From NCBI GenBank assembly GCA_040756075.1, contig JBFLZX010000001.1, forward strand, positions 28,787 through 92,786: a stretch of DNA of 64,000 nucleotides, read 5' to 3'. A program made the translations under genes and the position numbers. The notes beneath the pieces were generated by a model, which saw only the letters and a list, made by a program, of their open reading frames with translations, was not told where the DNA came from and made no database searches. This DNA comes from Patescibacteria group bacterium (lineage in GTDB: Bacteria; Patescibacteriota; JABMPQ01; JBFLZX01). Numbering within the stretch: the stretch's first letter is position 1; each line of letters begins with the position of its first letter. Shown here piece by piece: positions 1 through 64,000 of the stretch.

Positions 1-1296
1 AATTTTTTTAATTTAGCAGTAAAACAGATTCCTAAGAAACAGTTTATCATATGGTTTGGAATTGCTGTTATATTAAGATTATTATTTTTATATATGACAA
101 TGCATGGGGATTTATTTTTTATTCATTATTATCCTACTAAATTAGGTACGCAAGGGCTTTTTGATATTTATCGGAATGGCAATATCTCAAGTTTGTATTA
201 TCCACCCTTAACTTATTTCTTTATAGGGGTTTATCAATTACTTTTAAAGCCATTTAATCCAGAGTTTTATAACTGGATACAAAATATATTTAATAGCAAT
301 GATGTAAGGGTATGGTTAGTTAATAATGGAATAAGCACAGAGTTTTTTAAGCAAATATTTTTTATGAAATTTCCTGTAGTAGTATTCGATTTCTTGTGTT
401 TTTTTATTATTTTAAGATATCTTGAAAAACCTTGTCATAAAAAAACAGCTTTAAAATTATGGAGCATTAATCCAGTTATTCTATACGGCATCTATGGATT
501 TGGGCAAATAGATATTATACCGGCGTTCTTCGCCGCATTATCTTTATTGTTAATCAAATATAAAAACGAATGGTGGGGATTTTTTTGTTTAAGCGTTGCT
601 GCTTTGTTTAAAACATTTACTATTTTTATGGTGTTGCCATTTTTAATATTATTAACTAGATCAAAAAGAGATTTATTCAAAAAATTACTCGCTTTGATTA
701 TTCCGTTTATTATTGTATTTTTGCCTTTACTTATTTCTAGCAAGGGCAGAATCCTGCGTTCAATATTTTTCGATCCGGGAGATAAATTAATTCCCTGTTT
801 AAGTTATTTGCAGAAATCGATTACCATTATATTTTTTATATTATTATATTATGTTGCTTATAAGCTAAGAGAAAAAGAAAAGAAAGACCATTGGTTATTA
901 ATGTTATCCATAGCTTCATTGATGATCCTCTATAGCGTAGCATTTATACCCGTGCATTATTTTATTTGGATTACTCCATTTCTAATTATAGCAGTTTCTG
1001 ATAATGCCTTTCCCTTAAAATTTTATTGGTTTCTTATTGTCCTTGTATTTTTGTATTGCTTGAATAGCCCAAACACAACTAGCAGGTTATTAATGCCTAT
1101 TAATCCTAAATTTTTTTATAAGTTTCCTAGCTTACCGGATTTAATGCATAAAATGCATATTAAATGGGGGGCTATTATGCTTTCAGCAAGATTGATTTTT
1201 ACGGCAAGCTGTGTATTAATTGCTTTTGAGCTTATTGGTGTAAGTTCAATCATAGAGCGTTTATTTAAAATTAAGATTGGATATAGGAAGGCATAA
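1..1296 (+). CDS. Polytopic membrane protein, putative GT-C-type glycosyltransferase (DUF2029/GT87-like). The 5' end lies outside the window.
   Basis: Frame 1 is open from nt 1 with no stop before the annotated ATG at 94, and the upstream translation (NFFNLAVKQIPKKQFIIWFGIAVILRLLFLY) is hydrophobic. The protein has many predicted TM helices and sits next to a GT2 polyprenyl-P-sugar synthase. Confidence 0.45.
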   Translation, partial: NFFNLAVKQIPKKQFIIWFGIAVILRLLFLYMTMHGDLFFIHYYPTKLGTQGLFDIYRNGNISSLYYPPLTYFFIGVYQLLLKPFNPEFYNWIQNIFNSNDVRVWLVNNGISTEFFKQIFFMKFPVVVFDFLCFFIILRYLEKPCHKKTALKLWSINPVILYGIYGFGQIDIIPAFFAALSLLLIKYKNEWWGFFCLSVAALFKTFTIFMVLPFLILLTRSKRDLFKKLLALIIPFIIVFLPLLISSKGRILRSIFFDPGDKLIPCLSYLQKSITIIFFILLYYVAYKLREKEKKDHWLLMLSIASLMILYSVAFIPVHYFIWITPFLIIAVSDNAFPLKFYWFLIVLVFLYCLNSPNTTSRLLMPINPKFFYKFPSLPDLMHKMHIKWGAIMLSARLIFTASCVLIAFELIGVSSIIERLFKIKIGYRKA

Positions 1297-2034
1297 TTGA
1301 AACTATCAGTTATAATACCAGCGCATAACGAAGAAGATTGTATTGAGAAAACTGTCTTAGACATTTCTGAAGAATTAAAAAAAGAATCTATAGATAACGA
1401 AATAATAATTGTTAATGATAACAGCACTGACAGAACCGTCTCTATAATTAATAATTTAGCTCAAGAGTATAATGATATACGGTTGATTAATAGGCAATCA
1501 CCTAATGGATTCGGCAGGGCAGTTAGAGAAGGGTTAGATAATGCAACCGGAGATGTGATTATAATTGCGATGGGTGATGCTTCAGATGACCCTAGGGATA
1601 TCGTGAAGTATTTTTATAAAATTGAAGAAGGGTATGACTGTGTTTTTGGTTCAAGGTTTATTAAGGGTGCCATGACAAGAGATTATCCATTTCATAAATT
1701 GATTGTAAACCGCATAGCAAATACTTTTTTAAGAATCCTTTTTTTAACCAAACACAATGATTTAACCAATGCTTTTAAAGCTTATCGTAGGGAAGTTATA
1801 GACGCTATTAAGCCGATAGAGTCGCTTTATTTTAATATTACCATAGAACTGCCCCTAAAAGCACTTATAAGAGGCTATTCTATTGCTTCAATGCCGACTA
1901 ATTGGTATGGCCGTAAAAGTGGTGTTTCTAAATTAAAAATTAAGGAAATGGGCAGGCGTTATCTTTATACAACACTATATCTATGGTTACAAAAGACACT
2001 TATTAGGGATGATATAAGGGATAAAAGGAAATGA
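1297..2034 (+). CDS. GT2 glycosyltransferase, DPM1/ArnC-like polyprenyl-phosphate sugar synthase
   Basis: The N-terminus SVIIPAHNEE, followed by IIVNDNSTD and a DxD-type region, matches GT-A fold dolichyl/undecaprenyl-phosphate sugar synthases. A TTG start sits right after the upstream stop. Confidence 0.7.
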   Translation: MKLSVIIPAHNEEDCIEKTVLDISEELKKESIDNEIIIVNDNSTDRTVSIINNLAQEYNDIRLINRQSPNGFGRAVREGLDNATGDVIIIAMGDASDDPRDIVKYFYKIEEGYDCVFGSRFIKGAMTRDYPFHKLIVNRIANTFLRILFLTKHNDLTNAFKAYRREVIDAIKPIESLYFNITIELPLKALIRGYSIASMPTNWYGRKSGVSKLKIKEMGRRYLYTTLYLWLQKTLIRDDIRDKRK

Positions 2035-3428
2035 ATATTATTTTGATTAGTCCTTCGCAAGGGGATGTCTATGGTAATTTCCAACCGCCTTATCATCCGT
2101 CGATAGGTTTAGGTTATATTGGGGCTGTTTTGGAGAAACAAGGCCATAATGTTAAGATAATTGATATTGATGCCGATAGAGTTACAGAAGACGATTTAAG
2201 AAAAAGAATAGTTGAGGATAAAATAGATTTAGCAGGGATTATGGTTTTAACTCCGATATTTACCAATGCCGTTAGAACCGCGCATATAATAAAAAAGTGT
2301 TCTAACGTTAAGGTTGTATTTGGGGGGATGCATCCGACTATTATGCCTCAAGATTGCTTAAAGATTAAAGATGTGGATTTTGTTGTCATTGGTGAAGGCG
2401 AGCAAACAATTTTAGAGCTAATTAATCAAATTCAGGGAGAGGGAAAATTCAAAGACGTTAAAGGCGTTGGTTTTAAGAAAGACGAAAAGATAATAATTAA
2501 TGAAAATAGACCATTAATCGAGGATTTGGATTCATTACCTTTTCCGGCAATGCGTTTATTTAATAATATAAAATATACTTACCCAGATGCAATTGCAAGC
2601 CCTACATTTCCGATTGTTACAAGTCGTGGTTGCCCTGGAACATGTACATATTGTAGTGCGCAAAGTATGTTTGGCAGGAAATTTCGGGCTCGTAGTGCGG
2701 TAAATATTGTTGATGAAATCGAAAAATTGATAAAAGATTTTGGTGTTAAAGAAGTGCATATTTGGGATGATAATTTCGTAACCATAAAAGAAAGAGTTTT
2801 AAAAGTAAGAGATGAAATTAAAAAGAGAGCTATTTTTATTAAGTTTGCATTTCCTAATGGGGTTAGGGCAGATTTTTTGGATAAAGATGTGATTGGCGCT
2901 CTCAAAGAAATGGGGACATATAGCATAGGCCTTGGTATAGAATCTGGGAATAACGAGATTTTACGGCGAGTCAAAAAAAACATTAATTTAGATAAGATTA
3001 AAGATGCTGTTAAGCTTGCGAAAAAATCAGGTATTGAGGTTTGGGGGTTTTTTATGCTTGGCCTTCCCGGTGAAACAAAAGAAACCGTCAATAATACTAT
3101 AAAATTTGCTATTGATTTAGATCCTGATATCGCAAAATTTCATATTTTAAAGCCTTATCCTGGGACGGAAGTTTTTAAAGAATTCGTAAATAATAATTTA
3201 ATTGATGATTTTGATTTTTCTCATTATGGTATCCATACAGGGCCGGTACACCATCTTAAAAATTTAGCCGTAGAGGAAATGAATTATCTTCAGCGCAGTG
3301 CTTATAAAAAATTTTATTTTAGGCCTTCAAAAATAATTAATCAAATAATAAGATTAAAATCATTCACTAGAATAAAATTAAATATAAAAGTATCGCTATC
3401 TGTTATAAGGAAAGCATTTACTAAATAA
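2031..3428 (+). CDS. B12-binding radical SAM protein (class B radical SAM, likely methyltransferase or related)
   Basis: The N-terminal roughly 150 aa are cobalamin-binding-like. The radical SAM cluster motif is RGCPGTCTYCS (CxxxCxxC). There is an ATGA overlap with the upstream gene. Confidence 0.75.
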   Translation: MNIILISPSQGDVYGNFQPPYHPSIGLGYIGAVLEKQGHNVKIIDIDADRVTEDDLRKRIVEDKIDLAGIMVLTPIFTNAVRTAHIIKKCSNVKVVFGGMHPTIMPQDCLKIKDVDFVVIGEGEQTILELINQIQGEGKFKDVKGVGFKKDEKIIINENRPLIEDLDSLPFPAMRLFNNIKYTYPDAIASPTFPIVTSRGCPGTCTYCSAQSMFGRKFRARSAVNIVDEIEKLIKDFGVKEVHIWDDNFVTIKERVLKVRDEIKKRAIFIKFAFPNGVRADFLDKDVIGALKEMGTYSIGLGIESGNNEILRRVKKNINLDKIKDAVKLAKKSGIEVWGFFMLGLPGETKETVNNTIKFAIDLDPDIAKFHILKPYPGTEVFKEFVNNNLIDDFDFSHYGIHTGPVHHLKNLAVEEMNYLQRSAYKKFYFRPSKIINQIIRLKSFTRIKLNIKVSLSVIRKAFTK

Positions 3429-3489
3429 TTATTTATTAATCCTAAACACTCAAGATGTCTCAAAATTTTTTATTCATGAATTTTAAAGA

Positions 3490-5007
3490 ATGAAGCATAC
3501 TTTGTTTACTTTATTTTTATTATCTTTTTTGCTTGGGATTATTCTGCGCATGATAAATATTAATCAACCATTGTTGGAATATAATACTACCAGGCAAGCC
3601 CAAACCGCTATGATAACTAAGAATTATATTTTAAATAAACTTCATTTTCTATATCCTACTATTTACAATTATTCCGGTGAGAATCCCACTTATCTTATGC
3701 AGGAATTCCCATTAATTACTGCCCCAGTTGCTATCGCATGCTATTTAATAGGTACAATCCCTGATTGGCTTCTTAGAATCCCTAGCTTGTTTTCATTTAT
3801 AATGGCTACATTTTTTTTATTTAAATTGGTAGAGTTATGTTGGAATCGAAAATTAGCAGTAATTTCTTCTTGTATTTTTATTTTTAGCCCTCTATCTATA
3901 TTAATGAGTAGAACATTTCAACCAGAAATGCCAATGCTATTTTTTCTATTAATGATGTTTTATTTCTTATGGAAATGGGTTTACGATGACAATATTTATA
4001 GTCTTATTTTTTCAGCATTCAGTTTTATGTGCTGCATTCTTTTGAAAGTAACGAATCTTTATTTGTTGCTGCCAATTTTATATATTATCTTATCAAATAA
4101 GAAAAAAATAGATTATCGCCTATTTAATTTTATAGTAGCATTTGTTTTAGCTTTTTTACCTGTATTATGGTGGTATGGTTATCATTGCCCAAAGATACGG
4201 CATTTGTTCCCAAACCAATACGATGTTATCTTTAATATTCACTATCAGACTATTTTTACTAAAAAATATCTAACAAATTTCAATTTTTATTTAAGGTTAA
4301 TTGTTCATATAATCAGGACAGCTTTTACTCCTTTAGTTTCCATTGCATTTATAATCGGATTATTAATTCGCCATAGGACTAATGAAGAAAAATTTTTATT
4401 TTTTTGGCTCTGCGGGGTAATTATTTTTTTATTATCTTTTCCTTCGGTAACGGACCATGAATATTATAAATTAGTAATTGTTCCAATAGGCGCCATATAC
4501 GCGGCTAGAGGCGTAAGTATCTTTTTAAATAAAAATAAAAATTATTTTAAATTAATAATAATTTATTCTAGTATACTTAGTTTTATTTTCTCGCTTAGGA
4601 TAGTTTATCCGTATCTTATAAATAAGGCTTATTTTAAAAATACCTTGCTTGCTGGAAAAGTTATAGATGAGGTTTCTTTTAAAGATGATTTGATTGTTGT
4701 TGCGCATGAATCCGGATCCGGATTGCTTTATTATTGCAATAGGAGAGGGTGGGGATTGAAAATTCCTGCGATTATTAAAAAGCGATGGGATAAAGATGCT
4801 TCTCCTAAGAATTTAGATGAACAAAACTATGAAGCTATTACTTCGTTAGAAGATTATCGGAGAAAAAATGCAAAGTATTTCGTTACCGTAGACATGGAAA
4901 AATTTAATAAAAGCCATAAATTCAGAGAATACATGTTTAAAAATTATATTTTATTAAGACATGAACCAGACAAATATATTATTTTTAAATTAGAAAACAA
5001 GAGGTAA
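3490..5007 (+). CDS. Polytopic membrane glycosyltransferase, GT-C fold (GT39/ArnT/PMT_2-like)
   Basis: About 11 TM helices with a C-terminal soluble domain. The architecture resembles 4-amino-4-deoxy-L-arabinose transferase and protein O-mannosyltransferase family members. Confidence 0.5.
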   Translation: MKHTLFTLFLLSFLLGIILRMININQPLLEYNTTRQAQTAMITKNYILNKLHFLYPTIYNYSGENPTYLMQEFPLITAPVAIACYLIGTIPDWLLRIPSLFSFIMATFFLFKLVELCWNRKLAVISSCIFIFSPLSILMSRTFQPEMPMLFFLLMMFYFLWKWVYDDNIYSLIFSAFSFMCCILLKVTNLYLLLPILYIILSNKKKIDYRLFNFIVAFVLAFLPVLWWYGYHCPKIRHLFPNQYDVIFNIHYQTIFTKKYLTNFNFYLRLIVHIIRTAFTPLVSIAFIIGLLIRHRTNEEKFLFFWLCGVIIFLLSFPSVTDHEYYKLVIVPIGAIYAARGVSIFLNKNKNYFKLIIIYSSILSFIFSLRIVYPYLINKAYFKNTLLAGKVIDEVSFKDDLIVVAHESGSGLLYYCNRRGWGLKIPAIIKKRWDKDASPKNLDEQNYEAITSLEDYRRKNAKYFVTVDMEKFNKSHKFREYMFKNYILLRHEPDKYIIFKLENKR

Positions 5008-5702
5008 TGATGCAATTAAGCCAAGAGAAGATGGTTGGGCGTTTAGGTAGATTCTTAGGCGATGTGCAGAGAATCCAGAACGAGGATATAATTAAACAAA
5101 TATCAGGAAATACTGTATTAGATGTTGGTTGTGGATATGGCGTTTTAACTAAACAATTAGCAGAAAAAAATAAATATAAATTGTTATTAGGAATAGACAG
5201 TGATACATTAGCTATAAATATAGCACGCAATTTATATAAAGATATTAATTTTAAAGAAATTGATTTATATGCTTTAAACCCTCTGCATAATAAATTTGAA
5301 ACCATAATTTTTCGTGAATCAATTCATCATTTAAATGTTGATAAGGCTTTATCATTCGCTAGGCAGATTTGTTCTAAAGAAATTATAATATTTGATCCAA
5401 ATCCTAATTTACTTCTTCGAATGTGTAGATATTTAATTGCGCACAAGGATGATGAAGCAAGATTAGGCGATATTATCACAAGTTGTAATAAAAACCATCT
5501 TAAAATAGAATCTATCAAATACAACAGTATCCTGGCCTTTCCTTTTTCTGGTGGATTTGTCGGAAAAGAAATATGCCCAAATATAAAATTTATTAAGAGG
5601 TCGATAATTTACATAGATTCTGTTTTAGTTAAATTCTTGCATTTCTTAGGTATTGATAGATATTTTTGTTGGCGTTATTTGGTAAAAATAAATATAAATT
5701 AA
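5007..5702 (+). CDS. Class I SAM-dependent methyltransferase
   Basis: SAM-binding motif I is VLDVGCGYGVLT, with an acidic residue at the end of beta2 (GIDSD). Confidence 0.7.
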   Translation: MMQLSQEKMVGRLGRFLGDVQRIQNEDIIKQISGNTVLDVGCGYGVLTKQLAEKNKYKLLLGIDSDTLAINIARNLYKDINFKEIDLYALNPLHNKFETIIFRESIHHLNVDKALSFARQICSKEIIIFDPNPNLLLRMCRYLIAHKDDEARLGDIITSCNKNHLKIESIKYNSILAFPFSGGFVGKEICPNIKFIKRSIIYIDSVLVKFLHFLGIDRYFCWRYLVKININ

Positions 5703-5716
5703 TATTAATAATTAAA

Positions 5717-6424
5717 ATGTTTTTATCGGTTATTATTCCCGCATTTAATGAAGAAAAGAGGCTAAAACAAACTCTTTGCCAGATATCTTCGTATCTTATT
5801 AAGGGGTATAAAGATTCTGAAATTATTATTGTTGACGATGGCTCTAATGATTGTACGTTTTTAGTAGCGAATGACTTTTCAAAAAATACCAATTTACCAG
5901 TAAAGGTATTAAAAAATATTATAAATTTAGGCAAAGGCGCTAGTGTGAAAAATGGTATACTTGTATCTTGCGGCGATTTTGTTCTTTTTAGTGACGCGGA
6001 TTTATCTACGCCGATAGAAGAATTGGATAAGCTCTTTAACTATATTAAAGATGGTTACGATATCATTATAGGTTCGCGAAGCAAAGAGGATTCAAGCGTT
6101 CAAATACATCAACCATGGTACAGGAAAAAGATGGGGAAAATATTTAATTTTCTTGTAAAATTATTATTATTAAAAGACTTTAATGATACTCAATGTGGTT
6201 TTAAGCTTTTTAAAGGTGATATCGCCAGGAAAATTGCAGGACTTATGCATATTAATGGATTTTGCTTTGATGTAGAGATGCTATATATTGCCCAAAAAAA
6301 TGGTTATAAAATAAAAGAGATAGGTGTTATTTGGAAAAATTCATCCCAAAGTAGAGTAGAAATATTAAATAGTTCATTAAGGATGTTTTTTGATCTTCTT
6401 AAGATTAAAAGGTTGCATATATAA
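5717..6424 (+). CDS. GT2 glycosyltransferase, CsbB/DPM1-like polyprenyl-phosphate sugar synthase
   Basis: MFLSVIIPAFNEEKRL, IIIVDDGSNDCT and DADLSTP motifs. I prefer the internal ATG at 5717 over the track start at 5666, because 5717 gives the canonical N-terminus and removes the overlap. Confidence 0.7.
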   Translation: MFLSVIIPAFNEEKRLKQTLCQISSYLIKGYKDSEIIIVDDGSNDCTFLVANDFSKNTNLPVKVLKNIINLGKGASVKNGILVSCGDFVLFSDADLSTPIEELDKLFNYIKDGYDIIIGSRSKEDSSVQIHQPWYRKKMGKIFNFLVKLLLLKDFNDTQCGFKLFKGDIARKIAGLMHINGFCFDVEMLYIAQKNGYKIKEIGVIWKNSSQSRVEILNSSLRMFFDLLKIKRLHI

Positions 6425-6467
6425 TAAATTTTTTATTACCCACAGACAGAAATTTTTAATTAATAAA

Positions 6468-8732
6468 ATGAGTACAATAAAAGATAATATATTATTTTTA
6501 TTCCTATTTTTTTTACTTACCTGTTTATTTTTCTGGAAAGTTTTTACATTACAGATGACATTTTTAACAGGTGATTATCTCCAGCAGTTTTTTCCTTGGA
6601 TGAATTTTTATGCCATGTCTATTAAAAATTTTAATATACCATTGTGGACAAAGCATATTCAATCTGGTTTTCCGTTGTTTGCAGAAGGCCAGTCAGGGAT
6701 GCTCTATCCGTTAAACGTTATCTTTTTTTATTTACTGCCTTTTAAAGTAGCCTATAATTATTCTTTTTTATTTCATTTTATTTTAGCCGGATTTTTTATG
6801 TATTTATATGTAAAGAAGATGGGTTCTAAAAAAAGCGGAGCATTTCTTGCAGCTATTATTTTATGCTTTGGTAGTGTGTATGCAGGGTCATTTATTAATA
6901 TCAATGCTCTAAAAACGCTATGTTTTTTTCCTGCAATTCTTTTTATTTTTGAGAATTATTTTAGTTATTATAAAAATATAAAATTATTTTTACTCATTGG
7001 GATTATTTGGGGAATACAGCTTTTATGTGGGTCTATTCAAATGGCATTCTACAGTATAGCACTCTGTTTATCCTATTTTTTTCTTAAGGCTTATTTGTTT
7101 AATCGATCAACCCTAAGGTATATTTTTATTTATTCTTTATTGGCAGGAATAATAGCGTTATTAATAGCCATGCCTCAACTTTATGCTACTCTTGAACTTA
7201 CAAAATATTCTATTAGATCTCATCAGACAATAGAATTTGCTTTATGGAATTCATTTTCACCGTTAGCTCTAACCGGTTTAATTTTTCCAATATTAGGATC
7301 TTTATTTATAAGGAACAATGTTGTATATATAAGCCTTATTGGATTTTTCTTTTTTATAGCGGCAGTTTTAAATTTTAAAAGAGATAAAATTATCAAATTT
7401 GTTGTTTTGTTGCTCTTGCTTGTTTTTTTCTTTGCTTTAGGCAAATACAATCCATTCTGTATTTTATTCTTTAAGTTAACAAGGATTTATTCTTTTAGAG
7501 GCCCATCAAAATTAATATATTTTATTGTTTTCTTTTCAGCGATATTAGTTGCTAAAGGTTTTACTTATTATTTCGATAGTAATTTAAGTAATTTATCTGA
7601 AAAAGTATATAAGATTTTTTCTGTTGCATTACTGATTGTGGCTGTTGTATTTTTATCACTAAAATTATTAGTTACAAAATATAGCCAAGAATTGTTAGTA
7701 ATACTAAAGAGATTTGTCGCTTATAATATTTACGGAAAATCTTTTCATCGTTATAGCTTACCTTTTTATTTAGAAAAAGTAGAGAGCAAGTTTATGGTTG
7801 TAAAAGAGAAGCTTCTTCTATCTTTCCCCTTTACTTTCTATGGAATTTGTATTATTTTTTGCATATTTATTTTCACATTTGTATTAACAAGATATGGCAA
7901 GAAGAATTTTTTAAAGTTTATGAGTATAGGGTTTATAGTTATTGATCTTTTTATATATAGTAATTTTTTTGAAGGACCGAGAACAAGCTTGAGTACGTTT
8001 GAAGCAATCAATATTAAGCAGCCCAAAATTTATAATATTTTGAAAAAAGATAAATCTATTTATCGTATATGCCCTTTTAGCATAGAAAAAAAACTGCCTG
8101 TTTGGGCATCATTTAATGCAAATATGATTTATGATTTAGATAGTATCGGTCTTTATAGCCCTCTTTCAAACGAAGATTATTTTTCAAAAGTAAGCATTCT
8201 TGGCGTTGTAGATGATTCTCTGGGTATTATCTCTCCTGGCGAGGCTGCCGTAGGAGCCAATAAAAAATTATTAGAACATCTTAATGTTAAATATATAGCC
8301 TCTTCAAAAAGGCTTAAGGATGATGATTTTGAAGAAATGTTAGAAGAAGAGGGGATTTATCTCTATAAGTTAAGTAATTTTAAGCCAAGATTCATATTTT
8401 CTGCTTCATTGGATGATATTAATAAGAAGCAAGGAAGTGTAGATATTATTGAATATAATTCCGGCACTGCTAAAATTTTAATTAATGCTTATAGCGATGG
8501 TTATTTAATATTTTCTGAAAAATTTTATCCTGGCTGGAAAGTGTTTATTGATGGCGCGAAAGAAGAAATAATAAAAGTCAATGATATTTTAATGGGTACC
8601 AAAATAAATAAAGGAAGACATTCTGTTTTATTTAGTTTTAAGCCCGACTATTTCTACCCTATGTTATTTTTCTCCCTAGCGATTTTATTTTTAATTTCTA
8701 TCATTATCTGTTATGACAGAAAAAAAATATAG
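6468..8732 (+). CDS. Large polytopic membrane protein, YfhO-like GT-C glycosyltransferase
   Basis: The protein is about 750 aa, with at least 12 TM helices and a C-terminal extracytoplasmic domain. It sits immediately downstream of a CsbB-like GT2, which is the csbB-yfhO arrangement known from Firmicutes. The start is taken at the internal ATG MSTIKDN at 6468. Confidence 0.5.
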   Translation: MSTIKDNILFLFLFFLLTCLFFWKVFTLQMTFLTGDYLQQFFPWMNFYAMSIKNFNIPLWTKHIQSGFPLFAEGQSGMLYPLNVIFFYLLPFKVAYNYSFLFHFILAGFFMYLYVKKMGSKKSGAFLAAIILCFGSVYAGSFININALKTLCFFPAILFIFENYFSYYKNIKLFLLIGIIWGIQLLCGSIQMAFYSIALCLSYFFLKAYLFNRSTLRYIFIYSLLAGIIALLIAMPQLYATLELTKYSIRSHQTIEFALWNSFSPLALTGLIFPILGSLFIRNNVVYISLIGFFFFIAAVLNFKRDKIIKFVVLLLLLVFFFALGKYNPFCILFFKLTRIYSFRGPSKLIYFIVFFSAILVAKGFTYYFDSNLSNLSEKVYKIFSVALLIVAVVFLSLKLLVTKYSQELLVILKRFVAYNIYGKSFHRYSLPFYLEKVESKFMVVKEKLLLSFPFTFYGICIIFCIFIFTFVLTRYGKKNFLKFMSIGFIVIDLFIYSNFFEGPRTSLSTFEAINIKQPKIYNILKKDKSIYRICPFSIEKKLPVWASFNANMIYDLDSIGLYSPLSNEDYFSKVSILGVVDDSLGIISPGEAAVGANKKLLEHLNVKYIASSKRLKDDDFEEMLEEEGIYLYKLSNFKPRFIFSASLDDINKKQGSVDIIEYNSGTAKILINAYSDGYLIFSEKFYPGWKVFIDGAKEEIIKVNDILMGTKINKGRHSVLFSFKPDYFYPMLFFSLAILFLISIIICYDRKKI

Positions 8733-9837
8733 TTTTAAAAAAATACTGGCCAGAATTATTATTGTTATCATTATTTTTTTTATTTTTACGGGATTTTTAT
8801 TTATTATTTCTGAGTTCTCTTATAGGTTGTTTAAGGTGATAAAGCTTGTATTTGAGAAGACATATAGTGTTAAAAATCAGGCCTGGAGAGAATATGATCC
8901 ATTGCTCGGTTGGATTAATAAGCCAAGTACCGATATTTCTATTGATCTTGGGGAAGGAAAAAAGCACGTCTTCATTGATTCCTATGGCTTTCGGAATACA
9001 CCAAAAAATCATGTTTATTACAGGGATTTAAGATATGATAAAATAATTGCTTTGGGAGATTCATTCACTTTTGGCTATGGGGTTAATAATGATGAAACTT
9101 GGCCATTTTATTTAGAGAAACAACTTAGAGCAAAGGATAGAAAAGTTCAAGTTATAAATATGGGTTGCACTGCTTATGGATTAGACCAAGAGTTTCTATG
9201 GTTTAGGCGAGATGGGCTTAAGTTCAAAAGTAAGATTGTTATTCTTGGATTACTTGATATTAGTTTTTCAAGAGCTACATTATCTCGCTGGATACAAGGT
9301 GAGAATAAGCCTAAATTTAAGATTTCTAATGGTAAATTAATACTTGCTAATATTCCCGTGCCAAAACCAAGCAGAGTCGGATCTATACGGATTTCAAAAT
9401 CTGATATTCCTGATATATTATTTAATTGGAGGGGAAGTTATATTATGTCTTTTTTACGAGATAGATTTTATCGCCTTAATTTATTATTCATGAAAAAACT
9501 TCCTGAATGCTCCGAATCTTTTTATCTAGGAAAAGCACTGCTTAGAGAATTAAATTTACTTTGTAATCAAAATAATATTAAATTAATAATTCTATTAATT
9601 CCTAAAAGAGAATGGGAGAATAATTTACCTGCTATTTATTATTCTATGAAGGATTTGAAAAACGAACTTAGTATTGATATAATTGATACTATTGAGTTAT
9701 TCAATGCAGATAATTTAAAATGGCAATATTTATATGATGGCAGTGGCCATTTTTCTGCCGAAGGCAATAAAATTGTAGCAAATTATGTTTATGAATATTT
9801 AGCGAAGAATAATTTTTTTGCTTTATATGCTAATTAA
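8713..9837 (+). CDS. SGNH/GDSL-family hydrolase with an N-terminal membrane anchor (putative glycan O-acetylesterase/acyltransferase)
   Basis: An N-terminal TM helix, then SGNH block I (IIALGDSFTFGYGV) and a further GxND-like block. Confidence 0.65.
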   Translation: MTEKKYSFKKILARIIIVIIIFFIFTGFLFIISEFSYRLFKVIKLVFEKTYSVKNQAWREYDPLLGWINKPSTDISIDLGEGKKHVFIDSYGFRNTPKNHVYYRDLRYDKIIALGDSFTFGYGVNNDETWPFYLEKQLRAKDRKVQVINMGCTAYGLDQEFLWFRRDGLKFKSKIVILGLLDISFSRATLSRWIQGENKPKFKISNGKLILANIPVPKPSRVGSIRISKSDIPDILFNWRGSYIMSFLRDRFYRLNLLFMKKLPECSESFYLGKALLRELNLLCNQNNIKLIILLIPKREWENNLPAIYYSMKDLKNELSIDIIDTIELFNADNLKWQYLYDGSGHFSAEGNKIVANYVYEYLAKNNFFALYAN

Positions 9838-9888
9838 TATTCTATAAAATATTAATAATTTTAATCAGCATAGTTATTAGGAGGCACA

Positions 9889-12069
9889 ATGAAAAAAGTT
9901 TTACTAACTGGTGGAGCTGGTTATTTAGGTTCTATTCTATCAAGAAAACTGATTGAGAAAGGCTATCAAGTAAAATGTTTTGATAAGATGTATTTCGGTG
10001 AAAGTTCTATTAAGCAATTAATACCCCATAAGGATTTTGAATTGATTAATGGCGATATCCAAAAATTAGATGCATATTCTAATCTTTTAGATGGTGTTAA
10101 CGCAGTTATACATTTAGCCGGCCTTGCTAATGATCCGACGGCAGAACTCGATCCCGAGCTCACTCAATTGATAAATTATAGATCATCTTATTTATTGGCT
10201 AAGATGGCTAAAGAAAGAGGGGTTGAGCGTTTTATTTATGCTTCAAGTTGTAGCGTCTACGGGAAGGGGCTGTTGGATGTTGTTAGCGAAGAGACGCCAT
10301 TAAATCCTGTATCGGTTTATGCTGAATCAAAAATGCGTGCCGAAAATGAAATTATAAAGATGGTGGATGAAAAATTTTGCCCTATATTTCTAAGACAGGC
10401 TACCCTTTATGGCGTTTCTTGGCGTATGCGTTTTGATTTAGCAATTAATTTAATGGTTTTACACGCAATTCTTAGTAAAAAAATCTTTATTTGGGGCGGT
10501 GGGACTCAGTGGAGGCCTTTTTTGCACGTTGAAGATGCCGCAGAAGCGTTTATAACTTGTTTAGAGCAACCTAGAGATAATGTTGCTGGAAAAATTTATA
10601 ATGTTGGATCTACGGAGAATAATTATAAAATAATAGATTTAGCAAAAATCGTTCAAGACAACATTAAGGGTGTTCAATTAGACATAATTCCTGACAATCC
10701 GGACAAACGCAGCTATAGAGTTTGTTGTGACAAGATTAGCAAGGAATTGAATTGGCATCCCAGGAGAACAATTGAGGATGGTATAAAGGAGCTAATCGGA
10801 TTTATTGAAAAAAATAAACAAAAAACTAATTTCGAAGATTATTATTATTATAATATTAAGACACTTCAGCGTTTCTTAAAAACACCTGTAATAGAGAATG
10901 GCGATCCGATTAGAGCAGACGAGTTACCGTTTAATAGGCCCAGCATAGGTAAAGAAGAGGAAGAAGAAGTTTTAGATACTCTTCGTTCGGGATGGTTAAC
11001 GACTGGTCCAAAAGTTAATACATTAGAAGAAATGTTTAAAAGATATATTGGAGTTAAGCATGCCGTTTGCGTTAGTTCTTGTACTGCGGCCCTACACCTT
11101 AGCTTAGCCGTTTTAGATATTAAGGATGGAGACGAAGTTATTACTTCGCCAATAACATGGCCGGCTACTGCTAATGTAATAGTTCATGTAGGGGCAACTC
11201 CAGTTTTTGCTGATGTGAATCGCCGCACTCTTAATATTGACCCCCAAGAGATCGAATCAAAAATTACAAAAAAAACGAAGGCGATTATACCGGTACATGT
11301 AGCAGGACAGCCATGTGAAATGGATAAAATCAATCAAATTGCTAAAAAATATAATCTTCATGTAATTGAAGATGCGGCACATGCCATAGGCGCTTTTTAT
11401 AATTCGCAACAAATAGGCACAATTAGTGATTTTACTTGTTTTAGTTTTTATCCGATTAAAAATATAACTACTATTGAAGGAGGGCTCGTAGTTACTAATA
11501 ATAATGAATGGGCGAAAAAATTAAGAATTTATAGTTTGCATGGAGTAACTAATGATGCATGGAATAGATATGCTACTAAATCCAAAGGAATTCATGAGGT
11601 CGTATATCCAGGATTTAAATATAATATGAGCGATATACAAGCTTCTCTTGGAATACACCAGCTGAAGAAACTCAAGACATTTATTAAACAAAGAAAAGAA
11701 ATAATAGAGCAATATAATAATAGTTTTAGTCAGATTGAAGAGATTATTTTTCCCCAACCTATTCATAATATACAACATGCAAATCATCTTTATATTATAA
11801 TATTAGATATTGATAAATTGAAGATTGACAGAGATAGGTTTATTGAAGCCTTAAAGAGCGAAAATATAGGCGTGGGCGTTCATTTTCGTTCATTGCATAT
11901 GCAGCCATACTATAGGAATAGATTTAGTTTTAAAGATGATTATTTTCCTTCAGCAAAGTATCTAAGCGATAGAATCCTTTCATTGCCTTTATACCCTGCC
12001 ATGAATCAACGCGATGTAGATACAGTTATAAAAGCCGTTATAAAACTAGTTAATTACTATAGAAAATGA
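9889..12069 (+). CDS. Bifunctional fusion of an NAD-dependent sugar-nucleotide epimerase/dehydratase (extended SDR) and a DegT/DnrJ/EryC1-family PLP aminotransferase
   Basis: N-terminus: LLTGGAGYLGS Rossmann motif and YAESK catalytic dyad. C-terminal roughly 390 aa: DegT-family pattern (SGWLTTGPKV ... CTAALHLSL ... SFYPIKNITTIEGG). A strong AGGAGG RBS lies upstream. Confidence 0.75.
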   Translation: MKKVLLTGGAGYLGSILSRKLIEKGYQVKCFDKMYFGESSIKQLIPHKDFELINGDIQKLDAYSNLLDGVNAVIHLAGLANDPTAELDPELTQLINYRSSYLLAKMAKERGVERFIYASSCSVYGKGLLDVVSEETPLNPVSVYAESKMRAENEIIKMVDEKFCPIFLRQATLYGVSWRMRFDLAINLMVLHAILSKKIFIWGGGTQWRPFLHVEDAAEAFITCLEQPRDNVAGKIYNVGSTENNYKIIDLAKIVQDNIKGVQLDIIPDNPDKRSYRVCCDKISKELNWHPRRTIEDGIKELIGFIEKNKQKTNFEDYYYYNIKTLQRFLKTPVIENGDPIRADELPFNRPSIGKEEEEEVLDTLRSGWLTTGPKVNTLEEMFKRYIGVKHAVCVSSCTAALHLSLAVLDIKDGDEVITSPITWPATANVIVHVGATPVFADVNRRTLNIDPQEIESKITKKTKAIIPVHVAGQPCEMDKINQIAKKYNLHVIEDAAHAIGAFYNSQQIGTISDFTCFSFYPIKNITTIEGGLVVTNNNEWAKKLRIYSLHGVTNDAWNRYATKSKGIHEVVYPGFKYNMSDIQASLGIHQLKKLKTFIKQRKEIIEQYNNSFSQIEEIIFPQPIHNIQHANHLYIIILDIDKLKIDRDRFIEALKSENIGVGVHFRSLHMQPYYRNRFSFKDDYFPSAKYLSDRILSLPLYPAMNQRDVDTVIKAVIKLVNYYRK

Positions 12070-13769
12070 AAAAAGACCCAAGTAAAATACTAATCTTAAT
12101 AATCATCATAGGAGCTATAGTAAGAATTTTAGGCGTAAATTTTGGGCTCCCTTTTATATATCACAATGATGAAAAGATAATTGTGAATTATGCGCTTGCT
12201 TACGGCGCAGGAGACCTGAACCCACATTTCTTTAAGATTCCGCCTTTATTGTCTTATTTTCTATTTTTTCTTTACGGGATTTTTTATATAGCGGGGAAAA
12301 TTTTAGGCATTTTTAATTCTATTAGTGAATTCGGATACCTTTTTTTAAATAATCCAACCAGTTTTTTTATTATTGGTAGATTTTTTGCTGGAGTTATTCC
12401 AGGCATTCTGTCAATTCCCCTGATATTTTATTTAGCAGAAAGAGCATTTTCAAGACGCGTTGCAATATTTGCGTCACTTTTCTTATCGCTTAATTTTTTA
12501 CACGTCAGAGATTCTCACTATATTTATTGCGATATACTCTTAGTTTTTTTTATCCTCCTATTTTTTATATGGCTTTTTAAAATTTTTGAGAAAAATCGAA
12601 CAAGCGACTATTTTGTCACTGCATTAATTATCGGTATAGCTACATCAATAAAATATAACGGAATACTATTATTTATTCCTTTTCTACTTATAATTTTACG
12701 CAATAAAGCCTTTTTTAAAGATAGCAATATAGTTTTGTTTAAAAGATTATTTGGAATAGGGTTATTTTATCCCATCGCTTTATTCTTTAGCAATCCGTAT
12801 ATGTTTCTAGATTATAAATTTTTCTTTAATGATATTTCAAGAATGCCTTTTTATAATCCCGGATTTTTTTATCACTTAAAAGTATCTATTGTTGGAGGAT
12901 GCGGCCTATTAATATTTCTTTTTTCTATAGGCGGCTTTACAATAGCCATTTTTAAGAAACATTTTTTTGCTATTACACTTGGTTTCTTTGGCTTAATTTA
13001 TTATTTTATTGTTGCTAGGCTTAGCCAATCGGCAGAGAGATATATTCTTCCACTTATTCCCGCTATATTATTATTTGCGGCATATTTTCTTGATTACATT
13101 ATTCAGAAAGTAAAAGCAGTTAAAGCGCAATTAATTCTCTCTGTTTTATTTTGTATAATATTACTTACACCTTCTTTGTTTAAAATATATAAATCTGATA
13201 AGCTTTTTACTATGGATGATACGCGTACACAAGCTTATGAATGGATTAAGAAAAACATTCCATTTAATACTAAGATCGCTGTCGATTCAACCGGGTCAAT
13301 ATACCCAGTATTAAGACAATCAAAGGAATTTATTGATATCAATGTAAAAAATTTCAAAAAAGAAAAATTTCGGAAACCAGAAGGTTCTTTAGATTATAAA
13401 ATAGAACTTATAAAAAATAATCCTTATTATGATAATACTTATAGGATTTATTATTTAAAAAAAAGCATAGGCCAAAAAGGATTCTTTTTATCATTCCCTG
13501 AAGTAGAGTTAAATATAGATCAAATCAAGACTAAAGGGATTGAATATATAGTTGTTTCGACTTTACTTATTAGCAATACCGGAAAAAAATTTTTACCAGT
13601 ACTAGAAAAAAATACTAATTTAATTAAAGAATTCTCTCCATATAATAAATCTATTTCTAAATTAATTCCTGATGAGCTTACTGTTTTACCTGCTGCAGCT
13701 TTTACATACCGAGAGTTAAAGGATAGAGACAGGTTTGGTCCAGTAATTAGAATCTATAAGTTTAAGTAG
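12066..13769 (+). CDS. Polytopic membrane glycosyltransferase, GT-C fold (GT39/PMT_2, ArnT-like)
   Basis: Multi-TM protein. A DE-type motif in the first extracytoplasmic loop (HNDEKII) is typical of the ArnT/PMT family. There is a C-terminal soluble domain. Confidence 0.6.
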   Translation: MKKDPSKILILIIIIGAIVRILGVNFGLPFIYHNDEKIIVNYALAYGAGDLNPHFFKIPPLLSYFLFFLYGIFYIAGKILGIFNSISEFGYLFLNNPTSFFIIGRFFAGVIPGILSIPLIFYLAERAFSRRVAIFASLFLSLNFLHVRDSHYIYCDILLVFFILLFFIWLFKIFEKNRTSDYFVTALIIGIATSIKYNGILLFIPFLLIILRNKAFFKDSNIVLFKRLFGIGLFYPIALFFSNPYMFLDYKFFFNDISRMPFYNPGFFYHLKVSIVGGCGLLIFLFSIGGFTIAIFKKHFFAITLGFFGLIYYFIVARLSQSAERYILPLIPAILLFAAYFLDYIIQKVKAVKAQLILSVLFCIILLTPSLFKIYKSDKLFTMDDTRTQAYEWIKKNIPFNTKIAVDSTGSIYPVLRQSKEFIDINVKNFKKEKFRKPEGSLDYKIELIKNNPYYDNTYRIYYLKKSIGQKGFFLSFPEVELNIDQIKTKGIEYIVVSTLLISNTGKKFLPVLEKNTNLIKEFSPYNKSISKLIPDELTVLPAAAFTYRELKDRDRFGPVIRIYKFK

Positions 13770-13782
13770 AAGATATTTGTAA

Positions 13783-14553
13783 ATGTATATTTCCGTAGTT
13801 ATTCCAATATATAATGAAGAGGGCAGCATAAATACTCTTTATAATAGGCTGAGTAGGGTCATGGAAGGCATTCATCTTGAATACGAGATAATTTTTATTG
13901 ACGATGGCTCAAATGATGACTCTTTGAAATTAATAAGATCTATTATAAATAATGATAATAAAGTAAAGGCGATCTCTTTTGATAAAAATTATGGGCAACA
14001 TCCAGCGGTAATAGCTGGTTTTGAAAAAGCGCAAGGTAAATTTATAGTTACGCTTGATGCAGATTTACAGAATCCCCCGGAAGAAATTCCCAAGCTCATT
14101 GATGCGATAAATGACGGATATGATATGGTAAGCGGAATTAGGGTATTGAGAAAGGATAATAATTTTAGACAGTTATCTTCAGCTTGTTCAAATATATTTT
14201 TAAATTTACTGACAAGAAGCCATATCAATGATTACGGAACTATGCTGCGTGTTTTTAAAAAAGAATTTGCAAAAAAGATGAGCATTCATTATAGAAGAAA
14301 TAGGCTTTATATACCAGTATTAATTAATACCCTTACTAATAACATTCTAGAAATTGAGTTAAGCCATGAAAATCGTTTTGCCGGTGAATCAAAATATGCA
14401 TTTTTTAAATTGATAAAGACATTTATTTCTATAGTTATACGGTATCATCGAGGTTTTACAGCATTCCTTAAATTTTTTCATATAATAAAAGAGGACGATG
14501 TGCTTTATAGAGTTAAAGAGCAAATAGAAATACAAAAAAGTAGACATATATAA
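13783..14553 (+). CDS. GT2 glycosyltransferase, ArnC/GtrB-like polyprenyl-phosphate sugar synthase
   Basis: SVVIPIYNEEGSI, IIFIDDGSNDDS and DADLQNPPEEIPKL motifs match ArnC/GtrB. Confidence 0.75.
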   Translation: MYISVVIPIYNEEGSINTLYNRLSRVMEGIHLEYEIIFIDDGSNDDSLKLIRSIINNDNKVKAISFDKNYGQHPAVIAGFEKAQGKFIVTLDADLQNPPEEIPKLIDAINDGYDMVSGIRVLRKDNNFRQLSSACSNIFLNLLTRSHINDYGTMLRVFKKEFAKKMSIHYRRNRLYIPVLINTLTNNILEIELSHENRFAGESKYAFFKLIKTFISIVIRYHRGFTAFLKFFHIIKEDDVLYRVKEQIEIQKSRHI

Positions 14554-14555
14554 AT

Positions 14556-15323
14556 ATGCATAAAAAAACACAATCTACAAAAATAGTTTTGAAAAAAAAT
14601 AAATGGGATAGTTTATTTTTTGGCATAGATATCGCAGACATGTTTTTTCATGGATTTAATTTGCCATCGGAATCAGAAATAAAATTATTATTAGATAGAG
14701 CGTTAAAAAAAGCCTATAATTTTGGTTTTAAATATTTAGTTTTCACGCTTCCCGAAAAATTTATTTTTTTAAGCAGTATCCTTAAGAAACAAGGTTTTAA
14801 GCTTATAGATTTATGTTTTGATTTAAAGTTAGTTATTAATAAAAAGATACCTTTCAAAATATCGTCCGATATCAATATTATTAAAACCTGTATTAGCGAT
14901 ATTCCTTTCATTGAGAGGATAGCGAGTTATTCTTTTAGATTGAGCAGGTTTTATAATCTTAAATTTTCGAATAAAAAATTATCCGACCTTTACCATATTA
15001 TTTGGATTAGAAATTTACTTAAGAGTAGACGGGCTATTTTATTTACGGCTAAATTAGAAGATAGAGTGTGTGGTTTTCTTGCGCTTACATTAAATCGTCA
15101 AGATTGTTCCGGAAGGATAAGCCTTATTGCTACCAAAAAAGATATGCAGGGTATGGGGGTCGGAAATGCATTAGTTTATTATGCTATTAATTGGGCTAGA
15201 AAAAAAAGATTTAAAACGATATATGTAAAAACACAGAAGAATAATCTTAAAGCGCTAAAATTATATAAAAAACATAATTTTAAGATTTTTAATGTAGAAC
15301 GCAAGTATTCTCTTTATTTATGA
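14556..15323 (+). CDS. GNAT-family N-acetyltransferase (WecD-like amino-sugar acetyltransferase architecture)
   Basis: The C-terminus carries a GNAT motif A (MQGMGVGNALVYYAINWARKK). The two-domain layout resembles TDP-fucosamine acetyltransferase. Confidence 0.6.
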   Translation: MHKKTQSTKIVLKKNKWDSLFFGIDIADMFFHGFNLPSESEIKLLLDRALKKAYNFGFKYLVFTLPEKFIFLSSILKKQGFKLIDLCFDLKLVINKKIPFKISSDINIIKTCISDIPFIERIASYSFRLSRFYNLKFSNKKLSDLYHIIWIRNLLKSRRAILFTAKLEDRVCGFLALTLNRQDCSGRISLIATKKDMQGMGVGNALVYYAINWARKKRFKTIYVKTQKNNLKALKLYKKHNFKIFNVERKYSLYL

Positions 15324-16993
15324 TAATGAAAAAATTGATTTTAATATCTTTTTTTATTTTATTTACTATTTTATGTATAGGGACCATTCTTCAAACTTCT
15401 CCTATATGCGATGAAGTCGCGCATCATTTAGCCAGCGGATATTCCTATTTAAAGACAAAAGATTTCAGGATGAATCCAGCCACACCTGCATTTTCAAGGG
15501 AATTAATTGCTGCGTCGCTTTTAGTCCTTAATTTAAGGTTGCCAACGGATCATCCTTCTTGGATTAATAATGATAGCCCTATATTTGGAAGGCTTTTTTT
15601 ATATGAATACAATGATAATCCTGAAAGAATAGTTTTGTTGGCCCGTTTGTCTGTTATGCTTCAATCTATTATTCTTGCATTTTTGGTTTACGTTTGGGCC
15701 AGAAAGGTACACGGTGTAAACGCTGCCGTATTTTCCGTTTTTCTATACTTGTTTTCTCCTGCAATCATAGGAAATTCTACTATAGCTATGGCAGATATCT
15801 CTGTAAGCCTTTTTATATTCTTAACGATTTTTCAGTTTTGGCTTTTTTTACAAAAGAAAACTATAGCTGGCTTAATTTTTACAGGAATATTTTTTGGATT
15901 AGCACAGTCTTCTAAGCATACTGCAATAATACTATTTCCGCTTTTTATTATTTTAGGAATAGTCTATGCTATGAATTCAAGTAATAACAAGGGAGATATG
16001 TTATGGGATATGTGGAAAAAAATAGTTTTAATATGGGGGATTGGTTTTTTTACGTTATGGGCAACTTATTTTTTTGAATTCAAGCCATTGCTTTTAAATG
16101 TTAGTGATATAAACGAAAAAGTAGTATATATTCAGAGATTCTTATCATCGATACCTTTTTTAGACCATAAATATATTATAGATAAAGTAATTTATTTTGC
16201 TAAAAATGTTCCTATTCCGCTGAGCTCTTTTTTTATTTCATTATTTGGAGTATTACATCAATCAAGTATTGGGCAAGGCGTATTCTTTATGGGAGAGCAT
16301 ACTATCAGCGGATCAAGGATTTATTATATCGTCGATTATTTAATAAAGACTCCTATACCACTTTTAATTTTTATTATTCTTTCGATCTTTTTAACACTAT
16401 TTAAGAGGCTATTTAAAACAAAAATCTTAACAAATTGGTTTATTATTTTGCCGATATTTCTTATTTTTGTCGCGTCATCATATTCAAAAATCCAAGGAGG
16501 AATAAGATATCTTTTGCCGATATATCCTTTTCTATTTGTATGGCTAGGAAATATCATAACCGTTAAATTCAACCCATTTAGAAATTTATTTTATAAAATC
16601 ATTATTTTAATAATATGTTTATGGTATTTTTGGATTGCATTAAAGACATTTCCGGATTATCTATGTTATTTTAATGAAGCTGTAGGTGGATTAAATGGCT
16701 TCGGTCATAAAATAACACATGATTGTGATTGGGGGCAAGATCTTAAAGCGCTTGGTAAATTTTATAAAAAAAATGATCTTAATGAAATTACGCTTTCCTA
16801 TTTTGGTACGGCAGACCCATCTTTTTACGGAATTAATTATAAAGAGTTATCTAAGGAAGAGCAAGACGTACCGGGAAAGAAAGTTTATGCGATAAGCATA
16901 CGTTTTCTTGATTCTGCGAAATGGACAAGAAATATTCCGCCATCTGCAAAAGCAGGCCATTCTATATTCATTTATGACTTTAGAGTTAATTGA
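15320..16993 (+). CDS. Polytopic membrane glycosyltransferase, GT-C fold (GT39/PMT_2, ArnT-like)
   Basis: DE motif near the N-terminus (ICDEVAHHLASGYSY). Multiple TM helices and a C-terminal soluble domain. Confidence 0.65.
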   Translation: MIMKKLILISFFILFTILCIGTILQTSPICDEVAHHLASGYSYLKTKDFRMNPATPAFSRELIAASLLVLNLRLPTDHPSWINNDSPIFGRLFLYEYNDNPERIVLLARLSVMLQSIILAFLVYVWARKVHGVNAAVFSVFLYLFSPAIIGNSTIAMADISVSLFIFLTIFQFWLFLQKKTIAGLIFTGIFFGLAQSSKHTAIILFPLFIILGIVYAMNSSNNKGDMLWDMWKKIVLIWGIGFFTLWATYFFEFKPLLLNVSDINEKVVYIQRFLSSIPFLDHKYIIDKVIYFAKNVPIPLSSFFISLFGVLHQSSIGQGVFFMGEHTISGSRIYYIVDYLIKTPIPLLIFIILSIFLTLFKRLFKTKILTNWFIILPIFLIFVASSYSKIQGGIRYLLPIYPFLFVWLGNIITVKFNPFRNLFYKIIILIICLWYFWIALKTFPDYLCYFNEAVGGLNGFGHKITHDCDWGQDLKALGKFYKKNDLNEITLSYFGTADPSFYGINYKELSKEEQDVPGKKVYAISIRFLDSAKWTRNIPPSAKAGHSIFIYDFRVN

Positions 16994-17083
16994 GGTTATT
17001 TCATTTAGTTAGCTGAAGTATAATAATTATTAGTTTAAGTTGTTATGATGCTAATAATAGTTAATGATAGCTAAATATAGTTA

Positions 17084-17111
17084 TTGACAATTGATAAGCA
17101 TATGGTATACT
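17084..17111 (+). promoter_or_regulatory. Sigma70-like promoter (TTGACA-16 bp-TATACT) driving the long downstream operon
   Basis: TTGACA at 17084..17089, a 16-nt spacer, and TATACT at 17106..17111. It lies in the only sizeable intergenic gap (16994..17164), about 55 nt upstream of the ATG at 17165. Confidence 0.5.
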
Positions 17112-17164
17112 TATAACATATATTCTCCAAGTATTTTCTTAGTTAATATATAATTATTTTATAT

Positions 17165-19318
17165 ATGAATAATATAAAAAATATAATATTTCTTTCTATT
17201 GATGCACTGCGTTTTGATATGTTAAGATATGCAGGTGGCTACCAATTAAATACTACGCCTTCCATCGACTTTCTATGCAAAAATGGCATATATTGTGCTA
17301 ATGCATTTACTCCGGGAAATCCTACTCAGTTCGGATTTCCTTCTATATTTACCTCAACTATGCCTTTAGATTTTGGTTCATATAATGAAGGGATAAAGAA
17401 TAGGCCTATTTCTTTCCCCGAGATTCTTAAGAAAAAAGGTATTAAGACATGTGGCATGACTAATAATGTGAATATAAATAATTTCTTTTATTATGACCGC
17501 GGGTTTGATGAATTCTATGAATTTTTTGATATTGAACTCTTTTGGAATAGTATGAAGAAGAATTATTTTTATTACTACCGAGAATTGTATAAAAAAAATA
17601 TAATTAATAAACAAGCTTATTATGAGATATTAAGATTCTGGTTAAAAAAATGTTTTTTATATATGATGGATTTTTGTAATAAGAGAGATAATGCAATAGA
17701 AATCCAGTGTGATTATATTGCAGAATGGCACGATTATGAAATCCTCAAAAAAGCAATCTCAAGCAAAATTAAAAATTTAATAAATAATTTCGGGAATTAC
17801 CATAATGATAATTTCGATGATCTCTTAAATAAAAATTTATATGATTTTCTCGGTATTGTATCAACTAAGCCCGCAATAGGTAAGTTTATTAATCATATTG
17901 ATAAGAATATTGCAAAATTATTAAAGAATATTTATATCCAATTTGATGAAAGGTATTCGAGAAAGATTAAAGGAGATAAAATTGCAAAGAATATTATTAA
18001 TTGGATAGATAAAAATTCAATTAATCCATTTTTTATTTGGGCGCATTTTATGGATTTGCATGATGAAAATTATATATCAAAATCTTTTGGTTTACCCCAC
18101 AAGCTCGCTTCTTTTATAGCAAAAAGAATTTTTTTACGGGATACTTATAGAGGAAACCTGCGTTATGATTTTTCTCTAAACTTTGTAGATAGGGCGGTAG
18201 GTTGTATTATTAAGTATTTAAGAAATAAGGATCTTTTGGATAGTTCTTTAATAGTCATCTGTGGAGATCATGGGCATAGGACGGGTAAGCCTTATAGGAA
18301 AGGTTCTTCCGCCGCCGCTTTCTATGAAGAGGATATAAAAGTACCCTTAATATTTTATAACCCTAAATTCAGACCAAAGAGAATTGAAGATCTTTGTTGT
18401 TTAAGAGATATAGCTCCTAGTATTTTTTCATTTCTAGGTATTGAACAAGTGGCTGAATTTGAAGGAAAATCTGTCATTGATAGATCTGTTAAAGAGAGAG
18501 ATTATGTTATATTGGAAAATAACTTTAGAGGGCCTTGCGATTTCGACAATAAGCCCATATATCTTGCCGTCAGAACAGATAAATATAAGTATGTGCATCG
18601 CGAATCGATTAGTTTTAACGATCCATGGTCAAAGCATAAACAAGAGTTATATAATCTTAATGATGATCCAAAAGAATATAATAATTTATACGATCATCCC
18701 GAATACGTTAATGTTTTAAATAAGTTAGAAAAAATAGCAGTACAGAGAATTCAGGACATAAGATCATCGCATGGTAAGAATAATTTAGGGCATACCGATG
18801 GCAAAGGTTTTGTTTTATGGTTAACAGGATTATCTGGATCAGGGAAAACTACATACGCAAATAGGCTTTATACGCTTTTTGGCATTAAAAATTTTAAGAT
18901 ATTGGATGGAGATGAATTTAGGCAAATGTTTAGTGCAGATTTAGGTTATACATATGAAGATAGAATTTTGAATATCAAGCGAATTGCTTATTATGCGCAT
19001 ATTATATCGAGCTTAGGAATAAATGTCATAGTTGCTAATATAGCACCTTTTTATGAGGCCCGGGATTTTATAAGGCAGAATATTCATAATTATATTCAGG
19101 TTTATCTTAAAGCCGATATAGAGGTATTAAAGATTAGGGACCCTAAAGGATTATATGCTAGATCGAAAGCAAGAAAAATCGGAAATGTTATCGGGATACA
19201 TGAGCCATATCAAGAACCAAGAACTCCTGATGTCGTTATTGATACAGGACAGGAGAGCGTCGAGGATGGCGTTCAGAAAATAATTACTTATCTACGCAAT
19301 AAAAAGATAATTCAATAG
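17165..19318 (+). CDS. Fusion of an alkaline-phosphatase-superfamily 'sulfatase-like' domain with an adenylyl-sulfate (APS) kinase
   Basis: N-terminal roughly 520 aa: sulfatase/AP fold (LSIDALRFDML, TPGNPTQ, CGDHGH) but without a C/S-x-P-x-R formylglycine motif. C-terminal roughly 180 aa: CysC-like (LWLTGLSGSGKTT Walker A plus an APS-kinase-like body). Confidence 0.65.
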   Translation: MNNIKNIIFLSIDALRFDMLRYAGGYQLNTTPSIDFLCKNGIYCANAFTPGNPTQFGFPSIFTSTMPLDFGSYNEGIKNRPISFPEILKKKGIKTCGMTNNVNINNFFYYDRGFDEFYEFFDIELFWNSMKKNYFYYYRELYKKNIINKQAYYEILRFWLKKCFLYMMDFCNKRDNAIEIQCDYIAEWHDYEILKKAISSKIKNLINNFGNYHNDNFDDLLNKNLYDFLGIVSTKPAIGKFINHIDKNIAKLLKNIYIQFDERYSRKIKGDKIAKNIINWIDKNSINPFFIWAHFMDLHDENYISKSFGLPHKLASFIAKRIFLRDTYRGNLRYDFSLNFVDRAVGCIIKYLRNKDLLDSSLIVICGDHGHRTGKPYRKGSSAAAFYEEDIKVPLIFYNPKFRPKRIEDLCCLRDIAPSIFSFLGIEQVAEFEGKSVIDRSVKERDYVILENNFRGPCDFDNKPIYLAVRTDKYKYVHRESISFNDPWSKHKQELYNLNDDPKEYNNLYDHPEYVNVLNKLEKIAVQRIQDIRSSHGKNNLGHTDGKGFVLWLTGLSGSGKTTYANRLYTLFGIKNFKILDGDEFRQMFSADLGYTYEDRILNIKRIAYYAHIISSLGINVIVANIAPFYEARDFIRQNIHNYIQVYLKADIEVLKIRDPKGLYARSKARKIGNVIGIHEPYQEPRTPDVVIDTGQESVEDGVQKIITYLRNKKIIQ

Positions 19319-19320
19319 TT

Positions 19321-20421
19321 ATGATGAATAAGAAAAATAGAATTCAAATTAATTTTGATCATTTATTATACTTAAGGGGTATTAATGAGGGTTCGTTAAA
19401 TCCTTTAAAAGGGTTTTGTAATAGGTTGGATTACGAATCTATTCTTAAGACGATGCGTTTTAAAAATGGTTATCCTTGGCCTATCCCAATAACTTTAGAA
19501 ATAGACGAGGAACAAGCAAAATCTATCAAGAAATTTAATGAAGCAGAATTAATTCAGGAAGATGGGATTAATTGCGCTATTTTAATGATAACAGATATAT
19601 TTAAGATTGATTTACAAAGATATATCAAAGAAATATTTAAAACAGATTCATTGAATCATCCAGGAGTAAAGAAAGAGATAAAAAAACCCCTATGGAGAAT
19701 AGCAGGAGACATTAGATTTAAACGCTCATTTAAACCCATAAGCAGTAAATATTATCAGAAGCCCGATGAGGTCATAAAAGAAATAAAGAAGAGGGGATGG
19801 AATACTGTTGCAGGATTTCAAACAAGGAATCCAATTCATCGAGCACATGAGCATCTTCAGCGTATCGCAATGGAGGTATGTGATGGTTTGCTAATTCAAC
19901 CGCTTATAGGGGCTAGAAAAAATGATGATTTTTCTTTTCCGGCTATCTTGGAATCATATAATATCATGATAAACCATTTTTATCCTAGAGATAAAGTGAT
20001 TTTTACCTCCTTAGAGCTGCCTATGCATTACGCAGGTCCACGGGAAGCCATTTTACATGCTTTAATCAGAAAAAATTATGGCTGTACGCATTTTATAGTA
20101 GGAAGGGATCATGCTGGGGTTGGTAATTTTTATGGTAGATACGAAGCGCAAGAAATTGCAAATAGCTTTAAAGACTTAGGTATAGAAATACTTAGATTAA
20201 AAAGCCCTTTTTTCTGTAAAAAATGTGCCAAGGTAGTATCTGAAAATACATGCACACATTATTATTCAGATAAAGATTCTGTTTGCGAAATAAACGGTTC
20301 AAATATACGAAATATGATAAATAATAATAAAATCCCACCTAAATTTATAATGAGGAAAGAAATAAGTAAAATGCTTTTTGAGTATAAGCAAAAAAAAATG
20401 TTATTAAATGAATGGAGATGA
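19321..20421 (+). CDS. sat: Sulfate adenylyltransferase (ATP sulfurylase)
   Basis: Canonical QTRNPIHRAHE motif and GRDHAGVG motif. Confidence 0.8.
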   Translation: MMNKKNRIQINFDHLLYLRGINEGSLNPLKGFCNRLDYESILKTMRFKNGYPWPIPITLEIDEEQAKSIKKFNEAELIQEDGINCAILMITDIFKIDLQRYIKEIFKTDSLNHPGVKKEIKKPLWRIAGDIRFKRSFKPISSKYYQKPDEVIKEIKKRGWNTVAGFQTRNPIHRAHEHLQRIAMEVCDGLLIQPLIGARKNDDFSFPAILESYNIMINHFYPRDKVIFTSLELPMHYAGPREAILHALIRKNYGCTHFIVGRDHAGVGNFYGRYEAQEIANSFKDLGIEILRLKSPFFCKKCAKVVSENTCTHYYSDKDSVCEINGSNIRNMINNNKIPPKFIMRKEISKMLFEYKQKKMLLNEWR

Positions 20422-20422
20422 T

Positions 20423-21385
20423 ATGTTTAAGATTATTGTAACCTTAGGCCCCTCAATATTGAAAGGGGATACATTAAAAATGCTTCCAAGAGAGCATCCT
20501 TATATATTTAGACTTAATGGTTCGCATATATCATATAATTATGCCAGAGATTTGGTTAAAAAAATACGTAAAGCAGTAAAAGAAGCGGTTATTTTACTTG
20601 ATTTGCCGGGTAATAAGGTAAGAACAACCAACTTGGAGAGGCCTATTAATCTTATGGTTGGTAAAAAATTTTGCTTAACCGACGATATGATAAATCATAA
20701 GATATTTTTTGATAGGGTTAAAGTTGGAGATGTTATTAGGGCCCATGATAGTTTATTAAAATTTGAGGTTATTAATAAGAAGAAGAAGTCCGTAAGTTTT
20801 ATATCCCATTCAAACGGGATTCTTAATAAAAATAAAGGTCTTCATCTTTGCGGATTAACCGATGGTATAGATTTTTTAACAGAACAAGATAAGGTTCTTT
20901 TAGAGATAGCAAAGAATCTTAGGATAGATTGTGTTGGAGTTTCGTATGTTAGGGATAAGCAAGATATTCTTCTTATTAGGGATTATATGCGTAAGAAAGA
21001 TTTTATTCCTGATATTTTTGTTAAGATCGAGACAAAAAGAGCTATAGAAAATCTTAATTCTATTTTTAGCGAAGCGAATAATTTTATTCTTGATAGAGGG
21101 GATCTTTCAAGTGAAGTAGGTATTGAGAATATTTCATTGTTTCAACGTAAGATAATCGTTGAGGCGAAGAAAAAGAATCGTAATCTTTTTCTGGCAACAC
21201 AGTTTTTAAAAAGCATGATTCATAATCCATTGCCATTTATAGCAGAAGTAAATGATTTGCATAATGTGCTTGCAGATGGAATATCTGGATTGCAGCTTTC
21301 TGATGAGACTGCGATAGGAAAATATCCCCTAGAAGCGATTAATACAATAATAGCCATAAGAAAGAATATAGAAAAGTTACTATAA
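20423..21385 (+). CDS. Pyruvate-kinase-family protein comprising the catalytic barrel only, with no C-terminal regulatory domain
   Basis: PK signatures IIVTLGPS, FRLNGSH, ILLDLPGNKVRT, KIETK, DRGDLS and ATQFLKSM. I prefer the start at 20423 (GGAGA RBS, directly after the sat stop) over 20408. Confidence 0.6.
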   Translation: MFKIIVTLGPSILKGDTLKMLPREHPYIFRLNGSHISYNYARDLVKKIRKAVKEAVILLDLPGNKVRTTNLERPINLMVGKKFCLTDDMINHKIFFDRVKVGDVIRAHDSLLKFEVINKKKKSVSFISHSNGILNKNKGLHLCGLTDGIDFLTEQDKVLLEIAKNLRIDCVGVSYVRDKQDILLIRDYMRKKDFIPDIFVKIETKRAIENLNSIFSEANNFILDRGDLSSEVGIENISLFQRKIIVEAKKKNRNLFLATQFLKSMIHNPLPFIAEVNDLHNVLADGISGLQLSDETAIGKYPLEAINTIIAIRKNIEKLL

Positions 21386-21401
21386 AAAATAAGGAGTAAA
21401 T

Positions 21402-21632
21402 ATGGAAATCAAAGAAGGCGGAGTTTATACTTTACAAGAAGTCCAAAAGTTATTAAAGGTAAGCCCAAGTACATCGTTAAGGCTTGTTAAAAATGGTTTT
21501 ATTCATGCGGCCAAGGTAGGAAAGCAATATCGTATTCTCGGAAAAGAACTTTTACGTCTTTTATCTCCACAGCTTGAAGATAAAGTTGGTAAACTTTACA
21601 ATAAAGGCAGGGCTTGGTTGTACGAGGATTAA
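21402..21632 (+). CDS. Small excisionase/MerR-superfamily helix-turn-helix DNA-binding protein
   Basis: YTLQEVQKLLKVSPSTSLRLVKNGFIHAAKVGKQYRI fits the Xis-type HTH_17 pattern. An AAGGAG RBS lies upstream. Confidence 0.55.
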   Translation: MEIKEGGVYTLQEVQKLLKVSPSTSLRLVKNGFIHAAKVGKQYRILGKELLRLLSPQLEDKVGKLYNKGRAWLYED

Positions 21633-21648
21633 AAAAAAGGAGATATTG

Positions 21649-23055
21649 ATGAAGAGCAGAATAAAATCTTTAATTATAAGTAAAAATTCTTGCATCAAAG
21701 ATGCTATAAAGGGCATAATGAAAAATGGTTATGGAGTTGTTTTTATAGTAGACGAAAACGGTCGATTTATTAGTGTTATAAACGATGGCGATATCAGAAG
21801 GGGTATTCTTAAAGGGAAGCAGTTGGCGGATAATGTTATGACGATATCTTCAGATACGCCTTTTTATGTGTTAGATAATATGTCGAAAGAAGAGATAGCG
21901 GGGTTCATCAATAAGAAAAATAATTTAAAAAATAAAATTCAATATGGGGGTACCCTTAAGGTACCAGTTTTAGATAAGAATAAGTTAATTACCAATGTTT
22001 TGTTTATTTCCATAAATGACAGCGGAGTTTGCATTATTGATCATGACTGTAGAAGCCCTAATAAAATGCGAGAAATTAAAAAAAATAAAAATATATTAGT
22101 TACCGGCGGAGCAGGCTATCTTGGTTCAATTCTATGCAAGAAACTACTAGATAATGATTATAAGGTCAAGGTATTAGATAATCTGATGTATGGTGATCAT
22201 GGGATAAGGCAATTTCTTAATAATCCTAATTTTAAGCTCATCAAGGGAGATATTAGAAATATTCAAATCGTTGTAGAATCTATAAAAGACGTTGATGCAG
22301 TTATTCATCTTGCTGCAATAGTAGGGGATCCTGCTACTACCAAATTTCCCCAAGAGTCTATCGATGTAAATTATTTAGCAACTAAAGCAATTGTTGAAGT
22401 TTGTAAATATTACCAGGTCAATAGATTTATATTTGCTTCTACTTGTAGTGTTTATGGTTATCAATCCGAAGAGGATAGCGGATTAACAATTAATTCTAAG
22501 CTGAACCCGCTTTCTTTATATGCAAAGATGAAGCTTGAGTCAGAGAAAGCCATTCTTTCATTAGCTGATGATTATTTTTCACCCTTAGTTTTAAGAATGG
22601 CAACTCTATACGGTTTATCTCCTAGGATGAGATTTGATTTAGCGGTTAATTTCCTTTCTGCCGAAGCCGTAATTAAAAAGGAAATAGTAATTTTTGGCGG
22701 CAGTCAATGGAGGCCATTCCTGCATGTAGAGGATGCCGCAAATGCTTATGTTAAATGCCTCGAATTACCTTTTAGGAAAGTACGGAAAAAAATATTAAAT
22801 TTAGGCCAAAATAATCAAAATTATCAGATGCTTCGCGTAGGAAGAATGATAAAGAAGCTAATCCCGGGAACGAAATTAGGGATATCTAAAAAAGAAGTTG
22901 ATTCGAGAAATTATAAAGTATTATTTGATGATACCGTAAAGAACATAGATTTTCATGCCGATTATAAAGTATCAGACGGAATTGCAGAAATTAGAGATCG
23001 CATCTTAGAGGGAGATTTTATTGATTATAGAGATAAAAAATATAGGAATGTTTGA
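21649..23055 (+). CDS. CBS-domain pair fused to an NAD-dependent sugar-nucleotide epimerase/dehydratase (paralogue of the N-domain of 9889..12069)
   Basis: N-terminus: CBS-like (GVVFIVDENGRFISVINDGDIRRGI). C-terminus: ILVTGGAGYLGS and YAKMK. It shares the ATLYG.S.RMRFDLA.N and QWRPFLHVEDAA blocks with the 9889 ORF. The start is taken at the ATG 21649, which follows an AAGGAG RBS. Confidence 0.65.
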   Translation: MKSRIKSLIISKNSCIKDAIKGIMKNGYGVVFIVDENGRFISVINDGDIRRGILKGKQLADNVMTISSDTPFYVLDNMSKEEIAGFINKKNNLKNKIQYGGTLKVPVLDKNKLITNVLFISINDSGVCIIDHDCRSPNKMREIKKNKNILVTGGAGYLGSILCKKLLDNDYKVKVLDNLMYGDHGIRQFLNNPNFKLIKGDIRNIQIVVESIKDVDAVIHLAAIVGDPATTKFPQESIDVNYLATKAIVEVCKYYQVNRFIFASTCSVYGYQSEEDSGLTINSKLNPLSLYAKMKLESEKAILSLADDYFSPLVLRMATLYGLSPRMRFDLAVNFLSAEAVIKKEIVIFGGSQWRPFLHVEDAANAYVKCLELPFRKVRKKILNLGQNNQNYQMLRVGRMIKKLIPGTKLGISKKEVDSRNYKVLFDDTVKNIDFHADYKVSDGIAEIRDRILEGDFIDYRDKKYRNV

Positions 23056-23081
23056 ATTATAAGACATAGAAAGGAGTGATT

Positions 23082-23531
23082 ATGCCTAAGATAACTAAGC
23101 CACAATTATTGAATATAGAATTTCATTGTGATGATAGGGGCTATCTAGTTCCTTTAACAAATAATTTGGATAGAACATTGCAAAAAAAGATAAAAAGAAC
23201 TTATGTAGTAGGAAACTTTAGTAAAGGAGTAATCAGGGGATTACATTTCCATAAAAAAGAAATTAAAATATTTTATATTGCCCGAGGTGCCGCAAAATTC
23301 GTAGCTATCAATCCTAAATTACCTAAAAAGGATTTTTATGCACATGTTCTTTCAGACAAAAAATCTGCTTTATTTATAATTCCTCCCGGATATGCTAACG
23401 GCTGGGTTTCTTTATCTGATAACACAATATTAATTTCTTTATCTACATCTACATTTCAGGAAAGTGTAAAAGATGACATAAGATTTTCTCCTTACGAATG
23501 GGGAGATATTTGGAATATAAGAGCCAGGTAA
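23082..23531 (+). CDS. Cupin-fold sugar-nucleotide 3,4-ketoisomerase or 3,5-epimerase (FdtA/WxcM-like or RmlC-like)
   Basis: A roughly 150 aa cupin. The N-terminal segment HCDDRGYLVPL resembles the RmlC/FdtA block, and IRGLHFH is a cupin His motif. It lies between an SDR and a DegT aminotransferase. Confidence 0.5.
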   Translation: MPKITKPQLLNIEFHCDDRGYLVPLTNNLDRTLQKKIKRTYVVGNFSKGVIRGLHFHKKEIKIFYIARGAAKFVAINPKLPKKDFYAHVLSDKKSALFIIPPGYANGWVSLSDNTILISLSTSTFQESVKDDIRFSPYEWGDIWNIRAR

Positions 23532-23534
23532 TAT

Positions 23535-24719
23535 ATGATAAATAAGAGAATAATTCCTTATGGAAAACAGTGGTTATTTAAAGAAGACATTAATTCAGTT
23601 GCTAATGTTTTAAGGTCCGATTGGATTACTCAGGGGCCTAAAATTAAAGCCTTTGAAGATGCAATTTGTAACTATTGTGGTTGTAAATATGCAGTAGTGG
23701 TTTCTTCCGGAACAGCCGCATTGCATATTGCCTGTTTGGCAGCAGGGCTTAAAAAAGGAGATCAGGCTATCACAACTCCGTTAACTTTTTTGGCTACAGC
23801 AAATTCTGTATTATACAGCGGGGCAGAAGTAATTTTTGCAGATATAGATTATGCTACCGGTAATATTGATACGAGACAGATTGAGAAAAAAATAACAAGA
23901 AAAACTAAAGTATTGTTGCCGGTAGATTTTGCAGGACTGCCTTGTGACTTATCAGAAATAAAAAAAATTGCAAAACGATATAAACTTTTGGTGATAGAAG
24001 ATTCTTGTCATGCTTTAGGCGCAACCTATAAAAATTCAAAGATAGGCGATTGTAATTATTCCGATATGACAATATTTAGTTTTCATCCTGTAAAACATAT
24101 TACAACAGGAGAAGGCGGGGCCATCACAACAAATTCTAAGAAGTTATATAATAGGCTTATTGCGCTAAGGAACCATGGGATGTGTAAGAAAGCGCAAACA
24201 TTAAAGAAAGAGGGTTCTTGGTATTACGAGATGAACTATCTTGGTTTTAATTATAGAATTACCGATTTACAATCTGTTTTAGGATTAAGTCAAATTAATA
24301 AATTACCTTTATTCATAAAGCGTAGAAATTTGATTGCCAATAGATATGACCAAGCATTCTTTTGTTTTAGAGATCTTCTAACTTTACCATCGATAAATTA
24401 TGGAGATAGAACACATGCTTGGCATTTGTATACGCTTAGATTAAACATGGCTAAAAAATATATTTCGCGTAGACAATTATTTGAATTGTTGCATAAAGAA
24501 GGAGTAAGAGTGCAAGTTCATTATATACCTATAACGCGGCAACCTTATTACCGAGAAAAAGGTTTTAAGAGCTCACTCTTTCCAAATGCTGAAAAATATT
24601 ATGAGAATGTTATTTCATTGCCAATCTATCCTAAAATGGACAATTCGGATATTGATTATGTTATAGGCGTTGTAAGCAAGATAATAGATAAATATTGTAG
24701 ACAAGGAGGCAGTAAGTGA
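23535..24719 (+). CDS. DegT/DnrJ/EryC1-family PLP-dependent sugar aminotransferase
   Basis: WITQGPKIKAFE, SSGTAALHIA and SFHPVKHITTGEGG are typical of this family. Confidence 0.75.
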   Translation: MINKRIIPYGKQWLFKEDINSVANVLRSDWITQGPKIKAFEDAICNYCGCKYAVVVSSGTAALHIACLAAGLKKGDQAITTPLTFLATANSVLYSGAEVIFADIDYATGNIDTRQIEKKITRKTKVLLPVDFAGLPCDLSEIKKIAKRYKLLVIEDSCHALGATYKNSKIGDCNYSDMTIFSFHPVKHITTGEGGAITTNSKKLYNRLIALRNHGMCKKAQTLKKEGSWYYEMNYLGFNYRITDLQSVLGLSQINKLPLFIKRRNLIANRYDQAFFCFRDLLTLPSINYGDRTHAWHLYTLRLNMAKKYISRRQLFELLHKEGVRVQVHYIPITRQPYYREKGFKSSLFPNAEKYYENVISLPIYPKMDNSDIDYVIGVVSKIIDKYCRQGGSK

Positions 24720-26185
24720 GGGTACTTTTAGCCTATCTTAGTGATACTGGCATAGGAGAAATACCCATAGGTTTATCTATAATTCAGGCTTGCTTGAGAC
24801 AGGCAGGGCATAGTACGTGCATCTTTGATACCACCTTTTTTAAACAAACTGATATAAGGAGTATTAATGAGAACTTGGGTGTGCATAAACCTGTTAACTT
24901 AGAAGATTATGGGGTAAGCCTTACTTATAGCGACATCGATGATGAGTTTTTATCTGTAGTAAAAAATTTTAATCCGGATCTTATAGGCTTTTTTACTACT
25001 AGTTACAATTTTTTTCAAGTATTAAATATGATTAAGTTGATTCGTCGGAATAATATAAATACTCAAGTAATACTAGGGGGTCCTCATACGACAGTTGCAC
25101 CCGAAGAGAGTATTAATTATCCGGAAATTGATATGCTTTGCGTGGGAGAAGGAGAAGAGGCAATTATCGAATTATGCAAGAAGATGCAAGTATCAAATAG
25201 GATCGATAATATAGAAAATATTTGGATTAAGCATGACGGCAGGGTCTACAGAAATCAACCAAGGCCTTTTATATGCATGGATAAGGTTCCCTGTCCTGAT
25301 GCAGATAGTTTTTCCGATATGCATTTTTTTAAACCTTTTTCAGGTAAAGTATATCGTATGGGGCATATAGAAATAAGCAGAGGTTGTCCTTTTAGTTGCA
25401 CATATTGCATTAATGCATATATGCGTAACTTGTATAAGGCTAAAAATGAAGGTAATTATCATCGTGAAAAGAGCATAGATAAAGCTATATCGGACATAAA
25501 AATATTGGTTAAGAGGCACAATCTTGAAATGTTGCGTTTCTGGGATGAAACTTTTTTATTTATGAAGGAGTCTAGATTGAATGAATTTAGTAAGAGATAT
25601 AAAAAAGATATTAATCTCCCTTTTATAATTTCAACACACCCGGCTACTATTAATGAGAAAAGAATAGGGATTATGAAGGATATGGGTTGTGTTGCTATTA
25701 GCGTTGGAATAGAGAGCGGAAACGACCGTATCCGTAGGGCGCTTTTAGGTCGTAAAATTAGCAACGAACAAATAATTAGAGCTTTTGATATTATTAAGTC
25801 ATCTGGAATAAGGGTTACTTCGTATAACATGATTGGCTTACCGTTTGAAACACGTAAAAATATCTTTGAGACCATAGACTTAAATCGAAGAGTTAAGGTG
25901 GATACAGCTGGCCCAAGTTTTTTTTATCCTTATCCGGGGACTAAATTAAGAGAAGTTTGTTTAGAGAGTAATTTTATAGATTCAGAGCTTAAACCAGCAG
26001 AGAATAATGTTGACACCATACTCAATATGCCACAAATTAAGCATAAGGAATTAAAAGGACTGCATAAGACTTTTACTCTTTATATAAAATCACCTAAATG
26101 GTTATTTCCTCTGATTAAGCTTTGCGAGTTAGATAACTATATATCTAATAGAATATTCAAGTTTTTAATCAGAAGATATTGCTAA
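24716..26185 (+). CDS. B12-binding radical SAM protein
   Basis: N-terminal B12-binding-like domain. Radical SAM motif SRGCPFSCTYCIN. Confidence 0.75.
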   Translation: MRVLLAYLSDTGIGEIPIGLSIIQACLRQAGHSTCIFDTTFFKQTDIRSINENLGVHKPVNLEDYGVSLTYSDIDDEFLSVVKNFNPDLIGFFTTSYNFFQVLNMIKLIRRNNINTQVILGGPHTTVAPEESINYPEIDMLCVGEGEEAIIELCKKMQVSNRIDNIENIWIKHDGRVYRNQPRPFICMDKVPCPDADSFSDMHFFKPFSGKVYRMGHIEISRGCPFSCTYCINAYMRNLYKAKNEGNYHREKSIDKAISDIKILVKRHNLEMLRFWDETFLFMKESRLNEFSKRYKKDINLPFIISTHPATINEKRIGIMKDMGCVAISVGIESGNDRIRRALLGRKISNEQIIRAFDIIKSSGIRVTSYNMIGLPFETRKNIFETIDLNRRVKVDTAGPSFFYPYPGTKLREVCLESNFIDSELKPAENNVDTILNMPQIKHKELKGLHKTFTLYIKSPKWLFPLIKLCELDNYISNRIFKFLIRRYC

Positions 26186-26201
26186 GAAGGGCGGGCATAA
26201 G

Positions 26202-27269
26202 ATGTTTAAATTTAACAAAACAGTAGAAATTGATGGCGTGAAAATTGGTAGCGGACAACCTTGTTACATAGTAGCTGATGTTAGCGCTAATCACAATTCA
26301 GATTTTAAAACTGCAAAAAGATTTATAAGGTTAGCCAAAGACATAGGTCTAAATGCAATTAAATTTCAAACATACACAGTTGAAAAGTATCTTTCAAAAA
26401 AAATTAAGCGGGAAGACGGATATCATTTTAATAAATCTTTTCAAAAAGCAAAGAAATATGAATTACCTTATGAATGGCATCAAGAATTATTTGATTATGC
26501 TAAGGATTTAGGGGTTACAATTTTTTCTACTATTGATGATATCGATACCATTGATTTTTTAAATAAATTAAATACGCCAGCCTTTAAGGTGTCTTCTCCC
26601 GATTTAAATTTTTTACCAATGATAGAAGAGGCTGCCAAGACTCTTAAGCCACTTATTTTATCAACAGGCATAGGAGATATATCTAGAATTAAAGAGGCAA
26701 TTGAATCGGTAGCTTCCTACGGGAATGATCAGTTGATACTATTGCATTGTGTTTCTATGTACCCCTCGCATTTTTCGGAAATGAATATTCGCTGCATAAC
26801 TAACTTACAGGATACTTTTGGTCTACCTGTAGGGTTATCTGACCATACAGCGGCCAGCCAAGATCCTTATTCTGTAGCTTTGGGAGCTGTGGCTTTGGGT
26901 GCAAATATGATAGAAAAACATATTACATTTAGCAGATCCCAAGATGGCCCGGATCACATATTTTCTATGGAACCCGATGAATTTTCCAAATTAGTTACTT
27001 ATATAAGGAATCTTGAAGAATCGTTGGGTAATGGAAGGAAGTGTCCTGTCTCCAGAGAAATTAAAGTGAGCATAGAGATAACAAAGAGTATCCATACAAC
27101 AAGAGATATAAGAGCTGGAGAAATAATCAAGGAGTCAGATCTGAGAATATTAAGACCAGGTTACGGAATTGAACCTAAATATCTAGGAGATGTTATAGGT
27201 ATGAAAGCAAAAGTTGATATAAAAGATTCAGAGGCGCTAGAGTGGAATTTATTAGAGAAAAATAAATAA
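26202..27269 (+). CDS. Nonulosonic acid synthase (NeuB/PseI/LegI/SpsE family), PEP-dependent
   Basis: The NeuB-family N-terminal barrel (GSGQPCYIVADVSANHN...AIKFQTY) is followed by a C-terminal SAF/antifreeze-like domain. Confidence 0.75.
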   Translation: MFKFNKTVEIDGVKIGSGQPCYIVADVSANHNSDFKTAKRFIRLAKDIGLNAIKFQTYTVEKYLSKKIKREDGYHFNKSFQKAKKYELPYEWHQELFDYAKDLGVTIFSTIDDIDTIDFLNKLNTPAFKVSSPDLNFLPMIEEAAKTLKPLILSTGIGDISRIKEAIESVASYGNDQLILLHCVSMYPSHFSEMNIRCITNLQDTFGLPVGLSDHTAASQDPYSVALGAVALGANMIEKHITFSRSQDGPDHIFSMEPDEFSKLVTYIRNLEESLGNGRKCPVSREIKVSIEITKSIHTTRDIRAGEIIKESDLRILRPGYGIEPKYLGDVIGMKAKVDIKDSEALEWNLLEKNK

Positions 27270-28060
27270 TGAATATTAAAGTAAATAGAATAGGCTGTAT
27301 TATTCAAGCACGAATGAATTCACATAGGCTTTTTGGTAAGGTATTGGTAAAAATTTGCGGGAAATCTATATTAGAGCACATTATTGAACGAATAAAAGAA
27401 TCGAAATATATTCAAGAAATTATTATTGCAACTTCTTCTTCTGGTATAAATGACCCAATAAGAGACCTCGGCAATAAAATTAATATACCTGTTTTTAGCG
27501 GCAGCGAGGACGATGTATTAAGTAGATATATAGAGGTTAGTAAAACATATAATTTTAGAATTATAGTTCGGGTTACAGCGGATGATCCGCTTATTGACAT
27601 ACAAGAAGCGGATAAGATGATAAAAATACTTGAAGAAAAAAAGCTAGACTATGTAACAAATTCAGATATCAGCTTGGATGATTATAATACAGAACTTCCA
27701 GCCGGGTTCCAGGTGGAAGTTTTATCCAGCGATGCTCTATTAAGCTTGGAAGATAAAGATCTGACACAATTGCACAGAGAACATGTAACTCTTTATATCG
27801 AGCAATACGCAGAGAAATATAATATTAGATTTATTAAACCGCGAGAGAACATACGTTACAAGGGATTACGTTTAACAGTAGATACGCCAGAAGATCTAGG
27901 ATTAATGAATAAGATATACCTTGAGTTATATAAAGGTAGGCCTATTCTTAATGAAAAAGTTGTAGAGTTAATTAAAAAGAATCCTAGCTTATCTTTATTA
28001 AACAGTTCTATAAAAACAAATTACAGTTATTTAGACGGAATAAGGGTTAAAAAATTATGA
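27269..28060 (+). CDS. Cytidylyltransferase, SpsF/PseF-like (CMP-nonulosonic acid synthetase family)
   Basis: GCIIQARMNSHRLFGKVL in a GT-A-like nucleotidyltransferase fold. It is the classic SpsE-SpsF neighbour of the NeuB-like gene. Confidence 0.6.
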   Translation: MNIKVNRIGCIIQARMNSHRLFGKVLVKICGKSILEHIIERIKESKYIQEIIIATSSSGINDPIRDLGNKINIPVFSGSEDDVLSRYIEVSKTYNFRIIVRVTADDPLIDIQEADKMIKILEEKKLDYVTNSDISLDDYNTELPAGFQVEVLSSDALLSLEDKDLTQLHREHVTLYIEQYAEKYNIRFIKPRENIRYKGLRLTVDTPEDLGLMNKIYLELYKGRPILNEKVVELIKKNPSLSLLNSSIKTNYSYLDGIRVKKL

Positions 28061-29508
28061 TCGATTGTCTTCTGATATATCCTAATCCTACAAAGGATAG
28101 TCCTAAAAAAGGCGTAGCTTTAGGTATCTTTTACTGCGGAGCAATGCTTGAGAAGAGCGGTCTTAGTGTAGAGTATTTTGATTCGCGTTTTGATAGTAAT
28201 GAAAAATTGAGAAAAATTATTGATCGCAGAGTGCTATGTGTCGGAATATCTTCTATGACCGGTAATCAACTAAGAGAAGCAAAAGAGTTTCTTAAATTTA
28301 TAAAGAATGAGGATGCATCTATTTTTACTATAATGGGCGGTGTTCATCCTTCAATTTTACCTCTTGAGACATTAAGTGATGAATTAGTTGATTTTGTAGT
28401 AATCGGAGAGGGAGAGTTTGTTTTAGTAGATTTGATTCGTCAACTAAAAGGCGATAGACGATTATCGGAAGTCGAAAGTCTTTGTTGGAAAGATGGCAGA
28501 AAATTAATTAAGAATAAAAGGGCTCCATTTATAGATTTAAAAGATTTACCATCCCCATTAACTAAGAAGACAGAAAAGTATTATGTTATATCTGCAAAGA
28601 CAAATAATTTAATTCATCCAACAAGCAGATCTTGTCCGGGTTTTTGCGGGTTTTGTTATAACACTGTAGTTAATAAGAGTCAATGGCGTTCTATGCCTGT
28701 TATGAAATGGGCAAAAGAGTTTAACGAAATGGTAAATTTAGCAAGGTTCTCCCATATGTTTACCGGCGATGATAATATTGGTAGAGATAAAGAGCGTATT
28801 AAAGAAATAGGAGATGTATTTATGGCCAGAGGTGTTACCTGGCATACGAATATTAGACCAGAATATTTAGATGAGGAGTTGATAGGGATCCTAGAGAGGG
28901 GTGGGTGTACTAGTTTGTTATTAGGTTATGAATCTGGTTGTAATAGGATATTGAATACAATAATAAAAAAAGGTTTACCTAATGGTGTTTTAGATTTACG
29001 AAGATGTGCCGAACTCATTGGTAGAAGTAAAATTAATGCGCTATATAGCTTTATGAGCAATCTTCCTACCGAAACCTGGGGTGAATTAAAGGAAAGTATG
29101 GATTTAGCAGATTATATAAAAAAAGTGGATAAAAAATGCAGAATTAGTTTTTATGTTTATGGTCCATATCCCGGTACGCCGATGTATCATATGGCTTTAA
29201 GGCAAGGCTTTAGAGAGCCTAGAAGTATAGAAGAGTGGGGAACTATTTGTTTGACTTACGCCGCAAATGCCTTAGTTGAAAATTTGCATTATATAGCTTC
29301 ATTAAATTTTAGGGGAGGCAAAGGCGATAATACTTCTATTAATTTTCCCGGTTTAAAAAGATTACTTTTATTGCCTTTTGAGTTATCGGCAAAATTAAGA
29401 TGGAAATTAAGATTTTTTAGGCTGTTCAATCTAGAAAAACGAATCGTAAAATACCTTTTTGGCTGGGCAGCAGCACGTATAGATAGATTGCATAAATATA
29501 ATATTTAA
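28057..29508 (+). CDS. B12-binding radical SAM protein
   Basis: N-terminal B12-binding-like domain. Radical SAM motif SRSCPGFCGFCYN. Confidence 0.7.
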   Translation: MIDCLLIYPNPTKDSPKKGVALGIFYCGAMLEKSGLSVEYFDSRFDSNEKLRKIIDRRVLCVGISSMTGNQLREAKEFLKFIKNEDASIFTIMGGVHPSILPLETLSDELVDFVVIGEGEFVLVDLIRQLKGDRRLSEVESLCWKDGRKLIKNKRAPFIDLKDLPSPLTKKTEKYYVISAKTNNLIHPTSRSCPGFCGFCYNTVVNKSQWRSMPVMKWAKEFNEMVNLARFSHMFTGDDNIGRDKERIKEIGDVFMARGVTWHTNIRPEYLDEELIGILERGGCTSLLLGYESGCNRILNTIIKKGLPNGVLDLRRCAELIGRSKINALYSFMSNLPTETWGELKESMDLADYIKKVDKKCRISFYVYGPYPGTPMYHMALRQGFREPRSIEEWGTICLTYAANALVENLHYIASLNFRGGKGDNTSINFPGLKRLLLLPFELSAKLRWKLRFFRLFNLEKRIVKYLFGWAAARIDRLHKYNI

Positions 29509-29515
29509 TATAAAA

Positions 29516-31051
29516 ATGACAAATACAGTTTTAGTCAGAGTAGATAGTAACTATCATGTAGGTATGGGGCATATTATGAGATGTGTTGCTTTAGCGCATG
29601 AGTTCAAACGGAGAGGAATAAAGCCTACTTTTCTAATTAAGAATTATAAAGAAGCTAAATTTATTCTAGATAAAAATTCTATGGATTATCTTTGTTTACC
29701 TAAAATAATCAGTATGGAAAAAGAAGTAGAATTTATTAATCAGTCTGCCAAAGATGCTAATACTAGAATCTTAGCAATAGATTTGAAAAAAATACCAGCT
29801 TTATACATTCAAGCTTTAAAAAATAAAGGATTTTTTCTTATATGTTTTTCTGATTTTGAAAAAATAAGGAAGAGCGCCGCGGACCTTATAATAGCCGGAG
29901 AATCTTATTATAAAAATAAAGAGGAAGGCATAGTTCGTGGTTTAGATTATATAATCACCGGAAGAACATCAATAAGATATAATAAGCGAAAAAAAATAAT
30001 TAATAAGGTTAAAAGGATTCTTTTAAGTTTTGGCGGGGGAGATAATGGCGGGGTATTTATAAAGGTCTTAAGGGCCTTAGAGAAATCTAGACATAGATTA
30101 GAATTCAATTTAATTGTTGGCGCAACATTTAAACGCCATTCTTTGCTAAAAAAAATTATTAATAAGACAAAATTAAATTTAAATATTATTGAAAATACTA
30201 ATTCAATGGCTAAATATTTATATAATACGGATGTTGCTTTTATATCTGGAGGGGCAACAAAATATGAAGCTGCGTGCATAGGGACACCATCTTTTATCAT
30301 AGCACAAGATAACAGGCAGTTTAAATATTCAAGAAGGTTTTCTGAATTGACAAAGGCAGCTATATGTTTAGGTAGGCATAATAAATTGAAAGTTAGGAAT
30401 ATTCATAAACAGGTCGACCCCCTTTTTTGTAATAAACAATTACTTAGAAAGATGAGTGATGCCGGTAAGCTTAGCGTCGATGGATTAGGTGCTAGGCGAA
30501 TAGTAGATAGGATATTATATTTACAATCTAAAATATTATATCCAAGCATCTCTCTGCGATTGGCGACAAGAAAAGACCTGCCATTATTATTGAAGTGGTT
30601 CAATGATCCAGAGTTAAGGCAATTTTCTATTACTTCCAAGAAAATAACATTAACTCAACATAGAAAATGGTTTACTAGTTTAAATAAAAGAAAAAATAAA
30701 ATATTTGCCGTTGATTTGAATGGGCAACATATAGGCACAGCGGCATTAAGGAATATTGACTCAAAAAATAGACAGGCTGAGTTAGCTATAGAGATAGGTG
30801 AAAAAGAGTATTGGGGTAAAGGTTACGGTACATTAATCATAAAACAACTTTTAGAATACGGATTCAATAAGCTTAATTTAAGATCGGTTTACCTTTCAGT
30901 TTTTTCCAAAAACAACAGAGCGGTTAATTTATATAAGAAGATCGGTTTTAGTCTTAATCAAAGTGAAAAAAAAATTATAAATAAAGACGGTAAGCGCATA
31001 GAGCTATCTCGAATGAATTTGGACAATAAAGAATATTTTAGGCGGAAATGA
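29516..31051 (+). CDS. PseG-like UDP-sugar hydrolase (GT-B fold) fused to a GNAT N-acetyltransferase (PseH-like)
   Basis: N-terminus: VRVDSNYHVGMGHIMRCVALAHEF, which matches the PseG G-x-G-H-x-x-R signature. C-terminal roughly 170 aa: GNAT fold (ATRKDLPLLLKWFNDPELRQF ... YWGKGYG). Confidence 0.65.
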   Translation: MTNTVLVRVDSNYHVGMGHIMRCVALAHEFKRRGIKPTFLIKNYKEAKFILDKNSMDYLCLPKIISMEKEVEFINQSAKDANTRILAIDLKKIPALYIQALKNKGFFLICFSDFEKIRKSAADLIIAGESYYKNKEEGIVRGLDYIITGRTSIRYNKRKKIINKVKRILLSFGGGDNGGVFIKVLRALEKSRHRLEFNLIVGATFKRHSLLKKIINKTKLNLNIIENTNSMAKYLYNTDVAFISGGATKYEAACIGTPSFIIAQDNRQFKYSRRFSELTKAAICLGRHNKLKVRNIHKQVDPLFCNKQLLRKMSDAGKLSVDGLGARRIVDRILYLQSKILYPSISLRLATRKDLPLLLKWFNDPELRQFSITSKKITLTQHRKWFTSLNKRKNKIFAVDLNGQHIGTAALRNIDSKNRQAELAIEIGEKEYWGKGYGTLIIKQLLEYGFNKLNLRSVYLSVFSKNNRAVNLYKKIGFSLNQSEKKIINKDGKRIELSRMNLDNKEYFRRK

Positions 31052-31785
31052 ATATGCATATATTATCAGCCCATCAACCAGCTTATTTGCCATGGCTAGG
31101 CTTATTTCATAAAATTGCTATTTCTGATACATTTGTAGTTTTTGATACCGTGCAATATTTAAACGAAGACTTCAATCATAGAAATAGAATCAAGATTCCA
31201 TTTGGTTCAATGTGGCTTACTGTTCCTGTTGTAACTAAGGGAAGATTTCCTTTATTATTAAGGGATGCCCAAATAGACAACTCTAAACCTTGGCAAAAAA
31301 AACATCTAAAATCTATTATGCAAAGATACAGCAAGGCCCCTTATTTTAAAGACTATATAAGATTTTTCGAAGAGCTTTATAGTAAAAAATGGGATATGTT
31401 AGTTCCTCTATGCGACACAATATTTAAGTATTTATTAAAAGAGATGAGAATTCATACAAAAATTATTTATGCCCATCAATATAAATTTCAAGGCAAGAAG
31501 TCGGATTTAATTCTTGATATGTGTAAACAACTAGATGCGGATCTATTTATTTTTGGCGAAATGGGGCAGGATTATGCCAAAAAGGAAGAGTATCATAAAA
31601 ATAGAATTATTCCTTATTTTCAAAAATATAATCATCCCATATATCCACAACTATATGGAAAGTTTATTCCTAATTTATCGACTATTGATTTACTTTTTAA
31701 TTGTGGAAGTAGGAGCTTAGAAATCATCATGCAAGGAAATATAACAAGAGAAGATTTAATGAAATTTTATACTACAGAAAGATAA
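31048..31785 (+). CDS. WbqC-like family protein (function unknown, found in O-antigen/nonulosonic acid loci)
   Basis: HILSAHQPAYLPWLGLFHKIAISDTFVVFDTVQY matches the WbqC-like signature. Confidence 0.6.
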   Translation: MNMHILSAHQPAYLPWLGLFHKIAISDTFVVFDTVQYLNEDFNHRNRIKIPFGSMWLTVPVVTKGRFPLLLRDAQIDNSKPWQKKHLKSIMQRYSKAPYFKDYIRFFEELYSKKWDMLVPLCDTIFKYLLKEMRIHTKIIYAHQYKFQGKKSDLILDMCKQLDADLFIFGEMGQDYAKKEEYHKNRIIPYFQKYNHPIYPQLYGKFIPNLSTIDLLFNCGSRSLEIIMQGNITREDLMKFYTTER

Positions 31786-31795
31786 GGAGAAACCG

Positions 31796-32488
31796 ATGGC
31801 TATTAATAATAGAATACTAGTTGTTGTAGCGCATCCAGATGATGAAGCGCTTGGCTGTGGAGGTGTTATTTCTAAGCATGCCGAAAAGGGAGATGATGTT
31901 TTTATCATATTTTTAGGGGAGGGGTTGGCAGCTAGGTACAAGGATTGCAAGACTCCATCAAAAAGAATATTAAATCTTCATAGAATGCAATCAAGAAAAG
32001 CAGCAGATATACTTGGAGCAAAGAGAGTATATTTTTTTAATCTGCCCGATAACGCTTTTGATTCTGTTAGGCTTTTAAAAATTATCAAGATAATAGAAAA
32101 AATAAAAAGAGACGTAAAACCGAACATTATTTATACACATTACTGCGGAGATTTAAATATCGATCATAGAATAACTCATCAGGCCGTTCTTACTGCTTCA
32201 AGACCTTTGGTTTCTGAAACCGTTAAAAATATTTATACCTTTGAAGTATTATCTTCTACTGAATGGGCCAATAATCAAAACGAAAGCTTTAAGCCAAACG
32301 TTTATATAGATATTTCGAGCCAACTGAGTAAAAAAATAAAGGCCTGCGAATGCTATAAAACAGAGATTAAAGAATGGCCTCATCCAAGAAGTAGGAAAGG
32401 GATTGAGATTTTAGCGCATAAAAGAGGCTTAGAGGTTAGTTTAAAACATGCCGAAGCATTTATGTTGATACGGAGTATAGGAGAATAA
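31796..32488 (+). CDS. PIG-L/LmbE-family N-acetyl-sugar deacetylase
   Basis: VVAHPDDEALGCGG zinc-binding motif. Confidence 0.75.
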   Translation: MAINNRILVVVAHPDDEALGCGGVISKHAEKGDDVFIIFLGEGLAARYKDCKTPSKRILNLHRMQSRKAADILGAKRVYFFNLPDNAFDSVRLLKIIKIIEKIKRDVKPNIIYTHYCGDLNIDHRITHQAVLTASRPLVSETVKNIYTFEVLSSTEWANNQNESFKPNVYIDISSQLSKKIKACECYKTEIKEWPHPRSRKGIEILAHKRGLEVSLKHAEAFMLIRSIGE

Positions 32489-32491
32489 TAA

Positions 32492-34330
32492 GTGAATTTA
32501 ATAGTTGTTCCGCCTAAGGTAAATGATTGTATTATTTCGGAGAAAATCAAGGCCCAAGAAAGTTATGTTTTTTTGGCTGATTTTCCTGGACAAATGAAAA
32601 ATTTTAAGATAAGAGGCCTAAATATTTTAAATAAAAGTTATTTTTTATCACAGGCCGAAATACGTTTAGTTGAAAAAAAAGCTGAATTTTTTGCTCAAAA
32701 TTGGTTTAAACAAGGCAAGTGCCAGGATCTATTAAGCTATAGAAATATAAACATAGGAGATGCATGCTATTTATTAATACTGAATTACATAATAAAAGTA
32801 TTAAGAGCAATTTTAATTTCAGAAAAATTAATAAATGATAATTTAGATAAAAAGTTTTTTTTAATAGACGATAAAGGATTTTGGTCAAAAACTTTCCTAG
32901 CAGTTATAAAGAATAAATATATAGAAGCCGAAACATTAGTTAATGGAATAAAAGTTTTTAAAAAAACAATTAATAAAGAAGGCATTAAATCTATCATAAA
33001 AAAAACAATTTTAAGGTTTACAAGATTAAACGTTGTTAATGCTCCTAATTTTAAAAAGGAGAAGATTATATTTTCTTGTGCTTTGAGATTCATAAAAGAT
33101 ATTTGGCAGGAATTAAGCGGCGATTACTCTATGTATTATCTGCGCCCGATATTTTCGTTCGATGCTCATAGAATTGAAAAAGATCACAGAGGTTTATATA
33201 TAAAACATATTCTACCAGAATATTTCATTAGTAATAGAGACAAGAACGAAATTGCTAAGAATGTTGATATAGGGAAAATAGCACAGGGTTTAAGAAGCTA
33301 TTTTTCGCAAAACCAATTTTTTAATTTCAATGAATATGATTTATGGCCTATTATAAATGACGATTTAATTCAGATAATTCAAGAGAATCTTATAGAATGT
33401 ATGGCCCGGATAAATAGTTTTGAATGTATGTTTAGTAGGTTAAATCCGATGCTGATTATTGTTGATGAAGACGATTGTCCTTTTAATAGGGTATTAATAA
33501 GATCTGCGAATCTAAAAAATATTAAAAGTATTCAATTAATCCATGGACTAACAGGAAATAGCTTATCAGAATCCGCAACTATTTCTACAAAAGTTGCTGT
33601 TTCTGGAAATGTTGCTTATAATAGGCTTATTGAGTTTGGCGTAGAAAAAAACATCATCGAAATTATTGGATCTCCTCATTATGAACAAAAATTAAAACAT
33701 AGCAATAAGAATAAGATAAAAAAGACAATATGTGATAAATTAAGATTTTTGTCAGATCCTGTTTTAGTAACGTTGGCATTACAACAGTTTTATAGTGATG
33801 ATAGAGTTACTCTCGCGCGTTTTCTAGAAGCAGATTTTATGGAGAAGATGCTACGGATCAGTATTGCAACATCAAAAAAAATTAAAAACATTAAATTGAT
33901 TATAAAATTACACCCCGGAGAAATACATGAATGGTTTGTTGATGATATTATTCGTTCTGAAAAAGCTAGGCATTTGGTAGCAGTTGTTAAGGAATACGAT
34001 ATCATGGATCTTTTATCTGCAAGTACGCTTGTTTTGACTTCCGGATCAACCGTATATACAGAATGTTTACTTACGGCTACGCCGGTATTATTATTTGATG
34101 ATAGCAGGGAAAGATCGTTAGATTTTTTAAGTACAGATTACTTGGATATTAATAATATGCATTTATCTGTTAGGCAGATTCAGAATATGATAGAAAGTTG
34201 TGAATTAAGAAATGACAAGTTATTATTCCAAAAGCAAGAATTAAAAACGCATTTTTTGAATAATAACGATGGCGCGCTTTATAATTTTAAACAATTAGTG
34301 CGGAATATGAGTAATCGGTCTTATGATTAA
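32492..34330 (+). CDS. TagB/TagF/KpsC-family GT-B transferase (CDP-glycerol glycerophosphotransferase or capsule beta-Kdo-transferase-like)
   Basis: The C-terminal block KLHPGE ... LTSGSTVYTECLLTATPVLLFDD resembles the K-x-HP ... TDYSS ... P-I-I-F signature of this family. GTG start. Confidence 0.4.
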   Translation: MNLIVVPPKVNDCIISEKIKAQESYVFLADFPGQMKNFKIRGLNILNKSYFLSQAEIRLVEKKAEFFAQNWFKQGKCQDLLSYRNINIGDACYLLILNYIIKVLRAILISEKLINDNLDKKFFLIDDKGFWSKTFLAVIKNKYIEAETLVNGIKVFKKTINKEGIKSIIKKTILRFTRLNVVNAPNFKKEKIIFSCALRFIKDIWQELSGDYSMYYLRPIFSFDAHRIEKDHRGLYIKHILPEYFISNRDKNEIAKNVDIGKIAQGLRSYFSQNQFFNFNEYDLWPIINDDLIQIIQENLIECMARINSFECMFSRLNPMLIIVDEDDCPFNRVLIRSANLKNIKSIQLIHGLTGNSLSESATISTKVAVSGNVAYNRLIEFGVEKNIIEIIGSPHYEQKLKHSNKNKIKKTICDKLRFLSDPVLVTLALQQFYSDDRVTLARFLEADFMEKMLRISIATSKKIKNIKLIIKLHPGEIHEWFVDDIIRSEKARHLVAVVKEYDIMDLLSASTLVLTSGSTVYTECLLTATPVLLFDDSRERSLDFLSTDYLDINNMHLSVRQIQNMIESCELRNDKLLFQKQELKTHFLNNNDGALYNFKQLVRNMSNRSYD

Positions 34331-34344
34331 CGCAGGGGGGCGTT

Positions 34345-35127
34345 ATGAAAATAAAAGAACTTTATTCATTGAAAGATAAAACAGCCATTATTACGGGCGG
34401 AGGCGGTAAAGTTGGTAAGTTTATAGTACGGGGCTTATGGGAGGCTGGTGCAAAATGCATTATTTTAAGTAGAAAAAAAGCGAATGCCTCTGATTTATTA
34501 AAAGAGGCAAAACTAAATGGTTACTCTTTATCTTTTTTAGCCTGTGATATTACAAAAGAGAAAGACCTTATAAAAATTAGTAAAAAATTAGCAAAAAATA
34601 AAAATATTAAAATATTAATTAATAATGCAGTTTATACTATAAGCAAAAATATTGAAAGCTTAACATATCAAGATTGGCAGAAAACATATGAGGTTAATCT
34701 TTTAGGGGGATTTCTTTGTGTGAAACATATCGGTCAATTAATTAAAAAAAACGGAGGCGGGAGCATAATTAACATAGGTTCTCATTATGGTTGTATTTCT
34801 TGTGATGAACGCATATATCGTAATAAGAATATAGCAAGCTCTTTATCATATGCAACTACAAAATCTGGAATTTTAAATTTTACACGTTATATCGCTACGC
34901 ACTGGGCAAAATATAAGATTAGGTGCAATACAATTTCTCCAGGAGGCTTTCAGGACAAAAATAATAACGATTATTATTTTAGAAGAGAGTATAAAAAAAG
35001 AGTTCCTCTTGGCAGAATGGCTTTCGAAGATGATATCAAGGGCGTAGCAGTATTTTTAGCTTCGGAAGCCTCGCAATATATTACTGGGCAAAATATTATT
35101 GTTGATGGCGGATGGACTGCTTGGTAA
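34345..35127 (+). CDS. Short-chain dehydrogenase/reductase (classical SDR)
   Basis: TGGGGKVGKF cofactor motif and a YxxxK catalytic pair (YATTK). Confidence 0.7.
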   Translation: MKIKELYSLKDKTAIITGGGGKVGKFIVRGLWEAGAKCIILSRKKANASDLLKEAKLNGYSLSFLACDITKEKDLIKISKKLAKNKNIKILINNAVYTISKNIESLTYQDWQKTYEVNLLGGFLCVKHIGQLIKKNGGGSIINIGSHYGCISCDERIYRNKNIASSLSYATTKSGILNFTRYIATHWAKYKIRCNTISPGGFQDKNNNDYYFRREYKKRVPLGRMAFEDDIKGVAVFLASEASQYITGQNIIVDGGWTAW

Positions 35128-35153
35128 AAATAGCTTAATAGGTAAGGATCTTT

Positions 35154-36098
35154 ATGAGATATAGAATTTTAGGTAAAACAGGTTTTAAAATTTCAGAAAT
35201 TTCTTTAGGGACTGTTGAGCTTGCACAAGATTACGGATTGTCTAAAGCTCCATCACGAAAAGACGCAGTAAATCTTATAAAATATGCTTTAGATAATGGG
35301 ATTAATTTTATTGATACTGCCAGGGCATATGATCCTGCGGAAGATATTATTGGTGAAGCTATCAGAGATAGGAAGGCTAATCGTCCCATAGTAGCTACTA
35401 AATTAGAATATTTTTTTAATGATGAATTAGGCGAGAAAGAACTGTTTAAGTTTTATAAAAAATCTATAGAGACTTCTTTGGATAGGCTAGGGGTAGATAT
35501 TATTGATATCCTAAAGCTGCATCAGACCGATAAAAATACTTTAAAGATTCCTGGATTACTTGAAGTATTAAGAAAGTTAAAAAAAGACCAAAGGATTAAG
35601 TTTTTAGGTGTGTCTATTTCTGATGTAAGTACTGCTAGAGAACTTATTAACAGTGATATTTTCGATGTAATACAAGTTGCTTTTAATGTATTCGATCAAA
35701 GATTGGAAAAGGAAATTATATATGCATCTTTAGAAAAAAAAATCGGTGTTATTGTGCGTTCAGCTTTTATGAGAGGAATCATTCCTTGTCCATTTGAGAA
35801 AGTTCCTTCTTTGCTTGTTTCTTTGATTCCTTACAAAGAACGCTTAAATTCGATATCAAATAGTATTAATGTTGAACCATATGAGGCCGCTTTATGTTTT
35901 CCTCTTACATTAAATGAGGTATCTACAACTATCGTAGGGATGGAAAATATAAGCTTATTAAGAAAAAATATCGAAGCAGTTAATAAATTCGATATTGTAT
36001 TAAATAATATTTATGAATTTAAAAATATGGCTATAGATAATGAATTTTTAATTACGCCAGCATTATGGGATGCTGCGTCAACAAAGGCTAAGGGATAG
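35154..36098 (+). CDS. Aldo/keto reductase family oxidoreductase
   Basis: YRILGKTGFKISEISLGT N-terminus and the TIM-barrel AKR pattern. Confidence 0.65.
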   Translation: MRYRILGKTGFKISEISLGTVELAQDYGLSKAPSRKDAVNLIKYALDNGINFIDTARAYDPAEDIIGEAIRDRKANRPIVATKLEYFFNDELGEKELFKFYKKSIETSLDRLGVDIIDILKLHQTDKNTLKIPGLLEVLRKLKKDQRIKFLGVSISDVSTARELINSDIFDVIQVAFNVFDQRLEKEIIYASLEKKIGVIVRSAFMRGIIPCPFEKVPSLLVSLIPYKERLNSISNSINVEPYEAALCFPLTLNEVSTTIVGMENISLLRKNIEAVNKFDIVLNNIYEFKNMAIDNEFLITPALWDAASTKAKG

Positions 36099-36105
36099 TT
36101 TTGTT

Positions 36106-37608
36106 ATGGCACATCATATAAAGAAACAAATTATGAAGGATACTGCTAAATTGACATCTGCTCAATACTTTTCTCAGGGATTAGGTTTCGTTACGTCTAT
36201 AATGATTCGTCGTTATTTAGGGCCATACTTTACAGGCATATGGAGTCTTCTGCGGATTATTTTAGATTATTCTGCTTATAATTCTTTGGGTGTAGATAGA
36301 GCCGCAATGTATAAGATACCATTTTTTATCGGACAGAATAAGCAGGAAGAGGTAAGAGAGATACAGAATTGTAGTTTTAGTTTTATGTTTTTAGCTTCAC
36401 TCCTCACAAGCGTATTGCTTGCTATAATTACAACATTTATAAAACATAGGTATCCTATAGAAGTAGTGGTTGGTTTATATGCGCTTTCTATTATTGCAAT
36501 TGTAGAAAAAATCAGCGCTTTTTTAATCTTATTGCCTAAGGCAGAAGGCGATTTTTCTGTTTTAAGTAAAGCCATAATTTTTGATGCCATTCTTAATATT
36601 ACATTAGTATTTTTACTAGTAAGGCCATTTTTTATATACGGTCTTTATACAATGATGTTTCTTTCAGCAGTAATAAATGCTGTGTTTGTATATAGCCTTA
36701 TAAAATGTAAGGTAAAATTAATCATAGATACTAAAATAATAAAAGGGCTTATAAAATATGGGTTCCCTATCCTTGGAATATCTCTTTTAACTGTTATATT
36801 AAGAAGCGTGGATAGGATTATTATTGCAAAGATGCTTGGCGTGACTTTTGTGGGATATTTTAGCCTAGGAATTATGACAAGAAATTATGCAGAAATTTTT
36901 GCGAGTTTTTCAACGGTATTAAGGCCAAGGATGATGCAGGCCTATGGAAAAGAAGAAAAAATAGAACACATGGAGAAGTTTGTGATTGGTTCATGTGAAA
37001 TTATAGCATTTACCTTGCCGATTATTTTAAGTATTATATATTTTTTAGGGCCGGTATTAGTCAGGCTGCTGTTGCCTAAGTTTATCCCTGGTATTATAGT
37101 TATGCAAATTCTTCTTCTAGATTCTTTTTTCCACTCAACTTATATACAGTCTCAACAATTTATAATTGCAATAGGCAAACAAAAAAAGATAATGGCTATA
37201 ATAACAGGAGTGATTATTTTAAATGGTATATTAGATTACTTTCTTATCAAAATGGGGCTAGGGATTGCAGGAGTTGCTGCGAGCACAGCATTTAGTTCAT
37301 TTTTGAGCTTTATATTAGTACAAATTGTTTCAATGAGATATTTTATGAATAATAAAGATATTATCTTTTTTATCATAAGGGTATTGGTTCCTGTATTTTA
37401 TATAAGCTTAGTATCAATTTTTATAGGGAATATAATTTTAGTGGCTAATCAGGTAATTGATTTATTATTAAAAATTGTTATAGTTCTTACTTCATCTTTG
37501 CCGTTGTTATTCTACTTAAACAGAAGGATTAATTTTATTCCAGTTTTAGTTTCTCTGATAAAAGGAAAATTTGGGATTAAAGACGATAATTACACAGATC
37601 TAATATAG
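36106..37608 (+). CDS. Wzx-like oligosaccharide flippase (MOP/polysaccharide biosynthesis protein family)
   Basis: About 12 TM helices. The N-terminus (KLTSAQYFSQGLGFVTSIMIRRYLGP) is typical of Wzx/PST flippases. The start is taken at the internal ATG 36106. Confidence 0.65.
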   Translation: MAHHIKKQIMKDTAKLTSAQYFSQGLGFVTSIMIRRYLGPYFTGIWSLLRIILDYSAYNSLGVDRAAMYKIPFFIGQNKQEEVREIQNCSFSFMFLASLLTSVLLAIITTFIKHRYPIEVVVGLYALSIIAIVEKISAFLILLPKAEGDFSVLSKAIIFDAILNITLVFLLVRPFFIYGLYTMMFLSAVINAVFVYSLIKCKVKLIIDTKIIKGLIKYGFPILGISLLTVILRSVDRIIIAKMLGVTFVGYFSLGIMTRNYAEIFASFSTVLRPRMMQAYGKEEKIEHMEKFVIGSCEIIAFTLPIILSIIYFLGPVLVRLLLPKFIPGIIVMQILLLDSFFHSTYIQSQQFIIAIGKQKKIMAIITGVIILNGILDYFLIKMGLGIAGVAASTAFSSFLSFILVQIVSMRYFMNNKDIIFFIIRVLVPVFYISLVSIFIGNIILVANQVIDLLLKIVIVLTSSLPLLFYLNRRINFIPVLVSLIKGKFGIKDDNYTDLI

Positions 37609-37669
37609 TTTTTATCCAGTTGTTGAAATATTAAGAATAATAATAGTGTTTGGAAAGGAGTTTTGGATT

Positions 37670-38395
37670 ATGAATTGCGTTCTTATAATGGCTAAAGAGG
37701 GAAGCAGCCTTGCCGGAAAAAATATATGGAATATAAGGGGTAGGACATTGCTTAACTGGCTTATAGATGACGCAAGGAAGTCATCTTTAGTTAATAAGGT
37801 ATTCGTTTCAACGAATGGTAAAGAAACAGCACAGATAGCAGAGAGGGCTAATGTTGAGTTAATTATTAGGAGTGACGATCTTGCAAAAAATGAGAATTTT
37901 CCGCAAGCTGTAGATCATGCTATAAATTATATTAAACAGAAATATGACGATCTTCAAATTATAACTATATCTCAATGCGTCGTTCCTTTTAGGGCCCCAG
38001 ATATATTTGATAGGTGTATTTCTTTTCTTCTGAAAAACAAAAATTATGATTCGGTCGTAACAATTAGAAAGACAGCAGATATTCCGGAAACGATCATGAA
38101 AGAAGAGAATGGATATTTGATGCCATATTTTTCGGAGCATCATGCTAAGTCTTTTTTATCCCGTCAGGATAGCCAGGCCTACGGAATAGATCATGTTATA
38201 GAATGTTTCCGTTATTCTTCATGGTTAAATAGAGAAAAAGGCATAAAACCTTGGTCATATCTTGGCAGAAAAATAAAGGGGATAGAGCAAGATTACCATA
38301 ATCCTAACTGTTTTGTAGATGTGCATACGCTAGATGACATAAGGTGGCTAGAATTTTTAGTCGATAATATTGGTTTTGAAGGAATGAAAAAATAA
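37670..38395 (+). CDS. Acylneuraminate (nonulosonate) cytidylyltransferase, NeuA-like
   Basis: MNCVLIMAKEGSSLAGKNIWNIRGRTLLNWLI corresponds to the IPARGGSKG..KN...GKPLI block. GGAAAGGAG RBS. Confidence 0.65.
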   Translation: MNCVLIMAKEGSSLAGKNIWNIRGRTLLNWLIDDARKSSLVNKVFVSTNGKETAQIAERANVELIIRSDDLAKNENFPQAVDHAINYIKQKYDDLQIITISQCVVPFRAPDIFDRCISFLLKNKNYDSVVTIRKTADIPETIMKEENGYLMPYFSEHHAKSFLSRQDSQAYGIDHVIECFRYSSWLNREKGIKPWSYLGRKIKGIEQDYHNPNCFVDVHTLDDIRWLEFLVDNIGFEGMKK

Positions 38396-38420
38396 ACGAA
38401 ACCACATCGAAGGAGAAAAA

Positions 38421-39176
38421 ATGAATCTAAAAAAAAGATTGAAATTAAAGAAGATAACAGTAGGTTCTTGGATAACCATTGGGGATTCTTCTGTGGCAGA
38501 GATTATGGCGAAATCTGATTTTGATTGGCTTGTGGTAGATATGGAGCATAGTGCTATAGAATTAGATGCTGCACAAAAACTTATACGGATTATTGAGCTT
38601 GCTGGTTGCATACCATTGGTTAGGGTAGGAGAGAATAATCCAGCGCTTATAAAACGTGTTATGGATGCAGGTGCGCATGGCGTAGTGGTTCCGATGGTTA
38701 ATAGCAAAGAAGAAGCCATAAGGGCTGTTAGAGCAGTTAAATACCCCCCCGGCGGTATAAGAGGCGTAGGGCTTGCGCGTGCACAAGGCTATGGTATGAG
38801 CTTCGAAAGCTATAAAAATTGGCTTAATCAGAATAGCATAGTAATTGTTCAGATAGAACATATAAATGCGGTTAAGAACCTTCAGCAGATATTAGACGTA
38901 GAGGGAGTGGATGGTTTTATAGTAGGGCCTTATGACCTCTCTGGTTCAATCGGAAAACCAGGAGAATTTAACGATCCCGAAGTAAAGGCTGCTTTAGAAA
39001 GAATAAAAATTGTGGCGGAGCAATTACATAAGCCTTCAGGAATCCACGTTATTCCTCCTGATTATAGAGAGGTAAATAAAAGGATAAAAGAAGGCTATAG
39101 TTTTATTGCATTTAGCCTTGATACATTATTTTTGGGGAAAAGCTGCAGAAATGGGCTTTCTAAAATCACAAGATAA
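38421..39176 (+). CDS. HpcH/HpaI-family class II pyruvate-dependent aldolase
   Basis: VGSWITIGDSSVAEIMAKSDFDWLVVDMEHS, VRVGENNP and MVNSKEEA...KYPPGGIRG blocks are characteristic of HpcH/HpaI/YfaU aldolases. Confidence 0.7.
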   Translation: MNLKKRLKLKKITVGSWITIGDSSVAEIMAKSDFDWLVVDMEHSAIELDAAQKLIRIIELAGCIPLVRVGENNPALIKRVMDAGAHGVVVPMVNSKEEAIRAVRAVKYPPGGIRGVGLARAQGYGMSFESYKNWLNQNSIVIVQIEHINAVKNLQQILDVEGVDGFIVGPYDLSGSIGKPGEFNDPEVKAALERIKIVAEQLHKPSGIHVIPPDYREVNKRIKEGYSFIAFSLDTLFLGKSCRNGLSKITR

Positions 39177-39185
39177 AAGGAGAAA

Positions 39186-39968
39186 ATGAATATGAAAATA
39201 GTCGGTTTTATACCTGCTCGTATGGGTTCAAGTCGTTTTCCAGGTAAGCCGCTAGCAGATATTTTAGGAAAAGCGATGATAGAACATGTTTATTATCGTA
39301 GTAAGCTATCAGATAAGCTAGACGACCTTTATATTGCAACGCCTGATAAAGAAATAGAGGACTATTGTCTTAGCAGGGATATAAAAGTTGTAATGACCAG
39401 CCCAGTGCATGAACGCGCTACCGATAGGACTGCCGAGGCAACGCAGAAAATAGAGAATAAAACGAATGAGAAAATAGACATTGTGATACTAATACAAGGC
39501 GATGAGCCTTTGTTATATCCTGAAATGATTAATCTTGCGTTGAAACCACTTATTAATGACAGTAATATTTTGACTTCTAATCTTATGTCGCCATTAAAAT
39601 CAATTGAGGAACAGGAAGATCCCAATGAGGTAAAGGTAGTAGTAGATAAAGATAATTTTGCCCTTTATTTTTCAAGAGAGCCTATACCATCAAGGAAAAA
39701 AGGCGCTAAGAATTTTGTTACAATGAAGCAGGTATGTATTATGCCTTGGAGAAGAGATTTTTTATTTAAATACACCAGCCTTAAGCAGACGCCGCTTGAG
39801 ATAATTGAATCGGTGGATACGCTTAGATGCATTGAGAATGGCTTTAAAGTAAAGATGGTTCCTTGCGATTTTAATACCTATAGTGTTGATACAATTAATG
39901 ATTTGAATAAGGTAAGAGAAATGATGAAGAAAGATAGTTTATTTTTAAAATATAGTAATATAAGGTAA
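39186..39968 (+). CDS. 3-deoxy-manno-octulosonate cytidylyltransferase-like (KdsB family)
   Basis: KIVGFIPARMGSSRFPGKPLADILGKAMIEHV matches the KdsB N-terminal signature. AAAGGAG RBS. Confidence 0.7.
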   Translation: MNMKIVGFIPARMGSSRFPGKPLADILGKAMIEHVYYRSKLSDKLDDLYIATPDKEIEDYCLSRDIKVVMTSPVHERATDRTAEATQKIENKTNEKIDIVILIQGDEPLLYPEMINLALKPLINDSNILTSNLMSPLKSIEEQEDPNEVKVVVDKDNFALYFSREPIPSRKKGAKNFVTMKQVCIMPWRRDFLFKYTSLKQTPLEIIESVDTLRCIENGFKVKMVPCDFNTYSVDTINDLNKVREMMKKDSLFLKYSNIR

Positions 39969-39972
39969 CTAT

Positions 39973-41478
39973 ATGAGAAAGAAAATTAAAATATTACTCG
40001 TTTATCCAAACATCCCAATGATGTTAGTAACGCCTTTATCAATTGCTATTTTTACTTGGATTTTAAGGCAGGAAGGTTTTGAAGTAGATCTTTTCGATAC
40101 TACTCAATATGGGGAGGGAAATTTAAGTAGCCCACAGAATCGCGTCAAGTACCTTCAGGCGCGCAATATATTTACTGAAAAAAATTTAATACTTTTAAAA
40201 TCTAACAGTATGGAGAATGATTTTAAGTTAAAACTGGAAGCATTTAAACCAGATATTTTACTCTATTCATTTACCGAAGATGCCTTGGGGCGGGCTTTGC
40301 AGCTATTGCGAGTTTCAAATACTTTCAACATACCAACAGTTGTTGGCGGTGTATTAGCAACTGCTGATCCGGATTGGTTAATTTTATTTCCGGAAATTTC
40401 AATGATTGGAGTTGGAGAGGGGGAAGAAGTTGTTAGAGAGTTGGCTTTACGATTATCTCAAGGAAGAGATTTTAACGATATAGCTAATTTATGGATTAAA
40501 TTAAGTAATGGATCTGTATTGCGTAATCCAATCAGGCCCTATGTTAATTTAACCGATTATTTCACAGATTTTTCTCTATTTGATGAAGTTCGTTTTGAGC
40601 GCCCAATGGGAGGTAAAATACACCGTGCTTTGCCGATCGAAACATATAGAGGATGCCCTAATAGCTGTACTTTTTGCAATTCACCGATGCATAACAGGAT
40701 TGCCAAGGAGCATAATTGGGTGTATCTTCGGCGTAAATCAATAGAGTGGATGAGAAAGGAAATAAAACATCTTCTGGATGATTATAACGTAAATCTTTTA
40801 TATTTTATAGACGATAGCTTTTTAGCTAGACCATTAAACGAAATCAAAGATTTTATAGAAATGTATAAAGAATTTCGTGTTCCTTTTTGGTTTAATACCC
40901 GTCCCGAGGATTGCGCTCTGGATATATTAAAAAAACTCAAAGAAGTAGGGCTTTTTAGAGTTTCTTTTGGCGTTGAGTCTGGAAATGCACATTTTCGTGA
41001 AAAATATTTAGGTAGGAGGGTTTCAAATGAAAAATTATTGCATTATTTCAATATTATTAGCGATAGTGGCATCGATTTCAGCATTAATTACATAATAGGC
41101 TTTCCTTTTGAAACGCGCGAAATGGTTTTTGATAGTATACGTCTCGCTAAGCAGATAAAGGGATACGATTCTATTACTGTAAGTATTTTTACCCCTTATA
41201 GGGGGACGATTTTACGGCAGGCAGCAATAGAAGCCGGATGGCTTGATCCTGACGCTTTAACAACACATACCACCGCTAGTTCAATATTTAAGATGCCTTT
41301 ATTTACATCACGGCAAATAGATGGTCTTATACGGACATTTCCTTTATATGTTGAGTTTGAAGAATCTCTTTGGGCTGAAATAGGAAAGGCAGAGATGTTT
41401 GAGCCTGGAGGAGAAGAGATATTGGCTAAATATTCAGAATTATATAAAAAACGTAGGTGGGAGAAAAAGAGAGCATAG
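39973..41478 (+). CDS. B12-binding radical SAM protein
   Basis: N-terminal B12-binding-like domain. Radical SAM motif YRGCPNSCTFCNSP. Confidence 0.75.
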   Translation: MRKKIKILLVYPNIPMMLVTPLSIAIFTWILRQEGFEVDLFDTTQYGEGNLSSPQNRVKYLQARNIFTEKNLILLKSNSMENDFKLKLEAFKPDILLYSFTEDALGRALQLLRVSNTFNIPTVVGGVLATADPDWLILFPEISMIGVGEGEEVVRELALRLSQGRDFNDIANLWIKLSNGSVLRNPIRPYVNLTDYFTDFSLFDEVRFERPMGGKIHRALPIETYRGCPNSCTFCNSPMHNRIAKEHNWVYLRRKSIEWMRKEIKHLLDDYNVNLLYFIDDSFLARPLNEIKDFIEMYKEFRVPFWFNTRPEDCALDILKKLKEVGLFRVSFGVESGNAHFREKYLGRRVSNEKLLHYFNIISDSGIDFSINYIIGFPFETREMVFDSIRLAKQIKGYDSITVSIFTPYRGTILRQAAIEAGWLDPDALTTHTTASSIFKMPLFTSRQIDGLIRTFPLYVEFEESLWAEIGKAEMFEPGGEEILAKYSELYKKRRWEKKRA

Positions 41479-41479
41479 G

Positions 41480-42391
41480 ATGAAAATATTAATCACTGTA
41501 TCTAGTTTCGGAAAATATGACCAGACTCCTTTGAATATAATAAAAAAACGTGGTTATGAAATTAAGCTTAATCCTTATGGAAGAAAACTGACTAAGGAAG
41601 AAACGATATCACTTTATCAAGATGATGTATGTGGAGTTATCGCGGGCCTTGAGATAATAGATAAAGAAGTTATTAATAATGCTAGTAAGCTTAAGGTTAT
41701 ATCTCGTTGCGGGACAGGTATCGATAACATTGATATAAAAGAGGCTAAGCGCAAAAGGATCAAAATTTATAATACTCCAGATTCACCATCGGATGCAGTA
41801 GCAGAATTAACTACTTGTTTAATATTAGCTTTATTGCGTCAGGTGACATTAACAGATAGAGAAATACGGCGCCATGAATGGAATAAACGCATAGGATCGC
41901 TTCTTAAGGGGAAGAAAATAGGTATTATTGGCATGGGGAAAATAGGTCGAAAGGTTGCTAAGATAATCGAGGTATTCGATACGGATATTTTCTATTATGA
42001 CCCCAATGTTAATATTCATAAATATAAAAAGGTAAGTTTGAATAAATTATTAGAAGCAGCAGATATTGTTAGTCTTCATGCAGCATATTTAAAGAAGAAT
42101 AAGCATCTGATAGGCAAGAGGGAAATAGAGAAGATGAAAAAAGATTCTTTTTTAATTAATTGTTCCAGAGGTGAAATAGTAGATGAATGCGCTCTTTATT
42201 CAGCTCTTAAAAGAGGCGCATTAAAAGGAGCGGGTTTAGATGTATATGCAGATGAGCCTTATCATGGGCCATTTGCAGAGCTAGATAACGTTATTCTTAC
42301 GCCCCATATAGGTTCTTATACTAAGGAAACGCGTATCCAGATGGAGATAGAATCTGCGAAAAACTTATTAAAAGGCATGGGTAATGGTTAA
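41480..42391 (+). CDS. D-isomer-specific 2-hydroxyacid dehydrogenase (PGDH/GDH-like), NAD-dependent
   Basis: GIIGMGKIGRKVAKI Rossmann motif and a C-terminal catalytic His region (ILTPHIGSYT). The start is taken at the ATG 41480, right after the upstream stop. Confidence 0.7.
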   Translation: MKILITVSSFGKYDQTPLNIIKKRGYEIKLNPYGRKLTKEETISLYQDDVCGVIAGLEIIDKEVINNASKLKVISRCGTGIDNIDIKEAKRKRIKIYNTPDSPSDAVAELTTCLILALLRQVTLTDREIRRHEWNKRIGSLLKGKKIGIIGMGKIGRKVAKIIEVFDTDIFYYDPNVNIHKYKKVSLNKLLEAADIVSLHAAYLKKNKHLIGKREIEKMKKDSFLINCSRGEIVDECALYSALKRGALKGAGLDVYADEPYHGPFAELDNVILTPHIGSYTKETRIQMEIESAKNLLKGMGNG

Positions 42392-43052
42392 ATATAAATT
42401 TTTATCTCATAAAATAGAAAAATATATGCCGTCTTATGGCAAAATAGATAGGGTGTGGACAAGGAGAACGAAGTCGATTCAAAAAGGGGATTCCTGCAAT
42501 ACTTTTGAGATAAGAATACCTAATCATATAGGGACGCATGTCGATGCCCCAGCTCATTTTTTTGAATCTGCTTTAAAAATATCAGATTTTTCTGCTAGGG
42601 AATGCATATTTAATGATCCCTATATTTTAAATTGCTCTTTAAAAAATAATGAACTTTTAGACATTCGACATCTAAAAAATATTCCCAAAAAAAAGATTGA
42701 TATTTTACTTTTTAAGACTAATTTTCAGAAATTTAGAGGCCAAGATGTATATTTTTTAAATAATCCTGGTATTTCTTATGAAGTGCCATTATGGTTAAAG
42801 AAAAATTTTCCTTCGATTAAAGCCATAGGTATTGATTTTGTATCTATATCATGTTTTAAAAGAAGGAAAACTCTGCAGGGAGTTTATGCCCACAGGGCCT
42901 TCCTTAATCCAAAATCATCCCGTTCAATATTAATCATTGAAGATATGGACTTATCAGGTAAATTGCAGAATTTAAAACAAGTAATTATCTCACCATTTAG
43001 GTTTACAGAGATAGATAGCTCTTTTTGTACTATTATCGGTATTTTTAAATGA
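42384..43052 (+). CDS. Putative cyclase-family metal hydrolase (kynurenine formamidase-like fold)
   Basis: HIGTHVDAPAHFF matches the cyclase-family H-x-G-T-H-x-D-A-P-x-H motif. Confidence 0.55.
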   Translation: MVKYKFLSHKIEKYMPSYGKIDRVWTRRTKSIQKGDSCNTFEIRIPNHIGTHVDAPAHFFESALKISDFSARECIFNDPYILNCSLKNNELLDIRHLKNIPKKKIDILLFKTNFQKFRGQDVYFLNNPGISYEVPLWLKKNFPSIKAIGIDFVSISCFKRRKTLQGVYAHRAFLNPKSSRSILIIEDMDLSGKLQNLKQVIISPFRFTEIDSSFCTIIGIFK

Positions 43053-43702
43053 TAAGAACTATTATTTTTGATTTTGATGGCGTTATTGCGGAATCAGTTG
43101 ATATTAAAACAAGAGCTTTTATATATTTATTTAAAGATTATCATAAAAGCATTCAAGATAAAGTAAAAAAATTACACCTTAATAATGGAGGAATGTCTAG
43201 GTACAAAAAGTTTAAAATTATATATGAAAAATTTTTGAATAAGCGGCTCGATAAAATTACTTCTAATCGACTAGGGAAAGATTTTTCGCGTTTTTGCTAT
43301 CAGGGAGTTATTAAAGCGCCGCTTGTTAAGGGCGCAAAGCAATTTCTTAAAAAATCATATAAGAAATATAATTTGTATATTGTATCTGGTACGCCGGAAT
43401 CAGAGATAAAAAGAATCATTAAAGAAAAAGGCCTTAGCCGCTATTTTCGGAGTGTTTATGGTTCGCCGAAATATAAGGGAGAACTTTGTAAGGCGATAAT
43501 AAGAAAAGATAAGATTTTACCTCGAGAGGCTGTTTTTATCGGCGATTCAGTTAATGATTTAAAGGGTGCAATGGAAGCTGGATTATATTTTGTTGCTAGG
43601 GTGATAAATAGAAATAACCCTCTTTTAAGATTGAGGCCAAAATATAAGTTGAAGGATTTATGTAATCTTAAAAGAGTTATAATAAAATTAAATAGGGAGT
43701 AA
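43049..43702 (+). CDS. HAD-superfamily hydrolase/phosphatase
   Basis: IIFDFDGVIAES motif I, and FIGDSVNDLKGA motif IV region. Confidence 0.7.
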   Translation: MIRTIIFDFDGVIAESVDIKTRAFIYLFKDYHKSIQDKVKKLHLNNGGMSRYKKFKIIYEKFLNKRLDKITSNRLGKDFSRFCYQGVIKAPLVKGAKQFLKKSYKKYNLYIVSGTPESEIKRIIKEKGLSRYFRSVYGSPKYKGELCKAIIRKDKILPREAVFIGDSVNDLKGAMEAGLYFVARVINRNNPLLRLRPKYKLKDLCNLKRVIIKLNRE

Positions 43703-43708
43703 CATATT

Positions 43709-44614
43709 ATGAAAGCGACTGTTTTTGGAGGGGCGGGTTTTTTAGGTAGGCATATTGTTAATAAACTATCAAAAATGGGTTATTTTATAAAAGTTTTGGA
43801 TACTAATACCTCAAATAGAATTAATGCAAAAAATATTGAATACATAAAAGGAAGCATCTTAGATGATAAGGCAATAAAAAAAGCATTAGAGGGTAGTAAT
43901 GTAGTTTTCCATTTAGCGGCTTTAGCTGATATCGATAGGTCATCAAAGGAGCCGATAAATACTATAGATATCAATATCGGCGGGCTTGTAAGGTGTCTTG
44001 ATGCGGCAAGTAAATTAGGGGTAAAAAGGTTTATTTATGCTAGCTCTGTTTATGTCACAGGGACTATGGGTTCATTTTATAGAGTATCTAAGCTTGCCGG
44101 AGAAGAGTTGTGTAAGGTTTATCATGAAGAATATGGTTTACCGTATAGCATAGTAAGATACGGTTCTTTGTATGGGGAAGATGCTAATGAATGGAATTTT
44201 ATCAGTAGGATATGCAAACAACTTATAGAGAATAAAAAGTATGTGTATTATGGCAATGGTAAAGAGATCAGAGAGTTTATTCATATTGTCGATGCGGCAG
44301 AAGGAAGTATTAAAGTGAGCAGGGATGAAAAATTTGAGAATAAGACAGTACTTATAACGGGTCATCAAAAGATGAACATGGAAGAGTTTTTTGAGCTTGT
44401 AAAGGAAATTATGAATGGCGAAATTGAAATAAGATATTCGATGGATATTGAGTATCGAGAAAGGCATTATAATGTTACACCATACAGATTTCAACCAGAA
44501 GTGCCTCTTAGGATAAATATGGATCAATACATAGATATAAATGAAGGTATAATTGCGTGCTTGGCAAAAGCAAAAGAGAATTTAGAGAGTAGATATGAAA
44601 AAAAAACAGTATAA
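43709..44614 (+). CDS. NAD-dependent epimerase/dehydratase (extended SDR)
   Basis: ATVFGGAGFLGRHI Rossmann motif and a YxxxK pair (YRVSK). Confidence 0.65.
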   Translation: MKATVFGGAGFLGRHIVNKLSKMGYFIKVLDTNTSNRINAKNIEYIKGSILDDKAIKKALEGSNVVFHLAALADIDRSSKEPINTIDINIGGLVRCLDAASKLGVKRFIYASSVYVTGTMGSFYRVSKLAGEELCKVYHEEYGLPYSIVRYGSLYGEDANEWNFISRICKQLIENKKYVYYGNGKEIREFIHIVDAAEGSIKVSRDEKFENKTVLITGHQKMNMEEFFELVKEIMNGEIEIRYSMDIEYRERHYNVTPYRFQPEVPLRINMDQYIDINEGIIACLAKAKENLESRYEKKTV

Positions 44615-45953
44615 AATAATTTTTTTAGCCCATTCCAATAATGACATAGACCATTTTTTGCCAATAATAAACGGTTTAAATAAGCAAACTATATTTAACC
44701 CTGAAATACTTTTTTTGAGATTCGAAGAAGAGGCTGTAAGCAATAGACTGCATAAAGAATTAATTAAAAATCTTTCAGTTGGTAAGCGGTCTGCTTCCGA
44801 TTTCTTAGAATGGCCTTTTATTTCCAGGATCCTATTCTTTATTATGAAGTATTGTTATATACGGACGAAAGGCAGAACTCTAAAAGATTTTATTAGAGGA
44901 AAAGATATAGTAAGAATTTTTTATAAGGGAGTGTATATATTACTCGATAGACTATTAAAGAGATATTGCGAACAATTATTTACCGTAGCGGCTATTAATA
45001 AAATAATGCAGAAGATTGCGCCAGATCTTGTATTAATCGATCCACAGCTTATTCAATTAGTACCTCCATTTTCAGATTTAAGATCTTATTTATCATCACA
45101 GATAGTTCAGGCTTGTAAATATAAGAGGATACCGGTTTTTATGGTATCCCATGGGGTAGAAATAATGTATGTAACACATAAAGACCACAAAATTGATGAA
45201 GCCCTAGTTTATAAACCGGATGTTTTTGGCTTGTGTAATGATAAAGATGATTTAGGTGTTAACGGGATTATCAGTAATAATGTTAGAAAAGTAATTTTGG
45301 GAGATTTAAGGTATGATAGGCGCTGGGTTGAAATACTAGAGTCTACAGCAAAAAAGATTTATAACATAAATAAACCTATTGAGAAAATTATCATCCTTTA
45401 CTTAGTAGGAAATCTTAGATTCTTGAATGATAAAAAATATGAAAAAGATATTCATAAAGACATAATATCCATACTTGATAATTATAGAAATGTAGAATTA
45501 TGGATAAAAATGCATCCTCGCGTTATAGAAGATATTGATGTGGGCGTAGCGATTAATAAGGACATATCATCAAGGATAAAGATATTTAGGAATGAGATTG
45601 ATACCAATGCATTGATACCGCATGCCGATATTTTTATATCTACTTTTTCGGGTGTTCTTTTTCAGGGTATAATGAAAAAGAAGCCGGTTATTTTCTATCA
45701 AAGATGGAGAGAACGCATGGATCATCCTATAAAAACTATTTTTGATGACAGTTACTATGTCATAAAGGCGATGAATAACGAACAGTTAAAAGAAAGTATA
45801 GCAGCTATTTTAAATTTAAAGCATATTGATGATGAAGAAGCCGATAGATTTTATAGACAGGCTGTTTGCGGCGGTATAGCAAGAGACGGCAATATTATAA
45901 ATAATTATGTAGATGAAATAAGAAATATAGTTTTAGAAAGGGCAAATGGTTAA
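44595..45953 (+). CDS. TagB/TagF/KpsC-family GT-B transferase, paralogue of 32492..34330
   Basis: C-terminal block KMHPRV ... FISTFSGVLFQG ... KPVIFYQR, the same K-x-HP / S-x-S / P-V-I-F pattern as 32492. Confidence 0.4.
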   Translation: MKKKQYKIIFLAHSNNDIDHFLPIINGLNKQTIFNPEILFLRFEEEAVSNRLHKELIKNLSVGKRSASDFLEWPFISRILFFIMKYCYIRTKGRTLKDFIRGKDIVRIFYKGVYILLDRLLKRYCEQLFTVAAINKIMQKIAPDLVLIDPQLIQLVPPFSDLRSYLSSQIVQACKYKRIPVFMVSHGVEIMYVTHKDHKIDEALVYKPDVFGLCNDKDDLGVNGIISNNVRKVILGDLRYDRRWVEILESTAKKIYNINKPIEKIIILYLVGNLRFLNDKKYEKDIHKDIISILDNYRNVELWIKMHPRVIEDIDVGVAINKDISSRIKIFRNEIDTNALIPHADIFISTFSGVLFQGIMKKKPVIFYQRWRERMDHPIKTIFDDSYYVIKAMNNEQLKESIAAILNLKHIDDEEADRFYRQAVCGGIARDGNIINNYVDEIRNIVLERANG

Positions 45954-46728
45954 GGAAGATATCGCAGAAATAACAAAAGAAGCATGGGTTAATAATTGGA
46001 AGGAGCACAGTGTTAAAGAAGTTCTACAAATATTCGAATATACTCGTGTTCAAAGATTGCTTAGTATAATGAAGCTAACTCTTCCTAAAGACGGCAGTAT
46101 AATCGAAGGAGGATGCGGCCTTGGGCCGTGGGTGATAAAATTAAGAGAACTAGGTTATGATATGGTAGGGATTGATTATGATGCCATATCAATTAATAAA
46201 TTAGGAGTTTATGATAAAAAAATTCCTTTAGCTGTCTCAGATATCGAAAATATCCCATTTAAAAACAGTCATTTTGTTGCGTATATATCCTTAGGGGTAT
46301 TAGAGCATTTTCATGAAGGACCGGAAAAGGCGATTAGCGAGGCCCAACGTATTTTAAAACCAGGAGGGCTATTTTTTGTAGTGGTGCCTAATATGAGCAT
46401 TCTTCTTAGATTAAAACTGCCTATACAAAAAGTTAAGCAGATTAAAATTTTGAGAAAAATATTCAGAAAAAAACAAAAAATATTTTATTATGAGCGTTAT
46501 TTTAAAATAAATGAAATCAAGCACCTATTAGAAAAATCTAACTTTGATGTTATGCGTATTTTTCCATTCGATCATATTTTTAGTTTTGTTTCTTTTTCGA
46601 GTGTATTTAGAAAAAAAGGGACCTATGATGGCGAAAATAACCTTGCGATTAAGTTTGCCGATTTTTTTAGCAAGATTTTGCCTTGGCAGACAGCCGGATC
46701 AATTATATTAATCGCAAAAAAAACATAA
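45946..46728 (+). CDS. Class I SAM-dependent methyltransferase
   Basis: IIEGGCGLGPW motif I and ILKPGGLFFVVVPN. Confidence 0.65.
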   Translation: MVKEDIAEITKEAWVNNWKEHSVKEVLQIFEYTRVQRLLSIMKLTLPKDGSIIEGGCGLGPWVIKLRELGYDMVGIDYDAISINKLGVYDKKIPLAVSDIENIPFKNSHFVAYISLGVLEHFHEGPEKAISEAQRILKPGGLFFVVVPNMSILLRLKLPIQKVKQIKILRKIFRKKQKIFYYERYFKINEIKHLLEKSNFDVMRIFPFDHIFSFVSFSSVFRKKGTYDGENNLAIKFADFFSKILPWQTAGSIILIAKKT

Positions 46729-46740
46729 AAGGGGATAAAA

Positions 46741-47682
46741 ATGAAACTTATAATTCAAATACCTTGTTATAACGAAGAAAAAACACTTCCTTTGGTTATT
46801 AACGCATTACCTAAGCAAATTAATGGCATAGACAAAATTGAAGTTTTAATTATTAATGATGGCAGCACAGATAATACGATAAATATTGCAGGGAACCTTG
46901 GTGTTGCTCATGTATTAGATTTACCTCATAGGGGCTTAGCTGAGGCATTTAGGAGGGGATTAGAAAAATGCCTTATTCTTGGCGCAGACATTATAGTTAA
47001 TACAGATGGGGATAATCAATATAAAGGAGAAGATATTCCGCGTTTAATAGAACCTATTTTAAAAAGGAAAGCAGATATGGTGATAGGATGTAGGAATATT
47101 TTAGCAATCAAACATTTTTCTTATCTTAAAAAATTACTACAAAAAATTGGCAGTTATTTTGTAAGAAAGTTTTCTGCAACTAAGATTCCTGATGTAACTA
47201 GCGGTTTTAGGGCATATTCACGAAATGCCGCCTTAAGGCTGAATATATTTTCTAGCTATACCTATACATTAGAAACAATAATTCAAGCCGGGAAGAAACA
47301 AATTCCCATGTCTTTTATAAAAATAGATACTAATGGAAAACTGAGGGAATCAAGATTAATAAAAAATATATTTTTTTATATATTAAGGTCAATAGCTACA
47401 ATTTTGCGTATTTATCTCATGTACGAACCTATGCGCTTTTTTATAAAAATAGGTTCAATTTTTATATTAGGCTTCGCTTTAATAGGTGCCCGGTATTTAT
47501 ATTTTTTCTTTTTTGGGCTTAAGCGCAGTGGCCATTTGCAATCTCTTATTTTGGCTGCAGTGTTTGTAATCATAGGTGTTCAACTTGTTTTTATTGGATT
47601 TTTAGCAGATATCATCGCAGCAAATAGAAAATTATTAGAAGAAATTCTTTATAGACAAAGAAAAGAACAGTTTAAAAATTAG
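46741..47682 (+). CDS. GT2 polyprenyl-phosphate sugar synthase with C-terminal membrane anchors (DPM1/GtrB/PpgS-like)
   Basis: IQIPCYNEEKTLPLV, LIINDGSTDNT and NTDGDNQY. The C-terminal roughly 90 aa contain two TM helices. Confidence 0.7.
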   Translation: MKLIIQIPCYNEEKTLPLVINALPKQINGIDKIEVLIINDGSTDNTINIAGNLGVAHVLDLPHRGLAEAFRRGLEKCLILGADIIVNTDGDNQYKGEDIPRLIEPILKRKADMVIGCRNILAIKHFSYLKKLLQKIGSYFVRKFSATKIPDVTSGFRAYSRNAALRLNIFSSYTYTLETIIQAGKKQIPMSFIKIDTNGKLRESRLIKNIFFYILRSIATILRIYLMYEPMRFFIKIGSIFILGFALIGARYLYFFFFGLKRSGHLQSLILAAVFVIIGVQLVFIGFLADIIAANRKLLEEILYRQRKEQFKN

Positions 47683-48755
47683 TGGAAAGAAAAAGAATAT
47701 TATTAATAAGCAGAAAATATCCGCCTATGATTGGCGGTATGGAAACTTACACAAAAAATTTATTAAGCAATCTATGTTTATCATACGATGTAGATACAAT
47801 ACTACTTAATAAGAAACAATTTCATCTTATTTGGTTTTTGCCGTATGTTTTTATAAAGAGTTTTTTCTTAAGTTTACGGCATAAATACAGTGTTCTGTAT
47901 ATTTGTGATGCCTTATTGTCGCCTTTAGGCTTAATTATAAAATCAATATTTAATATAAAAACGATTGCGACTGTTCATGGTTTAGATGTTACTTATCCAA
48001 ATTTTTTATATCAAAAAATAGTGCCCTTTTCTTTGTCAAAACTAGATTATTTGGTATGTGTGAGCAATAATACAGTTAGCGAATGTATTAAAAGAGGTAT
48101 TTGTGCATCAAAGTGTATATTTATTCCAAACGGTGTTAATATTAATGAGTATTATTTAGAGCAATCTAAAAATGATGTTCTTGAGCAGCTTAAAGGAAAA
48201 ATGAAACATGATTTTAATAATAAAAAGATATTGCTTACTACGGGGCGTTTGATAAAAAGAAAAGGCATGGATTGGTTTTTGAAAAATATATTTATGCAAT
48301 TAGGGCCTGATTTTATCTATTTTGTAAGCGGCGAAGGACCACTAAAGAGGGACTTAAGGCGTATTATCGATAAACAATCTCTAAAAAATAAAGTTTTTTT
48401 ATTAGGTAAGGTTGATAGAAATACACTAAAGCTTCTTTATAACTCTGCGGATGCCTTTATTATGCCCAATCAAATTATAAAGAGTGACCCTGAAGGTTTT
48501 GGTATTGTTGCATTAGAAGCAGCCAGTTGTGGCGTACCAGTAATTGCTAATGCCGTAGACGGCATAAAAGAGGCAGTCTTAGATGGCAAAACAGGATGGT
48601 TAATAAAGTATAATAATAAAGATGCCTTTATCGAAAAAATTATAAATCCAGGCCTTAGAGCTAATAGTGTAAGAGAAGCAATCCATTCATTTAGCTGGGT
48701 AAATTTAATAAAGAGCTATCAGAAAATTATAGAGAATAATTATGACGATTTATAA
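47682..48755 (+). CDS. GT4-family (GT-B) glycosyltransferase
   Basis: The C-terminal EGFGIVALEAASCGVPVIAN gives the E-x7-E motif of retaining GT4 enzymes. GTG start. Confidence 0.7.
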   Translation: MERKRILLISRKYPPMIGGMETYTKNLLSNLCLSYDVDTILLNKKQFHLIWFLPYVFIKSFFLSLRHKYSVLYICDALLSPLGLIIKSIFNIKTIATVHGLDVTYPNFLYQKIVPFSLSKLDYLVCVSNNTVSECIKRGICASKCIFIPNGVNINEYYLEQSKNDVLEQLKGKMKHDFNNKKILLTTGRLIKRKGMDWFLKNIFMQLGPDFIYFVSGEGPLKRDLRRIIDKQSLKNKVFLLGKVDRNTLKLLYNSADAFIMPNQIIKSDPEGFGIVALEAASCGVPVIANAVDGIKEAVLDGKTGWLIKYNNKDAFIEKIINPGLRANSVREAIHSFSWVNLIKSYQKIIENNYDDL

Positions 48756-49425
48756 GACTGCTAGCGAATCATCTCAACAAAGGTATTATTTTGATGCTTT
48801 TTATAAAAAAGAAAGAAAAAAAGTTTATTTTTACGAGCTAAATGATTTTAAAAACAGAATCGGAGAGACAGTAGAAAAAATAGTACTTTCTATAGGTAAT
48901 GGCAATAAAAGTCCTATTTTTGAAAATCAAATAATTTCTGATATTTCTTTTGAGGGGATAAAGAAGGTAGATTCAAGGAGAAAAGTTGTTTTAGATTGCC
49001 ATAGCCTTCCTTTTAAAAAAGATAGTATAGATATTATATTTGGGTGGCAAGTTGTACATCATTTAAGCTTGGATAAATTTTTATCACAAGTTAAATTTAC
49101 GCTCAAGAGTGGAGGAAAATGTGTTTTTGTCGATAATGGTTATTCGCCGCATTGGAGAATAATAAGAAATTTATTTCCTAAGAAAAAAAATGAACCGGCC
49201 GAAGATATGAGCGAGGATCTTATTTATCAAAAAATAGAAGAATACGGGTTTAAAAAATTCGATGCAAAAAGATATAATTTTTTTGCCTATTTATTCAGCA
49301 AAACATTTAGGGAGCTTGGTATTAATTTATCTATTAATATTTTAGGAGAAATAGATCAGTTTTTCTCTAGATGGGAATGGTTTAGAAGAAACTTAAGGAA
49401 TATGGTTTGGAGTTTTGAGAAATAA
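48742..49425 (+). CDS. Probable SAM-dependent methyltransferase (Methyltransf_11-like)
   Basis: LSIGNGNKS glycine-rich loop, DCHSLPFKKDSIDIIFGWQVVHHL and LKSGGKCVFVD blocks. Confidence 0.45.
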   Translation: MTIYKTASESSQQRYYFDAFYKKERKKVYFYELNDFKNRIGETVEKIVLSIGNGNKSPIFENQIISDISFEGIKKVDSRRKVVLDCHSLPFKKDSIDIIFGWQVVHHLSLDKFLSQVKFTLKSGGKCVFVDNGYSPHWRIIRNLFPKKKNEPAEDMSEDLIYQKIEEYGFKKFDAKRYNFFAYLFSKTFRELGINLSINILGEIDQFFSRWEWFRRNLRNMVWSFEK

Positions 49426-49427
49426 TT

Positions 49428-50879
49428 ATGAATTACAAAAAGATACTTTTGTTAAGGCCAAATTATAGAGAATCGCATTATGAATACACCGGTTTGCCTG
49501 CCGGCATAGGTTATATCTCAGAAGCATTGGATAAAGCAGGTATACCGCAGGAAGTCGTTGATATGTCATTGGGGTATAATTACACCTATCTTAAAAGGCG
49601 TATTGAAAAATTTAATCCGGATATGCTTGGCGTATCATTAATGAGCTTCAGGTATAAGGACCATTATGTTTTGATTAATAAGATCAAAGATGATTTTAAA
49701 AATTTAAAGATTATTGCTGGTGGGCCGCATATCTCAACTTTTAGAGAAAAATCTTTAATTGAATGTAATGCAATAGATTACGGGGTTACTTTGGAAGGCG
49801 AAGATGCAATGCTGGAACTTTGCATGAGGCAGGATAACCCTTTTAACATAAAAGGCCTCTTCTTTAAGAATCGCGACGGGATTGTTTATACTGGTGACAG
49901 GCAATTTAAGCAAAATCCGGATGTTTTTGGATTCCCGAAATATAAATTCTTTGAAAAAGATAAATATCCTAAATTTATTTCACTTTTAACTAGTCGCGGT
50001 TGTCCGTATAATTGTATATTTTGCCCTGTTCAGTTAACAATCGGTAAAAAATTACGCGTGAGGACTCCCGAGTCCGTATTAGATGAAATAAGTTATTGGT
50101 ACGAACAAGGAATAAGAGTTTTTAATGTGGTTGATGATAATTTTACTTTTTACAAACAAAGAGTTATAGATATTTGCGATGGCATCAAGAAAAGGAAGTT
50201 TAAAAATATAACTCTAAGTTGCAGAAATGGTATACGGGCCGATACCGTTGATAGAGAAACATTAAGATTTATGAAGGAAGTCGGATTTAACTATCTTGCC
50301 TTTGGTGTTGAAAGTGGTAGCGAAAAGATATTAAAGGTGTTAAAAAAAGGAGAAAATCTGTCTAAAATAAAAACAGCGATAAAAGATGCCTGTGAGCTTG
50401 GCTTTATGGTTACTTTATTTTTTATCATCGGCATGCCATACGAGACAGAGGAAGATGTTAGCGAATCATTAAAAATTGCAATGGAATTTCCTGTTTTTGA
50501 TGTCCGTTTTTATAATCCGATACCTTTTCCAGGAACGGAGTTATATGATTGGATAGCGAAGAACAATTATTTTAACAAATCCAACAGAGATTATTTAAAT
50601 AATCTTTCTCATTGGGTAAATAAGCCAATATTTGAAACACCAGAGCTACCTTTTGAAGCAAGAAAGGTTCTCTATGAGCGGCTCAATAAGATTATAAAAA
50701 AACATACTTTTAAAACAAAGATTTTATTCTTAAAAGATACAGAAAGGTTATTTACTAACCTTGGAATACCGCTTTTTTTAAGCAAATACCTGGCTAGAAT
50801 TTATTATACGCAGTTTTTTCAAATGTCTTTTATACAATCAGGATTAGCCGCAAAATTTAAAAAGTTTATTAAAAAATAG
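49428..50879 (+). CDS. B12-binding radical SAM protein
   Basis: N-terminal B12-binding-like domain. Radical SAM motif TSRGCPYNCIFCPV. Confidence 0.75.
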   Translation: MNYKKILLLRPNYRESHYEYTGLPAGIGYISEALDKAGIPQEVVDMSLGYNYTYLKRRIEKFNPDMLGVSLMSFRYKDHYVLINKIKDDFKNLKIIAGGPHISTFREKSLIECNAIDYGVTLEGEDAMLELCMRQDNPFNIKGLFFKNRDGIVYTGDRQFKQNPDVFGFPKYKFFEKDKYPKFISLLTSRGCPYNCIFCPVQLTIGKKLRVRTPESVLDEISYWYEQGIRVFNVVDDNFTFYKQRVIDICDGIKKRKFKNITLSCRNGIRADTVDRETLRFMKEVGFNYLAFGVESGSEKILKVLKKGENLSKIKTAIKDACELGFMVTLFFIIGMPYETEEDVSESLKIAMEFPVFDVRFYNPIPFPGTELYDWIAKNNYFNKSNRDYLNNLSHWVNKPIFETPELPFEARKVLYERLNKIIKKHTFKTKILFLKDTERLFTNLGIPLFLSKYLARIYYTQFFQMSFIQSGLAAKFKKFIKK

Positions 50880-50888
50880 CTTAAGAAT

Positions 50889-52022
50889 ATGAATATTTTT
50901 ACAGTCACAATGACACCGATAAATCCACCTTATGATGATGGAGCAAAAAATATCGTTTTGGGTATTGCAAATCATATAAAAAACCATAATTTTTATTTTA
51001 TTTCTGCTTTTACAAGGAGATTTAAGGCAGGCAGTAATATTTCTTTTATTTTTTCGCCTTTTCAGGGCGTTGGTATGCATAGCATGGCTTTTTTTCAGAA
51101 AATTTATATAACATTAATTATACTTTTAAGGATACAAAAAATAGATATTTTACAATTTTTTTTTACGCCGCAGATGTATTTTTCAAAAATTTTTGGCAAT
51201 TTAGTTAAGAGATACAATAAGAAATCAATCCAAATAGTTTCTTCTGTGCATACGCTTTTTAAAAAAAACTCAGCTGAGATTATACCAGCACTTTTTTTTG
51301 CGGATTATACAATAACCCATTCCGATTATACGAAAAATTTACTTACCGTATTAGGAGTAAAAAATGTACTCAAGGTCTATCCGGGAATAGAATTTAGCCG
51401 TTTTAGAGCTAACCCCTTAGGAAGAAAAAGTAATGATTTAACCGTTCTTTATGCGGGTACTTACAAGATCCTTAAAGAATCATATTCTTTCGAAGAATTT
51501 TATGAAATTTCCAGGATTGTGTGTGGAAATATAGAAAATTTAAAATTTATAATGGCCTGTCGAATAAGGTCAAAAGAAGATCGTTTATACGAAAAGACAT
51601 TTAAGAAGCTTGTAGAGAAAAATAATCTTTTACAGCATTTTATTTTTCTTAATACCGTAGAAGATATGCCTTCTTTAATAAATAATTGTTCTGTCGGAAT
51701 CATGCCGTCAAGGAATCAAATGTCCGGTGTCTTAGAGATTCCTCTTGTGTTGCTTGAGTTGGCGGCAATGGAAAAGCCCGTTATATATAGCGCGATTGAG
51801 CCATTTAATGAATTAGCAGATAAAGGTTTGGGAGTTTGTTTAAATGATATGTCTGCACAGAAATACGCAGAAACTATATTAGATATACTTAAAGATAGAA
51901 ATTTATACGATAATATTTCTAGGGATTCGAAAGATGCCGTTATGAAACATTTTGATATAGAAAAAACTGCTATTGAATATCAAAAAATCTATGCGGATTT
52001 AGAGAAAAATAATTATGAATAA
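50889..52022 (+). CDS. Putative GT-B fold glycosyltransferase (GT4-like)
   Basis: Two Rossmann-like halves, with a C-terminal EIPLVLLELAAMEKPVIYS block reminiscent of the GT4 nucleotide-sugar-binding region. Confidence 0.4.
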   Translation: MNIFTVTMTPINPPYDDGAKNIVLGIANHIKNHNFYFISAFTRRFKAGSNISFIFSPFQGVGMHSMAFFQKIYITLIILLRIQKIDILQFFFTPQMYFSKIFGNLVKRYNKKSIQIVSSVHTLFKKNSAEIIPALFFADYTITHSDYTKNLLTVLGVKNVLKVYPGIEFSRFRANPLGRKSNDLTVLYAGTYKILKESYSFEEFYEISRIVCGNIENLKFIMACRIRSKEDRLYEKTFKKLVEKNNLLQHFIFLNTVEDMPSLINNCSVGIMPSRNQMSGVLEIPLVLLELAAMEKPVIYSAIEPFNELADKGLGVCLNDMSAQKYAETILDILKDRNLYDNISRDSKDAVMKHFDIEKTAIEYQKIYADLEKNNYE

Positions 52023-53505
52023 TATACGTTTAATTATAAATGATGATTATCCCCTAGATAGTAATACATTAGATATTTTAAAGAGCATGAGCCAAGTAGA
52101 GGGCATAGTAAAGCCTATAGTTGCGCTTCCCGATGTGCATTTTAAATTTTCTTATTATACTCCTACAGGGGTAGTAGTTTTAAGTAAAAATACGATTATT
52201 CCTAAGTTTGTTAACGCAAATTGCGGCATGTCATTTATAATAACGCCATTTTTTGAAAATGATATTAGCGAAGTTATTCTTGATAAATTATTCGATTACC
52301 TTAGAACTAATATAGCCATTACGACAAGAATTTCTCCACTTATTTCCGTAAATGACCTTTCTGATATAGTAAAAAATGGCGCGGAATGGGTATTTGATAA
52401 GCATAGCTTAAATCGGCAGGATCTGCTAAACTTTGAAAATAATGGTTCGGCATTAAAAAACGACAAAAGGCCTATGGCTAAGATTATGTCATTTATACCA
52501 GAATATTGTAAGAAAATCGGTTTATATAGTTTAGGGGTTTTGGGTTATGGTAACCATTTCATAGAACTACAAAAAATAGATAAGGTAACAAATAAGCCAT
52601 TGGCAGATAAGTTTGGTATTTCTCCCGGACAGCTCTGTTTTATGATTCATAGTGATTCTCGGGCTTTCGGACAGTCTATTTATGACTTTTATTCGAAGAA
52701 AGCGAAAAAACTATTAGGCCTACAGCAAGTTTATAAAAAAATACACTATGCTATTGCATCTTCTGAAAACAGCCCGGAATTTATAAGGAATACGTTAAAT
52801 TTAACAAACCAGGCTTTAAACAGGTTAAAATCGACTCTTTATTGGAAATTAGATAGAATAAATAAAAAATCTTCTAAATTTGATGCCATAGGCATAGAGA
52901 CAGAAGAGGCAGATGCTTATATAACAAGCACTGCCTGTGCTATTAATTTTGGTTATGCCAACAGGACTTATTTAGCATCTATTATTCGCGATGGATTTAG
53001 AAAAGTGTTTAATAAAAATGCTGTCGATTTAACTATTCTTTATGATGGCAACCATGATAGCTTGCAGAAAGAAACTATAGATGGAAATGAGTTTATTGTA
53101 CATAGGAATGGGGCAAGCAGGGCATTGTCTCCGCAGTATTTTCCAAATCATCCGGTGTTTTCTTATACGGGACAACCGGTATTATTGCCAAGCGCTTTAG
53201 GAAGAATGTCTTTTTTATGCGCCGCTACGAAAGGATGTCCGGAATCATACTATTCGGCCTGTCACGGAACAGGAAGATTGATTGACAGGGGGCAGGCGAG
53301 ACAGATTTTTAAAACACAAGATGTTTTTAATGAAGTAAAAAAACAAAATATGAAAATTTACGATTATGGCAAAGGTTATATTTCCGAAGAATCTCCAGCT
53401 GCATTCAAAGATGCAGAGAAAATTTTAGAAACCGTTATTAACTACAATATAGCCGATCCGGTTGCAAGACTTAAACCATTAGCAGCGCTTAAAGGGTGGA
53501 GATAG
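52015..53505 (+). CDS. RtcB-family protein (RNA 3'-phosphate ligase homologue)
   Basis: IVALPDVH...NANCGM aligns with E. coli RtcB IAVMPDVH...VDIGCGM. GYGNHFIELQ aligns with GTGNHFIEI. SACHGTGR aligns with CSHGAGR, and the nucleophilic His is present. Confidence 0.65.
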   Translation: MNNIRLIINDDYPLDSNTLDILKSMSQVEGIVKPIVALPDVHFKFSYYTPTGVVVLSKNTIIPKFVNANCGMSFIITPFFENDISEVILDKLFDYLRTNIAITTRISPLISVNDLSDIVKNGAEWVFDKHSLNRQDLLNFENNGSALKNDKRPMAKIMSFIPEYCKKIGLYSLGVLGYGNHFIELQKIDKVTNKPLADKFGISPGQLCFMIHSDSRAFGQSIYDFYSKKAKKLLGLQQVYKKIHYAIASSENSPEFIRNTLNLTNQALNRLKSTLYWKLDRINKKSSKFDAIGIETEEADAYITSTACAINFGYANRTYLASIIRDGFRKVFNKNAVDLTILYDGNHDSLQKETIDGNEFIVHRNGASRALSPQYFPNHPVFSYTGQPVLLPSALGRMSFLCAATKGCPESYYSACHGTGRLIDRGQARQIFKTQDVFNEVKKQNMKIYDYGKGYISEESPAAFKDAEKILETVINYNIADPVARLKPLAALKGWR

Positions 53506-53506
53506 A

Positions 53507-54130
53507 ATGATTATAGCTTTTTGTGGAATCGATGGTTCCGGTAAAAGCACTTATGTTGGTTATACTATGGATTATTTAAATGCCAAAGGTTTAAAAACTA
53601 AATCTATACATATTATCAGAGATTCATTTTATCATTTTGTCCTTCATAACTATATTGGCAGGATTTCTTCTGTATCCCAAAAACGATTAGAGGATAATTT
53701 AAGAAACCCAAAAAATAAGATTTATCCCTTTATTGTAAAATTTTTAAAAAAAATATTATTATTTATGAATCTCATATATTTTAATTTAAAGCACCTATCC
53801 TATAAAGGCAATTTAAACAATAATATAGTTTGCGACAGGTATTTTTACGACGATTTAGTACAGATGAAATACTTAAAATTAGCTAAGGACAAATTCTTTT
53901 ATTTTTATGAAAAACTTATTATAAAGCCCGACATTATTTTTTTTGTAAAGGCAGATCCGCAAACTGCTTATTCAAGAAAATACGAATATAATTTAGATTA
54001 TTTTTTAAATAAAAATCGGTTATATTCCAATTTATTTAGCCATATTTTACACCTGGAATTAAGCCACCCGGACATAGAAAATAATAAGCAGTATATTTAT
54101 AGACAAATTGACGAAGTTATTCAAAGATAA
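53507..54130 (+). CDS. Thymidylate-kinase-family P-loop nucleotide/nucleoside-monophosphate kinase
   Basis: IIAFCGIDGSGKST P-loop (Tmk GxDGxGKST) and VCDRYFYD, which matches the Tmk DRY motif. Confidence 0.55.
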   Translation: MIIAFCGIDGSGKSTYVGYTMDYLNAKGLKTKSIHIIRDSFYHFVLHNYIGRISSVSQKRLEDNLRNPKNKIYPFIVKFLKKILLFMNLIYFNLKHLSYKGNLNNNIVCDRYFYDDLVQMKYLKLAKDKFFYFYEKLIIKPDIIFFVKADPQTAYSRKYEYNLDYFLNKNRLYSNLFSHILHLELSHPDIENNKQYIYRQIDEVIQR

Positions 54131-55071
54131 TGAACAGGAAACGATTGCTTCAGGTATTATTTATTACTATTATAACAGTGATGTTTATTATTTATTTCAG
54201 GAGAAATTATTCACATTTGAAAGATGTGATAAAGATAAAGCCGCATTTTTTAATTTGGTTGGTTCTATTAAATATTACAAACAAGATTTTGGGAGGTTTT
54301 AAAATAAGAACAGCCCTGGAGATATTTAAAATAAGGCTTTCTTTTATGCAGTGGTTTGGAGCTTCAGTTATTAATAATTTTTATAACTATCTTGCGCCTA
54401 AATCCGGTAGTGCGCTTTTAGCGGTTTATTTCAAAAATAATCATAAACTTGAGTACAACAAATATTTAAGCACCCTTGTAGTTATGGCTATGATTACTAT
54501 ATTAACTTTGGGTATAATAGGCTTTGTCACAAGTCTATATGCTTATAAAAACTATATTATAACAAGTTCTTTATTTATCTTAATTTTTATAGCCATGATT
54601 ACTCTGCCGCTTATTTTATTGATTATGCCGCGGATTTACTTTAATAAAAAGGGATTTTTTGAAAAAATAAATAGGTTTCTAGTAGGTTGGCATACCCTAC
54701 GCAAAAATAAAAAGATGATAGCATTGCTCTTTTTATCAGATGTAGGTATTTTAATGTCATTAGCCTTTCGTTACTATATTATGTTTAAAATGTTTTCATT
54801 AAATACCAACCTAATTAGCTGTATTCTTATAGCGCCATTTAACATCTTAATGCATTTTGCAACAATAGTACCTGGTGGCTATGGGATTAAAGAAGCAATT
54901 GTAGGCTTTGTATCCAAATTAACTAATATTGGTTTTGACGGAGGAGTTATATCAACATTAAGCGATAGGATAATAAATATGACAGTATCATTTATATTGG
55001 GGCCGCTATTTAGCTTTATTTTATTTAAGCGCATTTTTATACCTAAAAAGGAGATAGTAAAAAATGAATAA
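54130..55071 (+). CDS. Flippase-like integral membrane protein (UPF0104/LPG-synthase-TM-like)
   Basis: About 8 TM helices. The KIKPHFLIWLVLLNITNK start is typical of the flippase-like domain proteins that accompany GT2/GT-C pairs. Confidence 0.5.
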   Translation: MNRKRLLQVLFITIITVMFIIYFRRNYSHLKDVIKIKPHFLIWLVLLNITNKILGGFKIRTALEIFKIRLSFMQWFGASVINNFYNYLAPKSGSALLAVYFKNNHKLEYNKYLSTLVVMAMITILTLGIIGFVTSLYAYKNYIITSSLFILIFIAMITLPLILLIMPRIYFNKKGFFEKINRFLVGWHTLRKNKKMIALLFLSDVGILMSLAFRYYIMFKMFSLNTNLISCILIAPFNILMHFATIVPGGYGIKEAIVGFVSKLTNIGFDGGVISTLSDRIINMTVSFILGPLFSFILFKRIFIPKKEIVKNE

Positions 55072-56632
55072 ATATAAATCTTGCGCTTTGTTGATTTTGT
55101 TATTTTTTATGTCTTTTTATTCTTTATTTGGTATTGGGCATTTTGGCGGAGATGGTTACCAGGATTATTTAACTGCTGAAAGTATTGTTTTAGATCATAA
55201 TTTATCGCTAAACGATAGGCCAGAGGATATAGATGAATTACAATACATTAAAAGTTTTGGTATCAAGGGTACAGATAATAAAGTTTATAGTTCGCGCACG
55301 GGCTTAGGAGTGCCTATTATACTTGTTATATTTTATTTTTTTGGGCATGTTGCTTCTTTTTTATTTAAAGATTTACCGCATGATTTCATAACTATGTTTT
55401 TCGTTTCATTCGCTAATCCAGTTATCTGCGCATTATGTTGTTTTTTTGTGTTTGTCATCGCTAAGAAACTTAAATTTTCTTTACAAATATCGGCTATATT
55501 AGCGTTCATTTATGGCCTTTCTACTATGTTGCCTGTTTATGCAAGAACAGCATTTAACGAACCTGCTATAGGGCTATTTTTGCTTATTTCAATATATTTT
55601 ATATTAGACTATAAAAGCTCTTTAAATGTTCGTTGCTTAATTTTATCGGGATTGGCAATGGCATATTCATTTTTTATAAAACCGAGTAGTTTAATTTTTT
55701 TAGTTGCTTTATTGCCATATATTATGTGGATTAGTTTTGATTTAAAAATTAATAGTTTAAATAAAATAAAGCATTTTTTCTTTTATGTCGTTTCTCTATT
55801 AGTGCCGGTAATCTTAATCTGTATTTACAACCAGATTATCTATGGAGATTACCTAAAATTTGGCGGACAAGAAGCTTTTAAATTAGGAAAGCGCATTATG
55901 GGGTCAACACATCTATTAAAAGGATTTTATTATTATATGTTTAGTACGGGGAAAAGTTTTATTCTATTTAATATACCAATTGTTTTAGCATTTATCGGCG
56001 CATATAAAGCTTGGCAAGAAAGAAAAAAAGAAACGGTTTTATTCTTGTTAATATTTTTTGTTAATCTTTTATTCTTTGTTAAGTTTTTTAGGCGGGGATC
56101 ACTTTTTAGTTGGGGGCCACGTTATTTGCTGCCATCTTTGCCATTCTTAATATTTTTTATTGGGGATTATTGTCAAAATTATAGAAAGCTTATTTCAAAA
56201 GTAGCCCTATTTGTTTTATCTGTTATTGGTTTTTTGATTATGCTACCATGCTTATTTATAAATCAATCAAAATTTTATTTTTTTATCATTGAAAAGTTAA
56301 GGCTGGATGAATATATGATTAATTTTATCCCTGATTTGTCGCCGATACTTGGGGCATGGAATATGTTAATATCGAGAATTTATTTAAATTTAAAAGGGAT
56401 AGACATTCCCTTTATTTATAACCCGGATTATCGCCTTGTTAACCCTATATCAGCTAGCATGCTTGATTACAATAATTTTGATTTTTGGTTTTTGAAGATA
56501 ATCAAATATAAAACGGATTATAACTTTATTATTTCTTTATTAGTTTTATCTTTAGTTAGTTTAATATTATTATCAAGTAGTATTATTATAAAAATTTTGA
56601 TAAATAAAAATAATTCTCTAGATAATTATTAA
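55064..56632 (+). CDS. Polytopic membrane glycosyltransferase, GT-C fold (ArnT/PMT-like)
   Basis: At least 12 TM helices, with an acidic first loop (GDGYQDYLTAESIVLDHNL..DRPEDIDEL). Confidence 0.5.
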   Translation: MNKYKSCALLILLFFMSFYSLFGIGHFGGDGYQDYLTAESIVLDHNLSLNDRPEDIDELQYIKSFGIKGTDNKVYSSRTGLGVPIILVIFYFFGHVASFLFKDLPHDFITMFFVSFANPVICALCCFFVFVIAKKLKFSLQISAILAFIYGLSTMLPVYARTAFNEPAIGLFLLISIYFILDYKSSLNVRCLILSGLAMAYSFFIKPSSLIFLVALLPYIMWISFDLKINSLNKIKHFFFYVVSLLVPVILICIYNQIIYGDYLKFGGQEAFKLGKRIMGSTHLLKGFYYYMFSTGKSFILFNIPIVLAFIGAYKAWQERKKETVLFLLIFFVNLLFFVKFFRRGSLFSWGPRYLLPSLPFLIFFIGDYCQNYRKLISKVALFVLSVIGFLIMLPCLFINQSKFYFFIIEKLRLDEYMINFIPDLSPILGAWNMLISRIYLNLKGIDIPFIYNPDYRLVNPISASMLDYNNFDFWFLKIIKYKTDYNFIISLLVLSLVSLILLSSSIIIKILINKNNSLDNY

Positions 56633-56637
56633 ATGCA

Positions 56638-57585
56638 ATGGATATACATATAATTATATTAAATTATAACGGAATGGCTCTTTTAAAAAAACATCTACCA
56701 TCTGTAATCATGGCTCATAATCGTTGTTCATATAAAAGCCGCATAACTATTTTAGATAATGGGAGTACAGATGGGAGTTTGTTATATGTAAGAGAAAATT
56801 TTCCCGAAGTGAACATAAGTATTTCTCCAAAAAATTTAGTTTTAATTTCATACAACGCATTTATTCAACAAATAAAAGAAAAAGTTATATTATTGTTAAA
56901 TAATGATGTTAGGTTGTCGGAAGATTGTATTGATTTAATGATGCCACATTTTTTAGATAGTTCTGTTTTTTTTGTTTCTCCGCTTGTTTTGAATAAAGAT
57001 GGAAATGACTTAAACGGAGGCTGTATGGATTTTTCATTTAAATATGGATTATTTCAGAATAAATTCAAGCAGCCGACAGTTAATAAATATTCCTTATTTA
57101 TTGGGAGTAGCGTTGCTTTTGATAGGGATAAATTTCTGGCTTTAAGTGGATACGATTCTATTTATTTACCTGGCACTTACGAAGATGTAGATATATGCTA
57201 TAGGGCTTGGCAAAGGGGATGGTTTGGCATCTGTGAAAAAAAAGCAATCGCTTATCATGACGATTCGGCTTCGTTTAATAAGGAATACGGCAATAAAAAA
57301 CGCCAAATAATATCAGCTAGGAATGCTTATATATTTGTTTGGAAAAACATACACAGCCCCACGATACTCTGTACAAATATTATTTGTTATCCATTAGTAA
57401 TAATATTTAATATGATGCGTTTACGGTTTGATTTGGTTTTAGGTTACCTACAGGCCATTTTTTTATTACCTGCTATTTTTAAAAGAAGGATATTTTGTAA
57501 TAGGCAGATTAAAAGGACGGATTCAGAGATTAAACAACTTTTTAATAGCACATCAGGAGATAAAAATGTATATACTTGGAATTAA
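56638..57585 (+). CDS. GT2-family glycosyltransferase
   Basis: IIILNYNGMALLKKHLPSV, ILDNGSTDGS and a later YEDVDI block (DxD-like). Confidence 0.65.
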   Translation: MDIHIIILNYNGMALLKKHLPSVIMAHNRCSYKSRITILDNGSTDGSLLYVRENFPEVNISISPKNLVLISYNAFIQQIKEKVILLLNNDVRLSEDCIDLMMPHFLDSSVFFVSPLVLNKDGNDLNGGCMDFSFKYGLFQNKFKQPTVNKYSLFIGSSVAFDRDKFLALSGYDSIYLPGTYEDVDICYRAWQRGWFGICEKKAIAYHDDSASFNKEYGNKKRQIISARNAYIFVWKNIHSPTILCTNIICYPLVIIFNMMRLRFDLVLGYLQAIFLLPAIFKRRIFCNRQIKRTDSEIKQLFNSTSGDKNVYTWN

Positions 57586-59242
57586 TTGCGGACACGATGC
57601 AACAGCAGCCCTTATAAAAAATGAAAAAATTATAGCTGTTGTTCAGGAAGAAAGAAAAACGCGCATCAAACATCAAAATGGATTTCCCTTCTTAGCCATA
57701 AAAGAAGTATTATATATCGGTGGAATCGAAGCTAAGGATATAGATTATATTGCTTGGGCAGGAAATGATAGGCGGCTTCAATCAATAAAAGAGTTGTTTT
57801 GGGCAATAGGAGGAGATAAGTTTTATTCATATGGAGGAATAACTAAAAGGATTAAAACGGCTATAGCCGAAAATACAAAAGGAATATGGAATTTCAACGG
57901 CAATCTTAAGAAATTAAAATTAAACAAAAAGAAATCTTTCTTTTTTGAACATCATCTTTGTCATGCGTCATCGGCATACCGTAATTCGGGTTTTCAGAAA
58001 GCCCTAATTTTGACAATCGATGGCGTAGGAGATAATATTTCCGCTACAGTAAATATTGGAGATAAAGGTCTGATTAAAAGAATAGCAAAGACTAGCCCGA
58101 AACACAGTATCGGGTTGCTTTATCAAGCAGTAACCGAGGCATTAGGGTTTGTTCCTGTCGAAGGCGAATATAAAACTATGGGCCTTGCAGCTTATGGCGA
58201 TAAAATTAAACTCTACAACTATTTTAATAATATAATAAGCTATGAGAATTTAAGGTTTAAATCAAAATTTATATGGGAATCTAATTGGCAATTTCCTGCT
58301 CCTAGCATACGCCAACATATTTTATTCAAGAATTTACTCAAACAGTACAAAAAAGAAGATATAGCAGCGAGTTGTCAGGCTGTTTGCGAAGATGTAATTT
58401 ATAGATTTGTGAATGATGTTGTTAAGAAAACAGATATTCATAATATATGTGTTGCCGGCGGAGTTTTTCTTAATGTTAAAGCAAACAAAATAATTAGGGA
58501 AAAAGTCCCTCTAGATTCTTTATATATTCATCCGGATGCTGGCGATGGAGGTTTAGCTTTAGGGGCGGCTTTAGAATTATATTTTAACTTAACGGGCTCT
58601 ATGCCTAGAGACAAATTAGATAACACTTATTTTGGCAGGAGTTATGCTAATGAAGAAATAAAGAAAGAATTAGATAGAAATAATCTAAAGGTATATTATT
58701 TTGAAGATATTGAAAAAAAAGCAGCAGAATTATTAAAATCAGGAAAAGTCATAGGCTGGTTTCAGGGGAGAATGGAAATGGGCCCACGCGCCTTAGGTAA
58801 TAGGTCTGTTTTAGCAGATCCTCGTAATCCATCGGTGAAAGAAAAAATCAACAAACATCTTAAAAAACGCGATTGGTTTGTGCCATTTGCACCCTCAATT
58901 TTAGAGGAAGATAGCAATCTTTATATTAAGGAATTTAATGGGTATGCTCCTTTTATGATTATGGCGTTTGATGCTGACGTTACTAAAAAAGAGTTAATAC
59001 CAGCAGTTGTGCATGTTGATAATACGTTAAGGCCGCAGATCGTAAGAAAAGAATTCAATCTTTCGTACTGGAAGTTGATAAAGTCGTTTAAAGAGCTTAC
59101 TGGCATTGGCGTTGTATTGAATACCTCATTTAATAGGCATGGTTTACCGATGGTAGAATCTCCCAAGGATGCAGTGGAGCACTTATTGGACCGTAATATT
59201 GATACCCTAGTTATTGGGAATTATATCGTTGACAGGCCTTAA
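57566..59242 (+). CDS. Carbamoyltransferase (NodU/CmcH family)
   Basis: YILGINCGHDATAALIKNEKIIAVVQEERKTRIKH matches the family's N-terminal signature. The C-terminal domain has the usual FPFAPS and NTSFN blocks. Confidence 0.75.
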   Translation: MYILGINCGHDATAALIKNEKIIAVVQEERKTRIKHQNGFPFLAIKEVLYIGGIEAKDIDYIAWAGNDRRLQSIKELFWAIGGDKFYSYGGITKRIKTAIAENTKGIWNFNGNLKKLKLNKKKSFFFEHHLCHASSAYRNSGFQKALILTIDGVGDNISATVNIGDKGLIKRIAKTSPKHSIGLLYQAVTEALGFVPVEGEYKTMGLAAYGDKIKLYNYFNNIISYENLRFKSKFIWESNWQFPAPSIRQHILFKNLLKQYKKEDIAASCQAVCEDVIYRFVNDVVKKTDIHNICVAGGVFLNVKANKIIREKVPLDSLYIHPDAGDGGLALGAALELYFNLTGSMPRDKLDNTYFGRSYANEEIKKELDRNNLKVYYFEDIEKKAAELLKSGKVIGWFQGRMEMGPRALGNRSVLADPRNPSVKEKINKHLKKRDWFVPFAPSILEEDSNLYIKEFNGYAPFMIMAFDADVTKKELIPAVVHVDNTLRPQIVRKEFNLSYWKLIKSFKELTGIGVVLNTSFNRHGLPMVESPKDAVEHLLDRNIDTLVIGNYIVDRP

Positions 59243-59259
59243 AAATAAAGCATGTATTA

Positions 59260-60267
59260 ATGAAAAGAAAAAGTATTTTAAAAAGATTTGGTTCACAAGA
59301 ATTAGCAGTATGTGAGCAAGTTGCAGAAAAGCCATTTATAGAGCTGCAAGGCAATAATATTATGCCTCTACCAAAAGACTTTTTTTGTCTTAGAATTGAT
59401 GCAGATGAGCATAATGAAGAATTATTCGATGAATTTTTGAGTGTCTTTGATAACTTTAAAGATGCCATAACAATTTTTTTTAATGCACATAATTTTTCTT
59501 CTCTAAAAGATAAAATTATTAAATGCGCTAATTCAGGATTAGATGTTCAATCTCATGGGTATTACCACTATACTTATAATGACTACAGAAGCAATCGATA
59601 TAATATAAATAAAGCAAAGCGGTTTTTCGAAGAGTTAGGAATTACGACTATTGGATTTGCTGCTCCTATGGGGAAATGGAATGAGAGTTTAATGTATGCC
59701 TTGGAAGATGAGGGCTATGAATATTCCTCGGACTTTAGTTATGATTATTTAGGCTTTCCGACTTATCCTAATTTAGGAAATAGAGTATCTAGTATCCTTG
59801 AAATTCCAATTTTTCCTGTTGCGCCAGAGTTATTTTTTCAAAATAATAATTTTAACTCAAGGAGAATCTTAGAATTTTATGAAAATGCTATTAAAGAAAT
59901 AAGTTCTTGTGGGCTACCGGTAATAATTTATGCTCATACAAGTAATTATAATGAAATACCTAAACTTTTAAACAGCATATTAGAATTTGCTATTCTAAAA
60001 AATAAACTAACTCCTATTAATCTAACAAATTTTTATAATTTATGGAAAAAAATTCATCCGCAGAAAATACAGATGACCAGTAGGGCGGATAAAATAAAAA
60101 TACCAAATTCAGATCTTTTAGGAGAAACGATAAACTTAGAGATAAATAGTTTTTTAAAAAACTATTTTAAAAACTTGATTGATTTTGAACGGATTACTCC
60201 CTTAGATGAAATTCAATACGGATGGTTTAAAAAAACGATAAACAAAGTATTAAGAAATTTTTTATAA
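59260..60267 (+). CDS. Putative polysaccharide deacetylase-like (NodB homology) protein
   Basis: LRIDADEH (a TFDDG-like motif 1), QSHGYYH (an H-x3-H motif 2) and FAAPMGKWN (an RPPYG-like motif). The match is weak. Confidence 0.4.
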   Translation: MKRKSILKRFGSQELAVCEQVAEKPFIELQGNNIMPLPKDFFCLRIDADEHNEELFDEFLSVFDNFKDAITIFFNAHNFSSLKDKIIKCANSGLDVQSHGYYHYTYNDYRSNRYNINKAKRFFEELGITTIGFAAPMGKWNESLMYALEDEGYEYSSDFSYDYLGFPTYPNLGNRVSSILEIPIFPVAPELFFQNNNFNSRRILEFYENAIKEISSCGLPVIIYAHTSNYNEIPKLLNSILEFAILKNKLTPINLTNFYNLWKKIHPQKIQMTSRADKIKIPNSDLLGETINLEINSFLKNYFKNLIDFERITPLDEIQYGWFKKTINKVLRNFL

Positions 60268-60286
60268 TATTATAAACGGAGGAGTT

Positions 60287-61252
60287 ATGCCTAATTTTTA
60301 TAATAAAAAAAGAGTTTTAATAACCGGTGCTGATGGTTTTATGGGCTCTCATCTTGTAGAGCGGTTACTTGCTGAAGGCGCAAAAGTATCGGTTTATGTG
60401 AGGGGAAATTCTGTCTCTGGGACAACCCAATATAACCTTAAGAATATAAAGCACTTAGAGAGGTATTTGTCTGAAATAATCACTGGTAATATTGCTACTT
60501 TAGATGCAAAAGATCTTGTAATTAAAAATAAGCCAGAAGTTATATTTCATCTTGCGGCTGATGCGTATGTGCCAAACTCATTTGACCATCCGATTGAGGT
60601 AATGGAAACAAATGTTATTGGTACATTGAATATGTTATGCGCTGTTAAAGAAGACAAGAAAATTAAACGCATTGTTTGTACTTCATCTAGTGAAATTTAT
60701 GGCATGACTTTAGGTGGTTCGATTAATGAAGAACATCCACTTTATCCATCAAGCCCCTATGCAGCAAGTAAGGTTGCTGCAGATAGATATGCCTACGCAT
60801 ATTGGAATACCTATAAGCTACCTATTGCGATTATCCGGCCATTTAATACATATGGCCCACGCCACACCTACGATGTAATACCAAAATTTATTGATTTAGC
60901 GCTAAAGAATAGAGCCATAACTGTGCATGGGAGCGGTAGTCAGTCTCGTGATTTTACATATGTCGATGATATGATAGATGCCTTTTTGATTATGGGCAGC
61001 CACGATAAAGCAATTGGCAAGGCAGTAAATTTTGGCACAGGACGCGCGGTAACTATAAATTATATTGCAAAAAAAATAAAGGACATAGCTAAATCAAACT
61101 CAAGAATAGTTCATACAGAACAAAGGCTTGCAGAGGTGCCTAAGCTTTTGTGTAATTATTCATTGGCTAATAAATTATTTGGATGGAAGCCAAAAATTTT
61201 TATTGATGAAGGGTTAAGGAGAAATGTCGAATGGGCAAAACAAAGCCAATAG
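60287..61252 (+). CDS. NAD-dependent sugar-nucleotide epimerase/dehydratase (UDP-glucuronate decarboxylase / 4-epimerase-like extended SDR)
   Basis: [18 protein letters not shown] and YAASK. GGAGG RBS. Confidence 0.7.
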
Positions 61253-62787
61253 AAAAATATTTCCGTGATAAAAATGCTTTAATTTCTAAAACCGCCAAAA
61301 TAGGTGCAGGCACTAAAATTTGGGCGTTTGCGCAAATTGGAGATAATGCGCGAATTGGCAATAATTGTGTTATAGGAAATGGTGTTTATATCGATAGAAA
61401 TGTTGTAGTTGGCAATAATGTAAAAATTCATAATAGGGCATTGCTTTACGATGGCTTAGTTGTTGAAGATAACTGCTTTATTGGCCCTGGTGCATGTTTT
61501 ACAAATGATAAGCTGCCAAGACACAATACAACACGTAATTTAGCAGATAAAACTTGGCGAGTGAGAGAAGGGGCAAGCATTGGTGCAAATGCAACAGTGC
61601 TGCCAGATATAACAATTGGGAAAAATGCTGTTATTGGTGCGGGCTCAGTAGTTACAAAAGATGTGCCTGATAATGCGACTGTTTATGGAAATCCCTCTAA
61701 AATAATTAAAATCCATAAAAATAACCAAGTAAGTTCAGGAGAAAGTTTAAAATTAGTTTGCAATTGGATTATAAATTCTGGCCTGCAGGCAAAAAATGGT
61801 GGTTTTTACGCGTGGCTTGACCTAAATGCAAATGCATATTCGTATATTTATTCAGAAATAACCGGCTATGGTATTACGACTCTGCTTTTTTTGAATGAAC
61901 TAAAAAAAGCAGAATTAGCCGCTGATTGGATTATTAAAAAATCAATACAGCCTTGTGGGGGGGTTAGAACAGGTAAGGGTGAGTTTGATAATTTATTTAC
62001 CTTTGATACTGGAATGGTCTTGTATGGCTTAATAAATTTATTTAAAGCCGCTAAAAAGCAAGAATATCTTAATATCTCAAAAAAAATTGCTGATTTTTTA
62101 TTAGCGAATCAGAGAAGTAATGGTTCACTTGCCCCGATTTATTCGTTAAAAACAAATAAAACAATTGAAACACTTGATAAATGGTCAACTCAAAGTGGTA
62201 CATATCATGCAAAAGTAGCTTTAGGGTTAGTCGATCTATTTAGAATTACAAAAAACGATATTTACAAAAATGCGGCAATAAAGCTCTGTAAATTTACCTT
62301 AACTTTGCAAGATAAATCAGGCAGGTTCATCACAAATAAAAAAGATAATACCACTCATATTCATCCGCATTCTTATGCGGCAGAAGGTTTACTATACACC
62401 GGGGCAATTTTAAAAATTAAAGAATTTGTCGCTGCGGCAAAAAAATCTGTTGAGTGGTCATTTAAAAATTTATCCGGTTATGGTATAAATGAGCTTTATA
62501 ATCCGTTTTCGAATACTTTTAATGATTTTCAAAGAAGCGATATCCTCGCGCAAGTATTAAGATTGGGAATTATCTTTTCTTTAGATTCAAAAAAAATAGA
62601 AGAATTGGCATCTTTATTACTTGCTTATCAATATAATGGCCAAAATAAGCAGAAAGGCGGCTTTTTTTATTCAAAGAATGACTTACACTTAAATTCTTGG
62701 TGCTCAATGTTTGCTTTACAAGCATTAGCGCTATACCAAAATAAAAAATTAATCGGCAAAAATGGCAAAGTTGAACTGTTTATCTGA
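61231..62787 (+). CDS. Hexapeptide-repeat (LbH) acyl/acetyltransferase fused to a C-terminal alpha/alpha-toroid domain that carries GGF-type repeats
   Basis: N-terminal roughly 170 aa: [54 protein letters not shown], which is FdtC/WxcM-like. C-terminal roughly 340 aa: recurring NGGFYAW, CGGVRT, SGRF and KGGFFYS repeats like those of prenyltransferase/terpene-cyclase beta repeats. Confidence 0.55.
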
Positions 62788-63898
62788 AAAAAAACTAGGG
62801 TTTGTTTTTGGCACGCGGCCGGAGATTATAAAACTAAGCCCCATAATTAAACTCTGTCAAAAAATAAAAATTCCATTCTTCTGTATTCATACAGGCCAAC
62901 ATTACTCTCATGAGATGGATAAAATATTTTTTAAAGACTTGAATTTACCGCTTCCAAAATATAGGTTGCAAATAAAATCAAGCGCGCCATTTAAGCAAGG
63001 AGAGCATACTGGCAGGATGTTGATTGAACTTGAGAAAATTCTATTAAAAGAAATGCCTTATTGTATATTAATCCAAGGCGATACAAATACGGTTTTAGCA
63101 GCTGCTCTGACTGCAGAGAAAATATCAACCACTGAAAGCTATACAGGTTTTCATATAAGAATAGCCCATGTAGAAGCCGGCCTAAGAAGCTATGACAGAA
63201 GCATGCCCGAAGAAACAAATCGGTTTATTACTGACCATCTTTCAGACTTTTTATTTACGCCTACCAATAATGAAAAAGAAATTTTATTAAGAGAAGGTGT
63301 TGATAAATCAAAAATATTCACTGTTGGCAACACAATTGTTGACTCAGTGAAGAATAATATTAAATCGGCTTTATTAAAAAGCGAAATTTTAAAAACTTTG
63401 GGGCTAAAACGACATAAATATTTATTAACAACTATTCACCGTCAAGAAAATGTAGATTCAAAGGAAATATTTAGCAATATTTTATCCGGGTTAGAAAAAG
63501 TTAATGATAGTTTGAAGCTGCCTATGATTTTTCCAATTCACCCTCGTACAGCAAAGATGATGGATAAATTCAATTTGAGCTTGCCAAAGAGCATAACACC
63601 AATAGCGCCAGTTGGATTTATGGATTTTCTTTTACTTGAAAGTAACGCAGCATTAATCTTAACTGATTCGGGCGGTATTCAGGAAGAGGCGTGTATTTTA
63701 AAAGTACCATGTGTTACGTTAAGAAGTAATACTGAACGGCCAAAAACTGTAAAAGTTAAGGCAAATATGATTTCATATAACAAACCAGATAGAATATTAA
63801 GCTATGCATTAAAAATGATAAACGCTAGAAGAAAATGGAAGAATCCATTTGGCGATGGCAAAACAAGCCAGCGTATAATCGAGGCGATATTGAATTAG
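62762..63898 (+). CDS. UDP-N-acetylglucosamine 2-epimerase (WecB/NeuC family)
   Basis: [13 protein letters not shown] and HVEAGLRS motifs. Confidence 0.8.
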
Positions 63899-64000
63899 AT
63901 GAAAGTATTGTTTTATTCCTATCCTCAAGCATTTCAAAATCCTGGCGGCGGAGAAGTAATGCTTTTAAAAACAAAAGAAGCATTAGAAAAACAAGGTGTT
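63899..64000 (+). CDS. Glycosyltransferase, N-terminus only (GT4-like). The 3' end lies outside the window.
   Basis: An ATG at 63899 follows the upstream stop. MKVLFYSYPQAFQNPGGGEVMLLKTKEALEKQGV is a typical GT-B N-terminal Gly-rich loop. Confidence 0.35.
   Translation, partial: MKVLFYSYPQAFQNPGGGEVMLLKTKEALEKQGV

Follow-up and report, generated by a model that had tools for sequence, protein, structure and literature searches.

A pyruvate kinase core without a C-terminal domain in a Patescibacteria sulfate-activation cassette: a probable PEP-fuelled ATP regenerator for PAPS synthesis

Canonical bacterial pyruvate kinases (PKs), such as PykF from E. coli (PDB 1PKY/4YNG), combine a TIM barrel (A domain) and a cap (B domain) with a C-terminal alpha/beta domain (PF02887), which normally contributes to the tetramer interface. 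The protein described here, which we call the PK core, is encoded in a 64-kb stretch of Patescibacteria DNA (the window). It has the same A+B fold at ~30% identity, and its catalytic and ligand residues are identical to those of canonical PKs, but it lacks the C-terminal domain and therefore any known allosteric site and the C-C tetramer interface. Its B domain is slightly shorter, it bears the family motifs DLPGNK[VI]R and [FY]LATQFLK, and its gene context is a sulfate-activation cassette rather than glycolysis. With respect to the K+-independent 'DLPGxK' PKs (447-493 aa), Leu113 and Lys117 are common to the PK core and the long proteins P0174 and P0186. The short PK of the Bacillus cereus group (NF005234/PRK06739, profile length 352) is likewise annotated without a C-terminal domain, but the PK core scored 142.6 bits against NF005234 (cut-off 564) and is thus not a member of the Bacillus type, for which we know of no link to sulfate activation.

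The three activities of the cassette recur in engineered in vitro PAPS cascades (ATP sulfurylase, APS kinase and PK with PEP, with or without pyrophosphatase), which are combined with the stated aim of regenerating ATP and relieving the APS kinase-ADP-APS dead-end complex (PMC9885120). Without the PK/PEP module, PAPS synthesis in vitro almost fails, as APS kinase is trapped in this complex (PMC9885120). These cascades are man-made and use commercial full-length PK; in the cassette the enzymes come together naturally, as an operon here and as one fused polypeptide in relatives. Helper or successive enzymes that pull an unfavourable equilibrium are also fused in the ATP sulfurylase-inorganic pyrophosphatase proteins of stramenopiles and haptophytes and in the bifunctional ATP sulfurylase-APS kinase PAPS synthases (PMC2275785). 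The pyrophosphatase fusions are a precedent for helper enzymes joined to sulfate activation (PMC2275785) and in this resemble the PK-fused sulfate-activation enzymes described below, but their helper removes PPi, whereas the PK core would remove ADP and regenerate ATP. The literature that we searched reported no PK partner of sulfate-activation enzymes, did not describe a PK gene as part of a sulfate-activation operon, nor C-domain-less PKs, and yielded no characterised PK without a C domain; one match to 'truncated pyruvate kinase' was an engineered deletion mutant.

Domain structure and active site of the PK core

Pfam aligned PF00224 (PK barrel) to residues 8-311 (E 5.3e-57), corresponding to profile positions 5-328 of 328, and returned no match to PK_C (PF02887, the domain with the allosteric site and the tetramer interface). 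The chain stops at the equivalent of PykF ~334-339 of 470, and there is no PK_C remnant 3' of the gene, as the next gene, encoding an HTH_17 protein, begins at 21402, 17 nt on. NCBIfam PK models aligned only over profile positions ~4-340 of ~476 and all scored below their cut-offs (235.3 bits for the PK equivalog TIGR01064, cut-off 306.4), as expected for a protein in which one third of the model is missing. These results bear out the preliminary description of a catalytic-core-only PK homologue devoid of the C-terminal allosteric domain. We rejected a truncation artefact or pseudogene, since family members are ~315-330 aa throughout and no PK_C remnant lies downstream. An HpcH/HpaI aldolase or PEP-mutase identity was rejected as well, there being no such Pfam match in the PK core; weak PF03328 co-matches occur in a few of its homologues.

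The best Foldseek matches of the AF2 model (pLDDT 93.4) were all PKs; query TM-scores lay at 0.85-0.92 for E. coli PykF, PKM2 and rabbit PK, and the superposition on these three covers their A and B domains only. The B domain, placed on the basis of the beta strands at 80-139 of the model, spans approximately residues 74-158 (325-aa numbering; 20627..20881, + strand) and is ~15-20 residues shorter than in E. coli PykF, the alignment gaps falling there. It retains Lys143-Gly144 of the nucleotide site (K143 in 179/188 and G144 in 188/188 family members). Residues were assessed by role: Arg/Asn bind the PEP phosphate, Lys, Glu and Asp serve phosphoryl transfer and Mg2+, Thr is the proton donor, and the Ser-x-Glu element and the nucleotide-site Arg/Lys were also included. 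In the alignment with PykF, R35/N37/H40 correspond to R32/N34/H37; D65, R72 and K143 to D66, R73 and K156; K206/E208 and D232 to K220/E222 and D246; and T264 and S298/E300 to T278 and S312/E314. No catalytic Lys or Glu is missing (K206/E208, D232 and T264 are all in place), and every PK motif quoted earlier was recovered (GPS, FRLNGSH, VKIETK, DRGDL and LATQFLKSM). An alignment of 34 sequences shows no variation at the active-site residues, and about 179-186 of the 188 family members (~98%) have them. Judged by these alignments, the product of 20423..21385 is a true PK A+B-domain core with all catalytic and ligand residues present, and it is predicted to be catalytically competent, converting PEP and ADP (possibly also other NDPs) to pyruvate and ATP.

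Lys117 co-varying with Leu113 (rabbit numbering) is a signature of K+-independent PKs (PMC4374775). The PK core carries both residues within DLPGNKVR, in which D65-L66-P67-G68-N69-K70-V71-R72 correspond to rabbit D112...R119, and family members retain them almost throughout (K70 in 184/188, L66 in 187/188). Positions 114 (Pro) and 120 (Thr) depart from the commonest Gln/hydrophobic pattern. By this signature the PK core is predicted to be K+-independent.

The sulfate-activation cassette

The PK-core ORF lies on the + strand, stops at 21385 and has two in-frame ATGs, at 20408 (325 aa) and 20423 (320 aa). We consider 20423 the likelier start, because the family consensus opens with MFxIIVT, NCBI protein P0001 is 320 aa long, a GGAG lies 5 nt upstream of this ATG, and one base separates it from the ATP-sulfurylase (Sat) stop codon. 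Of the earlier assignment of 325 aa to 20423-21385 the coordinates stand, giving a core-only PK (A barrel and B cap) of 320 aa, and the length belongs to the alternative start at 20408. The GGAG ribosome-binding site (20414..20417, + strand) sits within the end of the Sat gene, whose TGA stop codon was read at 20419-20421, an arrangement that predicts translational coupling of the PK gene to Sat.

The PK gene is the last of three tightly packed genes, behind an alkaline-phosphatase (AP)-fold domain-APS kinase fusion and ATP sulfurylase, with spacings of 2 nt (CysC stop to Sat) and 1 nt (Sat stop to PK ATG). Sat (19321..20421, + strand; PUA_2 and ATP-sulfurylase domains, PF14306 and PF01747, the latter at E 8.7e-81) passed NF003166 with 409 bits (cut-off 387), and the APS kinase (CysC) domain (residues ~543-717 of the fusion ORF, 18791..19318, + strand; PF01583, E 1.6e-38) passed TIGR00455 with 154.6 bits (cut-off 138.7). 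On these profile scores the window encodes a genuine ATP sulfurylase and APS kinase, which together form a predicted sulfate-activation (PAPS) module. The only sizeable intergenic gap upstream of the cassette (16994-17164) contains a promoter-like site, TTGACA-16-TATACT with an extended TG (17084..17111, + strand), which has the top score within 16800-21800 (11/12 matches plus TG). Promoter-like sites overall are no more numerous than in shuffles, and this one is only suggestive of a promoter driving the cassette. Directly 3' of the PK gene lies the small HTH_17 protein (21402..21632, + strand; PF12728, E 1.9e-12), whose inclusion in the cassette is uncertain. Further downstream are sugar-nucleotide modification genes, so that the setting between sulfation and sugar-modification genes given in the preliminary description holds, and PEP-consuming NeuB is encoded at 26202-27269. 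Pfam scans of ~54 window ORFs, which took in every ORF of at least 100 aa clear of a longer gene except 60287-61252 and 62762-63898, revealed no second PK, no classical sulfotransferase domain (Sulfotransfer_1/2/3 type), no sulfate transporter or permease and no pAp phosphatase.

Residues 1-537 of the 717-aa fusion (17165..18775, + strand) form an alkaline-phosphatase-superfamily ('sulfatase-fold') domain matched by Pfam Sulfatase and SGSH_C. In an alignment to S1 sulfatases, its T53 (NPTQF) falls on the column of the CxxxR formylglycine Cys, a position held by Thr or Ser in all 14 AP-fold homologues examined from PK loci; most homologues have no transmembrane segment. The domain is a candidate head-group (sulfo) transferase or pAp-handling enzyme, and we found no description of AP-fold PAPS-dependent sulfotransferases in the literature searched.

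A clade of short PKs and its gene neighbours

We defined the short PK clade as proteins of ~315-330 aa with DLPGNK[VI]R and [FY]LATQFLK and with Sat and/or CysC adjacent or fused. The PK core fits this definition, having both motifs, Sat directly upstream and CysC before Sat, and is 41-66% identical to clade members. A rough neighbour-joining tree placed it inside a clade of 62 representatives, all but one of which (61/62) are short or fused and so lack the canonical architecture; by this placement the PK core belongs to a distinct C-domain-less PK clade. Members are spread over many bacterial phyla and DPANN archaea, with the same neighbours in large-genome Planctomycetota, Nitrospina, Lachnospiraceae, Campylobacterota and archaea, and by motif the family was detected in only 134 of 185,579 species genomes. 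A tblastn search of 72,556 plasmids and 50,697 phage records returned canonical PKs alone (~30% identity), none from the short clade, on which ground a mobile-element origin was rejected.

Synteny was assessed in 80 GTDB species genomes chosen solely by two PK peptide motifs. Sat was found in the locus in 69 of these, always on the same strand as PK (69/69); it lay at most 3 kb from PK in 67 loci and directly upstream in 37, against a chance expectation that we estimate at about 0.2 loci per 80. CysC was present in 56 of the 80 loci, and where at least 3 kb was available on both flanks, Sat lay within 3 kb in 47/53. Examples from Nitrospina, Uhrbacteria and Planctomycetes were checked by hand. 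About 10% of family loci have no Sat or CysC within 10 kb, among them one (L012) in which the short PK adjoins a TIR protein. Sulfotransferase genes occur in some related loci (L001, with tblastn matches in L021, L027, L028, L032, L039 and L046). NeuB is encoded in only 13 of 84 short-PK loci, and this PEP-consuming enzyme was rejected as a conserved PK partner.

Fusions join PK to both sulfate-activation enzymes. PK-CysC proteins are by far the commonest (10 representatives at 50% identity, as well as L028 and L046), and the reverse order, CysC-PK, is found in P0024, whose gene adjoins a Sulfotransfer_1 gene; the two domain orders imply independent fusion events. P0177 is a Sat-PK fusion and P0183 a full-length PK-Sat fusion.

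ATP regeneration for PAPS synthesis and its alternatives

We conclude that the PK core is probably a K+-independent, unregulated PK that provides PEP-fuelled ATP regeneration for PAPS synthesis in glycan sulfation. In the proposed mechanism, one transcript would carry its gene together with those of ATP sulfurylase and APS kinase, and their translation would be coupled. ATP sulfurylase would convert ATP and sulfate to APS and PPi, a thermodynamically unfavourable step, and APS kinase would convert APS to PAPS with formation of ADP, which the PK core would at once turn into ATP by spending PEP. The local ATP/ADP ratio would be held high and the APS kinase-ADP-APS dead-end complex averted, so that PAPS synthesis for glycan sulfation would effectively be PEP-driven. 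Loss of the C domain would abolish allosteric control (of the FBP/AMP/sugar-phosphate type), leaving the PK active whenever the cassette is expressed. We infer the nucleotide preference of the PK core, its absent regulation and its physiological coupling to PAPS synthesis, and likewise its selective advantage, since the cell's housekeeping PK could in principle fill this role too. ATP supply to the PAPS module, one of the roles first suggested for the protein, is strongly supported by the Sat/CysC synteny across phyla and by the recurrent fusions with both enzymes.

The loci without Sat or CysC bear on the breadth of this role. PK is fused to NTP_transf_3 (MobA-like) nucleotidyltransferases in P0145, P0152, P0159, L060, L064 and L078, and in the Planctomycetota with such fusions there is no CysC nearby, which implies that the role there may be broader (general NTP regeneration) or different. 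In L008, a phosphonate/PEP-mutase cluster without Sat or CysC, the short PK stands between an AP-fold protein and CDP-OH_P_transf and NTP_transf_3 genes, with PEP mutase-NTP transferase and Ppd further on, and in L003 a CDP-alcohol phosphatidyltransferase follows PK. PK accepts several NDPs. All of this would suit a general NDP-to-NTP regenerator for 'activated head-group donor' cassettes, which recharges ATP, CTP or GTP for the nucleotidyltransferases and kinases that decorate glycans with sulfate, phosphonate or phospho-alcohols and has the PAPS cassette only as its commonest partner. We consider this unlikely, given Sat within 3 kb in 67/80 loci, the predominance of PK-CysC fusions, and Sat and CysC as the partners in the window; it widens, and does not contradict, ATP regeneration for PAPS. 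The nucleotidyltransferase fusions, together with CDP-OH_P_transf and Glyphos_transf-like neighbours, the APS-kinase-like genes of L085 in a Cj1415-1418-like cluster, and the side activities of PK on glycolate, fluoride and hydroxylamine, could also be read as signs of a PK-fold kinase acting on another substrate (a 2-hydroxy acid, sugar or glycan intermediate, with ATP or PEP as donor). Its phosphorylated product would then be nucleotide-activated and transferred, in parallel with the kinase/nucleotidyltransferase/3'-kinase logic of the C. jejuni phosphoramidate pathway. Such a kinase is quite improbable, since ~98% of the family retain the ADP-, PEP- and Mg-binding residues as well as Thr264, the proton donor to the enolate, Sat and CysC of the window pass their NCBIfam cut-offs and sulfate activation needs no phosphorylated organic substrate, and no one sugar pathway co-varies with PK, NeuB included. 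The PEP-dependent sugar or glycan phosphotransferase of the preliminary description was rejected as the main reading on the same grounds, with PK substrate residues conserved in ~98% of the 188 members and linkage to Sat and CysC instead of a sugar pathway.

That the PK core is instead an ordinary, perhaps the only, glycolytic PK, which lost its regulatory domain by genome reduction and lies beside sulfation genes by chance, could draw on its source, a MAG from a group with reduced genomes, and on the lack of another PK among the scanned ORFs of the 64-kb window. We find it very improbable, because the same clade has the same neighbours in large-genome bacteria and in archaea, the CysC and Sat fusions speak against chance adjacency, and a family in 134 of 185,579 species genomes fits an accessory rather than a core gene; the earlier view that a glycolytic PK is unlikely is reasonable for an accessory clade co-inherited with the cassette. 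It is scarcely credible that the protein is a pseudo-enzyme that only scaffolds or regulates a PAPS-synthesis complex: the C domain is lost and ~4 of the 188 family members have substitutions at several catalytic positions, but all catalytic residues are kept in the PK core and in ~98% of the family. A more far-reaching version of ATP regeneration for PAPS, which we put forward as doubtful, makes the PK core a physical subunit of a PEP-driven 'PAPS synthasome' and the Thr-nucleophile AP-fold domain an unrecognised transferase class. The PK core would bind to APS kinase and ATP sulfurylase, an arrangement hinted at by the natural fusions, and would channel ADP and ATP; the AP-fold domain would move sulfate from nucleotide-activated donors onto glycans, or phosphonate or phosphoramidate head groups in relatives, which would account for a window devoid of a classical sulfotransferase.

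Short PK genes carry the annotation 'pyruvate kinase', and metabolic reconstructions of reduced genomes would take them as a sign of glycolytic capacity, perhaps wrongly. If ATP regeneration for PAPS is correct, pyruvate kinase can function as a minimal, unregulated A+B core, and a self-contained unit for PAPS supply, with ATP regeneration built in, has spread horizontally through many bacteria and DPANN archaea. Such a unit would be nature's equivalent of the enzyme mixture assembled in biotechnology to make PAPS, a costly sulfate donor, and enzymatic sulfation could draw on it for a compact PK and for PK-APS kinase fusions that already exist. The surface chemistry of Patescibacteria is almost unknown, and finding the cassette in metagenomic data would point to glycan gene clusters for sulfated surface polymers, those of Patescibacteria included.

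Architecture and active site of the short pyruvate kinase

The pyruvate kinase (PK) core is encoded on the + strand by an ORF that ends at position 21385 and has two in-frame ATG codons, at 20408 (325 aa) and 20423 (320 aa). Translation probably starts at 20423, because the resulting N-terminus fits the family consensus MFxIIVT and the 320-aa length is that of the NCBI copy of the protein (P0001); this ATG lies 1 base past the ATP sulfurylase stop codon and has GGAG 5 nt before it. The coordinates in the preliminary description thus stand, but they give the 320-aa form rather than the 325 aa it quoted; residues are numbered here on the 325-aa form. Pfam returned a single match, to the PK barrel (PF00224, E 5.3e-57, profile positions 5-328 of 328), and none to the C-terminal domain PK_C, while alignments to the NCBIfam PK models were limited to the first ~340 of ~476 positions, with scores under the cut-offs. 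The next gene begins at 21402, and therefore no remnant of a C domain lies downstream. With all the PK motifs it had quoted also present, the initial recognition of a core-only PK was correct.

Residues 8-320 align with residues 5-334 of the 470 in E. coli PykF (phmmer against the PDB, E 5e-39). An AF2 model built on a 34-sequence alignment (mean pLDDT 93.4, pTM 0.90) consists of a barrel with a beta-rich insert at residues ~74-158, and Foldseek matched it in the PDB to pyruvate kinases exclusively, with TM-scores of 0.85-0.92 on the query and ~0.6 on the target, so that the model spans the A and B domains of PKs, without C. The full set of PEP-, Mg2+-, nucleotide-binding and proton-transfer residues is present: R35, N37 and H40 (PykF R32, N34 and H37), D65 and R72 (D66 and R73), K143 (K156), K206 and E208 (K220 and E222), D232 (D246), T264 (T278), and S298 and E300 (S312 and E314), each conserved in roughly 179-186 of 188 family sequences. 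The segment at the K+ site, D-L-P-G-N-K-V-R, has the residues that mark K+-independent PKs, namely Leu and Lys at rabbit positions 113 and 117, respectively (PMC4374775). Separately, about 4 of the 188 sequences have several catalytic positions substituted together (R35Q, D65H, K206Q, E208V/L/I, D232H) and may form a small inactive sub-lineage.

Linkage and fusion to sulfate-activation enzymes

Together with the two genes upstream, the PK core (20423-21385, +; PF00224) forms a compact three-gene unit with spacers of 2 nt and 1 nt: an alkaline-phosphatase-superfamily domain ('sulfatase-fold', here 'AP-fold') fused to APS kinase (17165-19318, +; 717 aa, TIGR00455 above cut-off), followed by ATP sulfurylase (19321-20421, +; NF003166 above cut-off). 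The sole sizeable gap upstream, 16994-17164, contains the region's best promoter-like match, TTGACA-16-TATACT with TG, a match that is no more than suggestive.

A word-indexed search found 662 homologues, the best 120 of which are barrel-only proteins of ~314-346 aa, except for P0024 (508 aa), which also has an APS kinase domain. We examined Pfam-annotated gene contexts for four relatives: the order is APS kinase, ATP sulfurylase, PK in Nitrospina and a Planctomycetes MAG, and ATP sulfurylase, PK in Uhrbacteria, while on the P0024 contig a Sulfotransfer_1 gene precedes the APS kinase-PK fusion and ATP sulfurylase lies 3.4 kb downstream. For an unbiased survey, one genome per GTDB species was searched with the PK motifs [LIM]DLPGNK[VI]R and [VIL][FY]LATQFLK as the sole criterion, yielding 134 relatives in 185,579 genomes, of which 80 loci were retained. 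They come from Campylobacterota, Lachnospiraceae/Oscillospiraceae, Planctomycetota, Omnitrophota, Nitrospinota, Bdellovibrionota, Elusimicrobia, Lentisphaerae, Margulisiibacteriota, Bacteroidota and gamma- and delta-proteobacteria, and, among archaea, from Woesearchaeota. Using tblastn with the window's own ATP sulfurylase (Sat) and APS kinase (CysC), we located Sat in 69/80 loci, on the same strand as PK in all 69; it lies within 3 kb in 67/80 and directly upstream (gap <150 nt) in 37/80. CysC is present in 56/80. By our estimate, chance would give ~0.2/80 for a gene with one copy per 2-5 Mb genome. Where the sequence extended at least 3 kb to each side (53 loci), Sat lies within 3 kb in 47 and Sat or CysC is present in 51; neither gene was found in 9/80 loci, most of these nine being short contigs, with L008 and L012 the two informative cases. 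Plasmid and phage collections held canonical PKs only and no PK of the short clade.

When 1.84 billion representatives were searched with a HMMER profile, the top ranks, above ~260 bits, went to ~60 short or fused proteins, and canonical PKs (450-490 aa) predominated below about 257 bits. Domain mapping of the longer top matches revealed PK-APS kinase (ten 50%-identity representatives and GTDB loci L028 and L046), the reverse order in P0024, ATP sulfurylase-PK (P0177, 725 aa), PK-NTP_transf_3 (P0145, P0152, P0159 and the Planctomycetota loci L060, 9744-11612, L064, 9956-11713, and L078), and two PK barrels followed by adenylate kinase (P0158, 1051 aa), possibly an AMP-to-ADP-to-ATP regeneration fusion. 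PK and APS kinase are joined in both domain orders, which implies that these fusions arose independently. A full-length PK fused to ATP sulfurylase (P0183, 859 aa) carries PK_C, and the link to sulfate activation is therefore not restricted to the C-domain-less clade. A rough neighbour-joining tree without support values places the window protein inside a clade of 62 representatives, one alone of canonical length, nested among long K+-independent 'DLPGxK' PKs. We take the short PKs to be a C-domain-less, K+-independent clade dedicated to sulfate-activation cassettes.

Recurrent neighbours and the surrounding glycan island

A Na_H_Exchanger-family (PF00999) membrane protein of ~420 aa adjoins the short PK in 30/80 loci (including L047, L048, L053, L055, L063 and L072-L074; for example L074, 7627-8895); in 21 of the 30, mostly from Lachnospiraceae/Oscillospiraceae, its gene separates Sat from PK, and in Campylobacter it is just downstream of PK. 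This protein, which has no equivalent in the window, may be the cassette's transporter for sulfate or another ion. At least 8 PK loci encode PHP-domain proteins and 7 encode TauE/SafE permeases; radical-SAM/SPASM proteins are also recurrent.

At least 18 PK loci encode AP-fold proteins, and the Firmicutes order (AP-fold, CysC, Sat, membrane protein, PK) agrees with that of the window's AP-fold-CysC fusion. The window domain (17165-18775, +), the N-terminal 537 aa of ORF 17165-19318, has Thr (NPT53QF) at the formylglycine-Cys position of sulfatases; Thr or Ser occupies it in 14/14 homologues from PK loci, most of which lack a transmembrane segment. Phosphotransferases such as LtaS and EptA have Thr at that position. 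A stand-alone homologue in Thermodesulfobacteriota (L085, 756-8638) comes last in the order Sulfotransfer_1-like, 1012-aa PPDK_N/PEP-utilizers, Peptidase_C26 GATase, NTP_transferase, APS-kinase-like, AP-fold, a set that resembles, in a distant phylum, the Campylobacter jejuni Cj1415-Cj1418 phosphoramidate-donor pathway. Others follow a phosphonate gene set (PEP mutase/Ppd/ADH; L086) or adjoin an NTP_transf_3-methyltransferase (L087). These contexts raise the idea that the AP-fold domain could be the head-group transferase, perhaps a (sulfo) transferase of a new type.

To judge from its sequence, the 64-kb window, from a Patescibacteria MAG, is a single co-directional, very large glycan-decoration/biosynthesis island: every listed ORF of at least 100 aa not overlapping a longer gene is on the + strand (~55 plausible genes), GC is ~31% and GC skew is positive in all 2-kb bins. 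It encodes GT-C/PMT_2, GT2 and GT4 glycosyltransferases, including at least three of the PMT_2-type GT-C group (3490-5007, 12066-13769 and 15320-16993, all +), a YfhO-like protein (6390-8732, +), a weak GT87 match (94-1296, +), sugar-nucleotide enzymes (SDR, DegT, cupin), NeuB, three CTP_transf_3 cytidylyltransferases, a flippase and a carbamoyltransferase, among others. A scan of ~54 ORFs, which covered all those of at least 100 aa outside longer genes except 60287-61252 and 62762-63898, revealed neither a Sulfotransfer_* domain nor a sulfate permease or pAp phosphatase. Five separate B12-binding radical SAM enzymes (2031-3428, 24716-26185, 28057-29508, 39973-41478 and 49428-50879, all +) are unusually dense for 64 kb and suggest multiple sugar C-methylations or other radical modifications. 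A 726-aa protein (9889-12069, +) fuses an SDR 4,6-dehydratase/epimerase domain to a DegT/DnrJ/EryC1 aminotransferase domain, and thus carries two successive steps of amino-sugar synthesis on one polypeptide. At 37646-39968, an HpcH/HpaI-type aldolase (38421-39176) lies between two CTP_transf_3 cytidylyltransferases, separate from a NeuB/CTP_transf_3 pair at 26202-28060; the aldolase group may represent a second route to keto-deoxy or nonulosonic sugars, one that relies on an aldolase. Also amid the glycan cluster are a gene for an RtcB RNA ligase (52015-53505) and, directly after it, a thymidylate-kinase-like gene (53507-54130).

A proposed ADP-recycling role in PAPS synthesis

ATP sulfurylase catalyzes a thermodynamically unfavourable reaction and is subject to strong product inhibition. 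APS kinase becomes trapped in a dead-end complex with APS and its own product, ADP, and PAPS was 'practically missing' from a published cascade lacking its PK/PEP ATP-regeneration module (PMC9885120). We read the PK core as playing the same helper role as that in vitro module: it would turn ADP from APS kinase back into ATP at the expense of PEP, close to the ATP-requiring enzymes and, lacking the C domain, presumably free of the usual allosteric control. Algal ATP sulfurylase-pyrophosphatase fusions (PMC2275785) are a natural precedent for an attached helper enzyme that pulls the sulfate-activation pathway. An ADP-recycling helper of PAPS synthesis is the most economical reading of the conserved operon and the fusions; the PK core's activity, specificity, oligomeric state and coupling to PAPS synthesis are inferences.

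Of the two functions first put forward for this protein, ATP supply to the PAPS module is favoured by the conserved operon with Sat/CysC and the fusions, and a sugar kinase or phosphotransferase found no support; action on a different phospho-acceptor has a low probability. It is also improbable that the PK core is the genome's only, housekeeping PK, or that it is a pseudo-enzyme, for which a missing catalytic Lys/Glu had been named as the sign: both K206 and E208 are in place in the alignment. The main rival, suggested by the loci that follow, is that the family may regenerate NTPs for various activated head-group donors. In an Omnitrophota locus (L008, 7801-18693), the short PK belongs to a phosphonate-decoration cluster from which Sat and CysC are absent, in the order membrane-anchored AP-fold protein, PK, CDP-alcohol phosphatidyltransferase, NTP_transf_3, EamA, rSAM/SPASM, PEP mutase/NTP-transferase fusion and Ppd (a phosphonopyruvate decarboxylase-like TPP enzyme). 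The Planctomycetota operon runs PK-NTP_transf_3 fusion, Sat, AP-fold protein without a nearby CysC; in L064 the PK is fused to a MobA-like NTP_transf_3, ATP sulfurylase and a 388-aa soluble AP-fold protein follow, and the surrounding 10 kb gave no APS kinase match. In an uncultured Pseudomonadales MAG (L012, 9758-12339), a 404-aa PK with an N-terminal extension precedes a TIR-domain protein, with neither Sat nor CysC within 10 kb. NTP regeneration of this wider kind really broadens, rather than displaces, the ADP-recycling explanation.

A literature search returned no description of the PK core or its sulfate-activation cassette. Although the chemistry is familiar, neither the natural cassette nor its breadth or fusions seem to have been described before, and all of them are directly testable and useful.

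Follow-up and report, generated by a model that had tools for sequence, protein, structure and literature searches.

An acetyltransferase–toroid fusion in a conserved sugar-nucleotide gene cassette of a Patescibacteria group bacterium

The 64,000-nt stretch of Patescibacteria group bacterium DNA analysed here (the window) encodes a 518-aa protein in which a hexapeptide-repeat (LbH) acetyltransferase domain is joined to a six-hairpin (α/α)6 toroid, raising the question of what the toroid does and to which sugar pathway the protein belongs. An earlier note had assigned it to an FdtA/B/C-type pathway for a 3-acetamido-3,6-dideoxyhexose, with its genes dispersed over the window. All ORFs named there were found, all on the + strand (Table 1). 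The presence of both domains in one protein was confirmed by Pfam hexapeptide repeats and by an AlphaFold2 model of the toroid, and the pairing, which had been called odd, is indeed unusual and uncharacterised.

The fusion is 100% identical to an NCBI protein (P0001) from a Patescibacteria MAG. Residues 1-160 shared 68% identity with a separate LbH gene of an Omnitrophota genome (L003), and residues 179-518 shared 52% identity with the toroid gene directly after it. Because the two halves match separate adjacent genes, the ORF is an intact fusion and not the frameshift artefact that had been considered at this site; the same fusion is carried by independent assemblies (P0002-P0005 and P0065). 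We regard it as highly probable, taken jointly, that the ORF is an intact fusion of two neighbouring cassette genes, that the cassette is a conserved, horizontally widespread sugar-nucleotide unit in the order SDR, group transferase, toroid and WecB-type epimerase, and that it works independently of the pseudaminic-acid-type operon holding the cupin and DegT genes.

Table 1. Features of the window discussed in the text
Feature	Coordinates	Strand	Basis or remark
Pseudaminic-acid-type operon, separate from the cassette	21574..31051	+	Profile scores
CBS domain + SDR	21574-23055	+	ORF list
Cupin, 151 aa	23076-23531	+	ORF list; 23082, the earlier start, is an internal ATG
DegT-family aminotransferase (PseC)	23535-24719	+	TIGR03588
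Conserved upstream block: B12-radical SAM, GT4, RtcB, thymidylate-kinase-like, LPG_synthase_TM, PMT-like GT-C, GT2	49428..57585	+	Pfam
NodU/CmcH-type carbamoyltransferase	57566..59242	+	PF02543 and PF16861
Polysaccharide deacetylase (CE4/ArnD-like)	59260..60267	+	PF01522, 40.5 bits; often lies upstream of the cassette
Extended SDR (321 aa), first cassette gene	60287..61252	+	PF16363, 214 bits; motifs [13 protein letters not shown] and RPFNTYGPR
LbH N-acetyltransferase + six-hairpin (α/α)6 toroid, 518-aa fusion	61231..62787	+	ORF list, domain searches, comparison with separate genes
LbH (hexapeptide-repeat) domain, residues ~14-165	61270..61725	+	PF00132, 93.8 bits; PDB matches
Six-hairpin (α/α)6 toroid, residues ~179-518	61765..62784	+	AlphaFold2 model
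WecB-type (non-hydrolysing) UDP-GlcNAc 2-epimerase (Epim2)	62762..63898	+	TIGR00236, 363 bits (cut-off 210)

The best solved relatives of the LbH domain are 3-amino-sugar N-acetyltransferases, namely the Helicobacter pullorum enzyme 7s43 (5e-35, 49% identity), FdtD of Shewanella denitrificans (4mzu; 1e-34, 49% identity), WlbB (3mqg; 1e-31) and QdtC (3fs8; 8e-20). The domain starts at about residue 14, with no N-terminal Rossmann-like or nucleotide-binding domain, and keeps the FTNDK-PR motif. Judged by these relatives, it is a class-II (QdtC/WlbB/FdtD-type) sugar N-acetyltransferase, which bears out its previous description as FdtC/WxcM-like.

The AlphaFold2 model of the toroid (pLDDT 97) contains twelve helices in an (α/α)6 arrangement, with the hairpin motifs GGF, GGV, NGS, SGRF and GGF at fusion residues 190, 243, 297, 364 and 476, respectively. 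Residues Y207, E209, T211, Y213, D259, K328, H378, Y382, E385, D437, Q441, R444 and W490 are conserved across the family. Among 77 sequences with overall identities down to about 25%, each of the six inner helices carries at its N-terminus polar residues that 90% or more of them retain. The toroid also occurs as a standalone cytoplasmic protein. No characterised family claims it by sequence. Structure comparison identified the nearest folds as sugar 2-epimerases of the AGE superfamily (N-acyl-D-glucosamine 2-epimerase, cellobiose and glucose 2-epimerases, mannose isomerase and the sulfoquinovose isomerase YihS), which share the (α/α)6 barrel; however, identity is 8-14%, the AGE profile PF07221 had no match in the protein, and hhalign against E. 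coli YihS gave no sequence-level match (probability 7.6% over 31 columns). The catalytic His pair of AGE enzymes sits on inner helices 8 and 12. H378, at the start of toroid helix 8, is conserved in 75 of the 77 sequences, whereas the second His appears to be replaced by N-S-W-C, with which helix 12 opens in a register taken from helix order rather than from superposition. AGE enzymes are also standalone proteins that act on free sugars and are not fused to sugar-nucleotide enzymes, whereas the toroid is. The likeness to prenyltransferases and terpene cyclases that the earlier note had seen did not go beyond the generic fold, with AGE-type 2-epimerases structurally closer. In sequence, PF00432 and PF13243/PF13249 repeats had no above-threshold match in the fusion, and a squalene-hopene cyclase match (20.7 bits, below the 26.1 cut-off) covered residues 144-199, which are the C-terminus of the LbH domain and the linker rather than the toroid body.

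The cassette was compared across 80 loci from Omnitrophota, Planctomycetota, candidate-phyla-radiation (CPR) bacteria, Chloroflexota and DPANN archaea. Its order is SDR, LbH or formyl-/methyl-transferase, toroid and WecB-type UDP-GlcNAc 2-epimerase, usually followed by a GT4 glycosyltransferase. The SDR of the window scored 249 bits against the LegB family TIGR04180, below the cut-off of 475, and its best PDB match was Pal (6bwl; 4e-51); both of its listed motifs are invariant across 51 cassette SDRs. Profile scores clearly assign the epimerase to the WecB type and exclude the NeuC type (76 bits for the NeuC model), and it matched the M. jannaschii structure 4neq at 2e-117. LbH and toroid are two adjacent genes in other phyla, overlapping with ATGA-type coupling in L003, L006 and L008. 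The gene directly upstream of the toroid encoded an LbH protein in 35 loci, a formyltransferase in 9 and a methyltransferase in 3; those in place of LbH are ArnA/Fmt-like formyltransferases (5e-35 to ArnA) or SAM methyltransferases, and FolD and SHMT genes adjoin the formyltransferase versions.

Of 70 loci, 51 had Epim2 next to the toroid and 62 had it within 10 kb; the SDR was upstream in 48 of 75. Toroid and Epim2 occurred without the SDR in 11 loci, and the SDR without Epim2 in only one. Among the best 150 family representatives, at least 11 had an Epim2-toroid architecture as judged by length (754-869 aa, toroid C-terminal), which Pfam confirmed in L060, L074 and P0198; the reverse order occurs in P0133. 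Other fusions were formyltransferase-toroid, methyltransferase-toroid, NTP_transferase-MT-toroid-Epim2, Toroid-NTP_transferase (sugar-phosphate nucleotidyltransferase) and Epim2-TPP (thiamine-diphosphate) enzyme-toroid. Since the 11 loci and many of the Epim2-toroid fusions are without the SDR, the genomic association of the toroid follows the 2-epimerase, which we take to be its obligate partner, rather than the SDR. Neither cupin nor DegT neighbours were conserved beside the cassette in the 80 loci, which span two domains of life, and a DegT aminotransferase lay within -4 to +5 kb in only 4 of 48 loci, none of them bacterial.

The legionaminic-acid genes LegB-LegC-LegH-LegG follow the same logic of SDR, N-acyltransferase and Epimerase_2; however, the LegC/ArnB aminotransferase is missing from the cassette, where the toroid occupies its position, the epimerase is of the WecB type whereas LegG/NeuC is hydrolysing, and the cassette has no NeuB-type synthase. 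The 49-64 kb block also resembles the Arn (L-Ara4N) pathway in its GT2, GT-C, CE4 and SDR genes, with the ArnA-like formyltransferase present in relatives, but it contains no DegT gene for an ArnB-type aminotransferase.

In the explanation that we favour, the toroid acts as a catalyst coupled to the 2-epimerase within the cassette, and we consider this explanation as a whole about as probable as all others together. The toroid would be an acid/base enzyme that needs no cofactor, rather than a module for binding an acceptor, and its substrate would be the same UDP-HexNAc-derived sugar as that of the 2-epimerase. Its reaction would most likely be protonation or hydration at C1/C2 of a 2-acetamido sugar: it could hydrate a 2-acetamidoglucal intermediate or hydrolyse the UDP-sugar by GH88-like chemistry, or, alternatively, epimerise the released sugar at C2 in the manner of AGE enzymes. 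This specific chemistry is put forward tentatively, as a possibility that may well give way to another. The fused LbH domain may acetylate the same sugar in the step before or after, and the fusion would therefore channel intermediates. Support comes from the intact fusion of adjacent genes, the synteny over 80 loci, the fusions of the toroid with its partners, the active-site-like conservation and the independence from the Pse operon. Several observations point the other way. Because the epimerase is of the WecB type and a GT4 gene usually comes next, the end product would still be an NDP-sugar and not a free one, and the cassette has no conserved neighbour that encodes an anomeric kinase or a NeuB-type synthase. 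The kinship of the LbH domain with 3-amino-sugar N-acetyltransferases, and its replacement by a formyltransferase, imply an amine acceptor that the explanation does not supply. The apparent N-S-W-C in place of the second AGE His also counts against the explanation, as does the lack of a sequence-level hhalign match to YihS or to the GH8 enzyme BcsZ.

The toroid enzyme of this widespread four-gene cassette has never been characterised so far, and its family might represent a new class of sugar-nucleotide-pathway enzyme on a six-hairpin fold, a suggestion that we make with considerable doubt and that could take either of two forms. In the first, the toroid would hydrate or hydrolyse the 2-acetamidoglucal or UDP-ManNAc from the WecB-type epimerase, the pair forming a two-protein 'hydrolysing epimerase'; nucleotidyltransferases would then re-activate its product, or TPP enzymes would extend it. 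In the other, the toroid would supply an amine without PLP, to be capped by the fused acetyl-, formyl- or methyl-transferase; such a PLP-free supply would, if true, replace the aminotransferase of every known amino-sugar pathway.

Among the alternatives to catalysis coupled to the 2-epimerase, an FdtD-like bifunctional enzyme survives best, although we think it unlikely. FdtD is itself an N-terminal class-II LbH N-acetyltransferase with a C-terminal 3,4-ketoisomerase domain, and the toroid could likewise be a non-cupin 3,4-ketoisomerase or a C3/C5 epimerase using AGE-like enediol chemistry. The SDR would form an NDP-4-keto-6-deoxy-HexNAc, which would pass to the toroid, be aminated at C3 by an aminotransferase encoded elsewhere, be N-acylated by the LbH protein or formyltransferase and reach the 2-epimerase last. 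The nearest folds, being sugar isomerases and epimerases, and the frequent upstream SDR agree with this route, as does the acetyl/formyl alternation known for 3-amino sugars (Qdt/Fdt N-acetyl- and N-formyltransferases). FdtD differs in carrying at its C-terminus a cupin of about 130 aa in place of the 340-aa toroid, and the Fdt, Qdt and Wlb pathways have a clustered aminotransferase, which the cassette lacks. Against the route stand the association of the toroid with the 2-epimerase and the rarity of DegT genes near the loci. To our knowledge, all AGE-superfamily enzymes use free reducing sugars, not NDP-4-keto sugars.

A toroid that generates the amine would account for the absence of a conserved aminotransferase. 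It could de-N-acetylate UDP-ManNAc or UDP-GlcNAc for re-decoration at N2 with formyl, methyl or another acyl group, or aminate the SDR product independently of PLP. The alternation of acetyl-, formyl- and methyl-transferases at the position next to the toroid or fused with it, with FolD and SHMT by the formyl versions, is consistent with this, and a putative metal site could be built from the H-x-H-P-H motif together with conserved E, D and C residues. However, neither an amidase nor an aminating enzyme with an (α/α)6 fold is known, the commonest (LbH) version would gain nothing from deacetylation followed by re-acetylation, and many loci already contain a CE4 deacetylase; we therefore judge it improbable.

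Less probable still is a conventional GH88/GH76/GH8-like glycoside hydrolase or lyase that trims or recycles the polymer of the cluster, or a non-catalytic scaffold. Of the Pfam families, GH88 (PF07470) alone exceeded its gathering score on the toroid (31.8 versus 26.6 bits), over profile positions 24-123 of 352 only, and GH76, GH127 and pectate lyase matched weakly; database names include 'GH88 family protein', and by eye [13 protein letters not shown] and RSDILAQ resemble TSEGQSYG, SDGDV and SYDAIRV of the GH8 enzyme BcsZ (SE..YG / D / D). The vinyl-ether hydration chemistry of GH88/GH105 unsaturated glucuronyl hydrolases could in principle apply to 2-acetamidoglucal, but GH88 enzymes are catabolic and the Pfam matches are partial and near threshold. 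The probability from hhalign against E. coli BcsZ was 0.1%, the toroid has no signal peptide whereas GH8/GH88 enzymes of biosynthetic operons are exported, and its fusion partners are always cytoplasmic sugar-nucleotide enzymes.

The cupin, DegT and SDR genes near 23 kb do lie side by side, as the earlier note had described, in an operon ordered CBS-SDR, cupin, PseC, B12-rSAM, PseI-like (26202), cytidylyltransferase (27269), B12-rSAM and PseG+PseH fusion (29516). The DegT protein scored as the PseC equivalog, a C4 aminotransferase (501 bits, cut-off 423.5), and was rejected as an FdtB/QdtB-type C3 aminotransferase. Because a PseH equivalog (93.8, cut-off 93.1) occupies the C-terminal half of the PseG+PseH gene, the operon has its own predicted N-acetyltransferase. 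Scores for PseI (318.5 versus 340), PseG (126 versus 153.6), PseF (26.5 versus 205.7, with a KdsB-like CTP_transf_3 instead) and PseB (49 versus 408) fell below their cut-offs, and the CBS-SDR and cupin may replace PseB. The cupin scored higher as RmlC (PF00908, 50.3 bits; PDB match 1e-8) than as FdtA (PF05523, 35.5 bits; QdtA 3e-6). The window contains only two DegT genes, each with its own GNAT nearby. Joint inheritance of the Fdt components as one pathway was rejected on the recurrence of the cassette without cupin or DegT neighbours and on the position of the cupin and DegT genes in an operon with its own PseH. A dispersed pathway, in which the LbH domain would be the missing FdtC for this cupin and DegT and the toroid would bind a lipid or glycan acceptor or process a glycan, is thus extremely unlikely: it has in its favour the FdtC/QdtC-type LbH domain, a cupin that passes the FdtA threshold (23) and has the H-x-H-K motif, and the position of all these genes in one single-strand glycan cluster of 64 kb, but it conflicts with the PseC and PseH assignments, the better RmlC match, the self-contained cassette, the enzyme-like conservation of the toroid centre and the standalone cytoplasmic toroids.

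The surroundings of the cassette are also partly conserved. Deacetylase homologues lay upstream of the SDR in 18 loci, and the carbamoyltransferase-deacetylase pair of the window recurred in L006 and L007; in Omnitrophota and Planctomycetota loci (L003/L008), a formyltransferase holds the carbamoyltransferase slot. The gene order of the upstream block was the same in Omnitrophota L003 and L004 and in L008, and its GT-C and RtcB genes showed 53-61% identity in L010 and L030 by tblastn.

The protein encoded at position 61,231 joins an ordinary acetyltransferase to a toroid domain of a new family. Its N-terminal LbH half consists of hexapeptide repeats (residues 14-165; PF00132, 93.8 bits) whose closest solved relatives are 7s43, FdtD (4mzu), WlbB (3mqg) and QdtC (3fs8), with E values from 5e-35 to 8e-20 and 49% identity to both 7s43 and 4mzu. 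All four are 3-amino-sugar N-acetyltransferases, and the LbH half belongs to the QdtC/WlbB/FdtD class as an ordinary member. For residues 170-518, AlphaFold2 modelling with a 91-sequence alignment (pLDDT 97, pTM 0.94) predicted twelve helices arranged as six hairpins. The combination of an acetyltransferase with a toroid in one ORF, flagged as odd in an earlier note, was thus borne out, and the GGF-type hairpin motifs that it described were located at residues 190, 243, 297, 364 and 476.

The possibility of a frameshift artefact near 61,750 was ruled out by comparison with the Omnitrophota locus L003, in which LbH and toroid are separate genes with overlapping stop and start codons. Residues 1-160 and 179-518 of the window protein were 68% and 52% identical to the LbH and toroid genes, respectively, leaving an 18-residue linker; both halves are complete and collinear with separate genes. 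The same fusion was found in independent assemblies at 35-72% identity, one of them an Aenigmatarchaeota archaeon. The 518-aa protein was 100% identical to an NCBI entry; the window, which derives from a Patescibacteria MAG, had a GC content of approximately 31%, and all 55 of its genuine ORFs with 150 aa or more lay on one strand. Within the SDR-transferase-toroid-epimerase cassette, the fusion very probably couples two steps that are consecutive or neighbours.

No known family claimed the toroid by sequence. Its GH88 Pfam match was partial and barely over threshold, a PDB profile search with the toroid alignment returned only repeat-level matches (GH76, GH88 and cellobiose 2-epimerase), and hhalign comparisons with E. 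coli YihS and BcsZ gave no significant match, so that placement in the AGE and GH8 families was rejected at the sequence level. We found no Pfam or NCBIfam model, solved structure or assigned reaction for the toroid, and the literature yielded neither a characterised homologue nor a 2-acetamidoglucal hydratase. The toroid is a new family in the six-hairpin fold without a characterised member, and its database labels as a GH88 or GH76 'glycoside hydrolase' are wrong. Searching 1.84 billion representative proteins, clustered at 50% identity, retrieved 373 clusters with an E value of 1e-30 or lower, a number that rose to 1,160 when the limit was relaxed to 1e-10. Among 77 members, with identities down to approximately 25%, the conserved residues mapped to the N-termini of the six inner helices, the usual place of active sites in six-hairpin enzymes: Y207-S-E209-x-T-G-Y213, F258-D259, K328, H378-P-x-x-Y382-x-x-E385, D437-x-x-x-Q441-x-x-R444 and W490. 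Such a set of residues (carboxylates, a single His and Lys/Arg) would suit acid/base catalysis, with a substrate that is either a polar sugar or an anionic, phosphate-bearing one.

A survey of the best 150 toroid-family representatives and of 80 toroid-carrying loci revealed fusions of the toroid to the 2-epimerase in either order, to a formyltransferase and to a methyltransferase. At least 11 of the best 150 representatives (754-869 aa) were assigned by length to an epimerase-toroid architecture with the toroid C-terminal; Pfam confirmed this order in loci L060 and L074 and in protein P0198, and the reverse order occurred in P0133. A C-terminal sugar-phosphate nucleotidyltransferase was present in P0210, P0233 and P0234 and, by sequence similarity only, in P0253; a transketolase/DXS-like TPP enzyme was fused to the toroid in P0165 and P0258, and P0136 (2,211 aa) united NTP_transferase, methyltransferase, toroid and epimerase. 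All the fusion partners were enzymes that handle sugars or sugar nucleotides in the cytoplasm, which places the toroid in sugar-nucleotide metabolism. The same partners spoke against both an exported glycan hydrolase and the earlier suggestion that the toroid binds a lipid acceptor. We know of no prior description of six-hairpin domains inside sugar-nucleotide biosynthetic enzymes.

P0136, P0165 (1946 aa) and P0133 (1369 aa) are mega-enzymes that string together a whole pathway, in architectures that include NTP_transferase-methyltransferase-toroid-epimerase and epimerase-TPP enzyme-toroid, and they have in common a conserved C-terminal region of approximately 290 aa. A divergent subfamily (P0218, P0223, P0234, P0233, P0210 and P0253) carried NTP_transferase and a long C-terminal region with an HD-like motif; some members had an N-terminal TIR or PNP_UDP_1 domain matching PADLOC defence-effector models, and this may be a defence-type architecture on a sugar-nucleotide module. 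The window protein itself had no PADLOC match.

The cassette is conserved over many uncultivated phyla, including CPR bacteria and DPANN archaea. Scanning GTDB species genomes with toroid peptide patterns yielded the 80 loci, which came from bacteria (Omnitrophota, Planctomycetota including the anammox Scalindua, Margulisiibacteriota, Uhrbacteria, Elusimicrobia, Chloroflexota, Deltaproteobacteria and Caldisericia, and one actinomycete, Actinokineospora guangxiensis at locus L085, which was the sole cultured carrier) and from archaea (Aenigmatarchaeota, Woesearchaeota, Iainarchaeota, Nanoarchaeota, Bathyarchaeia and Nitrososphaeria). Synteny analysis by tblastn and neighbour clustering gave the order SDR (approximately -1.5 kb), group transferase, toroid and Epimerase_2 (approximately +1.1 kb), usually followed by a GT4. 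The epimerase adjoined the toroid in 51 of the 70 loci with sufficient flanking DNA and lay within 10 kb in 62 of them. The gene immediately upstream of the toroid encoded an LbH protein in 35 loci, an ArnA/Fmt-like formyltransferase in nine (ArnA match, E 5e-35, with FolD and SHMT adjoining) and a SAM methyltransferase in three, in addition to fused forms. An SDR was found upstream in 48 of 75 loci; toroid and epimerase occurred without an SDR in 11 loci, and an SDR without an epimerase in one. The epimerase and SDR are ordinary members of their families; the S-S-E motif of the SDR is compatible with both GMD/LegB-type dehydratases and UXS/ArnA-type decarboxylases, and we therefore assigned it to neither. 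In the window, the SDR gene occupies 60287-61252 and the epimerase gene 62762-63898.

Loci from Omnitrophota and Planctomycetota were collinear with the 49.4-63.9 kb stretch of the window, with genes in the order B12-rSAM, GT4, RtcB, thymidylate-kinase-like, LPG_synthase_TM, PMT-like GT-C and GT2, followed by carbamoyl-/formyl-transferase, CE4 deacetylase, SDR, LbH, toroid and epimerase. The cassette product is probably a surface-glycan sugar. In Patescibacteria, Omnitrophota and Planctomycetota alike, the RtcB-family gene (RNA 3'-phosphate ligase, 281 bits) and the thymidylate-kinase-like P-loop gene lay, in that order, between GT4 and the flippase-like LPG_synthase_TM, and the pair was also present in loci L003, L004, L008, L010 and L030. 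RtcB chemistry is NMP transfer to a phosphate, and RtcB could in principle make an NDP-sugar, which is pure speculation.

As to the reaction, we tentatively propose that the toroid would carry out chemistry on C1/C2 of the same 2-acetamido sugar as the WecB-type epimerase, because its genomic and physical ties are with the epimerase and not with the SDR. To our knowledge, the WecB-type epimerase is the one enzyme that forms 2-acetamidoglucal; GH88-type enzymes hydrate vinyl ethers of this kind, and AGE-type enzymes set the C2 stereochemistry of N-acylhexosamines. A product in the form of a reducing sugar, free or phosphorylated, would also accord with the nucleotidyltransferase and TPP-enzyme fusions. 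Against this proposal, the epimerase resembled WecB (363 bits), not NeuC (76 bits), the GT4 comes after the epimerase, and no kinase or NeuB-type synthase was conserved near the cassette. The main rival, somewhat less likely, follows an FdtD-like logic with the toroid in place of the cupin ketoisomerase, but it requires an aminotransferase, which is absent from the cassette. The amine source is the key unexplained point: the alternative acetyl-, formyl- and methyl-transferases all imply an amine acceptor, yet no aminotransferase was conserved, and a DegT within -4 to +5 kb was found in only 4 of 48 loci, all four archaeal or actinomycete. That the toroid itself generates the amine is improbable. 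Hydration followed by a methyl cap might tie the toroid to the terminal 5-O-methyl-hexos-5-ulose sugar of Methanococcus maripaludis, whose structure has been confirmed (PMC2952790). If the toroid reaction were solved, sugar-nucleotide biosynthesis would gain a new type of reaction, the family could be annotated correctly at either threshold (373 or 1,160 clusters), and N-acylated or N-methylated sugars made without a dedicated aminotransferase would be explained.

The cupin, DegT and SDR genes near 23 kb were present as the earlier note described, but its hypothesis of a dispersed FdtA/B/C pathway was wrong; the odd combination it flagged led instead to a sizeable uncharacterised enzyme family. 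The DegT exceeded the PseC equivalog threshold (501 versus 423.5 bits) and is followed by a PseI/NeuB-like synthase, a cytidylyltransferase, two B12-radical SAM genes and a PseG-like-PseH fusion. Because of this fusion (PseH half, 93.8 bits versus a cut-off of 93.1), the Pse-type operon has its own N-acetyltransferase. The FdtC/WxcM-like character of the LbH half agrees with its relatives FdtD, QdtC and WlbB, but we found no link between it and the 23-kb genes. As an RmlC-type epimerase the cupin scored 50.3 bits (PDB 1e-8), more than the 35.5 bits (PDB 3e-6) that it reached as FdtA/QdtA. No PseB-type dehydratase was recognised in the operon (PseB model, 49 bits against the required 408), so that C5 inversion may be the task of the cupin, and SDR and cupin together may replace the dehydratase. 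Two fusions in the operon are unusual, a CBS domain N-terminal to the SDR and the PseG-like hydrolase-PseH GNAT. The one remaining DegT of the window belongs to a third module, which contains a GNAT, GT2 and GT-C of its own. The 64-kb glycan supercluster is a set of independent modules, and look-alike parts 38 kb apart need not cooperate.

Positions of the fusion protein and of other features in the window
Feature	Position	Strand	Basis
SDR-DegT fusion, 726 aa	9889-12069		
Module containing the SDR-DegT fusion	9889-17000		
Sulfation set	17165-21385		
CBS-SDR	21574-23055	+	ORF call
Cupin, 151 aa	23076-23531	+	ORF call
DegT aminotransferase	23535-24719	+	ORF call
Pse-type operon	21.5-31 kb		
PseG-like hydrolase-PseH GNAT	29516-31051		
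WbqC-like protein and deacetylase	31048-32488		
Aldolase and two cytidylyltransferases	37646-39968		
RtcB and thymidylate-kinase-like pair	52015-54130		
LbH-toroid fusion, 518 aa	61231-62787	+	ORF call

In the third module, a PMT_2 GT-C, a GT2, a GNAT and another PMT_2 come after the SDR-DegT fusion; the whole resembles an Arn-like module that would make a lipid-linked amino sugar, and it is separate from the Pse-type operon and the toroid cassette. The sulfation set comprises a sulfatase-like domain-APS kinase fusion (717 aa), a sulfate adenylyltransferase and a pyruvate-kinase-like protein lacking the C-terminal part (325 aa; 241 bits versus a cut-off of 432). Five B12-binding radical SAM genes are spread across the glycan cluster (2031, 24716, 28057, 39973 and 49428), with homologues next to the toroid cassette in numerous other loci. 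An HpcH/HpaI-type aldolase between two CTP_transf_3 cytidylyltransferases may represent a second, aldolase-based ulosonic-acid route alongside the Pse-type operon, immediately 3' of which lie genes for a WbqC-like protein (240 bits) and a PIG-L/BshB-like deacetylase.

Follow-up and report, generated by a model that had tools for sequence, protein, structure and literature searches.

A pseudaminic (Pse)-type nonulosonic acid (NulO) operon lies at positions ~21402-38395 of the window, the whole 64,000-nucleotide stretch analysed here from the MAG of a tiny, uncultured member of the Patescibacteria, and extends well past the span of 26202-32488 flagged in an earlier note. Judged by its synteny, the B12-binding radical SAM gene at 28057 (genes are designated by their first nucleotide; Table 1) is part of a conserved, uncharacterised three-gene cassette with a WbqC family gene and a PIG-L family gene. 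This cassette probably swaps and methylates one N-acyl group of the sugar, and a new sialic-acid-like sugar, as the earlier note had proposed, is a plausible product of the module.

Table 1. Genes of the NulO operon, by position in the window
Feature	Position	Strand	Basis or remarks
HTH_17-like (excisionase/MerR-type) ORF, 76 aa	21402..21632	+	Opens NulO block; putative regulator
CBS-domain + extended SDR	21574..23055	+	GalE/C4-dehydrogenase-like; true start probably ATG at 21649
Small cupin, RmlC/FdtA-like	23076..23531	+	Sugar 3,5- or 5-epimerase, or 3,4-ketoisomerase
PseC-type aminotransferase	23535..24719	+	TIGR03588 PseC 501 bits, equivalog cut-off 423.5
B12-binding radical SAM enzyme no. 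1	24716..26185	+	Pfam; lineage-specific
NulO synthase, PseI-like	26202..27269	+	NeuB 254 bits + SAF (Pfam)
CMP-NulO synthetase candidate, divergent CTP_transf_3, SpsF-like	27269..28060	+	Pfam 114 bits
B12-binding radical SAM enzyme no. 2	28057..29508	+	NulO-cluster-specific orthogroup; probable Cbl-dependent C-methylase
PseG-type UDP-sugar hydrolase (residues 1 to ~330) + GNAT N-acetyltransferase (~345-511), fused	29516..31051	+	TIGR models
WbqC family protein	31048..31785	+	Pfam WbqC 240 bits; predicted BshC/class I aaRS-like ATP-dependent ligase
PIG-L/LmbE family de-N-acetylase	31796..32488	+	Pfam PIG-L 97 bits; BshB1 69 bits; AHPDDE motif
GT-B/TagB-like protein, 612 aa, candidate NulO transferase	32492..34330	+	Weak BFO_1060-family and TIGR04396 matches
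Classical SDR (adh_short_C2), EpaB-like by domain	34345..35127	+	Pfam; 76% identity in L001
Aldo/keto reductase (AKR), like EpaA C-terminal domain	35154..36098	+	Pfam 127 bits; 70% identity in L001
Wzx-type polysaccharide flippase	36070..37608	+	Polysacc_synt, Polysacc_synt_3; kept in L001
Second CTP_transf_3 cytidylyltransferase, weakly PseF-like	37646..38395	+	Pfam 46 bits; TIGR PseF 42.7 bits; kept in L001

Composition of the operon

The six ORFs delimited in the earlier note, from 26202 to 32488, were all present on the forward strand with exactly the starts and ends given there, and Pfam and NCBIfam bore out their domains. Intergenic spacing from 17165 to 41478 ranges between -29 and +37 nt, an operon-like array. 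A related genome, L001, has the same gene order at 54-83% protein identity; the array is therefore far beyond chance. The small HTH_17-like gene, a putative regulator, is also first in the homologous clusters of L001 and L003/L004. Many further sugar pathways lie within the window. The sequence supports assignment of PseC, a PseG-type hydrolase fused to a GNAT, a PseI-like synthase, a cytidylyltransferase, a TagB-like candidate NulO transferase, and a Wzx flippase. The genes thus form a 5,7-diamino nonulosonic acid module, as the earlier note had it, and one of pseudaminic type, but the cytidylyltransferase falls below the PseF cut-off and a canonical PseB is missing from the window.

In the early steps, PseB may be replaced by the CBS-SDR and the cupin. 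The CBS-SDR (Pfam Epimerase 162 bits, plus CBS; top PDB match 6vo6, 144 bits; 62% identical to its L001 counterpart) scored 121 bits against NCBIfam GalE and 49 bits against PseB, whose cut-off is 408, and its active site (STCSVYG...YAKMK) lacks the D/E-E pair of 4,6-dehydratases; it was ruled out as a canonical PseB on both counts, and the NCBIfam search found none within the window. The cupin matched dTDP_sugar_isom (50 bits) and FdtA (36 bits) in Pfam and RmlC (39 bits) and QdtA (31 bits) in the PDB, has an RGLHFH motif, and is 68% identical to its L001 counterpart. As to whether PseB/PseC or LegB/LegC supplies these steps, PseC is present above its equivalog cut-off, and PseB is not in the window.

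The synthase belongs with NeuB rather than with KdsA/AroG-like enzymes, DAHP-synthase models reaching only 24 bits. It scored 318.5 bits against TIGR PseI (cut-off 340) and 298 bits against NeuB_NnaB, and matched PseI (8h2c, 194 bits), SpsE (167 bits), and NeuB (139 bits) in the PDB; it has a SANH motif, and SDH and EKH supply metal-binding histidines. In a phylogeny of NeuB, PseI, and LegI, it grouped with PseI only weakly, at a bootstrap of 23/100. The cytidylyltransferase at 27269 has counterparts in L001 (68% identity) and L087 (39%); at 26.5 bits against TIGR PseF (cut-off 206), the PseF-like character previously attributed to it was not borne out.

Within the PseG-GNAT fusion, TIGR03590 (PseG) covered residues 4-270 at 126 bits (cut-off 153.6) and TIGR03585 (PseH) residues 351-500 at 93.8 bits (cut-off 93.1). 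A profile of the N-domain from 29516 and its homologues matched C. jejuni PseG (3hbm) over its full length (E=1e-25), and the domain has GMGH, the motif with the catalytic histidine (His19), so this domain does carry the PseG signature. The GNAT domain scored higher against SpeG (55 bits) than against PseH 4xpk (42 bits). The fusion, which the earlier note had singled out, exists but is a known architecture: the product name is already in the NCBI annotation pipeline, and fused homologues occur elsewhere (P0006, P0008, P0009). In L001, the closest relative, PseG is unfused, and no GNAT was found in the 21 kb fetched, which leaves N7 acylation there unexplained.

With the Pse pathway of Campylobacter jejuni and Helicobacter pylori (PseB, C, H, G, I, F), the operon shares the PseC equivalog, a PseG-type hydrolase with its histidine motif, a PseH-like GNAT, a PseI-like synthase, and a CTP_transf_3 enzyme. 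It differs in having the CBS-SDR and cupin instead of inverting PseB, in the fusion of PseG with GNAT, and in a cytidylyltransferase that is not PseF-like; it adds two B12-radical SAM genes, WbqC, PIG-L, an SDR+AKR pair, and a second cytidylyltransferase.

Downstream, the TagB-like GT-B protein at 32492 matched the BFO_1060 family over residues 450-573, weakly, at 37.5 bits against a cut-off of 200; BFO_1060 is the homologue of a Tannerella forsythia Pse/Leg-derivative transferase (Tanf_01245/BFO_1060; PMC5420450). The protein is 57% identical in L001, and the P0021 contig has a 616-aa Glyphos_transf protein. The products of 34345, 35154, and 37646 resemble, by domain set, the adh_short_C2, Aldo_ket_red, and CTP_transf_3 domains of EpaA/EpaB from Acinetobacter baumannii prophages. 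EpaB, an adh_short_C2 protein, is required to turn Pse into 8-epi-Pse, and EpaA is a CTP_transf_3 + Aldo_ket_red fusion (PMC12053666), whereas the window has these as separate genes. An AKR+SDR pair also adjoins NeuB on a Bacillus albus plasmid. The second cytidylyltransferase may activate the epimerised or edited NulO.

The radical SAM, WbqC, and PIG-L cassette

The 28057 protein combines B12-binding (66 bits) and Radical_SAM (41 bits) Pfam domains, with a CxxxCxxC motif at C193. It shares the N-terminal B12-binding Rossmann domain and CxxxCxxC barrel of the class B, cobalamin-dependent radical SAM methylases (MgmA/QCMT, CysS, TsrM, TokK), a class that includes the sugar or phosphonate methylases GenK and Fom3 and has no member known from NulO biosynthesis. 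Its nearest structures are MgmA, CysS, and TsrM, with AprD4, a non-methylase, equally close, and its identity to class B methylases is at most 22%. A literature search for papers linking radical SAM enzymes with NulOs found none. Patescibacteria are not generally expected to produce cobalamin.

Orthologues of 28057 (43-83% identical) stand beside WbqC, PIG-L, or NeuB in L001-L007, L009, and the P0021 contig, in both PseG-type and Epimerase_2-type (Leg-like) clusters; the carriers are bacteria and also archaea (an AglB-bearing contig and a Thermoplasmata MAG). Such company was found at 7/8 independent orthologue loci of at least 43% identity and at 0/77 paralogue loci (p=1.6e-9). A link of 28057 to NulO biosynthesis is supported by this conserved synteny over phyla and domains. 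The gene had been regarded as an insertion between PseF and PseG that might modify the nonulosonate; the NulO link holds, but rather than being a stray insertion, the gene appears to form a conserved unit together with WbqC and PIG-L. The other radical SAM gene, 24716, is 25% identical to 28057 and 31% to 39973, and is missing from this position in L001, where PseC is followed directly by NeuB.

A confident structure model of WbqC most resembled BshC and the class I aminoacyl-tRNA synthetases (aaRS); sequence searches gave no solved relative and Foldseek no significant match, and going by the model, the likeness to BshC would be one of fold only. WbqC-GNAT fusions were found in both domain orders. 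PIG-L directly adjoins WbqC in 27/47 metagenome loci having enough flank, and 24 of 26 well-flanked WbqC loci contain PIG-L and 22 NeuB; the two genes are widely paired in NulO clusters. MAGs of Patescibacteria, Thaumarchaeota, and Nitrospirae carry the pair as well, and a Mariluticola plasmid has it within an annotated pseBCFG cluster, with pseF/pseG on one side and neuB on the other. In the window, cassette genes are interleaved with Pse genes, between the cytidylyltransferase and PseG, and in L005, PIG-L and Epimerase_2 (Leg-type 2-epimerase) domains are fused in one protein. Directly upstream of WbqC, 24/68 loci encode a class I or TylF methyltransferase and 4/68 a B12-radical SAM enzyme, and this position is therefore typically that of a methyl-transfer enzyme. 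A Bacillus mycoides plasmid carries WbqC and PIG-L without NeuB, beside a FemAB-like gene and genes for a UDP-sugar dehydrogenase and aminotransferases; the pair is therefore not NulO-specific.

Bacillithiol and mycothiol synthesis (BshB->BshC; MshB->MshC->MshD) likewise pairs a PIG-L family de-N-acetylase with a class I aaRS-fold protein, often together with a GNAT, and the order this suggests is that an amino sugar is first deacetylated, its amine then joined to an acid, and an acetyl group added last. However, WbqC, at ~240 aa, is about the size of the catalytic Rossmann core, shows no sequence-level relation to BshC or MshC, and resides in NulO or amino-sugar glycan clusters, not thiol pathways. 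BshC ligase activity is not known to have been reconstituted in vitro. N-acetyl-aminoacyl amino sugars do occur naturally; one example is Qui4N(N-acetylglycyl), carried by E. coli O121. Deacetylation is also built into a NulO pathway in the Leg-type cluster of Ca. Kuenenia stuttgartiensis, where a deacetylase is reported to act within the Leg pathway and CMP-NulOs were detected whose amine is free or re-acylated (SugarBase preprint, 10.64898/2026.04.20.719630); re-acylation is proposed there to proceed via a formyltransferase, and neither WbqC nor a radical SAM enzyme is described.

Proposed route and alternatives

Taken together, the operon may make and transfer a CMP-activated pseudaminic-type 5,7-diamino NulO whose N-acyl group is edited by the cassette, a tentative reading that has nearly an even chance of being right. 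PIG-L would strip one N-acetyl group, most likely the UDP-GlcNAc-derived one that becomes N5, and WbqC, with its BshC/class I aaRS fold, would use ATP to attach another carboxylic or amino acid to the amine thus released, a logic modelled on BshB->BshC and MshB->MshC->MshD; a GNAT may then cap the new substituent. The cobalamin-dependent 28057 enzyme would place a methyl group on an unactivated carbon of that substituent or of the sugar. Radical methylation of the nonulosonate skeleton, as first suggested, is less indicated, the WbqC fold suggesting instead that an N-acyl substituent is replaced and methylated. In the late steps, the SDR, the AKR, and the second cytidylyltransferase may epimerise the sugar in an Epa-like manner and re-activate the NulO. 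Product, substrate, and step order are thus predicted from gene content, and the stereochemistry and radical SAM chemistry are putative.

The same genes could yield another stereochemistry, through an Sps-type UDP-linked legionaminic-like route or to another 5,7-diamino isomer, with the role of the cassette unchanged; we consider this rather unlikely. Bacillus subtilis makes Leg via the Sps pathway (SpsM, C, D, G, E, F) with a PseG-like SpsG (PMC7439481), and the window shares with it the UDP-linked route, PseG-like hydrolase, GNAT, NeuB-family synthase, and SpsF-type CTP_transf_3 enzyme. The cytidylyltransferase below the PseF cut-off, the missing inverting PseB, and the low bootstrap of the PseI grouping point the same way, as does the GINH motif (of SpsE and NeuB) in most NeuB proteins of WbqC loci with a PseG-like neighbour; the downstream SDR and AKR could, moreover, alter the C8 configuration. 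However, the aminotransferase reached only 235 bits with the LegC model against 501 with PseC, the synthase scored higher for PseI than for NeuB/LegI models or SpsE and has the SANH motif of PseI, and a candidate cupin epimerase directly precedes PseC. An SpsM-type dehydratase is missing from the window, and the Sps pathway is without WbqC, PIG-L, and radical SAM genes.

The preferred reading also takes 28057 to be a methylase acting on the NulO. That it is instead an AprD4- or HpnJ-like radical dehydratase or rearrangement enzyme working on a de-N-acetylated amino sugar is decidedly unlikely. Such an enzyme might, for example, remove oxygen from the side chain and leave the SDR or AKR to reduce the ketone, and could offset the missing 4,6-dehydratase; HpnJ, which acts downstream of a deacetylase in hopanoid cyclitol ether synthesis, is the top NCBIfam match (103 bits), SDR 21574 is without dehydratase residues, and an SDR and AKR are kept downstream. 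Yet every NCBIfam match is far under its cut-off, whereas the Pfam B12-binding match is strong, and the slot beside WbqC is usually held by ordinary methyltransferases. Orthologues of 28057 also lie in clusters that already have canonical PseB-/LegB-type dehydratases (the P0021 contig and L005), and dehydratase replacement therefore cannot be its conserved role. Very improbable, in our view, is that WbqC, PIG-L, and the radical SAM enzyme serve a different sugar residue in the same glycan, for instance a hexosamine, the NulO being plain Pse5Ac7Ac and the co-location simply surface-glycan gene clustering. The Bacillus mycoides plasmid, the wealth of other sugar pathways in the window, the origin of the WbqC name in O-antigen clusters, and the E. 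coli O121 sugar would fit such a role; against it stand the presence of NeuB in most well-flanked WbqC loci, the interleaving of the cassette with Pse genes both in the window and in Mariluticola, and the fusion to a Leg-type 2-epimerase in L005.

Gene content and extent of the locus

The window has a single coding strand over all 64 kb and a GC content of ~31%, and the seven ORFs that the earlier note assigned to a nonulosonic acid (NulO) module are real: all lie on the + strand with their coordinates exact, and the assignments were borne out by Pfam and NCBIfam. The NCBI records for the module proteins are MEW6407113-MEW6407116, from a Patescibacteria-group MAG. Intergenic gaps from 17165 to 41478 range from -29 to +37 nt, and this array is thus operon-like. 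No tRNAs were found in the window, and a PHROGs search with these genes gave no useful match.

Genes of the NulO locus and all B12-radical SAM genes in the window; positions are window coordinates, with a start only where a single number is given
Position	Strand	Feature	Basis
2031-3428		B12-radical SAM	domain searches
21402-21632		small HTH_17 (excisionase/MerR-like)	
21574		CBS-SDR	
23535-24719		PseC equivalog	TIGR03588
24716-26185		B12-radical SAM	domain searches
26202	+	NeuB + SAF	Pfam/NCBIfam
27269	+	CTP_transf_3	Pfam
28057-29508	+	B12-binding + Radical_SAM; CxxxCxxC motif at C193	domain searches
29516	+	N-domain PseG-type; C-domain PseH-like GNAT	
31048	+	WbqC (own Pfam family)	PF08889
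31796	+	PIG-L/LmbE; AHPDDE at residues 12-17	PF02585
32492-34330		GT-B/TagB-like, 612 aa	
34345		SDR (adh_short_C2)	
35154		AKR (Aldo_ket_red)	
37646		cytidylyltransferase (CTP_transf_3)	
39973-41478		B12-radical SAM	domain searches
49428-50879		B12-radical SAM	domain searches

Downstream of PIG-L, the GT-B/TagB-like protein weakly matches the BFO_1060 family, itself homologous to the T. forsythia transferase of Pse/Leg derivatives (PMC5420450); its gene is kept both in L001, a Logan assembly locus that is the closest syntenic relative of the window, and on an archaeal pseudaminic acid (Pse) contig. The SDR, AKR, and second cytidylyltransferase beyond it are three separate genes, with a Wzx flippase lying among them. 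Compared by domains alone, they have the same domain set as the Epa/Aci-type NulO 8-epimerisation system, in which EpaB and EpaA turn Pse into 8-epi-Pse (PMC12053666). A Bacillus albus plasmid likewise has an AKR and SDR pair next to NeuB. At the other end, the HTH_17 gene heads the NulO block, as do HTH_17 genes at the NulO clusters of L001 (3329-3589) and of two further homologous loci, L003 (971-1216) and L004 (3583-3828). Heading such clusters across unrelated genomes, the gene is a candidate for a dedicated regulator. Taking the downstream genes together with this head gene, the functional unit is predicted to span ~21402-38395.

Identity of the nonulosonic acid

The earlier note had asked which SDR/aminotransferase pair provides the early steps, and half of that pair was found. 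The PseC equivalog lies directly upstream of the span that the note had flagged, scoring 501 bits on TIGR03588 against a cut-off of 423.5 and 235 bits on the LegC model, but none of the SDRs in the 64-kb window is a canonical PseB: on TIGR03589 the top score, 49 bits, comes nowhere near the cut-off of 408. A CBS-SDR instead stands ahead of a 151 aa RmlC/FdtA-like cupin that neighbours PseC. The active-site stretch of this SDR, STCSVYG, is without the acidic D/E-E pair of 4,6-dehydratases, and its best solved relative (144 bits) is 6vo6, which we take to be the C4-dehydrogenase Cj1427. The enzymology of Cj1427 paired with the cupin C3/C5-epimerase Cj1430 has been described (PMC10680097). With no PseB in the window, and with a cupin and an SDR lacking the dehydratase acids in its stead, the early pathway steps are probably non-canonical.

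The synthase 26202 is a NeuB homologue rather than a KdsA- or DAHP-like enzyme (NeuB 254 bits vs DAHP synthase 24 bits). On TIGR03586 (PseI) it scores 318.5 bits, under the cut-off of 340, and on the NeuB_NnaB/LegI model 298 bits; its solved relatives rank in the order PseI (8h2c, 194 bits), SpsE (167), and NeuB (139). Its SANH motif is that of PseI; in SpsE, NeuB, and the majority of the other NeuB homologues collected, this motif reads G[IV]NH. A phylogeny of the synthase with the obtainable references, called for by the earlier note, gave neighbour-joining trees that group 26202 with PseI, but with a bootstrap of only 23/100, and the clade was not recovered in the Kimura-distance tree; the Pse call was therefore not rested on the tree.

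The N-domain of 29516 appears to carry the PseG signature, as had been proposed: when it was combined with its homologues into a profile, residues 2-267 could be aligned with PseG of C. jejuni (3hbm; E=1e-25), and the catalytic histidine motif is kept in the family as GMGH. The homologue profile was needed, as a single-sequence PDB search with the N-domain matched no solved structure; on TIGR03590 (PseG), the domain scores 126 bits, under the cut-off of 153.6. Its fusion to a GNAT is likewise present but is not special, the architecture having already been named by the NCBI pipeline. Distant fused homologues were also found (P0006, P0008, and P0009), and in L001, at 54-83% identity to the window, PseG is an unfused 341 aa protein with no GNAT anywhere in 21 kb. 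The GNAT domain passes TIGR03585 (PseH) by a margin of 0.7 bits (93.8 vs 93.1), and SpeG-type GNATs score higher with it than the solved PseH structures do. As an alternative to a PseH role, it may cap the product of WbqC, because its stop codon overlaps the WbqC start and WbqC-GNAT fusions, in either order, occur elsewhere. The cytidylyltransferases 27269 and 37646 both have a CTP_transf_3 domain, and neither qualifies as PseF on TIGR03584 (26.5 and 42.7 bits, respectively, vs a cut-off of 205.7).

The PseC and PseI assignments favour a Pse-type product for the window. A legionaminic acid (Leg)-type stereochemistry is also possible, since Bacillus subtilis makes Leg with a PseG-like enzyme (PMC7439481). 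Where a WbqC locus has a PseG-like neighbour, its NeuB homologue (L088-L169) mostly carries GINH, as in SpsE and NeuB, and not SANH, and the GINH-type homologues from WbqC loci form a large clade of their own; judging from these motifs, many of the "PseG + NeuB" clusters in environmental DNA may belong to the Sps type instead of being true Pse pathways.

The B12-radical SAM, WbqC, and PIG-L genes

Both class B radical SAM features, the [4Fe-4S]/SAM motif and the N-terminal B12-binding domain, are present in 28057. The five B12-radical SAM genes of the window are only 23-31% identical pairwise, and their presence in one glycan island implies heavy reliance on outside cobalamin and surface sugars that are radically modified in several ways. 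The 28057 orthogroup is sharply bounded, with members at 40-83% identity (266-953 bits) and the next matches at 33% (207 bits), and every orthologue with a readable neighbourhood lies in a NulO cluster, save one on a 10-kb contig. These clusters are of several kinds: PseG-type in L001 and L002; a canonical PseB/C/F/G/I set on a contig bearing archaeal AglB (the P0021 contig); Epimerase_2 where PseG would be in L003 and L004; and a complete C. jejuni-style Leg set in L005 and L006, from a Deltaproteobacteria MAG. Further orthologue loci come from an unclassified bacterium (L007) and a Thermoplasmata archaeon (L009). The usual gene order is the 28057 orthologue, then WbqC, usually followed by PIG-L; in the window and L001, PseG sits between the first two. 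Counted by independent loci, WbqC, PIG-L, or NeuB was found at 7/8 orthologue loci, vs 0/77 loci of non-orthologous B12-radical SAM paralogues fetched in the same scan (Fisher p=1.6e-9). This conserved synteny argues that 28057 is tied functionally to NulO biosynthesis, in Pse-type and Leg-type clusters alike. The earlier note, which saw 28057 as inserted between PseF and PseG and perhaps modifying the NulO, was thus right about the link, but the gene is no stray insertion and forms a unit with WbqC and PIG-L. The dehydratase AprD4 is as near to 28057 structurally as class B methylases are. A role for 28057 in place of the absent 4,6-dehydratase was considered and judged improbable, since 28057 orthologues share clusters with canonical dehydratases on the P0021 contig and in L005.

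PIG-L 31796 matches PF02585 with 97 bits (cut-off 28) and has the AHPDD metal-binding motif. WbqC belongs to a large family: clustering at 50% identity gives 11,300 clusters for E<=1e-3 and 5,622 for E<=1e-10. Its close homologues (~50-57% identity), from Patescibacteria, Thaumarchaeota, and Nitrospirae, all adjoin PIG-L inside NeuB clusters. Among 80 metagenome loci fetched with a WbqC profile, PIG-L directly adjoins WbqC in 27 of the 47 with enough flank, and the 26 well-flanked loci contain PIG-L (24), NeuB (22), and any B12-radical SAM gene (8). Cultured organisms also have the pair: on a plasmid of Mariluticola halotolerans the genes run pseB-pseC-pseF-PIG-L-pseG-neuB-hyp-WbqC, and Bacillus mycoides megaplasmids carry WbqC and PIG-L in an amino-sugar cluster without NeuB, adjoined by a FemAB-like gene.

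WbqC is predicted from modelling to have a class I aminoacyl-tRNA-synthetase-like nucleotide-binding fold of the BshC/MshC type. NCBIfam gave no match to the BshC or MshC families themselves, a sequence search of the PDB returned only noise, and a Foldseek search found no significant match. In the established bacillithiol and mycothiol pathways, BshB and MshB, deacetylases of the PIG-L family, free a glucosamine amine to which BshC and MshC then attach cysteine; the mycothiol route continues with acetylation by the GNAT MshD. WbqC resembles these enzymes in its genetic pairing with a PIG-L deacetylase, the order of the biochemical steps being drawn by analogy. The Qui4N(N-acetylglycyl) of E. 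coli O121 is a natural N-acetyl-aminoacyl amino sugar, and the name WbqC presumably comes from O-antigen clusters of this type. Genes of the FemA/FemB family, which encode aminoacyl-tRNA-dependent transferases, adjoin WbqC-PIG-L in L170 (Bacillus mycoides KBAB4 pBWB401, NC_010180.1 317573-319831), and one lies beside a B12-radical SAM gene in L002 (8134-9234); these neighbours are a second hint that amino acids may be attached to amino sugars in such clusters.

The surface glycans of bacteria and archaea are capped by NulOs, which govern recognition by phages and immune systems and owe their diversity mainly to their N-acyl groups. Our tentative reading, which we hold to be possible but somewhat improbable, is that the radical SAM enzyme, WbqC, and PIG-L constitute an unrecognised machine for editing NulO N-acyl groups in CPR bacteria, other bacteria, and archaea, an amine being freed, ligated by WbqC, and the new group C-methylated. 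PIG-L would strip an N-acetyl group, most plausibly the one derived from UDP-GlcNAc that later lies at N5, an inherited group with no other way to vary. In L005, PIG-L is fused to a Leg-type 2-epimerase, which suggests that it works on the hexose or close to that stage. WbqC, as a stripped-down aminoacyl-tRNA-synthetase-like ligase, would then use ATP to activate an amino acid or other acid and join it to the freed amine, after which the GNAT may cap the added group and a methyl-transfer enzyme would complete the substituent. The last step was proposed because methyltransferases are encoded directly upstream of WbqC in 24/68 loci (class I in 13 and TylF in 11; B12-radical SAM genes hold this place in 4), and 28057 would perform it as a cobalamin-dependent C-methylation of the acid installed by WbqC. 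The product, the acid installed, the site of methylation, and the stereochemistry are predictions.

To our knowledge, the enzymes that alter the N5 substituent, initially the acetyl group of UDP-GlcNAc, are largely unknown; PIG-L and WbqC, at times with a B12-radical SAM enzyme, are a concrete and widespread candidate. If the editing reading is true, it would mean a new class of nonulosonic acids and the first function for the WbqC family, and NulO biosynthesis would gain its first radical SAM step. Literature searches found no described function for WbqC, no paper connecting radical SAM enzymes or WbqC with NulOs, and nothing relevant joining LmbE/PIG-L with NulOs or Patescibacteria with Pse. 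We classify the locus as a Pse-type pathway with a widespread, uncharacterised candidate editing cassette. That surface-glycan chemistry takes up >64 kb in an ultra-small CPR bacterium, including five radical SAM genes dependent on cobalamin, bears on epibiont-host interaction and on dependence on outside cobalamin. The nearest precedent is a 2026 preprint on a Kuenenia Leg cluster with a deacetylase and a formyltransferase, which also reports CMP-NulOs bearing a free amine (10.64898/2026.04.20.719630).

Other possible sugar branches in the window

Ahead of the NulO block, 17165-21385 encodes a sulfatase-APS kinase fusion (717 aa), then ATP sulfurylase, and finally a pyruvate-kinase barrel of 325 aa without the C-terminal domain; the trio has the same order ahead of the NulO block in L001, and the region suggests PAPS supply for a sulfated glycan. 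On the other side, 37646-44614 is a possible second ulosonic-acid module, comprising a CTP_transf_3 gene, an HpcH/HpaI class II pyruvate aldolase (HpaI 190 bits), a KdsB-like cytidylyltransferase scoring above the KdsB subfamily cut-offs (292 vs 255 bits), and genes for a B12-radical SAM enzyme, a PGDH-like 2-hydroxyacid dehydrogenase, a cyclase, a HAD hydrolase, and an SDR. Its first four genes are kept in L001, and no KdsA was found within it; the module might use its aldolase to make a keto-deoxy acid that is then CMP-activated.

An Arn-like-looking branch occupies 3490-16993, with three PMT_2/ArnT-like GT-C genes (3490, 12066, and 15320), several GT2 genes, a GNAT, and an SDR-aminotransferase fusion (9889-12069; ArnB model 428 bits, PseC model 392 bits), and may transfer polyprenyl-phosphate-linked amino sugars. 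The genes of 57566-63898 look like further sugar branches with no relation to the NulO module: a NodU/CmcH-like carbamoyltransferase, a polysaccharide deacetylase, a LegB-like 4,6-dehydratase candidate (249 bits, SSSEIYG), a 518 aa hexapeptide acetyltransferase that bears an additional domain at its C-terminus, and a non-hydrolysing WecB. The SDR, hexapeptide transferase, and Epimerase_2 genes of 60287-63898 were considered as a Leg branch, which was rejected, 62762 being the non-hydrolysing WecB (363 bits vs a cut-off of 210). Finally, 52015-54130 encodes the RNA ligase RtcB (281 bits) together with a protein resembling thymidylate kinase, on the same strand and without gaps, amid the glycosyltransferase array.
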